DNA from: Yuukianura sp. NJ FZ-2021
Lineage: Eukaryota
DNA length: 64,000 nt
Direction: 5' to 3'
Assembly (NCBI GenBank): GCA_046563655.1
Contig: CM102285.1
Span: forward strand, 6,076,001-6,140,000
Part shown: positions 1 to 64,000 of the stretch, piece after piece
How positions within the stretch are numbered: the first letter of the stretch is position 1
How the letters are laid out: the number at the start of each line of letters is the position of its first letter
Program-made: the position numbers and the translations under genes
The notes under the pieces: generated by a model
What the model was told of the DNA's origin: nothing
Seen by the model: the letters and a program-made list of their open reading frames with translations, nothing else
The model's database searches: none

Positions 1-1305
1 CTTCAAACTTTGGTTATAGGTTAGCCTAACGTCAAAACTATGAATACTCAATTTTCTAAGTTCAAAGATTAAACGTGTTATAAGAAATAAAAAAATTTTC
101 ACAATCTTACCAGAAATATATTCTTGAAAAAACCGAACGCTCTGTAAAACCAATATTTTCTTTAGCTGCCTTATCCATGTCTGCCTAAAATGGACAACAA
201 GTTATGTAAAATTTTTGAAAAATAATGTTTTAGTAAATCGAAATTTTTGGAACAGACTTGTATAGTTGAAATTTTAGTCAAAACAATACACACTTTGTGA
301 CATTTTCTCACAGAATAAAGTCTTTGCTGCTCTCTGCCTGCTCCACAATGATTGATTGCTGAATTTGCTACACCAAAACCACTCAAAGGCTTTCTCTGCA
401 TTGATGTGGTGAAGTTAACACTTTTTCACCTCGTCATAGCCTGCAATAGCCTCTAGTGTTTTATTTAATTAGACTGAATTTAGTAACTTCAACTAATTGT
501 AAAGGCATCAAAATATCTAAACTAACGCTAATGATTTTTTCAAGAAAAAGTATATGTCTCAAGAAGAATTATGTTTCAAGAAAATTCTAAAAAGATCGAA
601 AAAACTACTAAATATAAATTCCATTTCAACCGCGGAACTAATACTGAATAGTTCAAATTGGATCAATATTAGGTAGAACGCACGGCTGATTTTAACATTC
701 CATCTTATGTATGTTTTGGACTTTAAAGAAATACTTGTTCTGTTTTGTATTCCAATCGTTTGGCACGCTAGCTTTGAATTCCTAATTTATTTAGTGTTTC
801 GTGAACTTATTGAAATGTTTGTTCAAGCTGAAGCAATTATTCTTTACATGTTATAAAGTTTAGCTTAGTTTGAAGTTTCAAAACTTATCTCGCATGTCTG
901 CCTGTGAATTTCAAGTTAAGAAAAGTTTAGTCTTCATAAGTAATTATTTTGTCGTAAACTTACAAAATTCTCCGTCGCTTTGAAACAGTAGTGTTAGAAG
1001 TTAAATTTACAACCTAATTCAAACTGATATCGCCTAACCAATTGAATTCGTCTTTGGAGTGTCACTCATCGCCGAAAGAAAGCTTGGTTATTGGGAGTGC
1101 CACTTACTGCGGCACAACGCCTACAGAAACTGGCTTAATTCGTCCTGATTTAGGCTACTTTAAATTAGTCAATTAGTTGCAAATGAGCCATCCGTAATTA
1201 ATTCAAAAGCGTATGAGTTTGTTCGGATGCGGTACCATTCTAATTGAACGCTGAACTTAACTCTGAATTTTCAATTTCGGATTGATCAATTCAACGCTTG
1301 TGACA

Positions 1306-1336
1306 TATAAGTACTTCCGCGTCAAAACCCACAGTT
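1306..1336 (+). promoter_or_regulatory. Candidate core promoter (TATA + Inr) of the NRPS gene
   Basis: TATAA at 1306-1310 followed ~25 nt later by ACAGTT (Inr-like) at 1331-1336. Possible 5'UTR introns at 1415-1587 and 1716-1937 (GT..AG). Spacing only, no transcript evidence. Confidence 0.3.
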
Positions 1337-1980
1337 TTGGAATTCTCAATTCCTGGCGTTTGGAAGAACTTTGCTTAAAAGGGGCAAGCTAATGTGCATT
1401 GTTGTGAGAAATAAGTATATTTATATTGATTTACTAATAAGACAATAATGCACCCAAAATAATTACACATTTTGTTGAAACAAGTTTTAGCGTCCGGGTC
1501 AAATATTGCCTGCTTGATAACAAAATATTTAGTTTAGGTATTAATATAGCATATTACATATTCAAAAACATATTTTCTTTATTTTAGGCTGCATTTTAAA
1601 GGACAAAACCGCTGTTGAATTCTGTGGTTTAATAACAGAGATCGAAAACATCGACTCATTTTCGTTTATTTCAAAAATTGGCTTACGTTTTCGTCCGCGT
1701 TGGAAAATGTTTACGGTAATGGAAGCGAATGCAGTGGTAAGACATAATACATGTTAATAATGAAGTTATTAAAATTTAAAACAGTCATACACATGTATAG
1801 TTGCAGTTGGGGAAAAGCAAACGTAAATTGCTTATGACTCAAAAATTTGAACATTTTTTTTGTAGAAAACCGCCAAAAAGGGGGATGAAGAGCAATGCCA
1901 AAATGGTGCACTGATTGACGTAACCAAATCGCCGCAGAAAATTGCTGACGAAGATCATCGCCAACGGCAAAACTTATGAA

Positions 1981-4900
1981 ATGGAAGAAGAAGCAACGGG
2001 ACTCCAACAACCAGATTTGAGTTACTTGCTAGCGAAATCCAACTTGGTGCAACCACCGATTAGTTCTAAAAAGGTTCAGTTAAATTTTCAAGGTTTAAAT
2101 GCTGCCTTTGAGCCAGAGGTAGAAAAATTAGGGCTGAGCATAAAAGTGGTTGCGACAATCGTTTTCCATCGATTGCTCCGCATCTACGGGGGGACAGAGG
2201 AGACCGTCGTTCTTGACGCAGATGCCATGCGCGTCTTCACTTTCTTACGACATGATGAGGTAGGTGGTCTCTCCGTTTTGGAAGCCTTGAAACACCTTAA
2301 AGTTAAAAATATTTCGCTGAAACATGAAAAAACTGAAAACGGTTTTGTTACGCTCGAAAACGATTCATTTTTGACGAAAAACGTTTCCAACAAAGCAAAA
2401 ATTGTAACAATGTCAACTCAAAAAAACTGCTCGAATGCAAGTGAATTGTTGCATTTTGAAGCTGTAGAGTTCCCCATGTGGTCGTTTGCTGCAACTAGTT
2501 GCGTAATTTCGGTGGAAATGTTGGACGAAATGATGACTGCGTTTGAAACGATGCTGAATCACGTCATTTTGCATCCGACGGACATGTTAAGGAATTTGCC
2601 ATATTTGAACACAGTGCTACTTGCAATTTTAAAGGATGAATGGAATTCGACGCGCGTTAAATTTTCCAGTGAGGACAACACACTGCTTGAATTGTTCAAA
2701 GAAATGGTTGCAAAATACCCCAACAGGGTAGCTGTGGTGCGTGAGGAAGTGAAGTTAACGTATGCGCAACTGGACATAGAATCGGACAAACTTGCGCACA
2801 GGTTAAGTCAACTGCCATCAGAGGTCATTGACCTTGAAAAGGTCATTGCTCTGTACTTGGACAAAAGTGAGCTCATGTTCGTTGCTATTCTGGCAACTTT
2901 CAAGATCGGATGCGCTTACGTTCCGCTTGACCCTACTTATCCTGCGGCAAGAGTCGAATCCATACTGTCCGACACGCAAGCTAAATGCGTGTTGCTTAAT
3001 CGGCGGTACAAAAAGTTCACGCCATTTTCAAATTTGGTTAAAATTGAAATCGAGTCGGTTTTGACGACGAACGTAGCGGCTGATGCTGTCCGACGTCTAA
3101 ACCTGACACCTAAATCGCTGGCTTATATAATTTTTACGAGTGGAACTAGCGAGGGGCGGCCAAAGGGCGTCATGACAGAACACAGAAACGTCACCAACTA
3201 TGTGAGTGACATGTCACTAAAATACTTTGGACATGATCCAAAAAATTCCGGAGAGGTCATATTGCAACTTTCGAATTACGTTTTTGACGTGGCAGTGGAT
3301 CAGATGTGGCTGGGATTGGCCAATGGCTTAACTTGTCTCATTCCACCACAGAATATGTGGCATGATCCAGAAATATTCTATGCTTATCTTCAAAAACACG
3401 GAGTGACGCATGTTTCCGGAACTCCGTCGTTTCTAAAACAGTTTCACTGGGACAGAATTCCGAGTTTGCGTAGACTAATTTTCGGTGGAGAAAAGTTGAA
3501 CCTCGAATGCTACAAAAGGGTACGCGGGGCAGGGCGATACGAACTGATTAGTATGTTTGGTCCCACCGAATGCACTGTAATTGCTGCACATTATCCAATG
3601 AAAGAATTCAGCACATGCGTGGGAGGTGCGATGGCCAACACAGCGTTTTACATTTTGGACGATGGTATGAATCCGGTACCGGTAGGAACAGTGGGAGAAC
3701 TTTACATAGGTGGGCATGGTGTGTGTCGTGGATACTTAAACCGACCGGAGCTTACGGCGAATGCGTTCGTTCAAAATCCGTTTGGCGGAGAATTTGAACG
3801 GTTGTATAGAACGGGTGATCTTGTTCGTCGTAACTCCGATGGATCAGTTTCATTCATCGGAAGAAAAGACGGTCAGGTCAAAATCCGTGGAAATCGAGTT
3901 GAAATCACAGAGGTGGAGCATGTACTTTTAAATTTCCCGCAAATTGACGATGGAGTTGTAATTGCACGGGAAAAAGAAAAAGACGGAGGTCTAGTTCTAC
4001 TTGGTTACTACGTATCTGTTGTGTCTCTGGATGAAAAATCTATTATTAGTTTCATGAAACAAAAGCTTCCTGACTTTATGGTTCCCTTTAGAGTCATGCG
4101 TATAAACAGCATCCCGTTGACCATTACTGGAAAACTGGATGCACGAAAGCTTCCGAATCCATGTGAAGAAGAACCGGCAATTTTGAAGTTTAGCATTTCT
4201 GAGCTTACTGAAAATGAGGTGAAGGTTTACAACATTTGGAGAGAAGCGATTGGTCCATCGTCAGGTTTCACTATTGACTCAAATTTTTTTGAACTTGGCG
4301 GGGACAGTCTCACCGCATTACAAATTGTTGCCAAACTTAGAGAAAAATGCGGTTTCTCGGCTACTGTTTCACAAATTTTTGAATTTCCAACAATCCGACG
4401 CCTCTGTCTCCAATTGGACAAAATAGAAAGCGTCACTGATCATAAAATAGATAAGGTCACGAGTCTGACCGGCTTGAACAATGGGAAAGTGGATTTGGCT
4501 TTGAACAAGGTCAAGGTCAAAGGTCAAGCCGAAAGTGTTTTCTTTGCAAACAGTTTACAGCAGGGTTTTATTTACAACTACCTCCGCTCTCCACGAGATG
4601 GTGCTTACATTGTCCAAAATTTGTGGCAGTACCATGAGGAAATTGACGTTTCAAAATTCCAAAAAATTTGGTTAACCTTGGTTTGGAAATATCCAAGTTT
4701 GCGGTTGCATTTTGACTGGGAAGATCAGTTGATTCAAATTATCGACGATGAAGCGAAGTTAGATTTTCGGTATTTACCGAATCTGTATGAGCCGATTGAA
4801 ACTTTACTAAAAGCGGATAGAAAAGAAGGTTTCGATTTGAAAAGAGCGCCACTTTTTAGAATTTACTTGATTCGTGAAGGCCCAGAACTGTTTAGTTGCA

Positions 4901-7900
4901 TCTTTAGTAACCACCATGCAATCATAGATGGAATTAGCACTGGTCTGCTTTTGGCTGAGCTCAGTGACCTTTACTCCGGCAAGAGTTTGGATTCAGCAGA
5001 GATCGATGACGCTTACTGCCTGACTCAAAAGTTTATTCAAGATTCTGATTTGTCAAAATCAGGATTGGAGTGGTGGAAATCTCGGTTGGGGCAAGTTGAG
5101 ACACGCAACAGTCTTGTCGGCATTTTGCACAAAAATAAACGACATCTTTCGCTTTTCAGCGTCACTGCTGTTGAATCTCCACAGAAAGCTTCTTTTCGTT
5201 TAGAAGATGAAACTATTTCCAAGTTAAGAAAATTTTCAGTTCAGAATGGATTTACTCTTCAATCAATTTTTCAATTTGCTTGGCACAAAATTTTGTCGGT
5301 TTATGGCACAAGTAAAGATACCGTAACTGGACTCGTTGTTAATGGTCGTAGCGCGCCAGTTCCAGGAATTCATAAATCTGTTGGACCGTATATCAACACA
5401 CTTCCACTGTATGTGCATCATTCAACAAATGACGCAGTCGCAATGATCCGAAAAGTACAACAACTTATACATGAAGTTGCGTCAAGAGAGTATGTTAATT
5501 TAACTGCGTTAAGTTCCGGAGAGGAGCGACTTTTTGATAATGTTTTTGTTTACGAAAATTACGCCGGACTTCCACGCGGAACAGCCGTCTTTGAAAACAT
5601 TGATTACCCGTTAGATTTACTTATCAAAGAAACAAAGTCCGATATCTTAGTTCAACTCACTTTTGATGAAGGACTTTTTGAATTTCAAAAAATTCAACAG
5701 CTTTTGGAAACTTTTAAACATGTCATTTTAGAAATTCCGAAAGGAGCGTTGACGTTGGTAGCGGAAACAGAGGAGGAAGAAATTTGTGAGAAGTTGCGTG
5801 GCCCGGTTGTAGAGTTTGACCAAAATTTAAAGTTGCATCAGCTTTTTGAAGTCAGAGTTTCACAGACGCCGGACAAAGTTGCCCTTTTGACGGAAACGAA
5901 AAAATGGACATTTGCTGAGTTGAATAGCTTAGGAAATGCAATTCGGCGGGAAATTGAAATTCAAAATCCAACCAATCCCGTGATCCCGGCGTTTTTTGAT
6001 GAACCTGCCCTTTTGCCTGCCGCAATTCTTGGAATTTTTAAATCCGGTGGCGGCTATTGCCCGCTGGATTCAAATCTCCCGCCAGAACGAATTACCTTCA
6101 TTTTGCGAGATATTGCTGCGCATGGGCAGAATTCTAAAATGGTCATTTTAACTTTGTCTCACCTTCGACCCAAACTGGATCAGATTTTGCACAAAAACAG
6201 GAATTGGCATATAGGGGTCATTGACATTGACTTAATTTCTGATCCAGTCGGAGTTGCAGGAGCTCCATTTCTGTCAGGAGACATTACAAGCGTCATTTTT
6301 ACTTCAGGGACAACCGGAGTGCCGAAGGGAGTTGTACTGAAACATGGTGGACTCATCAACTATTGCTTAGAGCAAATTCGGACAAACTTTACTTCCGAAG
6401 GTGACGTTGTACTTTCCTTACTAGGCTGGGCATTTGATGGATTCTGGTGTAGTTTGGCTCCAGGAATTTTTGGAAACTGTGCAAGCGCCGTTTTGTCTCC
6501 TAATGCGATTCTAGATGCAGAGAGTGTCGTAGAGTTCGTGATAAACAAAAGAGTGACGCATGTCGTTGGAAATCCGCTTCACCTTTGCCAGCTAAATCTT
6601 CATCGCGTACGAAGTTTGAAAACAATTTTATCTGCTGGCAGTGCCATGACATGCGCAGATGCTTCCAAACTTTTGAGTTTAAACGTTCGTCTTGTAAATG
6701 GATTTGGACCGACCGAAACTTCAGTGATTTCAACATCGGGCGACATTGCCGCCTCGGACGACATACATATTGGACAGCCGTTGGCCAACACAGAGTTGTA
6801 CATTTTGGATGAGGATTTGAACACCGTCCCGAGTGGAGCCGTGGGTGAATTGTACATTGGCGGGAATGGAGTTTGCGCGGGATATTTGAATCGACCAGAA
6901 GAAACTAAGACGCGGTTTATTTCAAATCCGTTTGGGTTAGGACTAATACATAAGTCAGGTGATCTGGTGTCTCTGCGTAGTGACGGGCACTTGGACTATC
7001 ACGGCAGACGAGATTTTCAGGTCAAGGTCAGAGGTTATCGTATCAACCCAGCTGAAATTGAGGCTACGGTGGCCACTTTCTCTGATGTGACGTTTGCAGT
7101 TGTTTCTGTTTTCAATGAAACCTTATTTGGATTTGTAGTTTCCAATGCAGAGGTTTTGGATATTGAACAACTTTTCAAATTTTTGGAGGAAAGACTGCCT
7201 GAATACATGATTCCATCTAGATTTATTCAAATGCAAAGTATACCGTTAAATTCAAACGGAAAAGTAGACTATAAGAGGCTTCAGGAAATTTCACTCGATC
7301 AAGTGGTGCGATCTAGTGAAAAAATTCGGCCGAGCAATATCTTGGAAGAACAAATTTCTACACTTTGGGCCGAAATTCTCCGAATATCGGACAATTCCGA
7401 AAAACCAGGCATTGGTATTACCGAGAACTTTTTTCGGCTAGGTGGAGACAGTATTTCTGCAATTCAAATTGTTTCCCGCCTAAGACAGCGCCTCGGTATC
7501 ACAATCCGAGTGGCAGATGTCTTTAAAACCAAAACGATTCAAACTTTGGCAAAACTCATAAATTCCCAAATGGAAACCCAAATTCCAATTACTACCCCAA
7601 TTTCGGAATCGGGCATGCTGATTGGTCAAGTGCCGCTTTTACCAATCCAGGATTGGTTCTTTGCTAAATTTAAAAAAGGCGGGATGAATCATTTCAATCA
7701 GGCATTCCTTCTTAGAGTTCCGCCTCTAGATGTCAGCCGACTCCAAAAATGTGTATCCGTAATGCATGACTTCCACGATAGTTTGCGGCTGCGTTTTGTT
7801 CTAGAAAATAATACAGTGATTCAAAGTTATGCTGCAGAAACTGTTCCTCCTAAGGTACGTCACTTTTCCCACGAAGAAATTCAAACCAATTCGGAAATAT

Positions 7901-10900
7901 TAACTGAAGTTCAGAGTTCATTTGATTTGACGATTGGGCCAGTTTGGTCAATTAATTACATTGATGGTTACGAGGACGGCTCAGCACGACTCCAATTTGC
8001 TTTTCATCATCTCGTTATTGATTCTGTCAGTTGGCGCATTCTGGTTGATGATTTGTTTCGACTTTATTATGCAACAAATTTCGAAGGCGCGATTTTTCAA
8101 ACAAAAGGAACAAGCTACCGACAGTGGGTCAATGCTTTACGGAAGTTGTACGATTCCTCTGCTATGAATCACGAAAAAATGTATTGGAACAACATTAGTT
8201 CTGCATACCGGAATACCGAAGTTTCGAGTTCGATACAAACAATTTTACCGTTGGGATCGCCTACGCTGTCAGTTTGTCGCTTTACATTAGACAAAGGTAC
8301 GACCACTGCTTTGCTCCAAGTTGCACCGAAGTCGTTCAATACAAATGTGGTTGAACTGATTCTGACTTCTCTGGCATATGTACTAGCTAATACAACTGGA
8401 AATAACAAAAATTTTGTTACGCTTGAGGCCCATGGTAGAGAAGACGCTCTTATAGACGGTGTCGACCTTAGCAGAACAGTCGGTTGGTTTACGACAATGT
8501 TTCCATTTGGATTGAGCACAGAAAAGACAATAGGCGAAACCATAATGCACATTAAGGACGCATTCCGTGCTATTCCGAACAAAGGAATTGGCTACGGCAT
8601 TCTGATTGGCTACGCAGATCCACCACTTCCACCAATCACAGTCAATTTTCTAGGAAATTTTGACCAAGAGGGAAAATGGACATTCACGAACGAATTTGCC
8701 GGAGAAACATGCTTGCCCAAACAAAAGGACATTTCAGATGCGCTAACTCATAACAAAGTTGAGCATTTGTCAACGCAAAGTGACATTCAACTGCCATCTC
8801 ATATGAGTATAGACATTAGCATTGTACAAGGAGTTTTGGAGGCGGAGCTTAGCGGCAACCTTGAACAGAGTTACTTGGAGAGTTTTGGCGGCAATTTGAG
8901 CCGGGAAATCCAATATGTAGTTGAGTACTGCACAAACTTAAGCCGGTCGTACCTCACTTCCAGTGATATTGGCTGTAAAATTTCAAAAACAGTTTTGGAC
9001 AAAATTCAAAAAGAGCGGGAAATTGAGTCAGTTTTCAAAATGTCCAGCCTACAAGAGGGATTCATCTACTATCAACTGTCCCATCAACAACCACCTTATG
9101 CATACCATGTTCAGCACACTTGGAATTATGAATGTGACCTTCATCCAGAAGTCATGCACCAAGCATGGCAAGAAGTCCAGTTCTGCTTTCCCGCTTTGCG
9201 TTTGCGTTTTTGCTGGGAAGCAGAATTTGTCCAAATTGTTGACAAAAGTCAACCACTGAATTTTAGTTTCCGTGACCTCACAAGCTTGACCTTAGAAAAA
9301 CGCCAAACAGAGATTGGCGCAGTTTTGCAAGCTGACAACATCCAGCCGTTTGATCTTGCAACAGGTTCACTGTTCAGAGTATACATTGTAAAGCAGGGGC
9401 CTATGACATTTACTACTGTTTTTACGCATCATCATGCCATTCTGGATGGTTGGAGCTTAAATGTCCTCTACACTCGTCTACACACAATTTATCTGGAACT
9501 GCTTAAAGGTCAAAGGTCACAGTCACGACAGACAGTTGACCACGCGTACATGTCTGCGCACAGTTATCTCCAAGAGCATTACTCCGATAATCTTGATTGG
9601 TGGAAAGCTTATTTAAGTAGGATTCAAGAAAAGTGTGACATGTCAGGGCTAATGCGCAAGAATAGGACTCAGGAGGGTCAAAGGTCAGAAACAATTAACC
9701 TAAACTTACCAAATGAAGTTCTCCGAAATTTGAAATTTGCCGCGTCTAGTTCTGGTGTAACATTGAGTGTTGTATTCCTGTACGCATGGCACAAATCTTT
9801 GTCAGTTTTCGGTTCCTGCTCACAATCAATTGTTGGAACGACTGTTTCCGGCAGAAATCTGCCAGTAGATGGGATTGACACCAGCGTAGGCTGCTATATA
9901 AACACACTTCCATCAATATTTGAACACACAAAAGGCAACATTAAGCAGGCGCTGAAAACTTTGCAGGAAGACATTTTGGAACTAAATGGAAAGAGCAATG
10001 TTCTTTTAAGCGATTTGGTCAAAATCGCTGATCTATCAGAAAATGAACGTCTTTTTCAAAATATTTTTGTCTATGAAAACTACCCTAAAATAACCGATTC
10101 TGCACAAGAGCTGTGCATTTCAAATCGAACGACTTATGAGCGCCAAGAATTTCCTTTGGCGGTGTTGGTGGAAGAAGATGGCGACAGTTTTACATGTTCT
10201 GTAACATACGAAACAACCTTGTACGACACCAATCAGCTTGTGAAGTTGGTCAATACATTTGAAAATGTTCTTCGCGCCATTGCTGAAAATCCAAAAGCTG
10301 ATGTAACTGCACTTCGTTATGTTAATGACACGGATCATACGCTATTGACAGACTGGTCCAAAAAAGAAGTTCCATTTCCAGAGCATTTATTGGTTCAGGA
10401 TTTGCTTCAAACGTGGGTGGAAGCGACGCCTCAGGCGGTTGCCGTTACGACAGAGCTTGCATCGCACAGCTTTGAGAGTTTGTGGCATAGAATTAAGTGT
10501 GTGGCAAATCATCTGCGAAGTGTCATACATTTTGAAGGGACCAAAGATGTGTTTGTGCCATTTTTCATATCAGAACCGCATTTGTTGGCTGAAACAATTT
10601 TTGGAATTTTGAAGGCCGGCGGTGCCTACGTTCCGTTGGATCCTACGTTACCAAAGAGCAGAATGGCAAATATTCTGAACCAGATTAAACCTCAAGTTGT
10701 TTTAACTGTGAGTCCACTCCGCAGTATTCTGGAATCATTATCACAAGATTTGACTTTCAAACTTAAGGTCATTGACCTTGACATAGACGTAGACTGGGAG
10801 CAAGGGTCGTGTTCAGAAATCACAGGAAATTCAAATGAAATTCAACGCTGTAGCTCTGATGCTGTTTACATGGTTTTCACTTCCGGTTCCACTGGAACTC

Positions 10901-13900
10901 CCAAAGGAGTAATCGTTGAGCACAAATCGCTTGTGAACGTAGTTCTAGAAATGAGTCGATTCATGAGCAGTGGAACAGAAGTGGTTTTACCACTGTTTGG
11001 ATGGGGATTTGACGCTATCTGGTCTGCATTAGGAGTGGGGCTACTGTCAGGCGGGGCAACAGTTTTAGCCAATCCCAGCACAGTATTGGACGCAGAACGC
11101 TTAATTCCGTTTTGTACAACAAACTCCGTTACGCAAATCCACGGAAATCCACTTCTCGTGCAGCAATTGCCGCTCGAAAATGTTCCGTCACTGAAAACAG
11201 TTTGTGTAGCAGGGCAAGACATAAGCACTGCATTTGTTGCTCATTTCCGTCAAAAATATCATAATGCTACTCTGATTAACGGATATGGCCCTACGGAAAC
11301 TACTGTAGGTTGTACTTTGGAGAAAATTGAAGATGAATCTGTGTCAATTGGCAAATGTATTGGAAATATCACTGCTCATGTGCTAGATCCATTTGGAATT
11401 CCAGTTCCAATTGGGGTGAAAGGCGAATTGTATATTGGAGGGGTGGGAGTTGCACGCGGGTATTTTCACAATGAAGAAAAAACGAACGAATCTTTTTTGA
11501 AAAATCCATTTGGTCATGGGAAAATTTACAAAACGGGAGATATTGTCTATTGGACAGAAATAGGAAAATTGGTGTACGTGGGACGACGGGATTTCCAAAT
11601 TAAAGTCAGAGGTTATAGAGTAGATTTTAGTGAAATTGAAGCAGCAGTTGAATCTTACGAGGGAATTCAAAAAAGTGTGATTTTGGCCTCAAAAAACGAA
11701 AATGGCCAACAAAAATTAATTTGCTACGCAGTTCCAAACTCTCCACAATGGCCGTCTACTGCACAGGTTTTTGCACACCTTGAAAAGATTTTACCAGAGT
11801 ATATGATTCCGGCAGGAATCCACTTCCTTTCAAAATTGCCGCTAAATTCAAACGGAAAGTTGGACACTGGTAAACTACCGACAATAGAAGAAATAACACA
11901 AGTGAAACGTAAAGCGCCGCGCACGCCTCTAGAGTCACTCATCTGTGAAGCATGGGCGTCTGTTTTTGGTGTAGATGCTGAAACAATTGGGATTGATGAT
12001 AATTTTTTTCGACTCGGCGGCGATTCTGTATCGAGCATTCAAGTTGTCGGAAAACTTAGATCACAACTTGGTGCATCATTTCCAGTAACCGTACGGGATA
12101 TTTTGAATTACAAAACAATTGAATCTTTAGTAGCCAACATTGATTACACTACAATCAAAAATTTTGAAATTGAACAAAAAATTTCTGAAAAAATTGAAAA
12201 TTTTGAAAATGGGCGCTGGATTTGCGAGGCAAATAGTCTACAAGAGGGGTTGGTTTACCACTTTAAAACAAGAGGGCGTCATGCAGATGCCTACGTAGTA
12301 CAGAAAGTGATTCACTATGGTGAGGTCATTGACCTTCCAAAAATAAAAACTGCTTGGACCATGGTACATGCACAGTACCCAGGACTTCGGGTCAAGTTTA
12401 GTTGGAAAAACCGCGTAGAGCAAATTATCGAGGAGGTCATTGAACCTCTAGATTGGAGAGAAGTAACAGCCTTTACTGCGTCCGAATTTGACCAAATTGT
12501 TGCTCGAGATCGGTCGGAAGGATTCGACTTGGAAGCAGGGAATTTGCTTAGGGTCACTTTTGTACAATTATCGGCAATGTTTCAGTGTTTACTGACCGTA
12601 CATCATGCAGTTAGTGATGGTTGGAGTACAAATCTTCTTCTCGGAAACGTCCATGCAACATACTACGCATTGGTCAACGGCAGTTCTCTGCTACCAATGG
12701 CAGTCGACATGTCGTACATGGTTGCACAGCGACATCTCGCGGCAGTACAAAACGAATCTCATGCTTTTTGGGATTCCCTTAATAGTTCAGTTGAATCTCG
12801 GCCTGATTGGTCCAGCCTTTTGCAATCCACATACGATTTAGCACCACAACTCATTGATGAATCAATTTCGAATTCTTTCAAAGTTAGAACCGAGAGTATA
12901 AAAGTATCGACCGAATTGGTCAATGAGGTTCGTCGAATCACTTCCGAAATCGGTGTAACTCCAAACGCTCTATTTCAACTTGCGTGGCACAGAACTCTAC
13001 GTGTATTTGGCCATACCGAACAAACCGTCGTCGGTACAACTGTATCCGGTAGAGACATTCCGGTAGATGGAATTCAAAGTTCAGTAGGTTTGTTTGTAAA
13101 CACTTTGCCTCTGGTACTGGACCACGTTGAACTCGACAATTTAACTGGTGTTGAAGCACTGAAACTTGTTCAAGAGAGGACAATTGAATTGAACGCTAAA
13201 AGTAGTCTGAAGTTAAGCAAATTGAAATCACTCCAATTTGATTCAATTTACGCTTTTGAAAATTATCCAACATGGAGCCAAAATGAAAAATTTGATCAAA
13301 TTTTGAAAGTTTCTTACTCTGAAGGAATTTCTTACGAAGACTATCCATTGCTACTTACAGTGACTTTGAAAGGTCAGGAATGCTCATTAGAGCTACAAAG
13401 TTCGTCAAAATTTTTAGCATCAGCGACAGAACGACTTCTGACTACAATGTACAACGTTGTCCAAAATATTCTAAAAGGAGTTTACAACCGAGTAGACTCT
13501 TATGCATATTTGAACCAATCAGAAATCAAAGAAATTGTTGACAAAAATACTCTCAAGCTTCCTGTTTACACTCATACTGTTCTAAACAACTTTCGGGTAA
13601 ATGTCGCAGAGTGCCCCGAAACAATCGCGGTTATCTACAATGATGTTTCAATTTCGTACAAAGAGTTAGATAGAATGTCGAACTTAATTTGTCGAGATCT
13701 AGTTCGGAACTATTCGCAATTTGTCGGCAGGGATCAGTTAGTACCGATATTTTTAGACAAAAGTCAATGGACACAAATCGGAATCCTTGGAATCATGAAG
13801 ACCGGTTCAGCTTACGTTCCGATCGATCCAATTTTTCCTCCGCAGAGAATTGAAAATATATTGAACGATGTTTCCGCACATGTGATTGTGACTAGTTCTG

Positions 13901-16900
13901 ATCATGCGCACAAATTTCCAAACTACAAGCTGATTTTAGTCGATGTTGTTTCTACCAACACAGATGCAGTTGAGGTAAAAAGCTTAGGGGTGGATCCCCT
14001 TCCAGAAAATTTGGCATACGCAATCTACACAAGCGGCACGAGTACTGGCAAACCAAAGGGGTGTTTGATAGAACACCGAAATTTGATTAACTACTTGGAA
14101 GACACTTCAAATAGACTGTTCGGCGGAGTCAGGGTCAGAGGTCAACGACCTCATGAAGTACTGCTGCAACTGGCAAGTACGACCTTTGACCCCTCAGTGG
14201 ATCAAATATTTCTGGCTTTATACAATGGTTATACTTCAGTCGTACCGCATGCAGATCTCTGGATGGACCGATCTGGCTTTGTGGCTTACTGTTCAAAAAA
14301 CGGTGTTACAAATATTTTTGGCACGCCATCTATGCTAAAACTTTTTAACTTACACGAAATTCCTAGTCTACGGTCAGTCAGAGTCGCTGGAGAAAAAATT
14401 AGTATTGAGGCGTACAACAAGGTCAAAGGTCACGGGTCATACGAAGTTGCCAACGTATGCGGCCCAACTGAAACTACTGTCGTGTCTACTTTTAAGCATA
14501 TGAAGTCATTTACATACTCCGTTGGTCATCCAATAAGCAACGTTTCCTTCTACGTCGTGGATTTTGGCGGGAAGCAATTTGTTCCAGTTGGGGCAATAGG
14601 AGAACTGTATATTGGTGGAGCGGGAGTTGGGCGCGGGTACTTGAATCAGCCAGTTTTAAATGACAAACTATTTAGAACCAATCCGTGGAATTCAGGAGAC
14701 AAAATTTATTGTTCGGGTGATCTCGTTCGGAGACTTCCAGGAGATGAAGTTGAATTTATAGGAAGGAGTGATGGACAAGTCAAAGTTCGCGGATTTCGTG
14801 TTGAATTGGGGGAAGTTGAGACAAGATTGCTTTCACATCCTGAAGTGACAGAGGGCGCTGTTGTTCGTAAGGAACACAATGGAACCAGTCACGTGACTGC
14901 CTACTATATTTCAGCAGTTGACCTCAGTGTTACTGATCTACGTGATTACATGGCACAGATACTTCCAGATTACATGGTTCCTAGTGCTTTTGTTCGTATG
15001 ACTCAGATTCCTCTAACAAACAACGGGAAACTGGACATAAAGGCTTTGCCTCTTCCACAGTCAACTTCAGACCAAGATTCTGATTTTCAAAAACCACAAT
15101 TTGAAATTGAGCGCCAAATCCTTGAAATTTGGGCAGCCGTTTTAGGAATTGAAAGTTCAACAATTAGTACAACCGACAATTTTTTTGCGCTAGGTGGCGA
15201 CTCCATCACTGCTTTACTGATTGCAGAGAAACTAAAATTGACTTTCGGTAGTCGATGCAACGTCACCGTAAAAGACGTAATCAATCTCAAAACTGTTAAA
15301 CTTTTGGCTAAAAATATTGTACAAATCTACGAAAATGTCGCACTGGCTTTACAAGAATCAGGCAAAGTGAACAATTCACACGAAAATTTAAAAAATGACT
15401 CAGTGCAGTGGATAGGAAAATCAAATAGCTTGCAAGAAGGTTTCGTATCTCAGTTTCTAAGTAGAGATGACGAGGATGATTCGTATGCTGTTCAGGTTTT
15501 GTGGAAGTATGAGCATGAAGTTGATGCTCAGGTGCTGAAACGTGCTTGGGAGATTGCTTATTCAAAGCTTCCCGGGCTGAGGGTAAGATTTGAATGGTCG
15601 TCCGAAGTGTTACAAGTTGTTGACAAGGCAGAATTTTCGTTACTGGACTGGCGAGAACATAACTGGGAAAACTTAAACCACGATGCGCAGATGCAAAGTT
15701 TGAACAAACTGCGCATGTCGGACAGGGCAGAGTATTTTGATTTAGCCAAAGGAAATCTTTTGCGCTTGTGCTTAATTAAATGCGGGCCACGTTGTTGGTG
15801 GTGTTTGTTGTCCAACCATCACGCCATTCTGGATGGCTGGTCAAGCTCAATTTTATTGACAACAGTTCATAACATTTATAGCAAAATGTTAGAATCTGGA
15901 GTTGGCAAAATTCAAACAAATTTTGAAATTTTGAAAACGGTGCCTCAAAATGAGGAATTTCAAAGCTGTGTCGAAGAAGATTTAGCATACTTTGAAGCCC
16001 AAGAACAAATTGAGAATAATAGCGTCAACCAGACTGAATTCTGGAAGAAAGTTTTGGGAGAAGTTAGCGAAGAGGCGGATTTCACAAGCTTGACTGCAAC
16101 ACATGCACAATCGCTGAATTTGAAATCTTTGAATTCAAACACCTTGGACTTAAGCACATTACTTCCACGCCTCACTCAACTTTCAAGTACATTTGGATTT
16201 ACTTTCAACACTGTCTTACAATTCGCCTGGCATCAAGTTTTGAGAGTTTTCCTGCGCATGAGCAAAACCGTTGTGGGCACAACGGTATCTGGTAGGAGCG
16301 TGGCTACTCCGGGAGTCTCGCGTTCCGTAGGGCTGTTCATCAACACATTGCCATTAGTAGTTGATCATCATGTTTTGGATAGAATGTGTTTAGTGGATGC
16401 TCTTGAACTTGTCCAGTCAGCTATTCTGGAAATAAGTTCAAAAAGTGGCGGGAAACTTCGTAGTTTGCATAGACAGGGACATTCAGGACGTCCGTTTGAA
16501 AGCCTTTTCGTTTTTGAAAATTTTCCGGAACACGACAACTTAAATTGGGAGACTCGTTTTGGAGTCAAGGAAATTCAAGTTTTTGAAAAATTGGATTTCC
16601 CACTTGTTGTTACTGTTCGAGTTACTGGAAAACAGGAGTTGCAAGTGACGATTCTCAGTTCAAATTCATTTCAACCGTCTAGCGTACGTTCACTCATTCA
16701 AACTTTTGAATTTGTACTTACTTCTGTTCTAGACACTTTGTACTGTAATCCGCAAGCTCTTTGCACTGAAATCTCATACTGCCATAAGTTGAACTTGAGA
16801 ATTCTTGACAATTTCGATAAAAATCCCAGGGATGGTGGTGACAACAATTCTTTAATTGCTGAACAATCTCCCACGTTAATTGATTTGTTTCACATCGCAG

Positions 16901-19557
16901 TGGTAAATCACCCAGAGGCAGTGGCGTTAATTACTGAAGCGGGAAGTTTCACCTACAGTGAGCTTGATATAATGTCGGATGCATTGGCTAGTGAAATTTT
17001 AAAAATTGGCGGGAATTTTGTGGGTCCTGATAAACTAATTGCTCTGTATCTTGAAAAAAGTGAATGGACTGTCATTGGAATTCTAGGAGTCATGAAGACT
17101 GGAAGTGCATATGTGCCCATAGATCCAGAATATCCTGAGCAACATGTACTTCAAATCCTAGAAGATTGTCGCGCGCCAATTTTGATCACAAATAATGTAA
17201 ATTCGATCCTTTCAAAGTTGGCACTTGACTTGATTCAAATTTTTATTGAAACTGCTGGTGCAGAAAAGGCCGAAAAGGGCAACAATTTGGAATCGGAATG
17301 TATTTGCAAACAAAACAAAATTTTTGAAACCGTCTGCGAGGGAAAAAACAAAACTTTGGAAATGGTTATGGCGGAAGAACATAAAATTTCTGGATCCAGT
17401 TTTGTCAGAAACGATGAAAATTTGAAACCGCATTTTGCGGAAAGGAACGAAGTTTTGAAATCAAAATCTGCCACAACTGGAAAAAATTTGGCTTATGTAA
17501 TATACACTAGTGGAACAAGTGGAGAGGGACCTAAAGGATGCTTAATTGAGCAGCACAGTGTTATAAACCTAGTTGAATCTCTGAGTTCAAAATATTATGG
17601 TGGGAAAATACAAAATTGCATGGAGAAGTCCATGGCCGCAGAGGTCATTCTGCAACTGTCAAACTATGTCTATGACCTTTCTGTTCTCCAAATGTGGTTG
17701 GCCCTGTTAAATGGTCACACTATTCTATTGCCATCGCATAAACTGGTTCAAAATGTAGATGACTTGACAGACTTCATGACTCAACATGGTGTTACACATG
17801 TCTCTGGAACGCCATCTTTCCTCAAATTGATTCCATGGCATAAAGTTCCTACACTTAAACGTCTGGTTCTTGGCGGAGAAATGCTCTCATGTGAAGCTTG
17901 GACAGAAATTTCAAAAACGCGGGAATCAAACGTTTTCGAGATTATAAATGAGTACGGGCCGACCGAAACTACAGTAACATCTTCATATTTTCAAATGAAT
18001 GAATACTCTAAATGCATTGGAAGTCCAATTGCACATACTGAATTTTATGTCATGGATGAGAGTTTTAGGATACTGCCAGAAGGCGTTGTAGGAGAATTGA
18101 TGATTGGCGGGAGAGGACTTGCCCGCGGGTATTTAAATCGGCCGGAACTCACTGCCAAAAAATTCGCTTATGTCAATGGTCAACGCTTTTACCGCACAGG
18201 CGATTTGGGTAGACGTGTGGAAGGCTCCAATTTTGAAATTATTGGTAGAAATGACAGCCAGGTTAAAATCAGAGGTCACCGCATTGAATTGGAAGAAATT
18301 GAGCATGCGCTAAGAGGATTTAAAGATGTTACAGACGCTGTTGCTGTTGTAAAAGAAGAAAAGTTAATTGGGTATTATGTTTCAACAAAAGAAATTTCCA
18401 GTGCCCAATTTCGAAATGATTTGCTGAAAAAATTGCCAACAGTTTGCGTTCCTACTGCTTTTGTTCGAATCGACAAAGTACCACTTGCGATTACTGGAAA
18501 AATTGATATTCGCGCTTTGCCGATTCCAGAATTTCATGGCGCCGAAATTCAAATTATGCCAAAATCAAATGAAGAGAAAGCAATTGCACAAATTTGGGCA
18601 GACATTTTGAAAATTCCTGAAGCTCAAATTGGAATTGACCAAGATTTTATTGAATTGGGGGGAGATTCTTTGCTTTTTATGCAAATGATTCAAAAAGTTA
18701 AACACGCCACTGGGCTGAACGTCAAAGTCAATGAAGTTTACAGAGAGAAGACAATCCGAAAATTGGTACTTGGCGCTGAAAAACCTTTGTCTTCTGACTC
18801 TGCTGCGCTTATGCAAGAGAATGTTAGCCTTAAGATGGAAGATTATCCCGAATTTGAATCTTTTGAAGAAATTGAAGGTGTGGGTGACCGAATTTTTCTT
18901 TTCCCACCAGGGTTGGGCGGCGCCGATTCGTACAAGGGGAGCATAGTGCCGTTGCTTCATCCTCACAAACTAGTTCTATTCAACAATTTTTATGAGTTTT
19001 TAAAACAGCGTACTGGAATGCGCATTCCGTATGAAACTGCAGCGAGGGAATACTTGATTCAAATTAAAAAGTTGCAACCAGTCGGTCCTTACCATTTTGT
19101 AGGTTGGAGTTGGGGTGGAGTGATAGCTTTTGAAATTGCGCGCCAACTGACGACAGAGGGCGCTGTAGTTGGAAACGTTTTCATCATTGATTCGTTTTTT
19201 CGGTTGAAAACGGCCCTCTGTCCGGCAGATGCTGAGCGATTGAAAAACGAAAACGATGTTAACTACCACCACGATCCGCCAGAAACTCCGGGGCTGAGGT
19301 CAGTGAACTTTGTTTTGTTCAAGGCCACACAAGTTATACCTAATGGGTTAAACTTAGATGAAGAAGACAACGCTCTAGATAACAGAATTTACACTTATTA
19401 TGTTAACAATACAATACATAATAGCTTGGATTGTGTACTACCGCCACAAACTCCACTTGAAGTGGTGCCAATTGAAACCAATCATTTTCAGTGGTATGAA
19501 AACAAAAAAGTTGTACAAAAAATTGGCAATACAATATTCAACAAAATGGATTGTTAA
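1981..19557 (+). CDS. Five-module nonribosomal peptide synthetase, ACV-synthetase-related (C*-A-T-C-A-T-E-C-A-T-C-A-T-C-A-T-TE), ~5860 aa, single coding exon
   Basis: One open frame; first in-frame ATG at 1981. Five A domains (TSG..PKG at ~3136, 6301, 10879, 14029, 17506, with GPTE, GEL.IGG.G and (T/S)GD motifs). Five T domains (LGGDS at ~4294, 7438, 12013, 15190, 18655). Four C domains (HHAIIDG ~4912, HHAILDG ~9430, HHAVSDG 12601, HHAILDG ~15817). One E domain (PIQDWF, HHLVIDSVSW, EAHGRE, RTVGWFT, PNKGIGYG; ~7620-8950). TE with GWSWG at ~19102. Confidence 0.96.
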   Translation: MEEEATGLQQPDLSYLLAKSNLVQPPISSKKVQLNFQGLNAAFEPEVEKLGLSIKVVATIVFHRLLRIYGGTEETVVLDADAMRVFTFLRHDEVGGLSVLEALKHLKVKNISLKHEKTENGFVTLENDSFLTKNVSNKAKIVTMSTQKNCSNASELLHFEAVEFPMWSFAATSCVISVEMLDEMMTAFETMLNHVILHPTDMLRNLPYLNTVLLAILKDEWNSTRVKFSSEDNTLLELFKEMVAKYPNRVAVVREEVKLTYAQLDIESDKLAHRLSQLPSEVIDLEKVIALYLDKSELMFVAILATFKIGCAYVPLDPTYPAARVESILSDTQAKCVLLNRRYKKFTPFSNLVKIEIESVLTTNVAADAVRRLNLTPKSLAYIIFTSGTSEGRPKGVMTEHRNVTNYVSDMSLKYFGHDPKNSGEVILQLSNYVFDVAVDQMWLGLANGLTCLIPPQNMWHDPEIFYAYLQKHGVTHVSGTPSFLKQFHWDRIPSLRRLIFGGEKLNLECYKRVRGAGRYELISMFGPTECTVIAAHYPMKEFSTCVGGAMANTAFYILDDGMNPVPVGTVGELYIGGHGVCRGYLNRPELTANAFVQNPFGGEFERLYRTGDLVRRNSDGSVSFIGRKDGQVKIRGNRVEITEVEHVLLNFPQIDDGVVIAREKEKDGGLVLLGYYVSVVSLDEKSIISFMKQKLPDFMVPFRVMRINSIPLTITGKLDARKLPNPCEEEPAILKFSISELTENEVKVYNIWREAIGPSSGFTIDSNFFELGGDSLTALQIVAKLREKCGFSATVSQIFEFPTIRRLCLQLDKIESVTDHKIDKVTSLTGLNNGKVDLALNKVKVKGQAESVFFANSLQQGFIYNYLRSPRDGAYIVQNLWQYHEEIDVSKFQKIWLTLVWKYPSLRLHFDWEDQLIQIIDDEAKLDFRYLPNLYEPIETLLKADRKEGFDLKRAPLFRIYLIREGPELFSCIFSNHHAIIDGISTGLLLAELSDLYSGKSLDSAEIDDAYCLTQKFIQDSDLSKSGLEWWKSRLGQVETRNSLVGILHKNKRHLSLFSVTAVESPQKASFRLEDETISKLRKFSVQNGFTLQSIFQFAWHKILSVYGTSKDTVTGLVVNGRSAPVPGIHKSVGPYINTLPLYVHHSTNDAVAMIRKVQQLIHEVASREYVNLTALSSGEERLFDNVFVYENYAGLPRGTAVFENIDYPLDLLIKETKSDILVQLTFDEGLFEFQKIQQLLETFKHVILEIPKGALTLVAETEEEEICEKLRGPVVEFDQNLKLHQLFEVRVSQTPDKVALLTETKKWTFAELNSLGNAIRREIEIQNPTNPVIPAFFDEPALLPAAILGIFKSGGGYCPLDSNLPPERITFILRDIAAHGQNSKMVILTLSHLRPKLDQILHKNRNWHIGVIDIDLISDPVGVAGAPFLSGDITSVIFTSGTTGVPKGVVLKHGGLINYCLEQIRTNFTSEGDVVLSLLGWAFDGFWCSLAPGIFGNCASAVLSPNAILDAESVVEFVINKRVTHVVGNPLHLCQLNLHRVRSLKTILSAGSAMTCADASKLLSLNVRLVNGFGPTETSVISTSGDIAASDDIHIGQPLANTELYILDEDLNTVPSGAVGELYIGGNGVCAGYLNRPEETKTRFISNPFGLGLIHKSGDLVSLRSDGHLDYHGRRDFQVKVRGYRINPAEIEATVATFSDVTFAVVSVFNETLFGFVVSNAEVLDIEQLFKFLEERLPEYMIPSRFIQMQSIPLNSNGKVDYKRLQEISLDQVVRSSEKIRPSNILEEQISTLWAEILRISDNSEKPGIGITENFFRLGGDSISAIQIVSRLRQRLGITIRVADVFKTKTIQTLAKLINSQMETQIPITTPISESGMLIGQVPLLPIQDWFFAKFKKGGMNHFNQAFLLRVPPLDVSRLQKCVSVMHDFHDSLRLRFVLENNTVIQSYAAETVPPKVRHFSHEEIQTNSEILTEVQSSFDLTIGPVWSINYIDGYEDGSARLQFAFHHLVIDSVSWRILVDDLFRLYYATNFEGAIFQTKGTSYRQWVNALRKLYDSSAMNHEKMYWNNISSAYRNTEVSSSIQTILPLGSPTLSVCRFTLDKGTTTALLQVAPKSFNTNVVELILTSLAYVLANTTGNNKNFVTLEAHGREDALIDGVDLSRTVGWFTTMFPFGLSTEKTIGETIMHIKDAFRAIPNKGIGYGILIGYADPPLPPITVNFLGNFDQEGKWTFTNEFAGETCLPKQKDISDALTHNKVEHLSTQSDIQLPSHMSIDISIVQGVLEAELSGNLEQSYLESFGGNLSREIQYVVEYCTNLSRSYLTSSDIGCKISKTVLDKIQKEREIESVFKMSSLQEGFIYYQLSHQQPPYAYHVQHTWNYECDLHPEVMHQAWQEVQFCFPALRLRFCWEAEFVQIVDKSQPLNFSFRDLTSLTLEKRQTEIGAVLQADNIQPFDLATGSLFRVYIVKQGPMTFTTVFTHHHAILDGWSLNVLYTRLHTIYLELLKGQRSQSRQTVDHAYMSAHSYLQEHYSDNLDWWKAYLSRIQEKCDMSGLMRKNRTQEGQRSETINLNLPNEVLRNLKFAASSSGVTLSVVFLYAWHKSLSVFGSCSQSIVGTTVSGRNLPVDGIDTSVGCYINTLPSIFEHTKGNIKQALKTLQEDILELNGKSNVLLSDLVKIADLSENERLFQNIFVYENYPKITDSAQELCISNRTTYERQEFPLAVLVEEDGDSFTCSVTYETTLYDTNQLVKLVNTFENVLRAIAENPKADVTALRYVNDTDHTLLTDWSKKEVPFPEHLLVQDLLQTWVEATPQAVAVTTELASHSFESLWHRIKCVANHLRSVIHFEGTKDVFVPFFISEPHLLAETIFGILKAGGAYVPLDPTLPKSRMANILNQIKPQVVLTVSPLRSILESLSQDLTFKLKVIDLDIDVDWEQGSCSEITGNSNEIQRCSSDAVYMVFTSGSTGTPKGVIVEHKSLVNVVLEMSRFMSSGTEVVLPLFGWGFDAIWSALGVGLLSGGATVLANPSTVLDAERLIPFCTTNSVTQIHGNPLLVQQLPLENVPSLKTVCVAGQDISTAFVAHFRQKYHNATLINGYGPTETTVGCTLEKIEDESVSIGKCIGNITAHVLDPFGIPVPIGVKGELYIGGVGVARGYFHNEEKTNESFLKNPFGHGKIYKTGDIVYWTEIGKLVYVGRRDFQIKVRGYRVDFSEIEAAVESYEGIQKSVILASKNENGQQKLICYAVPNSPQWPSTAQVFAHLEKILPEYMIPAGIHFLSKLPLNSNGKLDTGKLPTIEEITQVKRKAPRTPLESLICEAWASVFGVDAETIGIDDNFFRLGGDSVSSIQVVGKLRSQLGASFPVTVRDILNYKTIESLVANIDYTTIKNFEIEQKISEKIENFENGRWICEANSLQEGLVYHFKTRGRHADAYVVQKVIHYGEVIDLPKIKTAWTMVHAQYPGLRVKFSWKNRVEQIIEEVIEPLDWREVTAFTASEFDQIVARDRSEGFDLEAGNLLRVTFVQLSAMFQCLLTVHHAVSDGWSTNLLLGNVHATYYALVNGSSLLPMAVDMSYMVAQRHLAAVQNESHAFWDSLNSSVESRPDWSSLLQSTYDLAPQLIDESISNSFKVRTESIKVSTELVNEVRRITSEIGVTPNALFQLAWHRTLRVFGHTEQTVVGTTVSGRDIPVDGIQSSVGLFVNTLPLVLDHVELDNLTGVEALKLVQERTIELNAKSSLKLSKLKSLQFDSIYAFENYPTWSQNEKFDQILKVSYSEGISYEDYPLLLTVTLKGQECSLELQSSSKFLASATERLLTTMYNVVQNILKGVYNRVDSYAYLNQSEIKEIVDKNTLKLPVYTHTVLNNFRVNVAECPETIAVIYNDVSISYKELDRMSNLICRDLVRNYSQFVGRDQLVPIFLDKSQWTQIGILGIMKTGSAYVPIDPIFPPQRIENILNDVSAHVIVTSSDHAHKFPNYKLILVDVVSTNTDAVEVKSLGVDPLPENLAYAIYTSGTSTGKPKGCLIEHRNLINYLEDTSNRLFGGVRVRGQRPHEVLLQLASTTFDPSVDQIFLALYNGYTSVVPHADLWMDRSGFVAYCSKNGVTNIFGTPSMLKLFNLHEIPSLRSVRVAGEKISIEAYNKVKGHGSYEVANVCGPTETTVVSTFKHMKSFTYSVGHPISNVSFYVVDFGGKQFVPVGAIGELYIGGAGVGRGYLNQPVLNDKLFRTNPWNSGDKIYCSGDLVRRLPGDEVEFIGRSDGQVKVRGFRVELGEVETRLLSHPEVTEGAVVRKEHNGTSHVTAYYISAVDLSVTDLRDYMAQILPDYMVPSAFVRMTQIPLTNNGKLDIKALPLPQSTSDQDSDFQKPQFEIERQILEIWAAVLGIESSTISTTDNFFALGGDSITALLIAEKLKLTFGSRCNVTVKDVINLKTVKLLAKNIVQIYENVALALQESGKVNNSHENLKNDSVQWIGKSNSLQEGFVSQFLSRDDEDDSYAVQVLWKYEHEVDAQVLKRAWEIAYSKLPGLRVRFEWSSEVLQVVDKAEFSLLDWREHNWENLNHDAQMQSLNKLRMSDRAEYFDLAKGNLLRLCLIKCGPRCWWCLLSNHHAILDGWSSSILLTTVHNIYSKMLESGVGKIQTNFEILKTVPQNEEFQSCVEEDLAYFEAQEQIENNSVNQTEFWKKVLGEVSEEADFTSLTATHAQSLNLKSLNSNTLDLSTLLPRLTQLSSTFGFTFNTVLQFAWHQVLRVFLRMSKTVVGTTVSGRSVATPGVSRSVGLFINTLPLVVDHHVLDRMCLVDALELVQSAILEISSKSGGKLRSLHRQGHSGRPFESLFVFENFPEHDNLNWETRFGVKEIQVFEKLDFPLVVTVRVTGKQELQVTILSSNSFQPSSVRSLIQTFEFVLTSVLDTLYCNPQALCTEISYCHKLNLRILDNFDKNPRDGGDNNSLIAEQSPTLIDLFHIAVVNHPEAVALITEAGSFTYSELDIMSDALASEILKIGGNFVGPDKLIALYLEKSEWTVIGILGVMKTGSAYVPIDPEYPEQHVLQILEDCRAPILITNNVNSILSKLALDLIQIFIETAGAEKAEKGNNLESECICKQNKIFETVCEGKNKTLEMVMAEEHKISGSSFVRNDENLKPHFAERNEVLKSKSATTGKNLAYVIYTSGTSGEGPKGCLIEQHSVINLVESLSSKYYGGKIQNCMEKSMAAEVILQLSNYVYDLSVLQMWLALLNGHTILLPSHKLVQNVDDLTDFMTQHGVTHVSGTPSFLKLIPWHKVPTLKRLVLGGEMLSCEAWTEISKTRESNVFEIINEYGPTETTVTSSYFQMNEYSKCIGSPIAHTEFYVMDESFRILPEGVVGELMIGGRGLARGYLNRPELTAKKFAYVNGQRFYRTGDLGRRVEGSNFEIIGRNDSQVKIRGHRIELEEIEHALRGFKDVTDAVAVVKEEKLIGYYVSTKEISSAQFRNDLLKKLPTVCVPTAFVRIDKVPLAITGKIDIRALPIPEFHGAEIQIMPKSNEEKAIAQIWADILKIPEAQIGIDQDFIELGGDSLLFMQMIQKVKHATGLNVKVNEVYREKTIRKLVLGAEKPLSSDSAALMQENVSLKMEDYPEFESFEEIEGVGDRIFLFPPGLGGADSYKGSIVPLLHPHKLVLFNNFYEFLKQRTGMRIPYETAAREYLIQIKKLQPVGPYHFVGWSWGGVIAFEIARQLTTEGAVVGNVFIIDSFFRLKTALCPADAERLKNENDVNYHHDPPETPGLRSVNFVLFKATQVIPNGLNLDEEDNALDNRIYTYYVNNTIHNSLDCVLPPQTPLEVVPIETNHFQWYENKKVVQKIGNTIFNKMDC

Positions 19558-19954
19558 AATTAACCAAGAATTTTCAGTAGACGGTAGAACAAAATTTAAC
19601 AGAGGGCCAATGTACTTACAGGTTTATAGTTTCCTTAAAAGATGTGCGAGATAGTAATATATAATATAATAATCTATAAATACATAATGTATAATTTTGA
19701 TCAATTTTAGTTTGTTTTCACCAGTAAATCTGTTTGTATGATTAGCATATTTTTAAGGCATACAGAATTTCTAAAACAGTGGAAATATACTATTTAAATG
19801 TATAAACATTGGGCGTCGATTACTCCTTATTCTGGCTTAAATCTTTATAATCATTTCTATGAGTGGAATGGGAACTTATTTCTACTTGAAAGGTCATAAG
19901 GATTCGGTCGATTCATTTTTTTTAGTTTTCGGGTTTTTTTGGGATGTTTTTTTG

Positions 19955-20358
19955 GTTCCTCTGACGTGTCTCCTCATTTTCGTCACACCTTTCTCTATTG
20001 GAATCGGACCAATATGTACATGAGAATTCGTCATTAGGTTACAGTTAGGTTGAGTGAAAGTGATCACTTAACACCACTTTTATGACAATCGATCTAAGAA
20101 AATCCAAATGGAAAATTATAACGTCATATAACATCATCATCATATAACAACTTATAACACCAACGTCATAAGGTGTTGTCCTTTGTCATCATAACGCTTG
20201 GATTCACAGGACTGATGGAAGGAATAGGACGGGCTGGTGGCTACTGGATATTTGGTGGAGCATCTTTCCTCGGTTTGATCTTCATATGCTTTTGTGTACC
20301 TGAAACGAAGGGAAAGTCACAGAAGAAATTAAATCACTTTTCAATTCTGAAAATTAGA
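19955..20358 (+). pseudogene. Remnant of an MFS sugar porter (Tret1/GLUT-like), C-terminal helices only
   Basis: 19955-20014 encodes VPLTCLLIFVTPFSIGIGPI (TM10-like). 20173-20319 encodes ..GYWIFGGASFLGLIFICFCVPETKGKS. The expected continuation EEIKSLF lies in another frame (frameshift ~20320). No N-terminal exons are visible. Confidence 0.7.
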
Positions 20359-22698
20359 AAAAAAATTCAAAGAGAAATACTACCTTTTATAGTTAATATT
20401 TACTCACTTGTTTGAATTTTACTTTAAGTTTTTTAAATTTCCAAATCCGTTTTCAAAGAAAATGAAGAAAATGGAAAAGCAATAGTAAATTTTACGCTCA
20501 CGAACTATATAACTTCTGTTTTTGATGCAAATCAATGAGTTGGTTAGGTTAGGTTAGGTCTTCGTGATACCAATTGATTCAATACAAACTCAAAATAGCA
20601 CTATTTGTACGCAGTGAAAAATTATGTAATGCTGAGTGGATAGAGTGGAGAACAGTGAGTGCCGGTCGCAAGTTGCGACGCGCAACAAATTCACAGTGTG
20701 ATTTTGTGGTGACTGCTGTAGAGTGCATTGCCAAAAGTGAAGTCTCGATTTTCTGCAAGAGCTATTCGGCGATTATGCGGAACACGAAGGTTTCCAAAAA
20801 TCTCCCCCCACCCCCCACTCTCTGGTTGGGGAGCTAAAGGCGGGAAACAGTTGAATTTGAAAAGTTTTTAAATAAAATTAATACCTAATCAATCAAGAAT
20901 AGAGGAATTGACATTTCAATTTGAATTGGTACTTCCTCTCTAACCCCACTAAAGACGCTTCCAAGAAAAATCAATTGCCGTTTTTCTTTCAATTTCGCAA
21001 TCACTTTTCATTCAAATGGAATAGTTAAATGGAAGTCAAATTAGTTTTAACTTGAGCAAAATTACACTAACTTGAAATTTTTAATTGCTGTCTATTTTTG
21101 TTTTCAAAATTTCAAAATAATCCCGTTCTTTGACATTTAACATTTTTGGTTATGCTTTTTACTTAATTTGTTTAATTGCTTCAGTTTAAGAAATGCAAGC
21201 AAAACCCCAGATTGAATTTTCTATTCCTGATTAGTATTCAAATTTAAAATTTAAGAATAATAATTGTAGTTTGTACTATAATTTTTGCAGTTTGACTTTG
21301 GCCAGCATGATCCAGTACTTCCACGAGTCTCCAGCACACACCAGTATCTACTGCAACAACGACCAGTACATTCCTCTCCCTTACGCGCGCAGTTCTTCAA
21401 TTCCAACACAATTTCATAAAATTACATCAAATTTTCAATTTTTGCAACTTACTTGTTTCTAAACTTGCGTTGTTTCTTACAAAAAGTTATACATTAACTT
21501 TACTGCCTTTCCGCAAAACGTCAATTTCGTTACTTGACGAATCACGCTCAGCAACAGCAAAACTTTTGACGCATTCGCAGCAAAGGACGAGCAGCAAAAG
21601 TCCAGCAAAAACCAAACTTTAGGTCACAACCTGGAAAAAACCTGACAAAGCAGACAAAGTGGAATTTTCAAATATTTTCAGCACAAGCTGATTTTTTCTA
21701 TGTAGAATAAGAAAAAATAACTTTTAATATTTGAACTAGTTTGAGTCAATTGTTCCAAAACTGTCTAAAAACCAACAACCTTTTGTAACTGGGGCGAAGT
21801 TCGTAAAAGGTAAGAAAGAAAAGAAAGCAATTCTACTTGTCTAAAACAAATTTTTCCGATTATAGTTTTGCTTTAATTTTTCCAGAAATGGAGCAACAGT
21901 TAAGCAACCTTCTAGTTCAACGTAATTCAAATTTAGAATAACTTTTTTTCAAAATCCAAAAAACGTCGGTATTTTTATGAATTTGGAAATGAATTGTTTT
22001 GTTAATACAATTCAATTTTAATTAACTAATTCGTCATTGGCGCATGCAAGGATTCTCCGAATATTGGCCACTCTGGTCGTTGATTTCCGAAATTTTAGAA
22101 GTAGATTAACACATTTTTAAAAACCATTTTGAATGTATGAAGCTGGTGGTGAAATTTCTTTTGCGGAAGCGGAAATGGCTTAAAACAAACAAAAAGTGAC
22201 CTTAGTGTAACCAAAAAAAAATTCTACAAGAAAAGGCACAAACATAGGCAGAAATTCATGTAACATTTTAGTACATTTTACATTGTGCAGTTACAACAGC
22301 AACACAAACACCCACACCATGAACCGCACCATAGTTTTGGTAAGAACAAAACTATTCTCAGGTTATTGACCTTGACCTTGAATTGAATATAAAAATTTAG
22401 TAAAGTCAACGTAGTAAACAAAGTTTAAAAACAAGAATAATTGCACTTTTTATGCAAAGAATTTTTGAGTGTGGGAAGTTATGAAATCATAATGTTTTTT
22501 TTAGGAAAATGTGGTATTTGAAATTTTCGCGGCGGTTTTTTGGTCGAGTAAATTATGCATGCAAATTCAGTCGGGCAAATTTTATTTATTTGCAAAGTTA
22601 TTAGATAAAAGAAATTTCTAAAAGAGTGAAGATATTATATTAAAACCATAAATAAATTTTAAAGAAGCGTTTGCGCTTAAGTAATAACTTTATTTTTT

Positions 22699-24589
22699 CT
22701 AGAATTTGGTAATCTCCGTGGCATTATAAACGGAGGCGTTGTTACCGCTTATCACTGTGCTTCCAACTTGCCTTGAATAGAGTTTCTTTCGTACATTAGC
22801 ATTGATACTACGGAAACGCAAACACATGAGTTCCTTGAACACGTAGTAAAAGTCTTTATTGAACATTGTGTAGATGAAGGGGTTGACTGAACTGTGGAAG
22901 TATCCCAGCCAATAGAATGTCTCTAACATCCAGGGAGGCATTATTATCACTTCGCCTATAACAGAAACTATACAGTTTTCAAAAATAAATTTACTAAATG
23001 AAATCACATCTTTCGCCAATAAAATAGTAAGAACTTGTAGTGTAAATCACCCGATAGTCTTGAGATGGCGTCTACACCTAGTAGTACGTGCAGAGGTAAC
23101 CAACAAAACACAAATGCTGCAAAAACCATGCTTGTAACAATACATCCTTTCCTTTCCAGAATTGCTACATGTACAACAAAATCATAAATCAATGAAAATA
23201 TAATATTAATTCATAAAACTTTTAGTAAGTTACAAGCCCGCCTCGAATGTTTATTGCTATAGCCAATGCTCAAAACTTCTGTTTTCGAACTATTGGCTTC
23301 AAAATTTATTTGAAATCCGGAAAAGTAATTTTTTAAAAATTACGTTTTCGAAATGGCCTTTCTTGCTATTTTTTGTAGGACTTCAATGACAATATTGTTT
23401 TTACAAAATTTTTCGTTCATATGCATTTGTAGATATGCATGTTTGTTACTATTACAATTATAATAACAAACATAAAGCAAACACCAATATACGACACACT
23501 TTAGCGTACGATATCTGTGATATCGTACGTTAAAGTGTGCTCTACTATATTCTGGGTATAATATGCATCTGTGTTATACTATTGCATCCATATAATACTT
23601 GTACACTATGTGTACGCGCTAATAAATAAAATAAGTTCTCAAGCGCAGTACTTACATTTCCTTATGTATGTACAAGATGATGTATTGGACGTACCAGCGG
23701 CAATATTCGAAGTAGTAGGTTCCGTTGTATCAGCGTTTTTAGAGGAGTTAATTGGTCCTGCTCTCATTTGTGCGTTTACTTGTGAAAGAATTTTCCAAAT
23801 TTTGTAATAAGCAACACACATGAAACACAGTGGAATATAAAAATTGATGAGGATAATGCACAGTTGATGGCTAAGACAAACCAAAAACCATGAATTAAGA
23901 AAATGTGCATTAGATAGAATGATAAAATGATTTTTTTTAATATATCTTACGTTGCAGCTGTGGGACGAACGCATGGCTGCAGTTCAATATCACCATAAAA
24001 ATGGTCTTTCAAGTCTCCGTAAAAAGTGTAGCTAAAGTAGAAGAATAAGACGCTTCTTACAGTTGCCGAAATCCAACTAATTGCAATTGCGGCAAGCACT
24101 TTCCTTTTCGTGTAATGCACTTTATAGAAAAGTGGATGAACAAGTGCAATGTACCGGTCCAGAGAAATGGCAATCAGTCCCATAAGCGAGGCTGTAGCGC
24201 AAAACACAAATCCTGCAACATCAGGAGATTTTTGATTTTTGATAGCATTATTTCGAAAATTCTTATGAAATTAACTATTTGAAGAAAAAGAAATGATTTT
24301 TTTTTGTACGTAAGTTACCAGAAACCCATAGATTGCATGCATATCCTCCCTCAGGCCAAACCTCTCCAACTTCACTCAAATAAATTTTGATAGGTAGAAT
24401 GAAAATTGCGAGTAGTAGATCAGCCACTGCTAATGAAAGGAGTAAATAATTTCTGTGCAGTCGAAGTACTTTTGCAGTTGAAATCGAAACTATCACCAGA
24501 GTGTTTCCAAAAAATATTAAGAAAACTAATGTAACTTCACTGATTAGCCTTAGCCAGTCTAATGCCGTTCTATCCGTTTCTGTAACCAT
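22699..24589 (-). CDS. Class A (rhodopsin-like) GPCR, aminergic-receptor-like, 5 exons
   Basis: Phase-compatible exons 24589-24319, 24212-23951, 23870-23656, 23164-23051, 22955-22699. Motifs GNTLV, SLAVADLL, SLDRY, FYIP, CWLP, NPFIY. Confidence 0.88.
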
Positions 24590-25685
24590 GATCCTTGCGC
24601 CTCAGTTTCTTATGCCAATAATTCACAAAATCCATATTGCTCTGGAACCTCAACGTTTGTGACAAATAATAGCTTATCATCTTGTGTCGGAAATTTCTTT
24701 TAAAAAAGTTCACATCAATATCAGTTTACTTGGGAGGTGGCTATTTGATAATTGATAATTCATATCAGTAATGTGTACCGGAACATCCTTTTTTTTGTGA
24801 AACTAGGAAAAACTGACTCTAATTCATATTTGTTCAAAAAATGATGAGAATCATACATGGATTAAAGAAAAATGAAGGTTCCAAGCCATTGTGTCAATTG
24901 GAATTGTTTTAAGTGCAGCAGAAGCATTGTCCAATTTCCGAAAAAAAGAATGCGCTGGTTAGTATAAATTGCTCACTGGATACATGCAGTACTTCCTAGC
25001 GCTGTTGAAAAGCTTGTTTAGTAGTGACCCTGTTTGTTTAGTAGTTTGTTTATGAAATACAACGGGATTAGTAATTCGCTTACTATAAATTGAACATATG
25101 CCCAACACATCTCATTGTATGTTGACATGATTGTGTTGTCAATTGGCATTCTGACGTGTTTGTCCTTCCCTAACGGTGCATGTGTATTACTTTTTTTCCC
25201 CATGACTTCCAATCAGAGTAATTTGCTAATTGCAAATAGCTGTAAGAACGTTGTAACAGAAGTTTCTGCAACGGAATTTTTAATAGATATAAAAGTATGA
25301 GTAAATGCTAAATTTGAAAGACATACGTTTGTCGGAGGATTGTTTGTTTAGAACAAAAAAATTGGGAAAATAAGTTTGTGACGCTGTCGTTTATTTTATA
25401 CTTTCGTGAGGCATATGGCACAATACTAATCACAATAATAATTTCATATCCGACTCAACAAGGAATGTTATGTTTTTGAAACTTTACCGATGTGTGATGT
25501 AACTGACAGGATGAAGTTTACATAAAGCATTGTTCAAATCTCCAAAGTTAAGGACCCAAAATTTACAAATTTGGAGTTAAAAGTTATTATATTCGGATTA
25601 GAGGTTTCAATTCAAGTTTTTCGACCTACAATTAAAGATTTAACAGTTTCAATTGAATTTGTTTCGTTTAAAATTGGGGAATAAC

Positions 25686-25916
25686 TCAACGTTTCCCAAA
25701 TGACACTTCTCTGACGACCACAGGCTGAAAGAGCTGATGTGGATTCCGATACACGTACCCACCCGCAGTTCGGTGATAGTTTCTGCTGTAACCATCAAAC
25801 TGACCGTAGCCTCCATGGTGGGAATTATTCCCTCCTCTGAAAGGTGCGCCGAGCGTACTTCCAGCAGAAACCAAAACTAAAATGGCACAAACTGAAACAA
25901 ATTGACGGAAATTCAT
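25686..25916 (-). CDS. Small secreted peptide precursor (76 aa) ending in F-G-K-R
   Basis: ATG at 25916, hydrophobic signal peptide MNFRQFVSVCAILVLVSAGSTLG, Gly/Tyr/His-rich mature region, terminal GKR immediately before the stop. Confidence 0.65.
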   Translation of the reverse strand: MNFRQFVSVCAILVLVSAGSTLGAPFRGGNNSHHGGYGQFDGYSRNYHRTAGGYVYRNPHQLFQPVVVREVSFGKR

Positions 25917-26741
25917 TTTTCCTTCCAAGATTGCTCACTGTTATTTTAAATTATTACCTTTACTGGTTTTTCAATCTATTAAACGGAATGATTTGATTTC
26001 TCATGTCGAAAAGATTGTCAGATGTTGGTTTGCCACAAGTCAGGTGCAACAAAATTTATGATTTTTACAATAAACGGTAAATTTAGCATAAACTGGGAAT
26101 TCCAATACACAAATGAACACAAGAATTTACAATCCAAACTTTTCGCCGTAATTGCATACGTCATAGATGCTTTTACGTAAAACTCATCATATGCAACATT
26201 ACACAGCAGATTAGAAGATTTCTCCTCTTACATGTTTTAAAATTTTTCTTAAATGCTAATTTACATTCAATTACAGTAGAGTTTCCGACTTATTCCATTT
26301 GCCATTTCATGTTTAATATTGCCAGTTTACCGCCGGTGTACGGGGGCGGGTTTTGTATTTGTCAATAGAAATTGTTTTGTATTTGGCAAATGGAATATAT
26401 TACAGACTCTACTATACTTGTGCGTTGACCTTTTGACCTCTTTTAGAAATAGGATTGCATATGTAAAAATTTTGAAATGAAATCCCGCTGTTATGAGACA
26501 GTACATTTTCATATTCACTAAAGTTCATTCGAGTTCATTCTAAAAATATCTCATTGTTATACTTTTTCTTTACAAACACAACCTATGTACAACTTGTCTT
26601 TTGTTGTAGTAATTAAAAGTTAAGCCTACAAATGATTTACATATATTCCAAGTAGGGTAACTTCTGACTCTATTCTACTCCAGTGGTTTCCGGCTGAGAC
26701 CAACGTTGCTATAGCGACCATTTATACTAAAATGGCGTAAG

Positions 26742-26952
26742 AGGTTATGTCATAACTCCGAATTAAAAAAAAAAACAAGAAAAACAACTTTTGGACCAAT
26801 TTTGGACCAATTTTGTTGATTTTCACAATAATCTTTAAATTTCACGCTGCTGAGTCATAGTTTTGATTTCGAATTGCTAACGCAACGGAGCCGCGTCAGA
26901 AGTGCGGTTCAAAAAAATTGAAAAAGAAAATAACGGAGTTTTGACATAACCT
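26742..26952. mobile_element. Small MITE-like element
   Basis: Terminal inverted repeats AGGTTATGTCATAACTCCG / CGGAGTTTTGACATAACCT (1 mismatch), TAA close to both flanks, internal TTTTGGACCAA tandem duplication. Confidence 0.5.
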
Positions 26953-27500
26953 TCTAAGAAGAAATAAACAAAATTTCGAGTTAAACAAGCTTGGGCTGAG
27001 ACCCTATAAAAAGGGCTCAGTCCGGCCAGCAAGATTCATTCTGTTTTCTGCTCTTGACCTCTGGTCAATAGGACTTAGTGTCCTAACTCCCATGCCTTGT
27101 CACAAACTTTGTCCGTTGAATAAAGTTCATTAACCTTTCATTATTGCAAAACATTGCAAAAGACGTTAGTAGTGGAAGATTTTCTTTTATATATTTCATC
27201 CATTTCACTACACCGCAATAACAACTACCAAAAATGTTATTTCGTAGGTTTTGGGAAGTTTGGGAGTGTTTTCGTTAAAAAAGATTTTTTTACTTCAGCA
27301 ACTATCCTACAAACCAAACAACAGAAAAAATTTTTTTATTATCATGCAGTCATTAATCGAGGTTTTGATTTATTAGCAGCAGAAGAATAGATTAAAATAA
27401 CCTAAAGCAGTGGAACTTGGAAGTTAAATCACACGCTGAATTTGCAATATGTGGTAGTTTTTGAAATTTAGTTTTCATAAACAGGATTCGTCCAGCATAT

Positions 27501-28323
27501 TTATTTCAGCGATGGTCTACTGCCTTCGTTCTCTGAAGTTTGCGGCGTCGGACAGATCTTGTTTCCGGAAAGAAAACCTCCTACTAATTCCGTATTTTGC
27601 TGTATTTTTTCCGAAGAACCAGAAAGCTAAAAAAATTTGAAAAGGTTCATTAACAAAAGGATAAACTAAAATGAAATGAAGTAAAAATTGCAAGTTATAG
27701 AAAATTTAGAAAGTGGTAGGTAAGCACTTTAAACTTTAAAGTAGGTAAGCAACTTACAATATTTTTGATGTAGTGACTAAATCTTGAATCAGCACTTATA
27801 AGTCCCACAACGACATGTGAATTGACTTCTACGACTCTTCCGTCTTCAAGATAGACATTCAACTTCACTCCGTACCTGGTGAGATCCACATCCACTAGAA
27901 GTGGGTATCTATTGGAAACCAAATTCGAATTCCAGAAATTATCCCAAAATGAATCTTCATCAGGCTCTACCGCCTGAAAATGGCGTCTGTCTGATTCACT
28001 TTCCAAAGCCGTAGAGTCAGAATTATCTGACATGTTTTCCAACTCTAACAGCGTTGGACATTCAGCAATTTTCTCATACGCTGCTGATGTTTTGCTTTCA
28101 ATTTGTTTATCGTTGCTAAACTAGAAAAGAAAATCATACACCAAAATACGTTTTATTCCAAAATTTTTGAATCACAATTATTTAACTGAAAGAGTAAGTT
28201 GCTCAACTCTATCAAAAATCTTACGATTGCTTCTAGAGCATCCATGAAAGTTGGATCTGCCATTGCTATACCACGCAAAATCTTAGCGTCTGCCATTTGT
28301 GAGCCCGTTACCGAGTGTTTCAT
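27501..28323 (-). CDS. Hypothetical protein, 3 exons
   Basis: Exons ~28323-28225, ~28120-27758 and 27626-27501 join in frame across GTAAG..AG introns. No recognisable domain. Confidence 0.5.
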
Positions 28324-28755
28324 TACCCCCCGTAACACTTTCTCTGGGGTGGGGAGGAAAAACCTCCAGAGGCGCTAAAATTGCGCGGCAACAAAGACCG
28401 CCAATTTGACAAACAGAAAAACTTAAACACAAAGTTTACAAAAACCAATTCATTTGCCACACTCCTCTAATTATACTGCTGAGTAGTAACCATTCCAGTG
28501 AATATTGGTAATTAGTTTGTCTCCAAGTTAATACTGGTGATTAGTCTGTCATTTAACCTCATACTGGTGATTAGTGAGTCCTTTCAGTTCTTACCAGTCG
28601 GAATTCCTCCTGTCGGTGATCATTTTCAGTTTCTGAAGGTAAGTAAAGTTGCTAATAAACAATTAATGTCTGAGATACGTTTCATTTTGAATGATAAGCT
28701 TTACTTTTAACTGAAATACTACAAATTTAAATACCGTTTTCATTATGAATTCAGG

Positions 28756-29440
28756 GTGGCTGTACAATCTTCAACTGACCAAAAGATTAAGATTGTGGAA
28801 GATACTGACACCGCGATCATGCATCGTTACAACGTTGATCCAGTCGCCGTCAATCGCCCAATGCAATATTCTAAAGACGTCAAGTTCATCAAGTTCAAAT
28901 TTTATTCGACTGGATGTTTATCATCACACACCAAAAAGGAGAAGCGGCCACGGCCAGCAACAAACGAAAACGTGTCAACTGGAGTACTTGCTGCATTTGA
29001 AGTTGACCCGCACGCAACCACTCGAAACGTCGCTGCAGAATCTGGAATTTCGCCTACCTCGGTATTCAGAATTTTAAAGGAAAACAACTACCATCCGTAC
29101 AAGTTACAAAACCACCAGAAACTTCAAGGACCAAAGGATTTTGAAAAAAGGATTGAATTTGCCGAGGAACTGACCCCACGAATGAATGCTACGCCGGACT
29201 TTGCCAAAGAATTGTTTTTAGTGACAAAGCTACTGTACACGTAAATGGGACCATAAATCGGCAAAATTTTCGTTTTTGGAGTAAACAAAATCCACGGTGG
29301 TTGGAAGACATCAGGGACCAAGGAGCTGCAAAAGTCAATGTATGGGTCGGTTTTTTTGGGGACGACGTGATTGGTCCGTTTTTTTTTCCAGCAAACATTA
29401 ACAGCGTATCCTATCGGAATATGCTGGATAAATATGCTCG
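28756..29440 (+). pseudogene. Degraded Tc1/mariner-superfamily transposase (DUF4817-type HTH + N-terminal DDE region)
   Basis: RPRPAT..P..TTR.VA.ESGIS..SV.RILK...HPYKLQ..QKL...D...R.EF, then after a frameshift near 29215 FSD.AT.H.NG.INRQN.RFW...NP and KVNVW.G....VIGPFFF. Truncated downstream. Confidence 0.8.
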
Positions 29441-29707
29441 TTAAAACGTAACAAAACAAAAATGAAAATAAATTTTGGAAAATTTCTGGATTGAGCGGAG
29501 CAGGCGCGGCGCATAATTCTTTGCTTTGAGTGAAAATTAAGAGAAAACAGAGAAAGTAATTACTAGGGGGCTTGAAACACTCGGTAGAAGGTTAACGGCA
29601 ATGCTGCTTGAACTGTTGGAGTGCACTTGAGTTGTAATTATATTCCAATCTACTTGCTGATTAATAATGTTTACTTGAAAATTTTCAAAACTGAAAATGG
29701 AAAATTA

Positions 29708-30079
29708 CTACGCATTGTCGTCCGTATCTGTAACTTCATCATGATCGTGTTCGTCTTCTTCGTCTAAGTCATTTCCGAAGTAACTTTGTTCATCGCTTTC
29801 GGCGTTGTCGTCTTCATTAGTTTTTTCGAAAACGTCGTCTTCTTCGTTATCAAGATTGTATGATCCTTGTTCTTCAGAGTCTTCTTCGTCATCATTCCAC
29901 CAATCATCTTTGAGCTCCCGCCGATTATCGTTTTTCTTAGTGCCGCTTTGGGCAACTGAAATTTCTTCCGAACTTTCGCTGTTGCTGCCGTTTTCGCCGC
30001 TATGATGCTGTTTTTTACGTGGAAGCCCTGAAACAGCAACGACAGCCCCACCCACAACAAAAATCAGGAAGAACTTCAT
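29708..30079 (-). CDS. Secreted Asp/Glu-rich protein (123 aa)
   Basis: ATG at 30079 just after a splice acceptor (ttttgcag). Signal peptide MKFFLIFVVGGAVVAVSG followed by highly acidic low-complexity sequence. Confidence 0.65.
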   Translation of the reverse strand: MKFFLIFVVGGAVVAVSGLPRKKQHHSGENGSNSESSEEISVAQSGTKKNDNRRELKDDWWNDDEEDSEEQGSYNLDNEEDDVFEKTNEDDNAESDEQSYFGNDLDEEDEHDHDEVTDTDDNA

Positions 30080-31093
30080 GCCCCTGCAAAACAAAAGTTA
30101 AAAACACGAAGAAAACTTATACTTTGAAAAAAATAATAATTTTGACGTTTCGGCGTTGCAAAAACTGATTCGATGCGCCTCAAAACCAAATATTTGTAGG
30201 CGTAAATTCAGCTGCATGCCAATGCCACATACACGGTCAGGTTTATTGTAACTTTCGAATCACTTTGATTTAAATAAATTATAAAGTATAAAATAAGTTA
30301 AAAAGTATAAAATACCCAAGTCAAAACAATATTTCACTTTAGCATTTGAAAAGGACTTGGTCGATATGAAGGAGAACTCTGGTGTCCTTGCCGTGGTATT
30401 GTGGTGACAGATTAGGATTTCATGGCTATGTCATAAGCAAAACGGAAGTTTTTCAATGCTCTTCCGTATGTACGTCTACTTTCATAAAAAAAATACTTTG
30501 GAAGTAGTCATTAAACTAAATGACTGTTTTTTAAACCTACTTTTAAATACAATATTCACTGTTTTATTTCCAAAAATCAAATTCACAATCCTTTTGTGAA
30601 TCGACATCACAGGCAAAACATACGTTAGAAGTTCAGCTGAAGGTCGATCTTTTGCTCAGCCTAATTTTCTGTTTCTTAACAATCAAAACCATTTTAAGTA
30701 ATTTCAGACAAACGGCTAGAAGCAGATTTCAATCTCTTTTTGACAAAAATTTCAAACGATAAGTCACATAGTAGTGTCAGCTAAAACACAAAATAATCAA
30801 TTTTAGGAAATTTTAATTAATATTTAATTCCAGAGCAGTGGTAAAAATTAATAGAAAAAGCAAACAAAGAAAATGAAAAAGCATGAAAATGAATAGCAGT
30901 TTTCATGCAACATGCAACCTTTTTACTTGATTATGTGCAAACAAAAGTGAGACAAATATTAATATCTGCAGGACATAGATATGTATGCATATGTATGCCG
31001 TATGAGAAACTAGACATCTTTACAAGCTAAAGTTGAATTCACCTCTGCAAAATCTTCAAATCGGTCTTGTCTCCGAGACATTAGTCTTTTAAA

Positions 31094-33685
31094 ATGGGAA
31101 AACTACGTGTCGGTACTACACTTCTTATTTTTATTCTAAATTTCAGTTCTGCAAATTCTCAGTTCAGCCAGCTGGAGAATTTTGGAGCAATGCTCGATGA
31201 ATACCAGAATTCGGAAGTGGCAATATTCTGGCCAAATGCCACCGAACATTTAATCTATGAACCAATTACTTCCGTCCCGGTGATACTGTACGACTCAGTT
31301 TACCCAATTAACGGAACCCCAGGCGCTGCTCGGGGAGATGAAGTTGAAGTCAATCGAGTTTGGCGCAAAAAACCATTTTCAATTAGCCTTTTCGTGGTAT
31401 TTCCTCCAGAAAAGCTTTTCGAACATCGCTTTCAAACTATATACTACCAGTATTATCCATCAGCTGCGATTTTCACAACCTTCTACCTCAACTTCATTTT
31501 AAATCCAAATTCACCAGTAAATCCAGTCCGAGATAAGTTGCCATTCATTGGACTTCGACCGACTCCGGCGACGCATTTCATCTTTCACAACGTCAAATAC
31601 ATCAAAAGCAAAAATCTTGTAGATATCCAAGGATACAAATTTGTCAGTTCCTTATTCAGGTGTCGATACGTGCCTTTTGAGAATTCCAATTTGATTCTTA
31701 AGTTGGGGAAGTGTAATGTTGACAAAACTTGTTTTTGTCGACAAAAAACTGATAACCTGGTAGCTCATCTTAAGGAAGACTTGCTGGTTGACATGCCCTG
31801 GTACAACTCTCAACTTATGCAAAATTTTTATCTCAGTCCAAACCGAAGCGAAAAGCTTCGATACAAGGAATTTTTCCGATTTAAAAGAATATTTCAGCGC
31901 CACCTAGCGTCGCCGCTGAAAGCAACGCCCAGCGTACACGACTGGCCAAACTCAACACTCTTGACGTGGCTGGCCATGGAAGACACAAATTTTTGGATTT
32001 ATTTAGAAAATAAAAAAGATTTCGACAATGTCACGCTGATTAATCACCGAATGCAAAATTCGCGTCATGGTTTACTTCGATTTATACTCTTGTCGAACTT
32101 AGGAGAAACGATGATATACATGAACGAAGCAGATCAAAGATTAAGTGCACTGTCGATTTTCATCACCGGAAACGAGTCGCTGACGTTCGCTACTTGCGAT
32201 GGCATAACACATTTTCTAACTTTTGACTTTTACATCAATCCATACGATACGGCTTCGTGGATTGCATACTTCACATTTGTCTTTGTCATTTTCCCATTAT
32301 CAGTTCTTGGTTACAAAAAAATTGGCATAGCTCGACTTTATGTGCCGTTCGACGAGACACAAATTTGCCGCTCAGTTTCACGCCATTCACGGCTTGCCAA
32401 CACTGAATATCTTAGTCAACGCCGTATGCGGTTCGATAGTGTCAAGCCTACAGCTCTGTCCAGGTCGTGGATCGACGACATTAAACTAGTCGTTGACGTC
32501 CTTTTTTTTAACGTAGCTTTGACATTTGACATTGGCGACAATGTCCCACGAGCACTCAGCAAATTTCCTGGCGTCATGCGAGCCACAACGTTTGTCCTTG
32601 GCCTTTGGACGTTGGTCATGATTGTTTTAGTTGCAGCTTATAAGGGAATTGTTACTTCTGAAATGTCACACCCAACGCCAGAAAACGGATTTTTTGACAG
32701 TGTAGGAAACATGCCCAGCTTTTTTTTCTATGCTAGCTCAGACTTTTTTCAAGTCTATGACAATATGCTAGCAAATGTAGACTCGCTGCCGCTACATACG
32801 TATCGCCAACTCGTATTTGAAGCGAGAAATTTAAAGGCTTGTTACTGCTACCCTCATGCACCGAACATTAGTCCGGCACTTTGTCGTACAAGAAGAAACT
32901 TCAACGCATACGTAGATAGGGGTTGTAGGCTTTATAAAATCCGGGAGTCCAACTTGAATCTTAACCTGTCAAAGGTCATTCCGTCTGGATTCTGCAGCTA
33001 CAATCCGGAAAGTAAAAATATGTCTGAAATCGTCTACTATTACGTCAGAAGTATAACGATTCCCAAGCGGCTGCTGATCAGATACAGTTGCGAAAGGTTA
33101 ATCATGATTGGACGTGACAAGGACACACAATTGTACGAACAGTCTCCGATGCCATTTAAAAGCGCAGTTGTCTCAGAAACTTTTGCAGAAAATTCCAATG
33201 TTAAAAAATATCTTGAAGATGTTGTTAACCGAACCAAAAGCTGTAAACGTATCGGCTACATTGACACAAAGGAGCGTCTTGATCTGTTAATTGCAATGGC
33301 AAAAAATAGTAGTGGCCCCATTTACAAAAAAGGAAGCTCAAAAATATTGAAAAGGCAGACTGGGTTTGTATTGTATCATCTGCATAATGTTACGGCCAAA
33401 ATGTATAAGCGAATACAACTATTGTTGGCATCTGGTATCTATCAGACTTGGACAAAACTAAAACAGGGTTTTACTAAAACCCCAGAGCAGAAGTTAGCTA
33501 AATTGTTGTTCAAAGAACCAACTCCTGAACCAATTTCGTTGTCCTCAAATATTGTAACAATCTTTATAGCCCTAGGCTGTTGTATTTTTTTCTGTTGTAT
33601 TGTACTGAGCTTTGAATTACTTTTTAGCCTGTTTAGAAAATATATGCAATTTTTAAACTTCTTACTAGCTACATCCCAAACATGA
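31094..33685 (+). CDS. Intronless divergent ionotropic-receptor (IR/iGluR)-like membrane protein, 863 aa
   Basis: Signal peptide; PY..(S)W before the first TM; W..V..VL...Y...TS (SYTANL-equivalent helix); L..SGI...W; C-terminal TM after SLSSNI. This topology is typical of divergent arthropod IRs. Confidence 0.7.
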   Translation: MGKLRVGTTLLIFILNFSSANSQFSQLENFGAMLDEYQNSEVAIFWPNATEHLIYEPITSVPVILYDSVYPINGTPGAARGDEVEVNRVWRKKPFSISLFVVFPPEKLFEHRFQTIYYQYYPSAAIFTTFYLNFILNPNSPVNPVRDKLPFIGLRPTPATHFIFHNVKYIKSKNLVDIQGYKFVSSLFRCRYVPFENSNLILKLGKCNVDKTCFCRQKTDNLVAHLKEDLLVDMPWYNSQLMQNFYLSPNRSEKLRYKEFFRFKRIFQRHLASPLKATPSVHDWPNSTLLTWLAMEDTNFWIYLENKKDFDNVTLINHRMQNSRHGLLRFILLSNLGETMIYMNEADQRLSALSIFITGNESLTFATCDGITHFLTFDFYINPYDTASWIAYFTFVFVIFPLSVLGYKKIGIARLYVPFDETQICRSVSRHSRLANTEYLSQRRMRFDSVKPTALSRSWIDDIKLVVDVLFFNVALTFDIGDNVPRALSKFPGVMRATTFVLGLWTLVMIVLVAAYKGIVTSEMSHPTPENGFFDSVGNMPSFFFYASSDFFQVYDNMLANVDSLPLHTYRQLVFEARNLKACYCYPHAPNISPALCRTRRNFNAYVDRGCRLYKIRESNLNLNLSKVIPSGFCSYNPESKNMSEIVYYYVRSITIPKRLLIRYSCERLIMIGRDKDTQLYEQSPMPFKSAVVSETFAENSNVKKYLEDVVNRTKSCKRIGYIDTKERLDLLIAMAKNSSGPIYKKGSSKILKRQTGFVLYHLHNVTAKMYKRIQLLLASGIYQTWTKLKQGFTKTPEQKLAKLLFKEPTPEPISLSSNIVTIFIALGCCIFFCCIVLSFELLFSLFRKYMQFLNFLLATSQT

Positions 33686-34031
33686 AAGTAAACCGCGGGA
33701 GCAACATGAAAATTCAAATATCGTTACAAATATTAAATATCAGAATAATAGTATAAATTAACTATGCGCCAAGCCATGTGTATTGAATATATTGAATATA
33801 CATAGTTGAAATTCAAATATCCAATAAGTTATTATAGCGAGTTTAGAAACCCAACCATGAAGTTAACCCATTAAGTTTTTATTTATTAAATTAAGTTATT
33901 TACGAAATATATTAATTATTTAATTTATTAAATAATGTTAACGTCGCAGAATCATCTGCAAACACTTGGTCGATGCTCTCTTGCCATTCTATTGTAAGTT
34001 ACAACTTGTCACTGAAGTAAAAGTTTTGTGG

Positions 34032-35123
34032 TTATTCTGATTTGAGTTTTAGTTCTTCATCTGTTGTAGTTGCGTCCAATGGACTAGGTTTGTCGGAAGA
34101 ACTAGTTTCGACCTCTTCTTTGACCCGCTGCCTGACCTCTGTTTCACTCGGGTCATTTACCTCGCCTTCACTGGTGTCATTGACCCCTTCTTCGTTGGGC
34201 CCATCGACTTTGTCGTTCTCCGGTTCATTTGCGTTATCCTCCTCACCCGATTCTTTCATCTCATCTTCATCTTGTTTCTTCAGGTCTTCGTCATCCGAAT
34301 TTTTGTTATCTTCCTCAACCGGGTTTTTGTCCTCTTCACCTTGATTCTTCGATTCCTCTTCGTCGGGTTGATTAGGCCCGTCTTTTCCCGTATCTTCGGC
34401 CCCACCACTTCCTATTACTTTCCTAACAAGACCTTCTATCAAACCCACCACTACTCCAATCAGTACAAGAACAATCACGAGCGGAATAAGCAGAACCACA
34501 AGAAGTAGCAATATTGCTGCAATTAGGATACCTAAAACATAGCAACAAAAACAAAACTTCAAGAAAAAGTTTGAAAATAAACCATACATACAACTAGAAA
34601 GTGAAACTAAGAAATTGAGCGCATATGCGCTGTACACATAAAACTTGTAACCTTACTTGTCACGATGATATACAGTATAAAGCCAAGAACCAGAACAATC
34701 ACAGCAAGGATGATGAACAGAGCGATGGGTATGAGGAGAATTCCAATGGCAATGGCAATGTAAATCAGAAGGGCTTTGTTGTTATGAACAAAGTTTTTTA
34801 TTGGAGCCAAGTAACTGTCCAAAATGGCCTCCACTCGCTTACCTACAGGTTTTTGTTTAATTAACCCCCATATTTTTTAAACAAGTTTTTTTATAAAGTA
34901 ATAAAAACTTACGGAGCAGTGCAATTCCGTTGCTGACAATTTCTTTCACGGAGTCGAAGTTTAAGTTCTGTACTGTTTCCATCACCGAACCAACTGAAAC
35001 ATTAGACAGCTTTTCCAATATTCCAGACAGAAAAGGCCAAATATCGCCAGACATTGCAGCGCTCGCATCCGCTAACACATCAGTTGTGTCGGGATCAGTA
35101 CCTGCTCCACCGGAAGTAGGCAT
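34032..35123 (-). CDS. Hypothetical membrane protein with a long hydrophobic segment and acidic C-terminal tail, 3 exons
   Basis: Exons 35123-34913, 34842-34657 and 34531-34032 join in frame across GT-AG introns. ~75-residue I/L/V-rich stretch followed by an E/D-rich tail. Confidence 0.7.
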
Positions 35124-35633
35124 GTTCTCTCAGTAAAAACAAATTTTGTCCCACCAGTCTCACTTCAGTTTCAAATGGATCCACCAAACAGAAATGTAAC
35201 TTAACTAAATTCACTTCCTGGTTAGGTTTCACTTACACCTATTTTAAGACGCATCTCTCCAGATATTATTGAGTAAGTTGTTCATCATTAAATAACTTAA
35301 TCACGCTGTAAATTGATTCACAAGGTTGAACAAATTTTGTAACCGCGGGCGTCTTAACCGCTAAACCACAAATAAAGATAAATAATTGCCTAATTGTTAG
35401 TTCAGAACCAAAATAAAGAAGTATACTTCTTTATAATAGTACCTCCTAATAATAATTATACTATAATATAGCAAATAATTTATATGAGTTGGCAAATACT
35501 TAATAATTAGTTAACTTGGCAATTAATTATTCAAGATAATTAACTCATCAACGTTACGTTGGGTTTTAAAAAATTTATACTATTTGATATATATTTTGTA
35601 GGTTACGTTTATATTTATTAATTTATTTTTATT

Positions 35634-37149
35634 TTATGGTCTTAGGATTACTATATTCAAAGCGTCCTCGAGCGAAGCAAGCATTGGCACCAGAATTGTA
35701 CTTTCGTAGTTAGAGACGTCCCGATCATTTATCTAAACATAAATTTGAAGAAAAAAAAACCTTTGAAAGATAAATTCGCTTTCAAATTTTAAAAAAACAT
35801 GTATAAAATTTAGTAGTGTTGAAAAATCTCAGTTATAGTCAACACTGTAGCTTACAAGGTTCGTAAACAAAAAATATTTTTTTCTACAAGAGGTTGTTCA
35901 ATAACTCGAGGTTTTCGATTTTGTGCAAAATTTTTCAAAAATGAAGTCGGTTCTAACCTCCGTTTGTTGTAGTAATACGCAAGAAGTTGAAAAAAAACTT
36001 AAACAAAATTGTAGAGTTTGAAGCACGATTTTTGGAAACAATGAGTTATTGGACAACCTGTTGTAGGAAATACGATTCGGTTGTGAAGGAACCTTGGTAG
36101 CTTACTTGAAGTATTTGATCTCCCGGCAGAAGTCCCACCAAATACGCAGGCCCGCCACGCCGAATTTCCTGGACCACCGTGGGACCCTTTGAAGTTGACC
36201 CCTCAGCCTGAGCCTCCAGAAAGTCAGAGTCTAAGATACTAAATCCCCAATCATCAAACGAAGAGTCTTTCCACAGGCAAAACGAATGCAGGACACCATC
36301 CTGCGTTGACCTTTGACCTTCTGTCCTCAACCTGCCACTACTTTCTCCCGCTTCCTCAATCTCGTCATCTTCCCATTTGAACTCCACTGAACCATGGACA
36401 TTCGTAGTCAACATGGTTCTGGACGATAGTAAATTGGATTCAGATGAACACGGAATTACACTAAATGTGACAGACGGAGTAGTTGAGGTCACGTGACGTA
36501 GGAGTAGAGCCAATTGACGTGAATTGTAGACGCTGCACGGAATTGTTTCAATTTCGGCGGGAGATTTGTTCAAGTGTACTGTAGTAATGACGTCACCGGG
36601 GCGCAAGAATCCACAACGATCTGCTAAGGAACCTCGTTGAATTGACGCAATTTTGATTTCGCGATGACGACTGTGACCGTGACTCGAACTCCCGTGAGCG
36701 TGACCTCCAGCACATGCGCATGCACATTCATCGTCAGTCAAAGCCATGCCTAGAGCCGTGTGACTCTTGTTTCCAATTTCAATCATGAAGGGAAAACTAG
36801 GGCGTGTGTCAACCTGAATTTGAAAATATGTGACATGCAATGTGACTACGCGAGAGTGATGTCGAATATGTGGTGCGGCGCTGGACATAACTTGAACAAA
36901 GTCACCAACTTGAACCACAGCCGACGCATGCGCTGGACCGTTAAGGACGAGTTGCTGAATTCGACCATCGCGTGACACTTGAGCACCAAAATCCTCTGGT
37001 AAAGTAATTTGCAAAGACTTTTTGATCACTCCGGCATTCGAAGAGGCACTGCTTGAGAGATTTGACACACTCGAAAACGGAGAATACGAAAACTTATGTG
37101 AATTGGTAATACCGAGTTCCTTTCGTTTAGACCAATCATTAAAACCCAT
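35634..37149 (-). CDS. Multi-PDZ protein resembling the C-terminal PDZ domains of GRIP, 2 coding exons
   Basis: Exons 37149-36106 and 35732-35634 (INDRDVSNYESTILVPMLASLEDALNIVILRP*). PDZ signatures IQRGSLADRCGFLRPGD and LWKDSSFDDWGFSI...IRRGGPAYLVGLLPGDQILQIN. Confidence 0.75.
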
Positions 37150-38694
37150 TTTCAATACAGAACAAACGCGAAATTTTAGGAACGACACGTCATATAAACC
37201 AAAAACACCGAAGTCTTCATGATTTTTTTTATTCGGACACTCTTTTCGTTTTCAACTTTTTCTTACTTTTTTACGTCTCAAACCAACATGAACGCAATCA
37301 CTTGAGATTTTACTTTTCAAAAAATAACTTTAAAATCAAAATTTTTGGAACACTTTAAAGGAAAACTGTTATTATTATTGATTTAATATTTTACAGGTTA
37401 AAATGTTGAATAGCAAACTATGACTGTACTCTGCATCTCTTCGAAGAACCTTTAATCAGATTTCCACGAGTTCTGTTTTACTTCCTTGTCTAAAATTAGA
37501 ACCGAATCTTCACCCTCCGACTTTTTTGTTACATTGGACGTGGAGCAACAACAAAAAATTACATCTTCATCTGTATAAAATTTTGGAGGTGCCTGAGTCA
37601 GAAAGTGGAATTCAATGAACTCCATTTCCTTGCCTTCATTTTTATTCTTAGACATGCATAACAGGTTCACCAGCATCGTTCTTGTACAAAAAATATGTGT
37701 TCCGTTTTTTGAAAAACATACTCGAAACATGTGTCTCTTTTTTGGTTCAAGGTCAGCAGTGGATTTTTGTTTTCTAAAAAAAAAGCCAGTGCGTTTATTA
37801 ATAAAAAATTTTGCGTGAATTTTATTTAATTTCTTTACATTTTGTTTTAGTGAATAAAATAAGATGCACAACTGAAATTCTCCAAAAGCTTTTGCTTTAA
37901 AATTGTGTGTGTATCATGAAGTGGTTTGTCTACTTTTCAATTTTTGAAACAAGAGTTTTAGTCGAGTCAGTCAAAAATCAATACAGTTCTGTCAAATTGT
38001 CCTAAACTTTTGATCATCGCACTTAAAGTTGATCCTCATAACCGCACTGGTAAAAGATGGCCCTGTCTTTTTTTTTAACCACAAATTTTGTATTATTAAA
38101 TGATACATTTGAATTTATCCAAGAAAGTTCCAACTTTTTCAAAAATAAACCAGATACAGATACTTTGTGAATTACATAAAATGAACAGTTAAACTAATGT
38201 TAATGTTAACCAATTAATTTTAAATTAACTAATTAATTTTAACTAATGTTAAAAAGTTAAACTAATTAAAGTAAATAACTTTTTGATAGTAATTATAATA
38301 CTATTTTGTATTGTTTTAGTATCACAAGAGATTGTAAACCTTCGAGTAAACGCTGTTGCACATTTTTGCAAAAGGTTTATATGCCACGTTCAATAGTTTT
38401 ACCCAGTATATCGAGCAGGAGTTATCGAATTTAGATACATGTTTCAAAATTTAAAAATGAATATTTAACGAATTTTCCATTTTATTTCAATTTGATTCCA
38501 CATTAGGCCGGGTTACAATTTGAAAATATGTAAAAGGTATTACTCTGGATTATAAGGCGTCAAATTCTTCTAAGATACTTTTTGGTAGTAGCTATTGCTA
38601 GTAACTGAAAAATTTCTTTTAGTCCTGATCAATTTTGTGACATAAAACCATAAGTTTTCAAACAATTGAAAGCAGAACTGTCTTTCTCAAAAAA

Positions 38695-39012
38695 TTACAA
38701 GCGTTCAAAGCATGATCCAACACGTTGGGCACGGCTACAGCATTGTAGGAAGTCTTTTTTACGGTCATTGTTTCCTTGAATGCAGAAACCGTTCAAGACT
38801 ACTCCGTACTCGATTATTTCGCCGACACACCTTGATCCAGGGCCATTAGTAGATTGTTGGCAGCGGAGACTGACGCTTGGCTCTTGCACTCTGTCTTTTC
38901 GACCATCCTTCTGCGTCACCTCATTATAACACTGGCAACCAATGTACGTAGCGAATGCAGCAGAAAACAATTGCAGTAAGACCAGTACTAACAAGGCAGT
39001 CTGGAACTTCAT
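38695..39012 (-). CDS. Small secreted cysteine-rich protein (105 aa, 8 Cys), KP6-toxin-like cysteine spacing
   Basis: ATG at 39012, signal peptide, pattern CxC..C..C..C..CC..C. A 5'UTR intron (~39098-39024) and a TATA near 39175 support a real gene. Confidence 0.8.
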   Translation of the reverse strand: MKFQTALLVLVLLQLFSAAFATYIGCQCYNEVTQKDGRKDRVQEPSVSLRCQQSTNGPGSRCVGEIIEYGVVLNGFCIQGNNDRKKDFLQCCSRAQRVGSCFERL

Positions 39013-39985
39013 TTTCAAAATTTCTAAAAAAAAAAAAAAATATACAAATATTGTCAGCTCAAATTCTACTTTTTAGTTTCTATAAATACAGCCTTTACCT
39101 GAAACTTCAAATTGTGAGATGAGTAAACCTCAAGTACAACGACTGAATAAACATTGAACAGTTTTTTCCTTTATAAAGGAATCGTAATGAATAAGGAGTT
39201 AATTACTGTTCATAGCTGGAGTAATTGACTTAAATTTAATTACTAAAGACGCATGTTGCTACATTTGAACAAAGTTAACGTTGTATGCGAAACCGCGGAT
39301 GAAGTCATAATTCAAGTGTTAAAAAGAAGCTTTACAATTAAGCGACAGGAAGCCAAAAATTTAGCCAATTCAGCCAGAATTAGCAGCACTATTTTTACAA
39401 TACCCTAGCTTATAAGACTAACGTTTTAAATGTATCAATCAAAACGGTTAGTCAAAATGTATCAAACGGGATAATTCTCAGTTATTCTTACCACTACAAG
39501 TACTGTAAATGTAATAATTTATTATTAGTATTTACATATTTCGGTTGCAGATTATGAAAAAGCTATGTAACTATTAAAACCATCTTTTATATTAACGTTT
39601 TTGCAATCCGTGTTTGTTTGATTAAAGTTTAATTGTACCTAACCTAAAGCCAATTTACTACAAACATAACACGAGTGATTCACACTTCAAATCAGTCAAA
39701 CCTTAATCAACATAGTTGCAACTAGATGGATATTTAATTACTAATGTGATGAAGATAATATCCCACTGTTAATTTGATAAAAAAAATTTGACCGGAACCA
39801 GGAATTTTATTTGTTTTCTGCCAACTTCCATCAACGGCAGATTAAACCTCTGATAACAATCAACCGAAATGAATGACCTTAGGTCAATAATACCTTTTGT
39901 AAATATTTTGAGGAAATAGTTTCACAAAGTCAAGAAACTCCGCAAAACAAATCGCACTACTGCTATTTTGCAAACATTGACATCA

Positions 39986-40024
39986 TATAAATATTTCTCA
40001 ATTTTTCAGCTCAAATCATCAGTC
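39986..40024 (+). promoter_or_regulatory. Core promoter of S8 protease copy A (TATAAA + TCAGTC Inr)
   Basis: TATAAA at 39986-39991 and TCAGTC at 40019-40024. The same arrangement occurs before copy B (56618-56656). Confidence 0.55.
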
Positions 40025-40181
40025 TCGCCAAATTTATTAACTACAAGCGAAATTAAGAGTAACAGAACTTTTTATACAAATACGTAAATTTAATACAACT
40101 ACGAAATTTAAAAAAGGAAGATTATTGAACAGTTCCCACCAAACTTGGAGTATTCTTAATTCAGTTTTGAATTTTACAACA

Positions 40182-41652
40182 ATGAAGAAGAATTTTGGCA
40201 AGTTCTGCCTTGTGCTGCTGGTAACAGCACAAATTGCCTCCTCTTCGAAAATTGATCGGTCGTTGCAAAAGGTCTTGCAGTCCAAAGGAGAAGCCAACGT
40301 TTTCGTTTCATTCAAAGATGGAACGGCGGGAATTCTGAATTCCTTCAAAGACTTGACCTTTGACACTCGAGCAGACAAACTTACTACACTCACACTGAGC
40401 CTCAAAGACCACGCAAAAGCATCTCAATCGCAAGTTTTCAAGACTTTGCTCGACTTCCCAAACTTACGAGTCCAAAGTTTCTGGATTTCCAACCAAGTTT
40501 ACATCAAGGAAGCTCCACTGGAATTGGTCCATCGTCTGGCTCTTCTACCCTCCGTGGCGTCTATTGACGAAGAAGTAGAGTCACAATTGATGATGCCAGT
40601 AGTAGAATCAATGGATCCGTTTGCGCATGCGCCGAGAGCAGAAGAATGGGGTGTTACGATCATCCAGGCACCAGAAGCGTGGGGATTGGACGGTGGAAAC
40701 GATGGAACAGGCGTCGTCGTCTCCACGGTTGACACTGGAGTCAGATTTACACATGAAGCTCTGAGGTCGAATTTCATTGGAGAATACGGTTGGTTTGACC
40801 CCTACAAGTTCACAGCTGAACCAAATGATCAACTTGGACACGGAACGCACGTCACGGGAACGATTGCTGGCCAAGGTAAAAAATACCACGGATTTATCAT
40901 GAAAAATTTTCTTTCGCGATAGCTAACATAACTTTTTGAATTTAGGCGGAATCGGAGTTGCTCCAGGAGCTCAGTGGATGTCATGCAAAGGCTGTGCGTC
41001 ATTTTCTTGTTCGCAAGATGCTCTTCTGTCATGTGGTCAATTCATTTTGTGTCCTACCAATCCACATGGTGAACAGGAAGATTGCAGCAAAGCACCGCAT
41101 CTCGTGAGCAACAGTTGGGGCGGTGGAGAAGGGAAAGAAGTGTACCATCCAATGATCGATGCTTGGATTGCCGCCGGAATTGTTCCACTTTTTGCCAACG
41201 GCAATTCTGGCCCTGGATGTGAGTCAACCGGATCACCAGCAGACCATCCAGGAGTCATCGGAGTCGGTTCAACCACTGAAACCGATAGTTTGTCTTCCTT
41301 CAGTGGCATGGGACCCAGCTACTATGGTGATATCAAGCCGGACGTTTCCGCGCCAGGTTCAAATATCCGTTCTGCCTCGCATGCCCATGACAGAGCATAT
41401 GGCGTTTTGTCTGGAACTTCAATGGCTTGTCCACATGCTGCAGGAGTCGTTGCTTTGCTCAAAGGACGAGACTTGGACTTGTCCATTGACACTGTGAAGA
41501 GGCATCTGTACAACGGTTGTGACCGCGATGTGACTCCACCGGGTCAGAATTGTGGCGGCGTACCTGAAGACTCTTGGCCAAACAACGCCTTTGGATATGG
41601 CCGTGTCAACGCATTTACCTCTCTCCTCAGTCTATTAGAAGAATCAGGTTAA
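40182..41652 (+). CDS. Secreted subtilisin-family (S8) protease, bacillopeptidase F-like, copy A, 2 exons
   Basis: Signal peptide, prodomain, catalytic triad motifs VDTG / HGTH / GTSMA, oxyanion NGN. Intron 40876-40945. Confidence 0.93.
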
Positions 41653-41767
41653 ACTTTTTAATTACATTCTGTTTATTTTTTTATTTAGGTTAACTTAAAC
41701 CGTACCTAATTTTCGAATTCATGTATACATAAATAAAATCGAAATAAACCGCTCTAAACGCTGTATA

Positions 41768-42113
41768 CAAGTAGCGAAATGTACACGCAGGTTTGTCAGG
41801 GATACATTGATAACTTCAAGCATCAGGTCAAAGGTCAAGGTAGGCCACACAAAAAGTTGTTTGGCCCTATAAAATAACTTTTGTAGGGGTCAATTTTTAG
41901 ATGTCCGTTAAAAATGTACTTGACCTCGACCCTTGACACGAAAGTTGGTATACTTCCAGTCAAACCAGAAACCGATTAATCGCCCTCATACCATGTGAAA
42001 TTTGTATGTGAAAACAGATTGAAAATCGGTCCAGTGATTCCCGAGTTATGGTGGCGAACAGATGGAAAGCGGGACAGACAGACAGACTTGGTGTAAAACA
42101 AAGTAGCGAAATA
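41768..42113. mobile_element. Non-autonomous Helitron/Helentron-associated (DINE-1-like) interspersed element
   Basis: Subterminal direct repeat AAGTAGCGAAAT at both ends, (ACAG)n microsatellite, AAATCGGTCCAGT..CCGAGTTATG block, AGGTCA/TGACC motifs. Family assignment is inferred. Confidence 0.45.
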
Positions 42114-42287
42114 CTTTTACTAAATAAGTAATAACTATATTATAACATTCTTCGTTGAATACTGAAAACAAACTTGTGCTGCCTAATAAAACATAGTAAT
42201 AATCATCAAATAAACTAAAATTTCTAACTTCGAATTCATTCAAATTCAAATGTAGTTTAGTTCCAAATGGATTTATGTTGGTGTACA

Positions 42288-45200
42288 TCAGCTCTCGGAA
42301 AATCGCTGATTACTTGGCTGGTCCGACTTAGTAGATCCAGTACATTGATTTAGATGTCGCAAGTAGTATTTTCTAATTGGGAATCCTTCTCCACAAGCTT
42401 CACATCGGACGTCAGAAGCTTTTTCATGAAGAACTTTGATATGGTTTTTCAATGAGTGGGAGTTTGCCATCGTCTGAGAACAATACGGACATTTCCTCTT
42501 AGTCGAAGCAGCGTGAATCCGGAGGTGAGCATTAAGACTGTATTGACACTTGAAGGACGTTGGACATTGGTCACACTGGAAATTCATTTCGTCTCCAGAA
42601 TGAAACTTCTGGGTATGGCGTTTCAGTACGGAAGGAGTTCGGAATCTCAACGAACATTCTGACACAGGACAGACATACTTCAGTATCCGCCTTCGTCCAT
42701 GTTCATCATGTTTTAACAACAAGTGGTCTTTGAGCGCATTACGGTTGATGCATGGGAGATTGCATTCGGGACAGGGGAATGTTTTTCCATGAACTTTAGA
42801 GCGATGAGTTTCCAGAGATAAATCTGTATTGAACGTTGAACTACAAATTTCACAAAGGAATTGCTTTCCTGTGTGTTTTCTCATGTGTCCCATAAATGTT
42901 CGTTCTGAGATGAAAGATTTGTTGCAGATATCGCAACGGGAGTTCCGAACACACGTGACGTGGTTCAAGTTTTTATGATATTCTAAAGCCACCGTTGTAT
43001 AAAATCCTTTGCCGCAAGAATCATCTTCATCACAAAAATAGGCAAATTCAGCATTGTGACTGAGTTTAAGGTGTCGCTCAAGCAAAATTGTTGATGAAAA
43101 TCGTTCGTGACAACCATCCTGTTCAGAATCAGAATGTGGACAAGAGTAGTTCGGCCGAGTCGCTTGTCCGTGAGCCAGAGTTTGGTGACGAAACAAAATA
43201 GTGCGATTGGTAAATTTGAGTGGGCAGATTGAACATTTAAAATTCCCTGGCTTTTTGGGTGGTTTGGTTTGAACTTGTTTCTTCATTAACTTCTGTGTGA
43301 GTGTGAGTTTCCTCTTTTCACGGCGTTGGACCATTTGTAAACGACGTGAAACGGGCTTAGCAGCAACTTCGTCACATCGTGGAAGTTGCAGCTCGAATCT
43401 TTTTAAAACGAAACTTCCGTTTGGTACGGCAACTTCATATGCTAAAAACCAAGTAAAAAATCGATACATCAGTACACAAGAGTAGGAAAAGTAAGGCAAA
43501 CGCAAACAATGTAATATTGTGTTTACAAAACACTTACTTGCTCTTCCGGCTTTTTGTTTGTCAGACGTCGAAGGTCCGTCCAAGGGCGTCTCCATATTGC
43601 TAAATTCGTCCAAAGTTCCAGAATACTTCAAATTTTGAATTTTCGTTTTGCATTGTTCCGCAGTCCTTGGAAACTTTGAATTTGAACGAGTAGAAACGGC
43701 GTCCGCAATTCTCTCCCACAACATGTTTCGTTTAGATTTGTCTACACCTTTACAACCCCCACTGAACCATTTCTTGTATTCCCTTGCGAGTATCTTAATT
43801 TCATCATCCTCAAAGTTTGGTATTCTTCTTCTCCCTTCCACTTCATCATTTGTATTTGAGTCAGTGTTGGATACCTTCACTTCCGATTTTTCGAAGTAAT
43901 TGTCCATATCACCCTGTTCCTGAAGATCCGATATGAAATCTGGTGAAATGTATCATGTAACGTTTTAATTTTTATACTCGGGTCGTTTTCAAGATCCTAA
44001 GTTTTGTGTGGAGGAAATGGATCTCCTTCACACAAAACTTCATCTCCTCCACACAAAACTTAGGATCTTGAAAACGGCCCGAGTATAGTAAAATATATCA
44101 GTATGATTTGTGTATGAAAAATACCTGTTTGTGAGTCACGAGTGTCTTCCAAACTAGAATCATCGTTAACCAATGCTTGAATACCACCTGAATATAGTAG
44201 ATTGGTGATCTTATGTCGATATTGTTCCACCGTCCGTGGGATCTTCGAAGATGAACCAGCGAACACCGCATTTGATATTTTCTCCCAAACTGCGCTCTTT
44301 TTGGAATGATCTGCTGTAGAGAGTAATTGCAAGTTTTTATAGTATTCCTTCACCAGTATAGAGAGTTCGTCGGGTTCAAAATTTGGAAATCTAATCCTCC
44401 GCGCAACAGATTTGTGATTTCTTTCTATGCTGGGAACGTCTGTAACATCATAACCTAGACACTTTTCTTCATTTGCAGCAAGAAGATTGGGTGTAGAAGA
44501 CCCAGCATCTGCTGAATTGGAAGCTAAAATAAACAAGCACATGGATTATTGATCCAAATCGAGAACATATGTTATCTAAATAACTTAAAATGTTATCCAA
44601 TTTCCAACGTTTCTTAGTTTCACTTTCACTCTGACATCAAGTGCGATATCTCACCGAACAAAAACCACATTTGAAACATACCTGTTGGGTTAGTACACTC
44701 CTCCGGCACCGAACAAGAGTCAAGCAGGTCTTGTATTAAACCCGAACGCCGCAGATTCTTCATCTTATTCCGACATTGGTCCGTCGTTCGGCGGATCTTG
44801 GATGCTGAACGAGTGGATACCGCTTTAGAAATTTGCTCCCAAACAATCATCTTCTTGGTATGGCTCGGATCAGAGAGTACGCTTGCATTTTTCTTATACT
44901 CGGTGAGCAATATTGAGATCTCGTCGGGCTCAAAGTTCGGGTTTCTTGTTGGCAATAGTACACATTCTCCATCACCTTGCATCTGTACCTTTGCGTCATC
45001 AGCTGGTAAATCTGTCACCAACGATGAAACTTCATCAGACTCTGCCAGAGCAGTTGATAAATGTTCTCCAAATATATCTGATTCCATGTTATCCTCCGTA
45101 CTCCGTGAACTCAATGGATCTTGTGCGGATTCCTCATCTGAAACCACAAGTAAAATAGTATAATACTTTTTCTAGTACACTAGACCTTGAAAAGTAGAAC

Positions 45201-46846
45201 TGTAATGTTAATGTATATCTAACACATATAGTTTTTAGTATAGTTGTGGGGAGCAAGTAATTACCCTCTGGTGCAGACTGAACGTCAAACTCAAAAGTTG
45301 AATCGTGGTTCATCATCATCATTTCTTTTAGAAAACCTAGTTGCTTCAAATTCCCAATCTTCCTCCAACATTGCTCACCACTCCGTTGGTATTTGGAAAC
45401 GGATTGATTAGAGACGGTCTTAGCAATTTTGGCAAATGCAGTCTTTCTAATGTTCTTAGCCGGTTTTGTTTTAAATCTTTTTAGATATTTGCCGTACTCA
45501 GATACAAGTATGGTAACTTCATCTTCCTCAAAATTAGGGTTCCTTCGTTTGCATGTACGTCTATCACCTTGTTCAACCTCATTGTCATCGAGATCCGGTT
45601 GTACGTCTTGGAAATGAAGCTCGTCACCGCACTCATCGTCGTACACTTGTCTTGAAGAGGTGGGTACTGCTAGATAGCTATCTATAATTATCAAAAGTTT
45701 GATTGTCTCAGTATGAGCATGACTTTTAAGTGTGACAGTAGTTAAAACCTGCTTACTTGAAGCCGCACTCTCATCGTTGGAAAAGCACAACCCTCCGGCG
45801 GCTTGAAGTCTACCAATTTTAGTCCGACACTGCCAATATTCACGGCTGCATTTTGAGACTTGTGATAATTGAGATGCTATTTCCTTCCAAATTTTCGCAC
45901 GTTGACGAAGTGAACATCCTTTTGCGTTCAGTTCATTGCGTCGTTCGTTGTACAACCTAATAAGCACGGCGATTTCCATGGTACTGAATTTTTTACTCGG
46001 CGCAAGGTTATTGTCCTTATCGCCGTACGTGCTGCTAATCTCAATTTTCGTGACTGCATTTTCAGGATCGTCTCGATGATCTGTAGGCATGGCCTCCGTA
46101 GTTTCGTCCTGATTTAATTCCATGTCACTCCAATTTGTCATGTTATGTTCCCCATTGTTAGTGGTATCCTCAGAGTCCGACACCGTCGAAGCGCTTTCGT
46201 TTGAATTGCATTTGTTTACTGGCGTTACTAAAGTGCTTACTAACACTCCCAAGTTCAGATCTGAAATAAAAATTTTAAACTCATTTAAAAATCTGCTTCT
46301 GAATCTTATTACAAAAAATTCCAAGAATTAAAAGGGACTTTACAACTGGCCATTTTTGCCCTAACATTGTCAGTCAATTTCCGAACTACGGGGTAGTACT
46401 GAGCGTTAGCGTTGCTGGATTGACGTACACAGCCCTCCATGATTTTAATTTTCAGTAATGCCGAAATGTCGTCGATTTTCTTCTGGATTTCATCCAACTG
46501 CCGTAACATGTGATGACCTTCTTCAACTGACTTCAGACAACTACAACAGGCTGACGTTCGCGACACTTCATTGGACAAATCAGACTGTGCTTGGAAATTA
46601 AGTAGACGGGGAACTGACTTCATTACTGCATCATCTATGTCTACCCGCTCCGGCTGAATGGAATCCAGCAAGTTGACAGAACAGAACAAACAAGTCCTGT
46701 GGTACGTGTCCTTATTATCTAAAGTATGCCATACAAAGCACATTATTATGATTTAGTACCTGGTGTTAATATCGTAGCAAATTACGTTATAATTCCGTTA
46801 TATTACGTTATTAAGCTTCCTTACCAAGTAATAGGAAGCAATCCAT
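42288..46846 (-). CDS. ZAD-like + 5 Myb/SANT-like (MSANTD/MADF-type) + 10 C2H2/C2HC zinc-finger transcription factor, copy A, multi-exon
   Basis: ATG at 46846 (MDCFLLL|intron). CLFC..CCSC N-terminal domain. Repeats of PNF..DE..IL..EY...W..I...VS....RT..QC..KI..L in ORFs 45134-46324 (x2), 44626-45147, 44060-44542 and 42288-43907. Terminal exon carries 10 fingers. Internal exon borders are approximate. Confidence 0.85.
43973..44087. mobile_element. Intronic MITE, TA-flanked
   Basis: ~43 bp terminal inverted repeats TATACTCGGGTCGTTTTCAAGATCCTAAGTTTTGTGTGGAGGA (1 mismatch) around a short spacer. Confidence 0.75.
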
Positions 46847-47042
46847 TTCCAATACCTTCTGTGACCTCGTTTTCTAGCAGAGCTCCAGTCCAGGCTTCAC
46901 CAACTAAAATCGATGTTTAACAACTAATAACAGCGTGAACTTTGCAATCATATTTCTTTAGTAGAGCTCACTAACTTATTTAGTTAACTTCTTTCTCCCG
47001 GCTTCCGTTTTGTATAGAAATTGGGGTTGAGGTAAGCTTTAA

Positions 47043-47252
47043 CGACCGTCATTGTAGCCGCACAGTGTAGCCGCTCCGCCATTTTTTTGTGGCTACAATA
47101 GGTGACTACACTGTGTGGCAACTTATGTTGCCACTTTAGGTTAGGTTAGGTTAGGTTAAAGTGGCTACTTAAGTTGCCGCTCAGGTGTAGCCACCCATTG
47201 TAGCCACAAAAAATGGCGGAGCGGCTACACTGTGCGGCTACAATGACGGTCG
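47043..47252. mobile_element. Palindromic MITE with TTAA target duplication and central (TTAGG)4
   Basis: Arms CGACCGTCATTGTAGCCGCACAGTGTAGCCGCTCCGCCATTTTTT.. are mirrored at the right end. TTAA at 47039-47042 and 47253-47256. Confidence 0.85.
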
Positions 47253-47504
47253 TTAATCCTTACCTTGACCGAAATTGGAAAAGCAACATTTAACCTACAC
47301 TAATCCTCAGAAATATCCGAAACGCTGTAATGCGATAATTGCGACTGCGAATCGTTGCCAATTGAAAACATTTCACGACGTTGTAGATGTGTTTACTATA
47401 GTTTTTGCAGGTTTCCAGTTTCTTTCTAACTCAATTAAATTTATTAAATCTCTTTCATAAAGGGATGAAGGAAATCCGCGTGCAAGACTCACTGTGTCCT
47501 CATA

Positions 47505-47612
47505 CAGGGTGGGCACGGAGTCTCCGTATCCTCTTTCGTTTCTTCTCACTTAAAACTCATGCGAGAGTTTCTCTTTCTTTCACTTGGAAAGGAAGACTCC
47601 GTGCCCACCCTG
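47505..47612. mobile_element. Tc1/mariner-type MITE (CAGGGTG termini, TA target duplication), copy 1
   Basis: 19 bp TIR CAGGGTGGGCACGGAGTCT, TA on both sides. Confidence 0.85.
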
Positions 47613-47743
47613 TATGCACAGCAGGGACTTCTATCCCTTCTTATACCACTATATCACTCCTGCTCTGCTCATGTTCGCCTTCCCTTCTCTACAACACCAT
47701 ACCGCAGCTGATATGCTGATCTTGGGCAGAAGTAAACTTCGTA

Positions 47744-47860
47744 CAGGGTGGCCCGGTGAAGTCCTTACCCAAGTGAAAGAAAGAGAAACTCTCACATGAG
47801 TTTCTTATGACAATAGTGAGAGGAAAAGAAAGAGGGTAAGGACTTCACCGGGCCACCCTG
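47744..47860. mobile_element. Tc1/mariner-type MITE (CAGGGTG termini, TA target duplication), copy 2, inverted relative to copy 1
   Basis: 27 bp TIR CAGGGTGGCCCGGTGAAGTCCTTACCC, TA on both sides. The interior is a diverged reverse complement of the copy 1 interior. Confidence 0.85.
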
Positions 47861-48577
47861 TACCAAATGACTGTACCCCCAAATAAGAGTTTAGTTTAGT
47901 TTAGTAAACATAGTTTAGTAAATTTTTAATCTCCTCTAATAGTTAATTTCTTTTTAACCTAACCTATTTGTCATTAGGTTAGACTAACCTGACGGTCCAG
48001 AGATAAGGTCCTCGCTTTGAAATGAGAAGAAACTGTTACACCATAAGGACGTAGGTTTCAGGGGATCATTCATCATGTGACAGTTTACTTCAACCAAGTC
48101 AAAGTGGGAGCAGGAACCAACTTCTCTTTCATTCCAATTCAGGAGTTTCAGCTGTTCTCATTACTTCCTCTTCGATTTCATGAATTTAAACTTTTCTAAA
48201 GTTTAATTTAACGTGAATTAACGTAAATTCAGGCACTTCATTTTAGAATTAAGGTCAGGCTAATTTGTGATTGGTTAGGATTACATATAACGTTAGTGCA
48301 GATAGGTTATTTCAATTTGTTAGGTTATTAGGCTTTTAAGGGGAAACAACTTTTATATCATACTCTTATTATTGCACGATCCCAAATACACAGTCCTGTT
48401 GTCCTCTGCGTGTGAGTGAAATGAGAGTTAACTCCTGCCTCTCTTATTCACTTTGTGTGAACAGGAGCAAACCATAAACAGTTAACTCTCACTCAAGCAC
48501 ACGAGGAAAAGAAGCTATATGTCGTAGTAGTGGTCTTCTTATTCACTCTCCTCATTTACTCTCCCAATAGTGAATCT

Positions 48578-48784
48578 ACCCTCCGCTGCGCGCATGACAA
48601 TTTTGTACAAACAACGGTTGAAATAAACTAAATATTGGATAATTGTACCCAACATTTGTTTTTGGCCAGTCTTTTTGTAAATTTAACTATTGGGTAATCG
48701 TTTTTTGTGTGATTAGTCAGTCAAACTGGTACGTACGCTACAGTCTAGAATCTTTCGGTGGCCGTAGGCCACCGAAGATTCTAG
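48578..48784 (+). mobile_element. Helitron/Helentron-like repeat with 40 bp terminal hairpin, copy 1
   Basis: Similar to 63511-63721. Ends in the hairpin CTAGAATCTTTCGGTGGCC-GTA-GGCCACCGAAGATTCTAG followed by TT. Confidence 0.6.
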
Positions 48785-49142
48785 TTGAATATAATGTTGT
48801 TAACTGAAAGAATATGTCCCTCTATGCGTCAACTGGTATCCAAATATTTTTAGTTTAAGTATACTTATACTTGAATTTAGTTCAGTTTAATTATCGAGTA
48901 GTAAAATAATTAAACTACTAGTAGTAGGTAGGTAATTAGAAGAACACAATAAAAATGCTAATTCACACACTGTACGATGGAGGCTACGAAGAGACCTTTC
49001 AATTTTTTCAGTATTTACATAGGTCTCTACTGCAAATTATGTAGCGGCAAAGTCCCGGTAAAAATTTAGGATAGCTCCCGTATTGAAAAGTTAATCCAGT
49101 TAAATTGGATAATTGTGCGTTGGTACTGCCTTGAACGCAGAA

Positions 49143-52100
49143 TCAGCTCTCCGAAAATTTCCGATTATTTTGCTGGTTGTTTGAAGCAGGACATTGACTC
49201 AGATGCCTCAAGTAGTATTTTCTTATTAGAAATCCTTCTCCACAAGCTTCGCATTGGACCCCACATCGTTTTTCATGAACAACTTTGATATGATTTTTCA
49301 ACGACGTGGAGTTTGCCAGGGTCTGAGAACAATGTGGACAATTCTTCTTACTCGAACCAGCGTGAATCCTGAGGTGAGCGGTAAGACTGAATTGACACTT
49401 GAAGGAAGTAGGACACTGGTCACAATGGAAATTCCTTTCGCCTCCAGAATGATACCTCTGAATATGATATTTCAGTTTGGAAGGAGTCTGGAATCTCCTG
49501 GAACATTCTGGCACTGCACAGACGTATTTGAAAATTTGGTTTGGTCCATACTCGTCGTGGTTCAACAAAAAGTGTTTTCTGAGTGCGACCCGGTTGGAGC
49601 ATTGGAGATTACACTCTGGACATGGGTATGTTTGTCCATGTACTTTGGCTCGATGGGTTTGCAGGGATGAACCTGTTTTGAACGTTAAACTGCAAATTTC
49701 ACACTGTATTTTCTCCCTGTGTCTTCTCATGTGTCGCTCATATGTGACTTCCAAATGAAAAGACTTTTTGCATATATCACAACGAAAGTTCAAGGATGGG
49801 TCATGGTTCCTCTTTTTATGACGATTCAAAGCCGCTTCAGTGTAAAATCCTTTGCCGCACTCATCGTCTTGATCACAAAAATAAGCCAATTCGGCGCGAT
49901 GAGTGATTTTGAGGTGTCGCTCCAGCAATACCGTCGAAAAAAAGCGTTCGTAACAAGACTCCTTTTCTGTAGAACGTGGACATGAGTAGCTTGGGCGGCT
50001 GCTTTGGTCTCCATGAGCTGCCGTTTGGTGACGTAGCAAAATATGACGATTGGTGAACTGACGTGGGCACATTGCACATTTAAACTTCTCTGGTATTTTG
50101 GGCGGTTTTGTTTGAATTTGCCTCTTCATCAACTTCTCTCTGAGTTTCATCTTTTCACGATATTTGAGACGTTGAACCATTTGTAAACAATATGATACAG
50201 CTTCACCACGAATGTGGTCACATCGTTGAAGTTGTACATCGAGTCCTTTTAACACGAAGACTCCATTCGGCAGCGAGACTTCGTATGCTAAAAATGAAGT
50301 GAAAATCAATGTAAAAATGGGACGTTAAAAATCAAATTAGAAAAAAAATCTAAAGTCTGGTGCATTCTACACTGTGCTTACTTGCTCGATGACTGTTCTT
50401 ATTAGGCGTTGAAGTTCCACTAAAAGATGAGCCGCTGCCGTTAAATTTGTCCAAAAAGCCTGAATTCCTAATAAGTTTCAATTTTGTTTTGCATTGTTCT
50501 ACGGTCCTGGGAAACTTTGAGCTTGAACGAGTAGAAACGGCGTTTGCAATTCTTTTCCACAGCAGCATGCGTTTCAACATCCGTACATTTCGAGTGCCAC
50601 CATCACTGAAATATTTTTTGTATTCAGCTGCGAGTATCCTAACTTCATCTTCATCGAAGTTCGGCATCCTCCTCGTTCCCTTCACCTCGATATCACGATT
50701 TGAATTTGCGAAGGAGTTGGATAGGACGTAACTGTCATTGTAATCCTGTTCCTCATGATTCGAAGTCGAGTATACTGCACCACCAGTGTTCGACTTCGAC
50801 ATTCCTGTGTTCTCTCCAGATCCATCTTTTGATTCTTGTGCACCCTCAAGGTGTGATTCGGATTGCAAGTAATCCGTCTCCCGGTCATCATCGTGACCCT
50901 GATGACTAGGTCCAGGCTCTATTTCATAACAAAAACAAAGTAAAACAGAGCAAACTAAAAAGTAAAATCAAAATTGCACAAACTTAGTCTTGATTTTATA
51001 AAAATGTAATCCATAATTTCAAGGTTTTATTTTTTAAATACCTGACTCATGAGCAGCTTCCGAAACGAAATTATCGTCAATTAAGTCTTCCATATCAGCA
51101 CCAGAATAGCGGAGACTTTTGATCTTGTTTCGACATTGTTCAGCCGACCGTGGAATATTTGAAGATGAACCAGTGGATACAGCGTTTGCAATTTTCTCCC
51201 ACACAATTATCCTGTCGCTAAAATCCGTTGAAGAGAGAAGTTCCAAATTTTGGCGATATGCGTTTACCAAGATCGACAGTTCATCAGACGCAAAATTAGG
51301 GTATCTCCGCCGCCTTTCGGTAAATTCGCGATTGGTTTTTACGCCTTCAGATGCTGATCCCTCAAACTTGTAGTAGTTACTATTGTCATTATTCAGCTGG
51401 TGCGATGCGAGACCGGCATCTAGTAACGAGTCACAAAATTGTAAACATATTTTAGATTAATAAAGAGTAAGTCTTTCTGAAACCGGTAAATCCGGAAAAA
51501 AAAGTGACCCACGATAATTTTGATTTTTCTGAAACTTGGCATTATTGAAAGTACTACAAAAAGAGAATTTTTGGCTATTTTGGTTTTGACCTTTGACCTT
51601 CAAGATGGCGGCCAGGGTAGGTCAAAGTTGCAAAAAGTGACTTTTTGGTACACCGATAACTCATGAACGAAGGCACGTAGCGAGCTGGAATCAACGGCAA
51701 ATTGAAGCCCTTAAAATTCCCCAGATCCGTTTTTCTTGCGGTGTCCCTAGGTGCCCTTGACCTTAGAGGTCAAGGGTCAGCCCTTATGACAACCCTTGTC
51801 AAGTAATACCTCGTTGGAAAGCCCTCATCAAGCTGATTCAGAATATATATACATATTGATGTTTTCAAACTACCCCTTGACCTGGAGAGGTCATACTATC
51901 CGTTCGAGGACCAAAAGATCGCTGCTTGACCTCTGTAGGTCAAGGGCTAACTCGAAAGTAACAACATCTATATATATTCTGAATCAGCTTGATGAGGGCT
52001 TTCCAACGAGGTATTACTTGACAAGGGTTGTCATAAGGGCTGACCCTTGACCTCTAAGGTCAAGGGCACCTAGGGACACCGCAAGAAAAACGGATCTGGG

Positions 52101-54977
52101 GAATTTTAAGGGCTTCAATTTGCCGTTGATTCCAGCTCGCTACGTGCCTTCGTTCATGAGTTATCGGTGTACCAAAAAGTCACTTTTTGCAACTTTGACC
52201 TACCCTGGCCGCCATCTTGAAGGTCAAAGGTCAAAACCAAAATAGCCAAAAATTCTCTTTTTGTAGTACTTTCAATAATGCCAAGTTTCAGAAAAATCAA
52301 AATTATCGTGGGTCACTTTTTTTTCCGGATTTACCGGTTTCAGAAAGACTTACTCTTAAAATATATTTTAAGATGTTAGTCTGCTTCTGCCGTCTTGATC
52401 ATAATAGAAGAAAAGTTATTTATCAACAATACCTCCTTCCTTAGCAAACTCCTCCAGCATCGATTTATCGTCAAGAAGTTCATGCAGCAGGCCACAATAG
52501 CGTAGGTTCTTAATCTTCAACCGGCATTGTTCCATCGTCCGTCCAATTTTTGACGCCGAACGAGAGGATACTTCTTTCGCAATATTGCCCCATATAATTC
52601 TGTTCTCGGAATGCCGAGCACCGGAGAGCTGCTTTAAGTTTTTTTGGTACTCGGTTACTAGTATTGATATTTCATCCGGCGCAAAATTTGGATTTCTATA
52701 TGGCCGGACAACGGATTCGCGATTTAATTTTATGTTGTGGGGATCATTATCATCCGATGCTTCTGGTAACTTAGAATTATGACATAAATTGTCGTCATCC
52801 TGATGAGGGTGATTCATCGCTTCATTAGAATCTGAATCAGCATCTAAAATTAAGATAAGTATTATTTAGAATGCGTTTTAGTGGTTTCATAAATGCAAAG
52901 TAATTGACTCAACATTCTAAGCGATAGTTACCTGTATTAGCAGTATATTCCAATCTTGAATCATTGTTCATCAGTTCACTCAGGACTCCACTTCGCCGTA
53001 GTTTCTTGATTTTTTCGCGACATTGAGCTGCAGTACGTTTCAAATTGAATGGCGTACAAGTTGAAACGACGCGCGCAATATTCTCCCACATAATCCTCTT
53101 CTCTAATGCGTTTGGTTCATTCCCAATGTCGAAGTGTTTCTTGTACTCTGTCACTAGCAAAGAAATTTCATCGGGCGTAAACGTAGGGAGTCTAGTCCGG
53201 ACAGTTGGTTCGTGTTTTGGAAGTTGATCAGAATTCGTGCTTTCCTGCATGTTGCCAACACTCAGTGGATCTTCCTCTCCTGAATCGTCATCTGAAATTC
53301 ACACCCAACTCGACATGATTATAATAAATTATAACTAACTTAGCCAGTTCATTCAAACACTACCTGGGTCAGTCGTACCAACGGAGGTGGAATCAGCGTT
53401 CATCATTTCGTTCAGAACACCAATATGCCTCATATTCCTAATTTTCCTCCGACATTGCTCAGCAGTCCGTTGGAATTTTGAAACGGAACGAGTAGAAACA
53501 GCTTTCGCAATTTTGGCAAATGCAGCCTTCCGAATAGCTTTAGGCACAGTTATCCCTTTGTATCTATTTAGATATTTCTTGTACTCAGACACAACTATGG
53601 TAACTTCGTCATCCTCAAAATTACGATTCCGTCGGTGACAATGAATTCTCTCATTTTCTGAAGCTTGACCGTCGTCTGCTTCTGGCAGGAAGGAGTTTGC
53701 GAAATTATCCTCGGCATGTTCCTCATGGTCCTCGTCTTCTTGTCCCTGCTCATTACGAGTAGTGGGAACTGTTACAACACTATCTAAAATTACGAAGCAA
53801 CAATGAACGCCGATCTTGATTCGTAAATACGTGGTACAGCTGATGTGATGGAATTCAAAACTACTTACTTGAAACTACATTATCGTGAGGGGAAGAATCG
53901 AGTCGTCCAGCAGCTTCAAGTTCTCCGATTTTTGTCTGACACTGTAAAACTGTATGACTGCATTTCGACACTTGAGATAATTGAGATGCTATTTCCTTCC
54001 AAATTTTCGTACGTCGACGAAGTGAACTTGGTTTGGTTTTCAGCTCACTACGCCGTTCCATATACAACTTGACAAGAACGTCTAGTTCCTCTGTACTGAA
54101 TTTTTCCGTTCGTGCAAAATCATCGTGATTGTTGTCGTCAGTGCTGCTAATTTCTAGTTTGCGTTCTTTATTTTTACCATCTCCGTCTTGTTCAGCAGGT
54201 TTTGCTTCCGTAGTTTCGTAATTCGAGTCGCTGTCATTCCAATTGGCATCGTTAGTCATATCCTCCGTGTCTGATAACGTCGCATCGTGTTCACTCGAAC
54301 GGATTTTTTTGATTCTGGGCTTGACTAAAGTGCTTACTAAAGCTCCTAAGTCCAGATCTAAAATATAACTTTAAGTTTATTAAATCTGCTTCTGAATCTG
54401 TTTAGAAAATTTAAAAAATTAAACGAGCCTTGACTTACAGCTGGCTATGTTTGCTCTCACTTTGTCAGTCAATTTCCGAACGGCAGGGTAGTACTGAGCG
54501 TTGGCGTTACTGGATTGACGTACACAACCTTCCATGATTTTGACTTTTAGTAATGCCGAAATGTCGTCGATTTTCTTCTGGATCTTATCCAGCTGCCGCA
54601 ACATGTGATGACCTTCTTCAACGGACTTCAAACAACCACTACAGGCTGACGTTCGCGAGACTTCATTTTCCAAATCAGGTGGTGCATGGAAGTTTAGTAG
54701 ACGAGGAATCGATTTCATTACTGCATGCTCAATCTGCTCCGGTTGACTGGAATCGAGTAGATCGACGGAACAGAATAAACAAGTTCTGTGGTACGGTTCT
54801 ATGCAGTCTAAATTACAGACCAAATCGCATTAGACTATACATTGCGCTAAGGAATTTGTTGCTGTGCCATGTTCTGTGTTCGGCACAAAATAGTATGTGC
54901 GAATTACTTAGTTCCTAAATTTTATTTAGCCTTGCTAATAACTTACCATCAACACCATGTAACGCGATGCAATCCAT
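49143..54977 (-). CDS. ZAD-like + 6 Myb/SANT-like + 10 C2H2/C2HC zinc-finger transcription factor, copy B, multi-exon
   Basis: ATG at 54977 (MDCIALHGVD|intron). Paralogous to copy A. Myb/SANT-like repeats in ORFs 53861-54259, 53353-53592, 52909-53250, 52416-52817, 51034-51270 and 50350-50868. Zinc-finger exon 49143-~50288. Confidence 0.85.
51463..52357. mobile_element. 895 bp foldback palindrome (389 bp arms, 117 bp spacer) inside an intron
   Basis: 51463-51851 is the reverse complement of 51969-52357, with no indels and no mismatch noticed by eye. Confidence 0.9.
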
Positions 54978-55113
54978 TTTCAGTCACCTCCAATTCCAAA
55001 TCTGAGTTCACATTCAACAAAGACTGTTCATTGAGTATAAGCTTAAATTAATTAAATTAATGACGAAGGACAATCTTTCACATTTGTTTGCTTCTTACCA
55101 CTGTACTACTAAG

Positions 55114-55653
55114 TATGGTTGACGTAAACTTGGGCGGCCAGACTGTCCCCAACCGTTTGAATTTTCGCGCTGCTTCCATTGTACCCACCCAGTGTCCCCA
55201 CCGGATAGATACATTTGCCCCACCACAACCAAAAGCAGTACGTCCACCTAGCGGCAATACAGTAACCTCTGAATTCAAGCTGGCAACGTTCCTTTCTTTT
55301 TGATTTGGTAAATCCTGTTATATTTTCCCGCGCCGAAGGCCCTGCGTTAGGTTTGGTAAAGAACGCAATACTGATTACGTCTGTAGGTTTAACTTATTGA
55401 GTTTCGCTATGTTGATTACACATGCCCTGGGTGGCTATGATGAAGCAATGGTACAACGTTGCCAGCTCGAATTCGCTAGTTCTACTTCAGCCGGAAGGGG
55501 GACTCGGTGTAAGGCTGGTGGGTACAGATTTGTCTCCACCAAGTGGAGACATTTGTCCCCACCAGATGGGGACAATGGGTGGAGACAATAGAAGCAGCGC
55601 GAAAATTTGAACGGGTGGGGACAGTCTGGCCGTCCAAGTTTACTTCGACCATA
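55114..55653. mobile_element. Aged MITE with ~100 bp imperfect terminal inverted repeats
   Basis: TATGGTTGACGTAAACTTGGGCGGCCAGACTGTCCCC.. is mirrored by ..GGGGACAGTCTGGCCGTCCAAGTTTACTTCGACCATA, with scattered mismatches. Confidence 0.75.
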
Positions 55654-56797
55654 AGTATTTCTCTCGTTGGGTGAAAAAAATTAACGTTATACACTAATCC
55701 TCAGAATATGTTTATTTTAATACGACGCGACGGTTTTGAATCGCCACTTGCGATTGCGAATCATCTTACAATTGGTTGTAAGTTATGAGTAAATTAAGTT
55801 GCAAGGAGTTGTTTAACAACGTTAATTATTCATTAAAAAATGAGTATAATGCAATTCAATTTTCGAAATTTTGAAAACAATACTTCCCAAGGTTTGCTGA
55901 CTTTGATTTTTTTAACAGGTTGGGTAATACCTCATGTTGTTTCGATTTTACAACCTTTCATTTTCGGGGATCGTACTCATAACAATACAGCCATTTTTTT
56001 GTAATTTTGCACAAGCATGCTGTGCATGCTTGCTGGGACTTTGCCCCAGACCCGTTTTTTAAAATTTTTCGTTTCAGCGACGTTCATATGAGAAAATCCA
56101 ACCACTTTATCTACAGACGTAGACTAACAAGAAAAAATTTAGGAATGCAAAGCCGGATTTATCGTGTATCTATTTCACGCTTATTAAAATGCATTTTGTA
56201 ATATTCGTTTGTTTTGTTGACGTCTTATGTTAAAGGACGGGAGTACTTTAAACGAACTAAAAAAAAACGCAAAGCATTACTTTACCCATAATAAAATCGT
56301 CCACTCTGTGATGACATGATGATAAAGCGTGACTTGAACATTGTAGAGATAAATCAGGTTTAATGATTGATAGTGATCTCCTGAAGTGAACTCCAAACAT
56401 TTGCTGTTATTGAACTAAAACAAACATTTCCAATGATTTGTTTTACCGACGCAAAAACTTCCAACGTTTTCTTTTATGACAACAAATGTATGCAATGGAA
56501 TTGAATGACCTGAGGGCAATACCATGTGCAAATATTTTGCCGAAGGAAAGTTCGAACACTCAGTCAATAAACTCCGCTAAAACAACAACAACCGCCACAG
56601 TAAAGAATTTCAAATCCTATAAATATGTTTCCAATTTGACAATTAAGTCATCAGTCACATCAAACTTTCAACCAAATAAACTATAACAGCGACAACGCGA
56701 CTATACGAACAATTTAACCAAAAAAAAAAAGCTTTTCGAAAAACTAAACTCAAGCTTTAAAACTTTTTGACATTTTTGTTTTGACTTCTTGGCAACA

Positions 56798-58274
56798 ATG
56801 AAGAGTAATTTTGGCAAGTTGTGCCTTGTGCTGCTGGTAACAGCACAATTTGCCTCCGCTTCGAAAATCGATCGGTCGTTACAAAAAGTCTTGCAGTCCA
56901 AAGGAAAAGCCAACGTTTTCGTTTCATTCAAAGAAGGAACCGCGGGAATTCTGAATTCCTTCAAAGACTTAACCTTTGACACTCGAGCAGACAAACTTAC
57001 TACACTGACGCTGAGCCTCAAAAACCACGCCAAAGCATCTCAAGCCCAAGTTTTCAAGACTTTGCTCGACTTCCCAAACTTACGAGTCCAAAGTTTCTGG
57101 ATTTCCAACCAAGTTTACATCAAGGAAGCTCCACTGGAATTGGTCCATCGTCTGGCTCTTCTACCCTCCGTGGCGTCTATTGACGAAGAAGTAGAGTCAC
57201 AATTGATGATGCCAGTAGTAGAATCAATGGATCCGTTTGCGCATGCGCCGAGAGCAGAAGAATGGGGTGTTACGATCATCCAGGCACCAGAAGCGTGGGG
57301 ATTGGACGGTGGAAACGATGGAGCAGGCGTTGTCATCTCCACGGTTGATACTGGAGTCAGATTTACACATGAAGCTTTGAGGTCCAATTTCATTGGAGAA
57401 TACGGTTGGTATGATCCGTACAAATTCACGGCTGAACCAAACGATCAAAATGGACATGGAACGCACGTCACGGGAACGATTGCTGGTCAAGGTAAAAGCT
57501 ACCAGTGATTTTTTTTTATTTAGAATGAATTTTGTTACGGATAGTTAACATGACTTTTTGCATGTAGGTGGAATCGGAGTTGCTCCAGGAGCTCAGTGGA
57601 TGGCGTGTAAAGGCTGTGCGTCATATTCTTGCGCGCAAGACGCTCTTTTGTCATGTGGTCAATTCATTTTGTGCCCAACCAATCCACAAGGTGAACAGGA
57701 AGATTGTAGCAAAGCACCACATCTCGTGAGTAACAGTTGGGGAGGTGGACAAGGGAAAGAAGTGTACCATCCAATGATCGATGCTTGGATTACCGCTGGA
57801 ATTGTTCCAGTTTTTGCCAACGGCAATGATGGTCCTCGGTGTGGGTCAGCCGGATCTCCAGCAGACCATCCTGGAGTCATCGGAGTCGGTTCAACGACCG
57901 ACACCGACAGTTTGTCTTCTTTCAGCAGCGTGGGTCCCAGCTACTATGGCGACATCAAACCTGACGTGTCTGCACCAGGCTCATCTATCCGCTCCTCCTA
58001 TCATACCAGTGACACTGCCTACAAAGTCATGTCTGGAACGTCGATGGCTTGTCCACATACTGCTGGTGTCGTTGCATTGCTCAAAAGCCGTGACATCAAT
58101 TTGTCCATTGAAAAAGTGAAGAGTCATTTATTCAAGGGGGTTGACCGTGAAGTGACCCCGACCGGTCAGAATTGCGGTGGTGTATCGGAAGACTCTTGGC
58201 CAAACCATGCCTTTGGACATGGTCGCATCAATGCACTCAAATCGTTAATGAGTTTACTAGAAGAATCTGGCTGA
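56798..58274 (+). CDS. Secreted subtilisin-family (S8) protease, bacillopeptidase F-like, copy B, 2 exons
   Basis: Paralog of 40182-41652. VDTG / HGTH / GTSMA motifs. Intron 57492-57567 at the same position. Confidence 0.93.
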
Positions 58275-59063
58275 GAAAATTACTAGTTAATGAGAAAATC
58301 ATTACTGAACAGAACCTTTTGTATTTTGTTAACTTCTCTTAATCACGTTGATTTTCCAGTGATTCTTAATTTTGATTAATTACAAAGTCTATTTCAAATC
58401 ATATCGAAAACTAATTGTTGTTATTTTTATAAGTAAAGATTAGGAATCACTTGTAATAAAGTTTAATCATTTTAAACTATTATGTTGTATCAAACCTGCC
58501 GCTTTTTAATTTAGCTTTTACTTTTAAAGCTTAGTTAAAACTAATTTTAGAAACAGTTTTAATCATGAGTCTTTTAAGTAAACCGCTTTCAAACATAAGC
58601 ACATGCTAGAAGCTAAGAAACCCACTAAAAATAGGTATAGTAATGGCGAGCATGCGTTTTACAAAATGTTAAGTTCAAGAGTTCAACAGAAAAATAAAGA
58701 AAGTTTCAAAGTATGTGTCGTTTGGAAAAGAAATAAAGTTTAGTAACGCAAAGTTAAATTGCATTTTTGCGGCTTTCAAGTGAACACTGAGGACTCTGCT
58801 ACTGTCTCATTTCAGAGTAATTCAATTAACGAAACGAAACCACATTTTACATTAACTAGATTAGTTTTGGTTAATGTTACAAGTACAACTCTAACTCTAC
58901 ACAGTTTACCAGTTCAAATACAGAATCCCACTCTCCGTTATGGTAAAGAGAAGTCAGACATTCATTCTTATATTCTGAGGAGTCTGAATAAGACAAATCC
59001 TCAGGTCAGCGGTCATCATCTCTCTCACAACGCTAGATTAGCGCTTGAATCAACATAGTTACA

Positions 59064-61682
59064 ATGGCAGAGTCTGTGTTATGTTTGAATAGCATTGGAT
59101 TTTGGACAATTGTTTTTGGTTTTATCTTCTTCTACTTCTTTTGGAAACAAAAACGAAAGTATCCGCCAGGTAGCAGAATTTTTTTGCTTTTAAGTTAAAA
59201 AAAAATACATCGACAAAACTTGTTTCAATAAATTATCACTTTATTATATCAAAATTTCTAATTTCAGATTTTCCAAATACGACTTGCTAAAGTAAGTTTT
59301 AACTTTTTCAGGACCATGGGGATTGCCTCTGATTGGCATGACCTTGTTTATCAGGGATGCGCAGTACAAAGTGTTTGGAAGATGGAGCAAAAAATACGGG
59401 CCAATTTTGAAAACGCGTGTAGGACTGTCAGAGTAATATTTCAAGTTATTTGTAATTTCAAAAACTGAGAAATAGAGGAAAAATGACGTAGTTTATTCTG
59501 CTTGAAAGTGAAATTAATTTTTGTAAATGTATTTTGTATATGTTGGTATTTAATGAAATGTAATATTCAAATAGTATCATCATCCTGGATGACAGTAACG
59601 TAATGAGACAAGCCTTGAATGACCCAGCTTTCAGTGGACGCGGAGAAAACAAAGTACTCAACATTATCGCCGGTGGGAAATACGGTAAAAACTATTTTTC
59701 TCGAATTATCACATTTAAATTCATTTGCATTGAATTCAACATCTTTTTGACGTAAACTTATTTTTGATTTAAAAATATTTCTCAACGTACGGCAAACACA
59801 GCGCTCCTATAATAAGGCAAAAACATTTAAGTTTAAAATTAACTTCTATTTTTATGAAGGCATAACTTCTAACGAAGGCGAAGATTGGATGGGTAAGTGT
59901 TTAAGATTTAGATGAAATAGTGAAATACTGTGGAAATGTAAACCGATACTTAACAATTTCTTGTTACACTATCATTCTAATTACAAAATCAAAACTCTTA
60001 ACAGAGCAACGTCGTTTTGTGCTAAGGCACCTTCGGGATTTTGGATTCGGAAAGCAATCGATGGAAGGAATCATCATGGCGGAAGTTTTGAATTTTTTAA
60101 AATGGGCAAAGCAAAATGAGGGCACGCCAACGGCTGTAAATAAGCGCTTAACTCTTGCAACACTTAACACGCTATGGACAATTGTAGCAGGCGAGACGAG
60201 AACTCAAGAAGACACTACGCTTAGTTCAAAAATCGATGAAGCAGACGAGTAAGAACAAAAGTTTGACAGTTTTTCAAACAGTGACAGTTGAAATGGTCAA
60301 AACAATTTGATCAAATGGTGAAAAGGCCAAAATGTGAAAATGTTACAAGTTACATGGATAGTAGGTTAATGTTTAGTTTGGTTCGATCTTCCCACTTTCT
60401 TGACTTTATCACTTTTTGAGGAAATTGATTTTGACCATATTACATGAACCCCCAGAACTTTTAAAAAAAGTGTAAAAACTATGGGTAAAAACTAACGTCT
60501 GGAACAATCAAACTCAGTCGTCGCACAGTAAAACTGCGAATAAGGAATGAAATGTTTAACTTTTTTCGGGTTTATTTCAAATTTAATAATTTCATTTACA
60601 ACTTTATCTTATCTTATATTTTATATAAAATTCATTTGTATTTTCTGACAGAGGTCTTCAAGCTCTTGCAAGAACATCCTATTTGGTACTTTTTCCAAAA
60701 CTGATAGACATTCTACCGAACTTCCTGCTTGGCCCTTGGTTCAAAGCCAAAAAAGGCATGGAAGGCCTAACAGCCGAGTTTCAAAAAACGATTCAAAACC
60801 ACAAAGATTTACAAGACGATGAAGAACCAAGAGATTTGATTGGTGTCTACCTTAAAGCTATCAAAAATGCAACAGAGGAAGACACAAGCTTCTACAAAGA
60901 ACATGGAGGTGAGGAAGCAACCTTTTATGAAAAAGTTTTTTTTAAAGTTTAGCTTAAATTCAAAAATTTTATTTTTTCAGAACGATCGTTGTTGGCAGTT
61001 GTTGGAGACATGTTTGCTGCTGGAGCTGGAGCAAGCTCTGAAACAATCAATTGGGCAATTCTCTACTTGGCGAAATATCCTGAAGTTCAAGTGAAATTTC
61101 AAAAAGAAATCGACTCTGTGATTGGTCAAAACCGATTGCCGTGTCTTTCTGACCGGAGCGGGTAAATAAGAGTTTGAATTTGTGTAATTATATTTTAATT
61201 GGTATTATGTAGGTGTGAATATTATTTTAAATATTTTTAGGATGCCTTTTACCGAAGCGTTGATCAATGAAGTTCTCCGATTTGCAAGTGTGGCTCCAAC
61301 AATTTTTCATTACACAGTGCAAGATACAGTGCTCGGAGGATACGAAATTAGAAAAGGCTCCACAATAATTTCAAACGTTTACTCTATTCATCATAATCCA
61401 AAAAATTGGGGCGATCCAGAAGTTTTTCGGCCGGAAAGATTTTTAAGCGCCGATGAGAAAACCTCAGTGAAATCCGAGCATTTAATTCCATTTGGAATTG
61501 GAAAAAGGCAGTGTATTGGAGAAACCCTGGCACGAATCAATTTCTTTCTCTTTTTTACCGGAATTTTTCAAAAATTCAAAGTACAGCTTGGACCTCAACA
61601 TCAACAGGCTTCACTTGAACCGAAACCTGGATTTATTTTGGAAGCTCAAGACTTCCAGGTCGTTTTCAAAGAACGAAAGTAA
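59064..61682 (+). CDS. Cytochrome P450, CYP2 clan, multi-exon
   Basis: ATG at 59064, N-terminal anchor, PPGPWGLPLIG, EQRRF..RHLRDFGFGK, EVLR, PERF, heme motif FGIGKRQCIG. Exons separated by GT-AG introns. Confidence 0.92.
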
Positions 61683-63510
61683 ATAAACGGATTTAAAATT
61701 TTGATTTTTTCTTTGCAAATACTGTATTGAATCGTAAATACAATTAAATTTCTTTCCCCATCACGTTCTACAAATATAATACGCCCGTCATACTTTTCCA
61801 TCACGATTGATGTCTGCCTGTTCCATAATCTACGCAATTGACATTTGGAATTCGTGGGTATACATCTAACCAAATCCAAAATATTTGGCATTTTCTCCTC
61901 GTCTGTAAAGGAAAAAAAAATGCTCCTAGTCTTATACAAATATAAAAAAAGTCCAATCGTGTTTTGTAGACCTTCGTTGATTTCTGCTGAGACTAGGTGA
62001 ATATTTTTTTAAATTAGATTTTCAGTTGCATAAAGAGGGATGAGCGTTAACTTTTGAAAAATCGTTTATTTTCATAAACTATTGTTTCTACCTACCGTTA
62101 AGGATCCCATTTGAAACAATCGCGAAGAAAACAATGAGTCGATTTCTTTTTATTATAAACACCCAAATGAATAGAAAATTATTAAAGGATGAAGTTATGG
62201 ACGGGTGAATAATATCTAATCTAAATAAGTGACGTGTGACGTGAAGTTCTTGTGCAATTGAATATGCTTATCAAAAAAAAATTAGCATTGCTAAACCCAT
62301 TGCACTCAAACGTTTTACTTTCAAGAGTGTACACAGAATTGTTTTTGCTATTTGACTTCTGCATTACAACTATTAATCGGGTTAAAACTTTAAATTATAT
62401 ACAAACATTTTTTAATTTACTCAGAAAGTTAGAAGTTAAGTTGTACCGTCAAAACTAACAATGAAACCAATAGTAGCAGAATCCGGATTTTCGAAGATGA
62501 GTTCTGATGAAATCTCCGAGCTACCTTCACTATTACTCCAACGGCTTCCAAAAGCAGCCCAGGTACTACTTGGTACTACAAACAACTTTATATACAGTAT
62601 ACTAAACATAAGTAAATAAGAATTACTACATTATGCTAATTTCTGAACACAAAGAATTTAAAAATTTTGCAAAAGCTACCTTCGGAATTTAGCATGGTTT
62701 TGGTTTGCAGAGGCACCTAGCAACGAAGTTTGATCATAAAATTGATCAGTGTGTCTAGAATTGGTTGTAAAAATTCCAGAACGTTGCAAAGTGACATTTA
62801 TGTCTTAAATTGGACATTTCTAAATACAAATAGTGCAAAAGTGCACAACATGAAGAGGCAACCATGATGAATAGAATTGCATAAATATGAGTTATGTAGT
62901 ACGAAAACGCAAAGCGGAAATAGTGCCGCGAAGAAAACCCATAAAAATAATCCTGTTGTAAAAATCATATACATATTACAAGATGTTTGTCAGTCTGGCC
63001 ATAGGCCCAAAAGCATTAGAGAAGGCTGACGTACACACTGTACTGTGTCATTGTTCCCTTCAACTAATACTTCTTACTAAACCACACTGTATGTCAACTG
63101 AACAATCAAATACATTCCATAATTTGTTGAGTTACCTAACTTAACCCCTACTTTAATCTATTTAGTGTTAGGTTAGGCAAACCAACCACATGTACAATTC
63201 GGGGTACAATCAGGGTGACATAACGTCTTTCTGACCGGGAAGTTTGTGGATGACTATTCCTCGGAAAAGAACTTTTCATCTGAAAGACGGTTGAAGTACA
63301 CTTTGTACTATGTCATTGTTCTCTTTTTTTTAACAGATTTTATTTTAATTCATATTTGTACCCCAAAGCATGTTAACGGAAAAAGAAGTACCGTTTGTAG
63401 TTTGATAATGATAACCAATCTAAGTAATATTACACAGTCTCTGTTGTGTGTGTGTCCTCTCTACGGGGTCTGGCTAAAAGTCGGATCTCGGATTCCTCGG
63501 ATTTCTATCC

Positions 63511-63721
63511 ACCCTCTGTGCGCATGACAATATACTCCTTTTATAAAAACACAAGGGTTGAAGTAAACTAAATACTAACTAATTGTACCATATTTTGGTT
63601 GGTCGATCGTTTTGTTAATTTAACGATTGGGGTATCGTTTTTTTTTAAATTAATCCGTCAAACTGGTACGTACGCAACACTCAAGAATCTTTGGCTGGCC
63701 AAAGGCCAGCCAAGATTCTTG
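63511..63721 (+). mobile_element. Helitron/Helentron-like repeat with 40 bp terminal hairpin, copy 2
   Basis: Diverged homolog of 48578-48784. Hairpin CAAGAATCTTTGGCTGGCC-AAA-GGCCAGCCAAGATTCTTG followed by TT. Confidence 0.6.
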
Positions 63722-63737
63722 TTTTACTCCGTAGCAG

Positions 63738-63906
63738 GTGAAATGGTCAGAAATATTTGGTCAGAAGTGAAATGATCAGAAGTGAAAAGGTCAGAATTCA
63801 AAAGATCTCAGGTTAGGTTTGGTTACGTTCCTTCCTTTTCTGACCTTTTTTTTCTGATCATTTCACTTTTGATCTTTTCACTTTCTGACCAAATCACATG
63901 GAACCG
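63738..63906. repeat. Degenerate palindromic MITE of GGTCAGAA subrepeats with central GGTTAGGTTTGGTT; related copy at ~60290-60450
   Basis: Left-arm subrepeats (TGGTCAGAA, TGATCAGAA) are mirrored by TTCTGACC/TTCTGATCA in the right arm. A similar right end TGACCA.AT.ACATG..ACC occurs in the P450 intron. Confidence 0.5.
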
Positions 63907-64000
63907 TTTTACTCATAAGAGAAAATTAGCTTCAGTTTGCGTCGTTTTAGCTGTAGCTTCGCCTCGATCAGTAAAGAATGGCTTTACAGTAGACGTATTA

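Follow-up and report, generated by a model that had tools for sequence, protein, structure and literature searches.

Multimodular nonribosomal peptide synthetases (NRPSs) are, to our knowledge, few in animals, and a product is known for almost none of them. Both springtails and the nematode Plectus have acquired ACV synthetase (ACVS; PcbAB/AcvA) horizontally (PMC10531068). NRPS sequences other than ACVS are also recorded from springtail scaffolds, namely a 'second NRPS' in Folsomia candida and NRPS regions in Holacanthella duospinosa; their function is called unclear (PMC10531068, PMC5490193; also PMC11258130). In bdelloid rotifers, horizontally acquired NRPS/PKS genes are induced by a fungal pathogen (PMC11258130). 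The gene described here lies in a stretch of 64,000 nucleotides, referred to below as the window, and encodes a five-module synthetase that the initial annotation had proposed to be animal-encoded, rebuilt from ACVS-like parts and undescribed.

The gene occupies an uninterrupted open reading frame on the forward strand (1942..19557), which comprises 5871 codons from a TTG and translates without a stop. The frame is preceded by an in-frame TAA (1921-1923) and has its first ATG at position 1981. The ORF listing and its translation thus give an intronless coding sequence (1981..19557, forward strand) of 5858 amino acids plus the stop codon, in agreement with the frame of about 5860 residues first proposed from position 1981. 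An open frame of 5871 codons at ∼41% GC is far beyond chance, and it is the only one longer than 900 amino acids among the seven ORFs of at least 250 amino acids in the window. Pfam searches with 23 overlapping 500-residue tiles detected five AMP-binding, five PP-binding, five Condensation-type (four C and one E) and one Thioesterase domain in a colinear array, C*-A-T-C-A-T-E-C-A-T-C-A-T-C-A-T-TE. This is exactly the order, with five modules and an internal epimerisation (E) domain, that had been read from the sequence at the outset. The repeated A-T-C modules and the terminal release domain identify the gene as a multimodular (type I) NRPS.

All domains lie on the forward strand and residue numbers of the Pfam map are counted from the ATG at 1981. 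The protein opens with a region designated C* (1981..2694), which resembles a C-lobe remnant of a condensation domain. Residues 1-238 belong to no Pfam family in the tile searches and harbour no HHxxxD in the motif scan, and a BLASTP search of these 238 residues against 133 fetched NRPSs returned no match: the C-lobe likeness is seen by profile methods only. With hhalign, C* scores 93% against the N-termini of ACVS (E 2.8e-7) and 92.8% against a generic C-domain profile, of which it covers columns 242-463 of 464; it thus fits both equally well, at ∼93% each. The first module continues with A1 (2695..4134; AMP-binding, residues 239-586, and AMP-binding_C; pocket code DVDSIGMVIK) and T1 (4222..4407; PP-binding, residues 748-809). 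The second is composed of C1 (4546..5748; Condensation, residues 856-1256; HHAIID), A2 (5845..7263; AMP-binding, residues 1289-1636; DGCLLAGVIK) and T2 (7351..7560; PP-binding, residues 1791-1860), and is followed by the E domain (7627..9000; Condensation-like from residue 1883; HHLVID). C2 (9031..10347; Condensation, residues 2351-2789; HHAILD) is the sole C domain placed after an E domain and leads into A3 (10408..11859; AMP-binding, residues 2810-3162; DASLCAGVGK) and T3 (11938..12135; PP-binding, residues 3320-3385). The fourth module consists of C3 (12229..13536; Condensation, residues 3417-3852; HHAVSD), A4 (13591..15030; AMP-binding, residues 3871-4221; DPDSRAVVVK) and T4 (15115..15312; PP-binding, residues 4379-4444). 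The fifth comprises C4 (15427..16734; Condensation, residues 4483-4918; HHAILD), A5 (16897..18531; AMP-binding, residues 4973-5385; DLLSVGEVTK) and T5 (18580..18768; PP-binding, residues 5534-5596), and the protein ends with the thioesterase (TE) domain (18838..19554; Thioesterase from residue 5637).

The catalytic motifs are intact, as originally noted, each motif checked being present in every domain. In the motif scan HHxxxD was found in C1-C4 and in E, GGDS in all five T domains, EAHGRE in E, and GWSWG together with NHFQW in TE. The P-loop, GPTE, GRxDxQVKxRG and (N/T)GK(L/V/I)D are retained in five out of five A domains; the P-loop carries a one-residue insertion in A1, A4 and A5. Asp235 and Lys517, which are expected for the activation of an alpha-amino acid through its alpha-carboxyl, are kept in all five A domains. 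A5 further carries a Lys/Glu/Asn-rich insert (∼17265-17487). Its interpretation as an unspliced in-frame intron was rejected, as the segment is not bounded by GT..AG with an accompanying pyrimidine tract and reads like a loop of this same residue bias.

The relationship to ACVS was addressed with FastTree phylogenies, midpoint-rooted and built on chosen sub-samples. The E domain of the window falls within a group of 87 such domains (support 0.96); 75 of them precede a TE, and the group includes all 20 E domains from proteins with ACV codes. The TE tree comprises 152 TEs, among them those of 62 'E-TE', 21 ACVS-architecture and 15 'A-TE' proteins. Here the window TE pairs with that of P0136, a protein from a metagenome contig (support 1.0), among E-TE proteins; the TE of P0144 is the nearest neighbour of this pair (0.86), and the 100-terminal clade around the window TE leaves out 20 of the 21 TEs of ACVS architecture. 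C1-C4 form a clade with the C domain of the same relative and P0270 (0.87), C3 pairing with C4, and the first C domain of ACVS comes out as sister to those of the window at a weak node (0.51). Among the A domains, A1, A4 and A5 group together (0.97; 41-45% pairwise identity), as do A2 and A3 (0.995; 38%), and the window A domains join those of ACVS at a similarly weak support of 0.56. The TE, C and A trees thus show the window domains as relatives of the ACVS clades and not as members of them.

ACVS-like matches read A-C-A-C-A-E-TE, and 20 of the 21 ACVS-architecture proteins carry the pocket codes EPRS..EF.K, DHE.D.GITK and DFE..AA.YK. As none of the five window codes matches these aminoadipate, cysteine and valine codes, and no member of the 2OG-Fe(II) oxygenase family, to which isopenicillin N synthase (IPNS) belongs, occurs among the 163 ORF pieces scanned outside the NRPS in the window, the enzyme is on these criteria not an ACV synthetase, as the initial annotation had also concluded. 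By the evidence of the trees it is related to ACVS, and its nearest relatives are other E-TE synthetases. The idea of a protein rebuilt from ACVS-like parts is consequently sustained by the E clade, the C domains and the TE family, and weakened by a TE whose nearest neighbour is non-ACVS and by the A-domain link at 0.56. Some of the supposed ACVS hallmarks are not specific to ACVS: the TE does belong to a family that includes it, but PLLPIQxWF corresponds to the E1 core motif shared by epimerisation domains in general, and C* fits a generic C-domain profile equally well.

P0136 is encoded on metagenome contig L001, which was recovered by a metagenome scan with P0136; an earlier scan with a two-sequence alignment had found no relative. 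The protein is colinear with A4-T4-C4-A5-T5-TE and identical at 973 of 1717 columns. On L001 the GPTETT motif is split by 84 nucleotides (973-1056) that display GT..AG boundaries, a pyrimidine tract and an in-frame stop inside. This intron maps into A4 at window position 14467/14468, where the window sequence is continuous. On removal of the 84 nucleotides, L001 presents 1968 open codons, 58.9% identical to the window protein. The relative shares nine out of ten positions of the A5 pocket code and conserves the P-loop insertion; the A5 insert is missing from it. In the L001 flank (5994-8427) no Pfam family was recognised, and at the DNA level it is unlike the window flanks. Between the window gene and its relative, 1936 codon pairs give a pN of 0.239 and a pS of 0.748, the latter being saturated. 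At the level of this sequence comparison, a dN/dS far below 1 shows long purifying selection, on the assumption that both genes descend vertically. The 34 variants listed inside the ORF include 18 synonymous and 16 non-synonymous changes, about a quarter being expected to be synonymous by chance.

Downstream of the NRPS gene, five minus-strand ORF pieces (22702-24601) encode a rhodopsin-family GPCR (7tm_1); a PDZ gene, MADF/zf-C2H2 genes and a multi-exon P450 also lie on this side. The best named single-domain matches of the P450 exon are from the springtails Orchesella cincta (51%) and O. dallaii (49%), with insects next. The multi-exon GPCR and P450 in the window confirm the view that the NRPS is embedded among intron-containing genes; the 'IR genes' also mentioned in the initial annotation found no counterpart, no ligand-gated channel family being detected by Pfam scans of the window ORFs. 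Upstream, 1.9 kb contain no recognisable gene. A sugar-transporter fragment beside the NRPS gene looks decayed, and neither Pfam nor PDB offers a match for the 863-residue ORF at 31094-33685. A search for a gene cluster in the window revealed no IPNS-type oxygenase, PPTase, ABC transporter or MbtH. The P450 was considered as a tailoring gene and dropped, as it is of an arthropod CYP type. There is no tailoring gene beside the NRPS within the window.

The composition of the NRPS gene (GC 0.414, GC3 0.373) compares with 0.40-0.47 and 0.36-0.43, respectively, in four neighbour gene sets, and its RSCU correlates with those of the neighbour sets at 0.70-0.79, against 0.60-0.74 among the neighbour sets themselves. 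Four DNA runs from two studies (X1-X4) contain the stretch, with 30 of 30 depth bins covered in each. The depth of the gene and its flanks is of one order in X1-X3; in X1 the 5' flank (12-18) is somewhat below the gene (23-50). A contig from X4, which belongs to the second study, spans 19461-20170 and crosses the stop codon. No listed contig spans the whole gene, and the upstream linkage to the host is given by read depth alone. 'Joints' in X1 that skip 3.7-16 kb between modules were rejected as deletions, their sides being only 20-26 letters long, and are taken to be artefacts of an assembly that leapt between A and C motifs resembling each other. Because its neighbours are of animal type and bear introns, the read depth is even, the codon usage is host-like and the relative has an intron, the gene belongs to the host, an arthropod and probably a springtail. 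The proposal of an animal-encoded enzyme is upheld on the same four grounds.

It is likely that this gene, in an arthropod host that is most likely collembolan, goes back to a microbial NRPS of the wider ACVS-related E-TE group that was gained by horizontal transfer, and that it has been kept functional by selection. The inferred ancestor would have had the architecture A-T-C-A-T-E-TE, and three C-A-T modules, copied from those it already had, would have been inserted between E and TE; the clearest duplicate pair is formed by modules 4 and 5. A host PPTase would phosphopantetheinylate the synthetase. According to the colinearity rule, the five A domains would each load one alpha-amino acid, the residue bound to T2 would be epimerised, C1 to C4 would assemble a pentapeptide and the serine TE would free it, hydrolysis of the kind used by ACVS being the most likely route. 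Five A domains and epimerisation on T2 thus predict, by that rule, a pentapeptide with a D-residue at position 2, and its building blocks would be other than aminoadipate, cysteine and valine. As an intact, intron-free five-module NRPS resides in an arthropod genome, the animal itself probably makes a small peptide.

Microbial contamination or a chimeric assembly join, which would place the gene outside the animal genome, is extremely improbable. Such an origin would suit an ORF without introns, an upstream interval of 1.9 kb without a recognisable host gene, closest named relatives that are bacterial or fungal (30-42% identity) and the fact that the whole gene is spanned by no listed contig. 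Against these features stand the host-like codon usage and GC, the comparable depth of the gene and both flanks in X1-X3 and the second-study contig across the 3' end. Moreover, no prokaryotic protein exceeds ∼43% identity over the full TE, and the sole close relative among 1.84 billion representatives has an intron of spliceosomal type. It is also very unlikely that the locus is a decaying or silent relic of the transfer, its frame open and the gene neither expressed nor functional: a 17.6-kb frame has stayed open in AT-rich DNA, the catalytic motifs are all kept, variants are enriched in synonymous changes, and the comparison with the L001 relative, where pN is 0.24 and pS, at 0.75, is saturated, betrays long purifying selection. 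In that relative the A5 pocket code is conserved, as is the insertion in the P-loop. The observations that would speak for a relic are the unusual nature of that one-residue insertion in A1, A4 and A5, the lack of partner genes nearby and the decayed appearance of the adjoining sugar-transporter fragment.

The host gene being active, its product may still differ from a linear L-D-L-L-L pentapeptide, an alternative that is unlikely without being negligible. The L-D-L-L-L reading appears insecure because all four C domains, and not C2 alone, lie in the post-E (DCL-like) clade: C1-C4 fall in a group of 90 terminals that holds 57 of the 57 sampled C domains that follow an E domain and 4 of the 62 other C domains that follow A-T. 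The first ACVS C domain, which takes delta-linked aminoadipate, lies inside this clade and the second lies outside. The DCL-like C1, C3 and C4 may consequently take D-configured, achiral or side-chain-linked donors; in addition, the TE may cyclise, and modules may be skipped or reused. Two further traits point in this direction, namely a TE of a family normally served by an E domain that here follows A5-T5, and five pocket codes that match no code assignable in this analysis. On the other hand, C1-C4 are mutual closest relatives and their position may reflect descent rather than selectivity, the five A domains keep Asp235 and Lys517, and a single E domain is present, with no racemase seen in the window.

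Returning to the preferred reading of a selected host gene, a broader scenario may be sketched tentatively: a soil arthropod lineage may have kept its own five-module synthetase of duplicated modules, with three C-A-T units between E and TE, over a divergence that saturates synonymous sites, and may make a D-residue-containing pentapeptide for defence or for control of its microbiome. If true, this would be the first multi-residue nonribosomal peptide, beta-lactam precursors aside, to be credited to the genome of an arthropod itself. Since the enzyme is intact and under selection, is clearly related to the ACVS group and has a relative with an intron, the idea of a nonribosomal pentapeptide made by an animal can be put directly to the test. 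The gene also illustrates an E-TE termination unit split open by the insertion of modules, and would be a further case of microbial biosynthesis recruited by soil micro-animals. The advance is one of anatomy and evolutionary placement and not of new principle, non-ACVS NRPSs of springtails having already been flagged in the literature.

Compared with known systems, the locus shares with ACVS an E domain from one clade of domains that mostly stand before a TE, and a TE of one family, at 33-36% identity. ACVS also has a truncated condensation-like domain ahead of A1, to which C* bears a resemblance no closer than to C domains in general. Copies of ACVS, like the window gene, occur in soil invertebrates (PMC10531068). 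In contrast, ACVS has three modules ending in A-T-E-TE, with E directly before TE, whereas the window protein has five, with E internal after module 2 and the TE following A5-T5. Two unnamed E-TE-type NRPSs come from metagenomes/Logan assemblies, P0144 (C-A-C-A-E-TE) and P0161 (A-C-A-E-C-A-TE). P0161 has the same internal A-C-A-E-C-A order and is colinear with window residues 202-3392, but both proteins have two or three modules and show 30-31% identity over the alignments. The F. candida and H. duospinosa NRPSs can be compared by description only, the sections of the reports that treat them giving no architecture, sequence or product (PMC10531068, PMC5490193). The window gene is therefore 'undescribed' in a restricted sense: non-ACVS NRPS regions of springtails are in print, and in those sections they stand without architecture or product (PMC10531068, PMC5490193). 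The bdelloid rotifers represent a different phylum, and their induced clusters are, in the sections concerned, mostly PKS-NRPS hybrids; like the window gene, theirs are multimodular synthetases of foreign derivation domesticated in a soil or freshwater micro-animal (PMC11258130). Two Rotaria proteins, P0200 and P0170, share the TE family of the window enzyme and are among its better A-domain matches, with 37-43% for A1 and A4.

The window holds a single very long ORF, 1942..19557 (+), which is stop-free on translation; an in-frame TAA occupies 1921-1923 and the first ATG lies at 1981, giving a protein of 5858 residues. Pfam mapping of this NRPS as whole thirds and 23 overlapping tiles, in which the epimerisation (E) domain scored as Condensation-like, yielded a segment of no family (residues 1-238) followed by A, T, C, A, T, E, C, A, T, C, A, T, C, A, T and thioesterase (TE), the same order as that proposed in the initial annotation for 1981..19557. 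In a motif scan, C1-C4 and E each contained HHxxxD, and E also EAHGRE; each of the five T domains had GGDS, each of the five A domains its core motifs, and the TE both GWSWG and NHFQW. Every domain and motif required of a working five-module NRPS is present. Core motif A3 (the P-loop, TSGTS-x-G-x-PKG) has one extra residue in domains A1 (3136-3168, +), A4 (14029-14061, +) and A5 (17506-17538, +). The extra residue also occurs in A5 of P0136, a relative encoded on metagenome contig L001. Residues 1-238 are without HHxxxD in the motif scan and match the N-termini of ACV synthetase (ACVS, PcbAB), the penicillin-precursor enzyme, at 93% and a generic C-domain profile (columns 242-463/464) at 92.8%; they represent a remnant of the C-terminal lobe of a C domain and are not specifically of ACVS type.

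The specificity pockets separate this enzyme from ACVS. Codes of ten positions per A domain were taken from a motif-anchored alignment, and 20 of 21 ACVS-architecture proteins have EPRS..EF.K, DHE.D.GITK and DFE..AA.YK in common. The window codes are DVDSIGMVIK (A1), DGCLLAGVIK (A2), DASLCAGVGK (A3), DPDSRAVVVK (A4) and DLLSVGEVTK (A5, nine of ten positions being kept in P0136). Because none of the five matches the ACV codes, and an oxygenase of the isopenicillin N synthase type is absent from the 64-kb window, the NRPS is not an ACV synthetase, as initially proposed. A TE-only search restricted to proteins of 3229-10275 aa gave 13 matches, the best 10 of which are 3664-3810 aa long, 33-36% identical and, when mapped by HMMs built from the window domains, read A-C-A-C-A-E-TE.

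Per-domain trees place the enzyme close to the ACVS group. Among 152 TEs, those of the window and P0136 pair (1.0) and adjoin P0137 and P0144, amid proteins whose E domain directly precedes TE (E-TE); 20 of the 21 ACVS-architecture TEs fall outside the 100-terminal clade containing the window TE. In the tree of 195 E domains, the internal E belongs to an 87-member clade (0.96), 75 of whose members are followed by a TE, among them all 20 from proteins with ACV codes, and only 8 by a C domain. The four window C domains form a clade with the C domain of P0136 and with P0270 (0.87; 183 C domains), C3 and C4 being paired (0.99). This clade adjoins the first ACVS C domain (0.51; further out 0.82-0.98), and both fall within a larger clade of 90 terminals (0.79), to which all 57 sampled post-E C domains belong but just 4 of the 62 others that follow A-T; the second ACVS C domain is not part of it. 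Among 206 A domains, A1, A4 and A5 group (0.97; pairwise identity 41-45%), as do A2 and A3 (0.995; 38%), and all five sit in one group of ten whose junction with ACVS A domains reaches only 0.56. The initial description of ACVS-like parts is thus upheld by the E clade, the position of the C domains beside the first ACVS C domain and the TE family, but not by the TE clade, which excludes 20 of the 21 ACVS-architecture TEs, and the A-domain link is weak. The NRPS is a relative of the ACVS group, not a member.

The surroundings of the gene are of animal type. Five minus-strand ORF pieces (22702-24601) represent a rhodopsin-family GPCR, beyond which lie PDZ, MADF/zinc-finger and subtilase genes and a multi-exon P450, whose last exon has its best named single-domain matches in Orchesella cincta (51%) and O. 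dallaii (49%), followed by insects. These neighbours and the springtail, then insect, matches indicate an arthropod host, probably, from the P450 matches, a collembolan. The GC content (0.414) and GC3 (0.373) of the NRPS lie within the span of four sets of neighbouring genes; its RSCU correlates with these at 0.70-0.79, at least as well as the sets do among themselves (0.60-0.74). The stretch is present in four DNA sequencing runs (X1-X4) from two studies; reads cover 30 of 30 bins over 1001-21000 in every run, gene and flank depth are of one order in X1-X3, and an X4 contig (19461-20170) crosses the stop codon. None of the listed run contigs spans the whole NRPS, no recognisable gene was found in the 1.9 kb 5' of it, and the exact window proteins are absent from a collection of 15 billion proteins. 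Over 9079-10509 (C2 region), X4 has a 1468-letter contig matching at ~93% (99 other letters) with a depth of 498, against 3-15 over most of the NRPS in that run; a paralogue, a related organism present in the sample or unevenness of the data might account for it.

Further evidence comes from P0136. In a TE-only search of 1.84 billion representatives (9081 matches at E <= 0.001) it was the sole close match (60% identity, E 1e-93), the next full-length TEs being ~36-43% identical. Since the library was clustered at 50% identity and the long-protein search had a floor of 3229 aa, P0136 could be masking an orthologue that is annotated but fragmented. P0136, from a contig of 8427 bases, aligns colinearly with the C-terminal part of A4 and with T4-C4-A5-T5-TE, 973 of the 1717 columns being identical. 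On L001, 84 nt (973-1056) with a GT start, a pyrimidine tract and AG end, and an in-frame stop split the A4 motif GPTETT; the window is unbroken at the corresponding 14467/14468. Minus these 84 nt, L001 has 1968 open codons with 58.9% identity to window residues 3842-5856. The insert has the hallmarks of a spliceosomal intron acquired within a eukaryotic host. Across 1936 codon pairs, a pN of 0.239 and a saturated pS of 0.748 point to long divergence under purifying selection; among the 34 listed of ~880 differences counted, 18 variants in the ORF are synonymous and 16 are not. Animal-type neighbours, composition, read data and the intron-bearing relative together bear out the view that the NRPS is animal-encoded: it is a real, host-resident, five-module enzyme selected long-term.

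Other features accompany it. Directly 3' of the NRPS stop lie a fragment that matches the C-terminal end of the sugar/MFS transporter family (20158-20412, +; Sugar_tr profile 397-449 of 452, E 9.5e-7) and a preceding, stop-terminated, transporter-like transmembrane piece (19841-20020, +): either a decayed transporter gene, or a sign that the NRPS sits inside or beside a transporter with other exons elsewhere. Two subtilase (Peptidase_S8) genes, each across two frames (40041-41652 and 56771-58274, +), are closest among solved structures to proteinase K, Tk-subtilisin and subtilisin BPN' rather than to furin-type enzymes of animals, and may be further foreign-derived genes, now intron-bearing. 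A segmental duplication (40177-46638 versus 49187-57814) with subtilase and MADF/zinc-finger genes comprises six direct-repeat families of 72-94% identity, spaced 6.8-16.6 kb. An ORF at 28711-29241 (+), weakly matching a Tc3-type transposase HTH (E 0.0012), resembles the remnant of a transposon, situated between the GPCR and an uninterrupted 863-aa ORF (31094-33685, +), for which no Pfam family or solved-structure match was found.

The pairing of C3 with C4 at 0.99 and the grouping of A4 with A5 and A1 suggest that three C-A-T modules were added between the E and TE domains of an E-TE ancestor. As each of the five A domains retains Asp235 and Lys517, the holo-enzyme would load five alpha-amino acids; residue 2 would be epimerised and the pentapeptide released, probably via hydrolysis as in ACVS. 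With C1-C4 all belonging to the post-E (DCL-like) lineage, the L-D-L-L-L product initially predicted stands as a default assumption, not as a finding, and a defensive role is a guess drawn from the analogy with rotifers (PMC11258130).

Among known systems, the unnamed P0161 mirrors the first three modules in its A-C-A-E-C-A-TE order (30% identity), and Rotaria rotifer proteins and a tardigrade 'ACV synthase-like' protein belong, like P0161, to the TE family of the window enzyme. A Paramacrobiotus protein so annotated (P0192, 3354 aa) has codes EPRSLAEFVK, DHESDVGITK and DLETTAAVYK, identical or nearly so to the three ACV codes; PMC10531068 states that the two tardigrade species it screened yielded no NRPS. 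Literature searches on Collembola NRPS, springtail nonribosomal peptide and horizontal gene transfer, and tardigrade isopenicillin turned up no account of a five-module springtail NRPS or its product. Folsomia candida is reported to have a second NRPS, of non-ACVS type, and Holacanthella several NRPS regions (PMC10531068); PMC5490193 counts three NRPS clusters in F. candida, and PMC11258130 calls the functions of these springtail NRPSs unclear. Contrary to its initial rating, the window NRPS is not near-unique and falls among the horizontally derived NRPSs already known from soil micro-animals.

What the first reader, a model, noticed from the sequence alone, without database searches (positions are those of the whole stretch)
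3270..17985. A-domain specificity codes do not match the Aad/Cys/Val codes of ACV synthetase
Codes read by eye against GrsA positions (235, 236, 239, 278, 299, 301, 322, 330, 331, 517): A1 DVDSIGMVIK, A2 DGCVLAGVIK, A3 DASHCAGVGK, A4 DPDFRAVVVK, A5 DLLSVGEVTK. All keep Asp235 and the terminal Lys, consistent with alpha-amino-acid activation. None resembles the ACVS codes as I recall them (EPRN.. for Aad, DHES.. for Cys, DFES.. for Val). Arg in the A4 pocket hints at an acidic substrate and Glu in A5 at a basic or polar one (inference). The product is therefore unlikely to be a penicillin precursor.
Basis: partly seen in the sequence, partly recalled or inferred. Interest (0 to 1): 0.75.

Follow-up and report, generated by a model that had tools for sequence, protein, structure and literature searches.

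The report
Animal five-module peptide synthetase, non-penicillin
An animal genome, probably a springtail's, carries an intact five-step peptide assembly-line gene related to the enzyme that starts penicillin synthesis. Its amino-acid-choosing pockets are different and the two that could be compared are nearly unchanged in a distant relative, so it most likely makes an unknown five-residue peptide rather than a penicillin precursor.

Summary
Confirmed. All five codes read by eye are right. Twelve full-length ACV synthetases give EPRN/DHES/D(F/L)ES codes; the window's codes share only 0-4 of 9 residues with them. The gene is one open frame, halfC-A-T-C-A-T-E-C-A-T-C-A-T-C-A-T-TE, with all checked catalytic motifs intact, on an animal chromosome in which no ACVS or IPNS was found. 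A metagenome orthologue (62% identical, dN/dS about 0.12, with a spliceosomal intron) keeps 17 of 18 code residues of A4 and A5. An ABCC4-type exporter lies head-to-head. The substrate guesses fare worse: A5 best matches Tyr codes (8/10), not basic ones. A4's Arg299 is unmatched (0 of 1382 domains); its nearest codes are Pro-type. Tentative product: basic?-D-hydrophobic-aromatic?-X-Tyr?. Trees place it beside, not inside, ACVS, but AU tests do not reject descent from ACVS. Non-ACVS springtail NRPSs are already reported but uncharacterised. The scan noted this same stretch before; no look-alike on other DNA. No expression or product is shown.

The parts
1981..19557 (+). Five-module NRPS gene, one uninterrupted reading frame from the first in-frame ATG (5858 aa); true start and 5' exons not shown
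2029..2673 (+). Degenerate C-terminal half of a condensation domain, as at the N-terminus of ACVS; probably not catalytic
   Evidence: 34.8 bits against a profile of 10 ACVS N-termini, 10-20 bits against profiles of internal C halves, shuffles at most 7 bits
2761..4134 (+). A1, code DVDSIGMVIK (pocket residues 3286-3582); basic amino acid the best guess
   Evidence: 7/10 to Arg/Har DVESIGGVTK but also 7/10 to Tyr, Trp and Thr codes
4306..4308 (+). T1 phosphopantetheine Ser (GGDSL)
4531..5793 (+). C2, ANSLQQG (post-E type) class but with no E domain before it; HHAIIDG intact
5911..7263 (+). A2, code DGCVLAGVIK (6436-6729); hydrophobic substrate, epimerised
   Evidence: best published matches only 6/10 (Val, Ala, N-Me-Val/Leu, Trp)
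7450..7452 (+). T2 Ser (GGDSI)
7687..8973 (+). Single epimerisation domain; HHLVIDSVSW and EAHGRE motifs present
9025..10353 (+). C3, post-E class, the only C that follows an E; HHAILDG intact
10483..11859 (+). A3, code DASHCAGVGK (11011-11310); aromatic substrate the best guess
   Evidence: 7/10 to Tyr DASTLAGVCK
12025..12027 (+). T3 Ser (GGDSV); sequence of the type that precedes E, but joined straight to C4
12205..13539 (+). C4, post-E class without E; HHAVSDG
13657..15030 (+). A4, code DPDFRAVVVK (14188-14484); Arg299 at 14380; substrate unknown; code identical in the orthologue
15202..15204 (+). T4 Ser (GGDSI)
15400..16788 (+). C5, post-E class without E; HHAILDG; sister of C4
16954..18501 (+). 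A5, code DLLSVGEVTK (17674-17979); Tyr the best guess; orthologue DLLSVGEVS
18667..18669 (+). T5 Ser (GGDSL)
18841..19554 (+). Thioesterase of the family that includes ACVS TEs; GWSWGG, Asp and His positions present
110..178 (-). First coding exon of an intron-rich ABCC4 (MRP4)-like exporter gene, head-to-head with the NRPS, start codons 1.8 kb apart; other exons lie just outside the window

Best explanation
A working, chromosomal animal NRPS of bacterial ancestry from the same wider lineage as ACV synthetase, rebuilt by internal module duplication and loss of E domains, that makes a pentapeptide unrelated to ACV. Steps: (1) the host PPTase primes five T domains (PPTase gene shown, activity inferred). 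(2) A1-A5 load five alpha-amino acids (Asp235 and Lys517 shown; substrates inferred): A1 Lys/Arg-type (about 50%), A2 hydrophobic (70% as a class), A3 aromatic (55%), A4 unknown (acidic about 35%, Pro-like or small about 30%), A5 Tyr or another aromatic (55%). (3) E turns residue 2 to D (motifs shown). (4) C2-C5 join the residues; C2, C4 and C5 are post-E-type domains that have lost their E and presumably accept L donors (inferred). (5) The TE releases a linear or cyclic pentapeptide. (6) The head-to-head ABCC4-type pump exports it, most likely for defence against microbes (inferred).
For: Codes verified and unlike ACVS. All checked A, T, C, E and TE motifs present in one 17.6-kb frame. The orthologue L127/P0122 is 62% identical over 1938 positions, dN 0.29 and dS about 2.4, keeps 9 of 9 A4 and 8 of 9 A5 code residues, and has an 84-base GT-AG intron. 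A1, A4 and A5 form one clade (97/88) and share a one-residue P-loop insertion; C4 and C5 are sisters (100/96). Their sister domain, P0130 DAESVGAVG, is 9/10 to Arg DAESVGAVDK, which favours a basic substrate for A1. No ACVS (best 35-39% in the NRPS A and E domains) and no IPNS found; one PPTase found. An ABCC gene lies head-to-head here and also at the genome's other long NRPS.
Against: No expression and no product are shown. No code matches a characterised one better than 8/10, and A1, A2 and A4 tie between chemically different substrates. Code conservation in the orthologue is not clearly above the surrounding pocket region (86% and 68% identical; joint P about 0.06). Codes of A1-A3 have no orthologue to compare. 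AU tests do not reject nesting in ACVS (p 0.10, 0.24, 0.07). One low-depth contig (depth 4, run X4) shows a replacement at 18812-18858 that would shift the frame if real. The link to the ABCC gene rests on position alone.
Confidence: 0.66

Rival explanations
1. Origin rival: the gene is a direct descendant of an animal ACVS that was expanded from three to five modules and given new specificities after the beta-lactam pathway was lost. The product would still not be ACV.
For: It starts with a half C domain like ACVS. Its C domains lack an upstream E, like ACVS C1 (0 of 18 after E), whereas 28 of 33 internal C domains of this class in other proteins follow an E. A1 is 37-41% identical to ACVS A domains. 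Rotifer proteins P0155 and P0184 sit inside the ACVS A clade with changed codes, so such re-coding happens in animals. AU tests do not reject it.
Against: In the best trees A1/A4/A5 fall outside the ACVS clade (99/96 and 99/99), the C domains outside the ACVS C1 clade (99/91), and the TE among non-ACVS TEs. ACVS's second, LCL-type C has no counterpart. P0130, not an ACVS, is the nearest outside relative of A1/A4/A5 and falls in the TE's small clade.
Confidence: 0.25
2. The odd codes are drift in a decaying or partly inactive gene; some modules do not work.
For: Very long branches for A2 and A3. Codes off the known map. 15 of the 32 listed single-base variants inside the frame change the amino acid (only the best-supported rows were shown).
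Against: dN/dS about 0.12 and 17 of 18 code residues kept in the orthologue, Arg299 through a synonymous change. No stop in 5877 codons. The 12 listed indels in other runs all lie outside the frame (30 more not shown).
Confidence: 0.06
3. Bacterial specificity codes do not apply to such a divergent animal enzyme, and three of its modules still make ACV or a close analogue.
For: Code prediction is weak for divergent domains (general knowledge). The enzyme carries ACVS-like parts.
Against: An animal ACVS (tardigrade XP_055348191.1, P0187) keeps EPRN/DHES/DLES. Plectus ACVS is predicted Aad-Cys-Val (PMC10531068). Glu235-Pro236-Arg239 of the Aad pocket is absent. E follows module 2. No IPNS found.
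Confidence: 0.02
4. The gene belongs to a bacterial symbiont or contaminant assembled into the chromosome.
For: Bacterial-type, intronless 17.6-kb frame. Close relatives include proteins named from Neptunochlamydia and Amoebophilus.
Against: It lies on a 15.3-Mb contig between intron-rich animal genes. GC3 is 0.37 against 0.30-0.42 for six neighbouring frames. It is covered in DNA runs of two studies. The orthologue has a spliceosomal intron.
Confidence: 0.01

Closest known systems
ACV synthetase (PcbAB) of bacteria, fungi, springtails (Folsomia candida), Plectus and a tardigrade
   Same: N-terminal half C domain; C domain of the ANSLQQG class without an upstream E; TE of the same family; A1/A4/A5 36-41% identical; one E domain; present in small soil animals.
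   Different: Five modules, not three; no Aad, Cys or Val code; Asp235 in A1, not Glu; E after module 2, not before the TE; no LCL-type C; no IPNS found; domains fall outside the ACVS clades in the best trees.
Uncharacterised non-ACVS springtail NRPSs (second NRPS of F. candida on LNIX01000001.1; Holacanthella duospinosa NRPSs; PMC10531068)
   Same: Non-ACVS NRPS genes on springtail scaffolds, function unknown.
   Different: Their domain order and codes are not given in the text or tables I could see, so orthology could not be tested; one may be the same gene.
Bacterial NRPSs with ANSLQQG-class C domains and E-TE ends (P0031 Neptunochlamydia, P0126 Amoebophilus, P0002 Xenorhabdus, P0136 Vibrio; unnamed P0005, P0130)
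   Same: Same C class and TE family; 33-40% identity domain by domain; P0130 is the sister of A1/A4/A5.
   Different: There the C class nearly always follows an E (28 of 33); no protein with the same module order or codes was found.
Rotifer ACVS-derived proteins (Rotaria, P0155 DMESLIAVY, P0184 DPNSEGRIA) and bdelloid NRPS/PKS genes (PMC11258130)
   Same: Animal NRPSs of foreign origin with non-ACV codes; defence role proposed for the bdelloid genes.
   Different: P0155 and P0184 nest inside the ACVS A clade; the window's domains do not.
Glycopeptide NRPS C domains of DCL sequence with LCL activity (Rausch et al. 2007, PMC1894796)
   Same: Precedent for post-E-type C domains that act on L donors once the E is lost or dead.
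   Different: Two domains in actinobacterial heptapeptide lines; unrelated proteins.

Membership tests
ACV synthetase (PcbAB) | Three modules, A-T-C-A-T-C-A-T-E-TE | tested here: not met
   Five A domains, order A-C-A-E-C-A-C-A-C-A
ACV synthetase (PcbAB) | Codes EPRN../DHES../DFES.. in three consecutive modules | tested here: not met
   0-4 of 9 residues shared with 12 ACVS proteins
ACV synthetase (PcbAB) | E domain in the last module, directly before the TE | tested here: not met
   E at 7687-8973 after T2; T5 joins the TE directly
ACV synthetase (PcbAB) | Second C domain of the LCL class | tested here: not met
   All four C domains lie in the ANSLQQG clade
ACV synthetase (PcbAB) | First C domain of the ANSLQQG class with no E before it | tested here: met
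   C2
ACV synthetase (PcbAB) | Truncated C domain of about 250 residues at the N-terminus | tested here: met
   34.8 bits, weak; a rotifer ACVS derivative scores 147 and some unrelated C halves 30-49
ACV synthetase (PcbAB) | A, C and TE domains nested in the ACVS clades | tested here: inconclusive
   Outside in the best trees; AU p 0.10, 0.24, 0.07
Animal beta-lactam pathway | IPNS and ACVS genes in the genome | tested here: not met
   Not found with these queries: Streptomyces IPNS protein, one motif pattern, ACVS fragment; the DIOX_N loci examined lacked IPNS motifs
ACV synthetase (PcbAB) | Makes LLD-ACV | not testable with these tools
   Needs enzyme assay
Linear multimodular NRPS (type A) | A domains with Asp235, GPTE and Lys517 | tested here: met
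   5 of 5
Linear multimodular NRPS (type A) | T-domain Ser, C-domain HHxxxDG, TE catalytic Ser motif | tested here: met
   5 of 5 T, 4 of 4 C, GWSWGG
Linear multimodular NRPS (type A) | Colinear synthesis and release of a product | not testable with these tools
   No RNA or metabolite data
Horizontally acquired, domesticated animal NRPS | Bacterial-type gene among host genes, host-like base use, kept under selection | tested here: met

The most novel reading that the evidence does not exclude
The enzyme has carried ACVS's unusual chemistry into a longer peptide. A4 (Pro236 as in the Aad pocket, plus an Arg299 seen in no other domain examined) would grip the alpha-carboxylate of Asp, Glu or Aad and activate its side-chain carboxyl. 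The E-less, ACVS-C1-class domain C5 would then join it to Tyr by an isopeptide bond. The animal would make and pump out its own pentapeptide with a D residue and an isopeptide link, a defence compound that stands in for the beta-lactam pathway in a lineage without IPNS.
Probability: 0.15. Interest if true: 0.82.

Novelty: new variant of a known kind. Interest (0 to 1): 0.56.

Why it matters
Animal-encoded multimodular NRPSs are known mostly as gene counts; few have a product. This one is a single, intact gene with five separable A domains, pockets unlike the characterised codes I could compare, conservation in a distant relative, and a candidate exporter next door. That makes it a direct entry to the question of what springtail non-ACVS NRPSs make. 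The A4 pocket would add a new specificity code, and three E-less post-E-type C domains in one protein test how C-domain stereoselectivity relaxes. It also shows that an ACVS-like best hit in an animal genome need not mean beta-lactam synthesis.

Tried and rejected
Word-based homologue searches were swamped by long bacterial NRPSs or empty (TE region); no full-length orthologue was among the listed hits, which does not show absence. The TE profile search sees one representative per 50% cluster, so further orthologues may hide behind P0122. The first metagenome scan found no relative among 594 pattern matches; the second found 1 of 97. Plasmid searches gave no ACVS and no close relative. No RNA holder was listed among sequencing runs, which says nothing on expression. 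A single-sequence fold of the N-terminal region failed (pLDDT 36) and was not used. A text search for the ACVS code strings found no paper, so the ACVS codes rest on sequences. Two AT-rich insertions relative to the orthologue (near 15900-15960 and 17250-17480) were looked at as possible introns; both are open in frame and were left as insertions. The idea that the NRPS sits in an intron of a sugar-transporter gene was dropped: no upstream transporter exons showed in the frames scanned, and the 3' piece resembles a gene elsewhere on the contig. A His-His-His stretch in C3 recalls the beta-lactam-forming C domain of NocB (recalled, no call), but A2 is not a Ser code, so it was not pursued. Tree sets were subsets: 45 and 30 A domains of 855 found, 42 C domains of 873, 58 and 39 TEs of 195; one long-branch A row and one long-branch TE row were left out, and W_A2 was left out.

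Full report
OBSERVATION. The finding lies in one open frame at 1924-19557 (+), 5877 residues from stop to stop, first in-frame ATG at 1981. The register was checked three ways. A4 aligns to TycA PheA without gaps from Asp235 to Gly302, pairing DAWTIAAIC with DPDFRAVVV; TycA shares GrsA's code (PMC12283262 Table S19). LgrA A1 read gives its published code. The same columns give familiar codes in bacterial hits.

ACVS CONTROL. A profile search with the TE brought in ACVS proteins, some named as such, among them a tardigrade's and a fungus's. All 12 full-length ones give EPRN, DHES and D(F/L)ES codes, at least 6, 8 and 7 of 9 alike within modules; the window's codes share 0-4 of 9 with them. The window's pockets are also unusual in general: Arg or Lys at 299 in 0 of 1382 other A domains, Asp at 239 in 1 of 1382, while the window has Asp239 twice (the set is redundant and not random).

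ANATOMY. The order is halfC-A1-T-C-A2-T-E-C-A3-T-C-A4-T-C-A5-T-TE. All five T Ser, four HHxxxDG motifs, both E motifs and the TE GWSWGG are present. The first 230 residues match ACVS N-termini weakly (34.8 bits, against 10-20 for internal C halves and at most 7 for shuffles). All four C domains belong to a distinct ANSLQQG class (100/100). In other proteins this class follows an E in 28 of 33 internal cases; in ACVS in 0 of 18; here in 1 of 4. T3 looks like a T that precedes an E but runs straight into C4. I infer repeated E loss after duplication of an A-T-E-C unit. A1, A4 and A5 form one clade and share a P-loop insertion; C4 and C5 are sisters. Post-E-type C domains with L-donor activity have a precedent (PMC1894796, passages).

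HOST AND CONTEXT. The genome has 98.7 Mb in 22 contigs. Neighbours are zinc-finger, Myb/SANT, PDZ, GPCR, subtilase and P450 genes, so it is an animal. 'Springtail' is my inference, shared by unchecked scan notes, and was not tested. An ACVS fragment finds only this gene, a second NRPS of 12,659 residues on C7 and smaller A-domain genes, at 35-39% in the NRPS A and E domains. IPNS was not found with a Streptomyces protein or a motif pattern. One PPTase was found. An intron-rich ABCC4-like gene starts at window 178 on the minus strand, 1.8 kb from the NRPS start. The C7 NRPS also has an ABCC gene head-to-head. An ABCC exon finds 26 places in the genome (a lower bound), so two such pairings are unlikely by chance (inference).

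SELECTION. P0122, the top TE hit at 62%, is encoded on metagenome contig L127. It covers A4 to the TE, is 62% identical (1204 of 1938 positions), and has an 84-base GT-AG intron inside A4, so it is eukaryotic. dN is 0.29 and dS about 2.4, near saturation. Its A4 code is identical and its A5 code differs at one position. Against over-reading: the pocket regions are themselves 86% and 68% identical, so the code residues are not clearly more conserved than their surroundings (joint P about 0.06). DNA runs from two studies cover the gene in 30 of 30 bins. The 12 listed indels lie outside the frame (30 not shown); one contig of depth 4 shows a frame-shifting replacement at 18812-18858. Of 32 listed variants in the frame, 17 are synonymous.

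SUBSTRATES. I compared the codes by eye with the tables of PMC12283262 (main text parts 2-4, supplement parts 7-11 of 20; four pages had no text). A1 ties at 7/10 between Arg/Har, Tyr, Trp and Thr codes. Its acidic 239 and its sister domain's Arg-like code (P0130, 9/10 to DAESVGAVDK) favour Lys or Arg. A2 reaches only 6/10, with an all-hydrophobic pocket. A3 is 7/10 to Tyr. A4 is 6/10 to Pro codes and 4/10 to the Aad code DPRHLALLAK; I saw no row with Arg299. A5 is 8/10 to the iturin-type Tyr code and 7/10 to Asn, but lacks Asn's Lys278. The working model is basic?-D-hydrophobic-aromatic?-X-Tyr?, with low confidence per residue.

ORIGIN. In the best trees the window's A domains lie outside the ACVS clade under two models, its C domains outside the ACVS C1 clade, and its TE among non-ACVS TEs (bootstrap not settled). 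P0130 is the nearest outside relative of A1/A4/A5 and shares the TE's small clade. A2 and A3 are long branches of unsure place. AU tests do not reject joining A1/A4/A5 to the ACVS Cys module (p 0.10) or Val module (p 0.24), all five A domains as one clade (p 0.41), or the TE with ACVS TEs (p 0.07). It works like a standard linear NRPS built from ACVS-lineage parts; it is not a member of the ACVS family.

LITERATURE. PMC10531068 (body read, parts 1-3 of 5; supplement searched by species name) reports a second, non-ACVS NRPS in F. candida and NRPSs unlike ACVS in Holacanthella, without codes or products in what I could see; its figures were not visible and may bear on orthology. PMC8138834, PMC5490193, PMC5200902, PMC11258130 and PMC2823734 were seen as passages; one bioRxiv preprint as abstract only and not used. 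Searches listed no description of this five-module enzyme; the library lacks most subscription papers.

VERDICT. The negative result itself is modest. The interest lies in an intact, conserved animal NRPS with unmapped pockets and a candidate exporter. Novelty: new variant of a known kind. Interest 0.56.

Noticed in passing
G000:C7:5548612-5586588 (-), loci L041-L045: Second NRPS, one frame of 12,659 residues with nine A domains and four E domains. All nine C domains are of the same ANSLQQG class, five without an E. Two A domains are near-identical (code DAMYSGSIA), a recent duplication. An ABCC gene lies head-to-head.
   Followed up: partly
P0187 (XP_055348191.1): A tardigrade (Paramacrobiotus) protein has full ACVS architecture and EPRN/DHES/DLES codes; PMC10531068 found no NRPS in its two tardigrades.
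   Followed up: no
P0155, P0184 (Rotaria): Rotifer proteins nest inside the ACVS A clade with altered codes (DMESLIAVY, DPNSEGRIA): ACVS-derived enzymes re-coded in animals.
   Followed up: partly
window 9079-10509: In run X4 one contig about 93% identical to the C3 region has depth near 500 against about 5 elsewhere; loose ends at 9519 and 9744 recur in X2 and X4. Possibly a multi-copy element carrying a C-domain piece, or amplification bias.
   Followed up: no
window 19841-20412 (+): Fragment of a sugar-transporter gene right after the NRPS stop, 75% identical to a gene at G000:C3:11604682; probably a partial duplicate.
   Followed up: partly
window 40041-41649 and 56771-58271 (+): Two similar subtilase (Peptidase_S8) genes, each in two frames, flanking a run of Myb/SANT and C2H2 zinc-finger genes.
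   Followed up: no
window 31085-33682 (+): 866-residue open frame with no Pfam match.
   Followed up: no
G000:C6:6296766-6300682 (-), loci L049-L050: A-T-C NRPS piece in two frames, next to ketosynthase and acyltransferase genes.
   Followed up: no
L127:973-1056: The orthologue's intron falls inside the codons of the conserved GPTE motif of A4; the window's gene has no intron there.
   Followed up: partly
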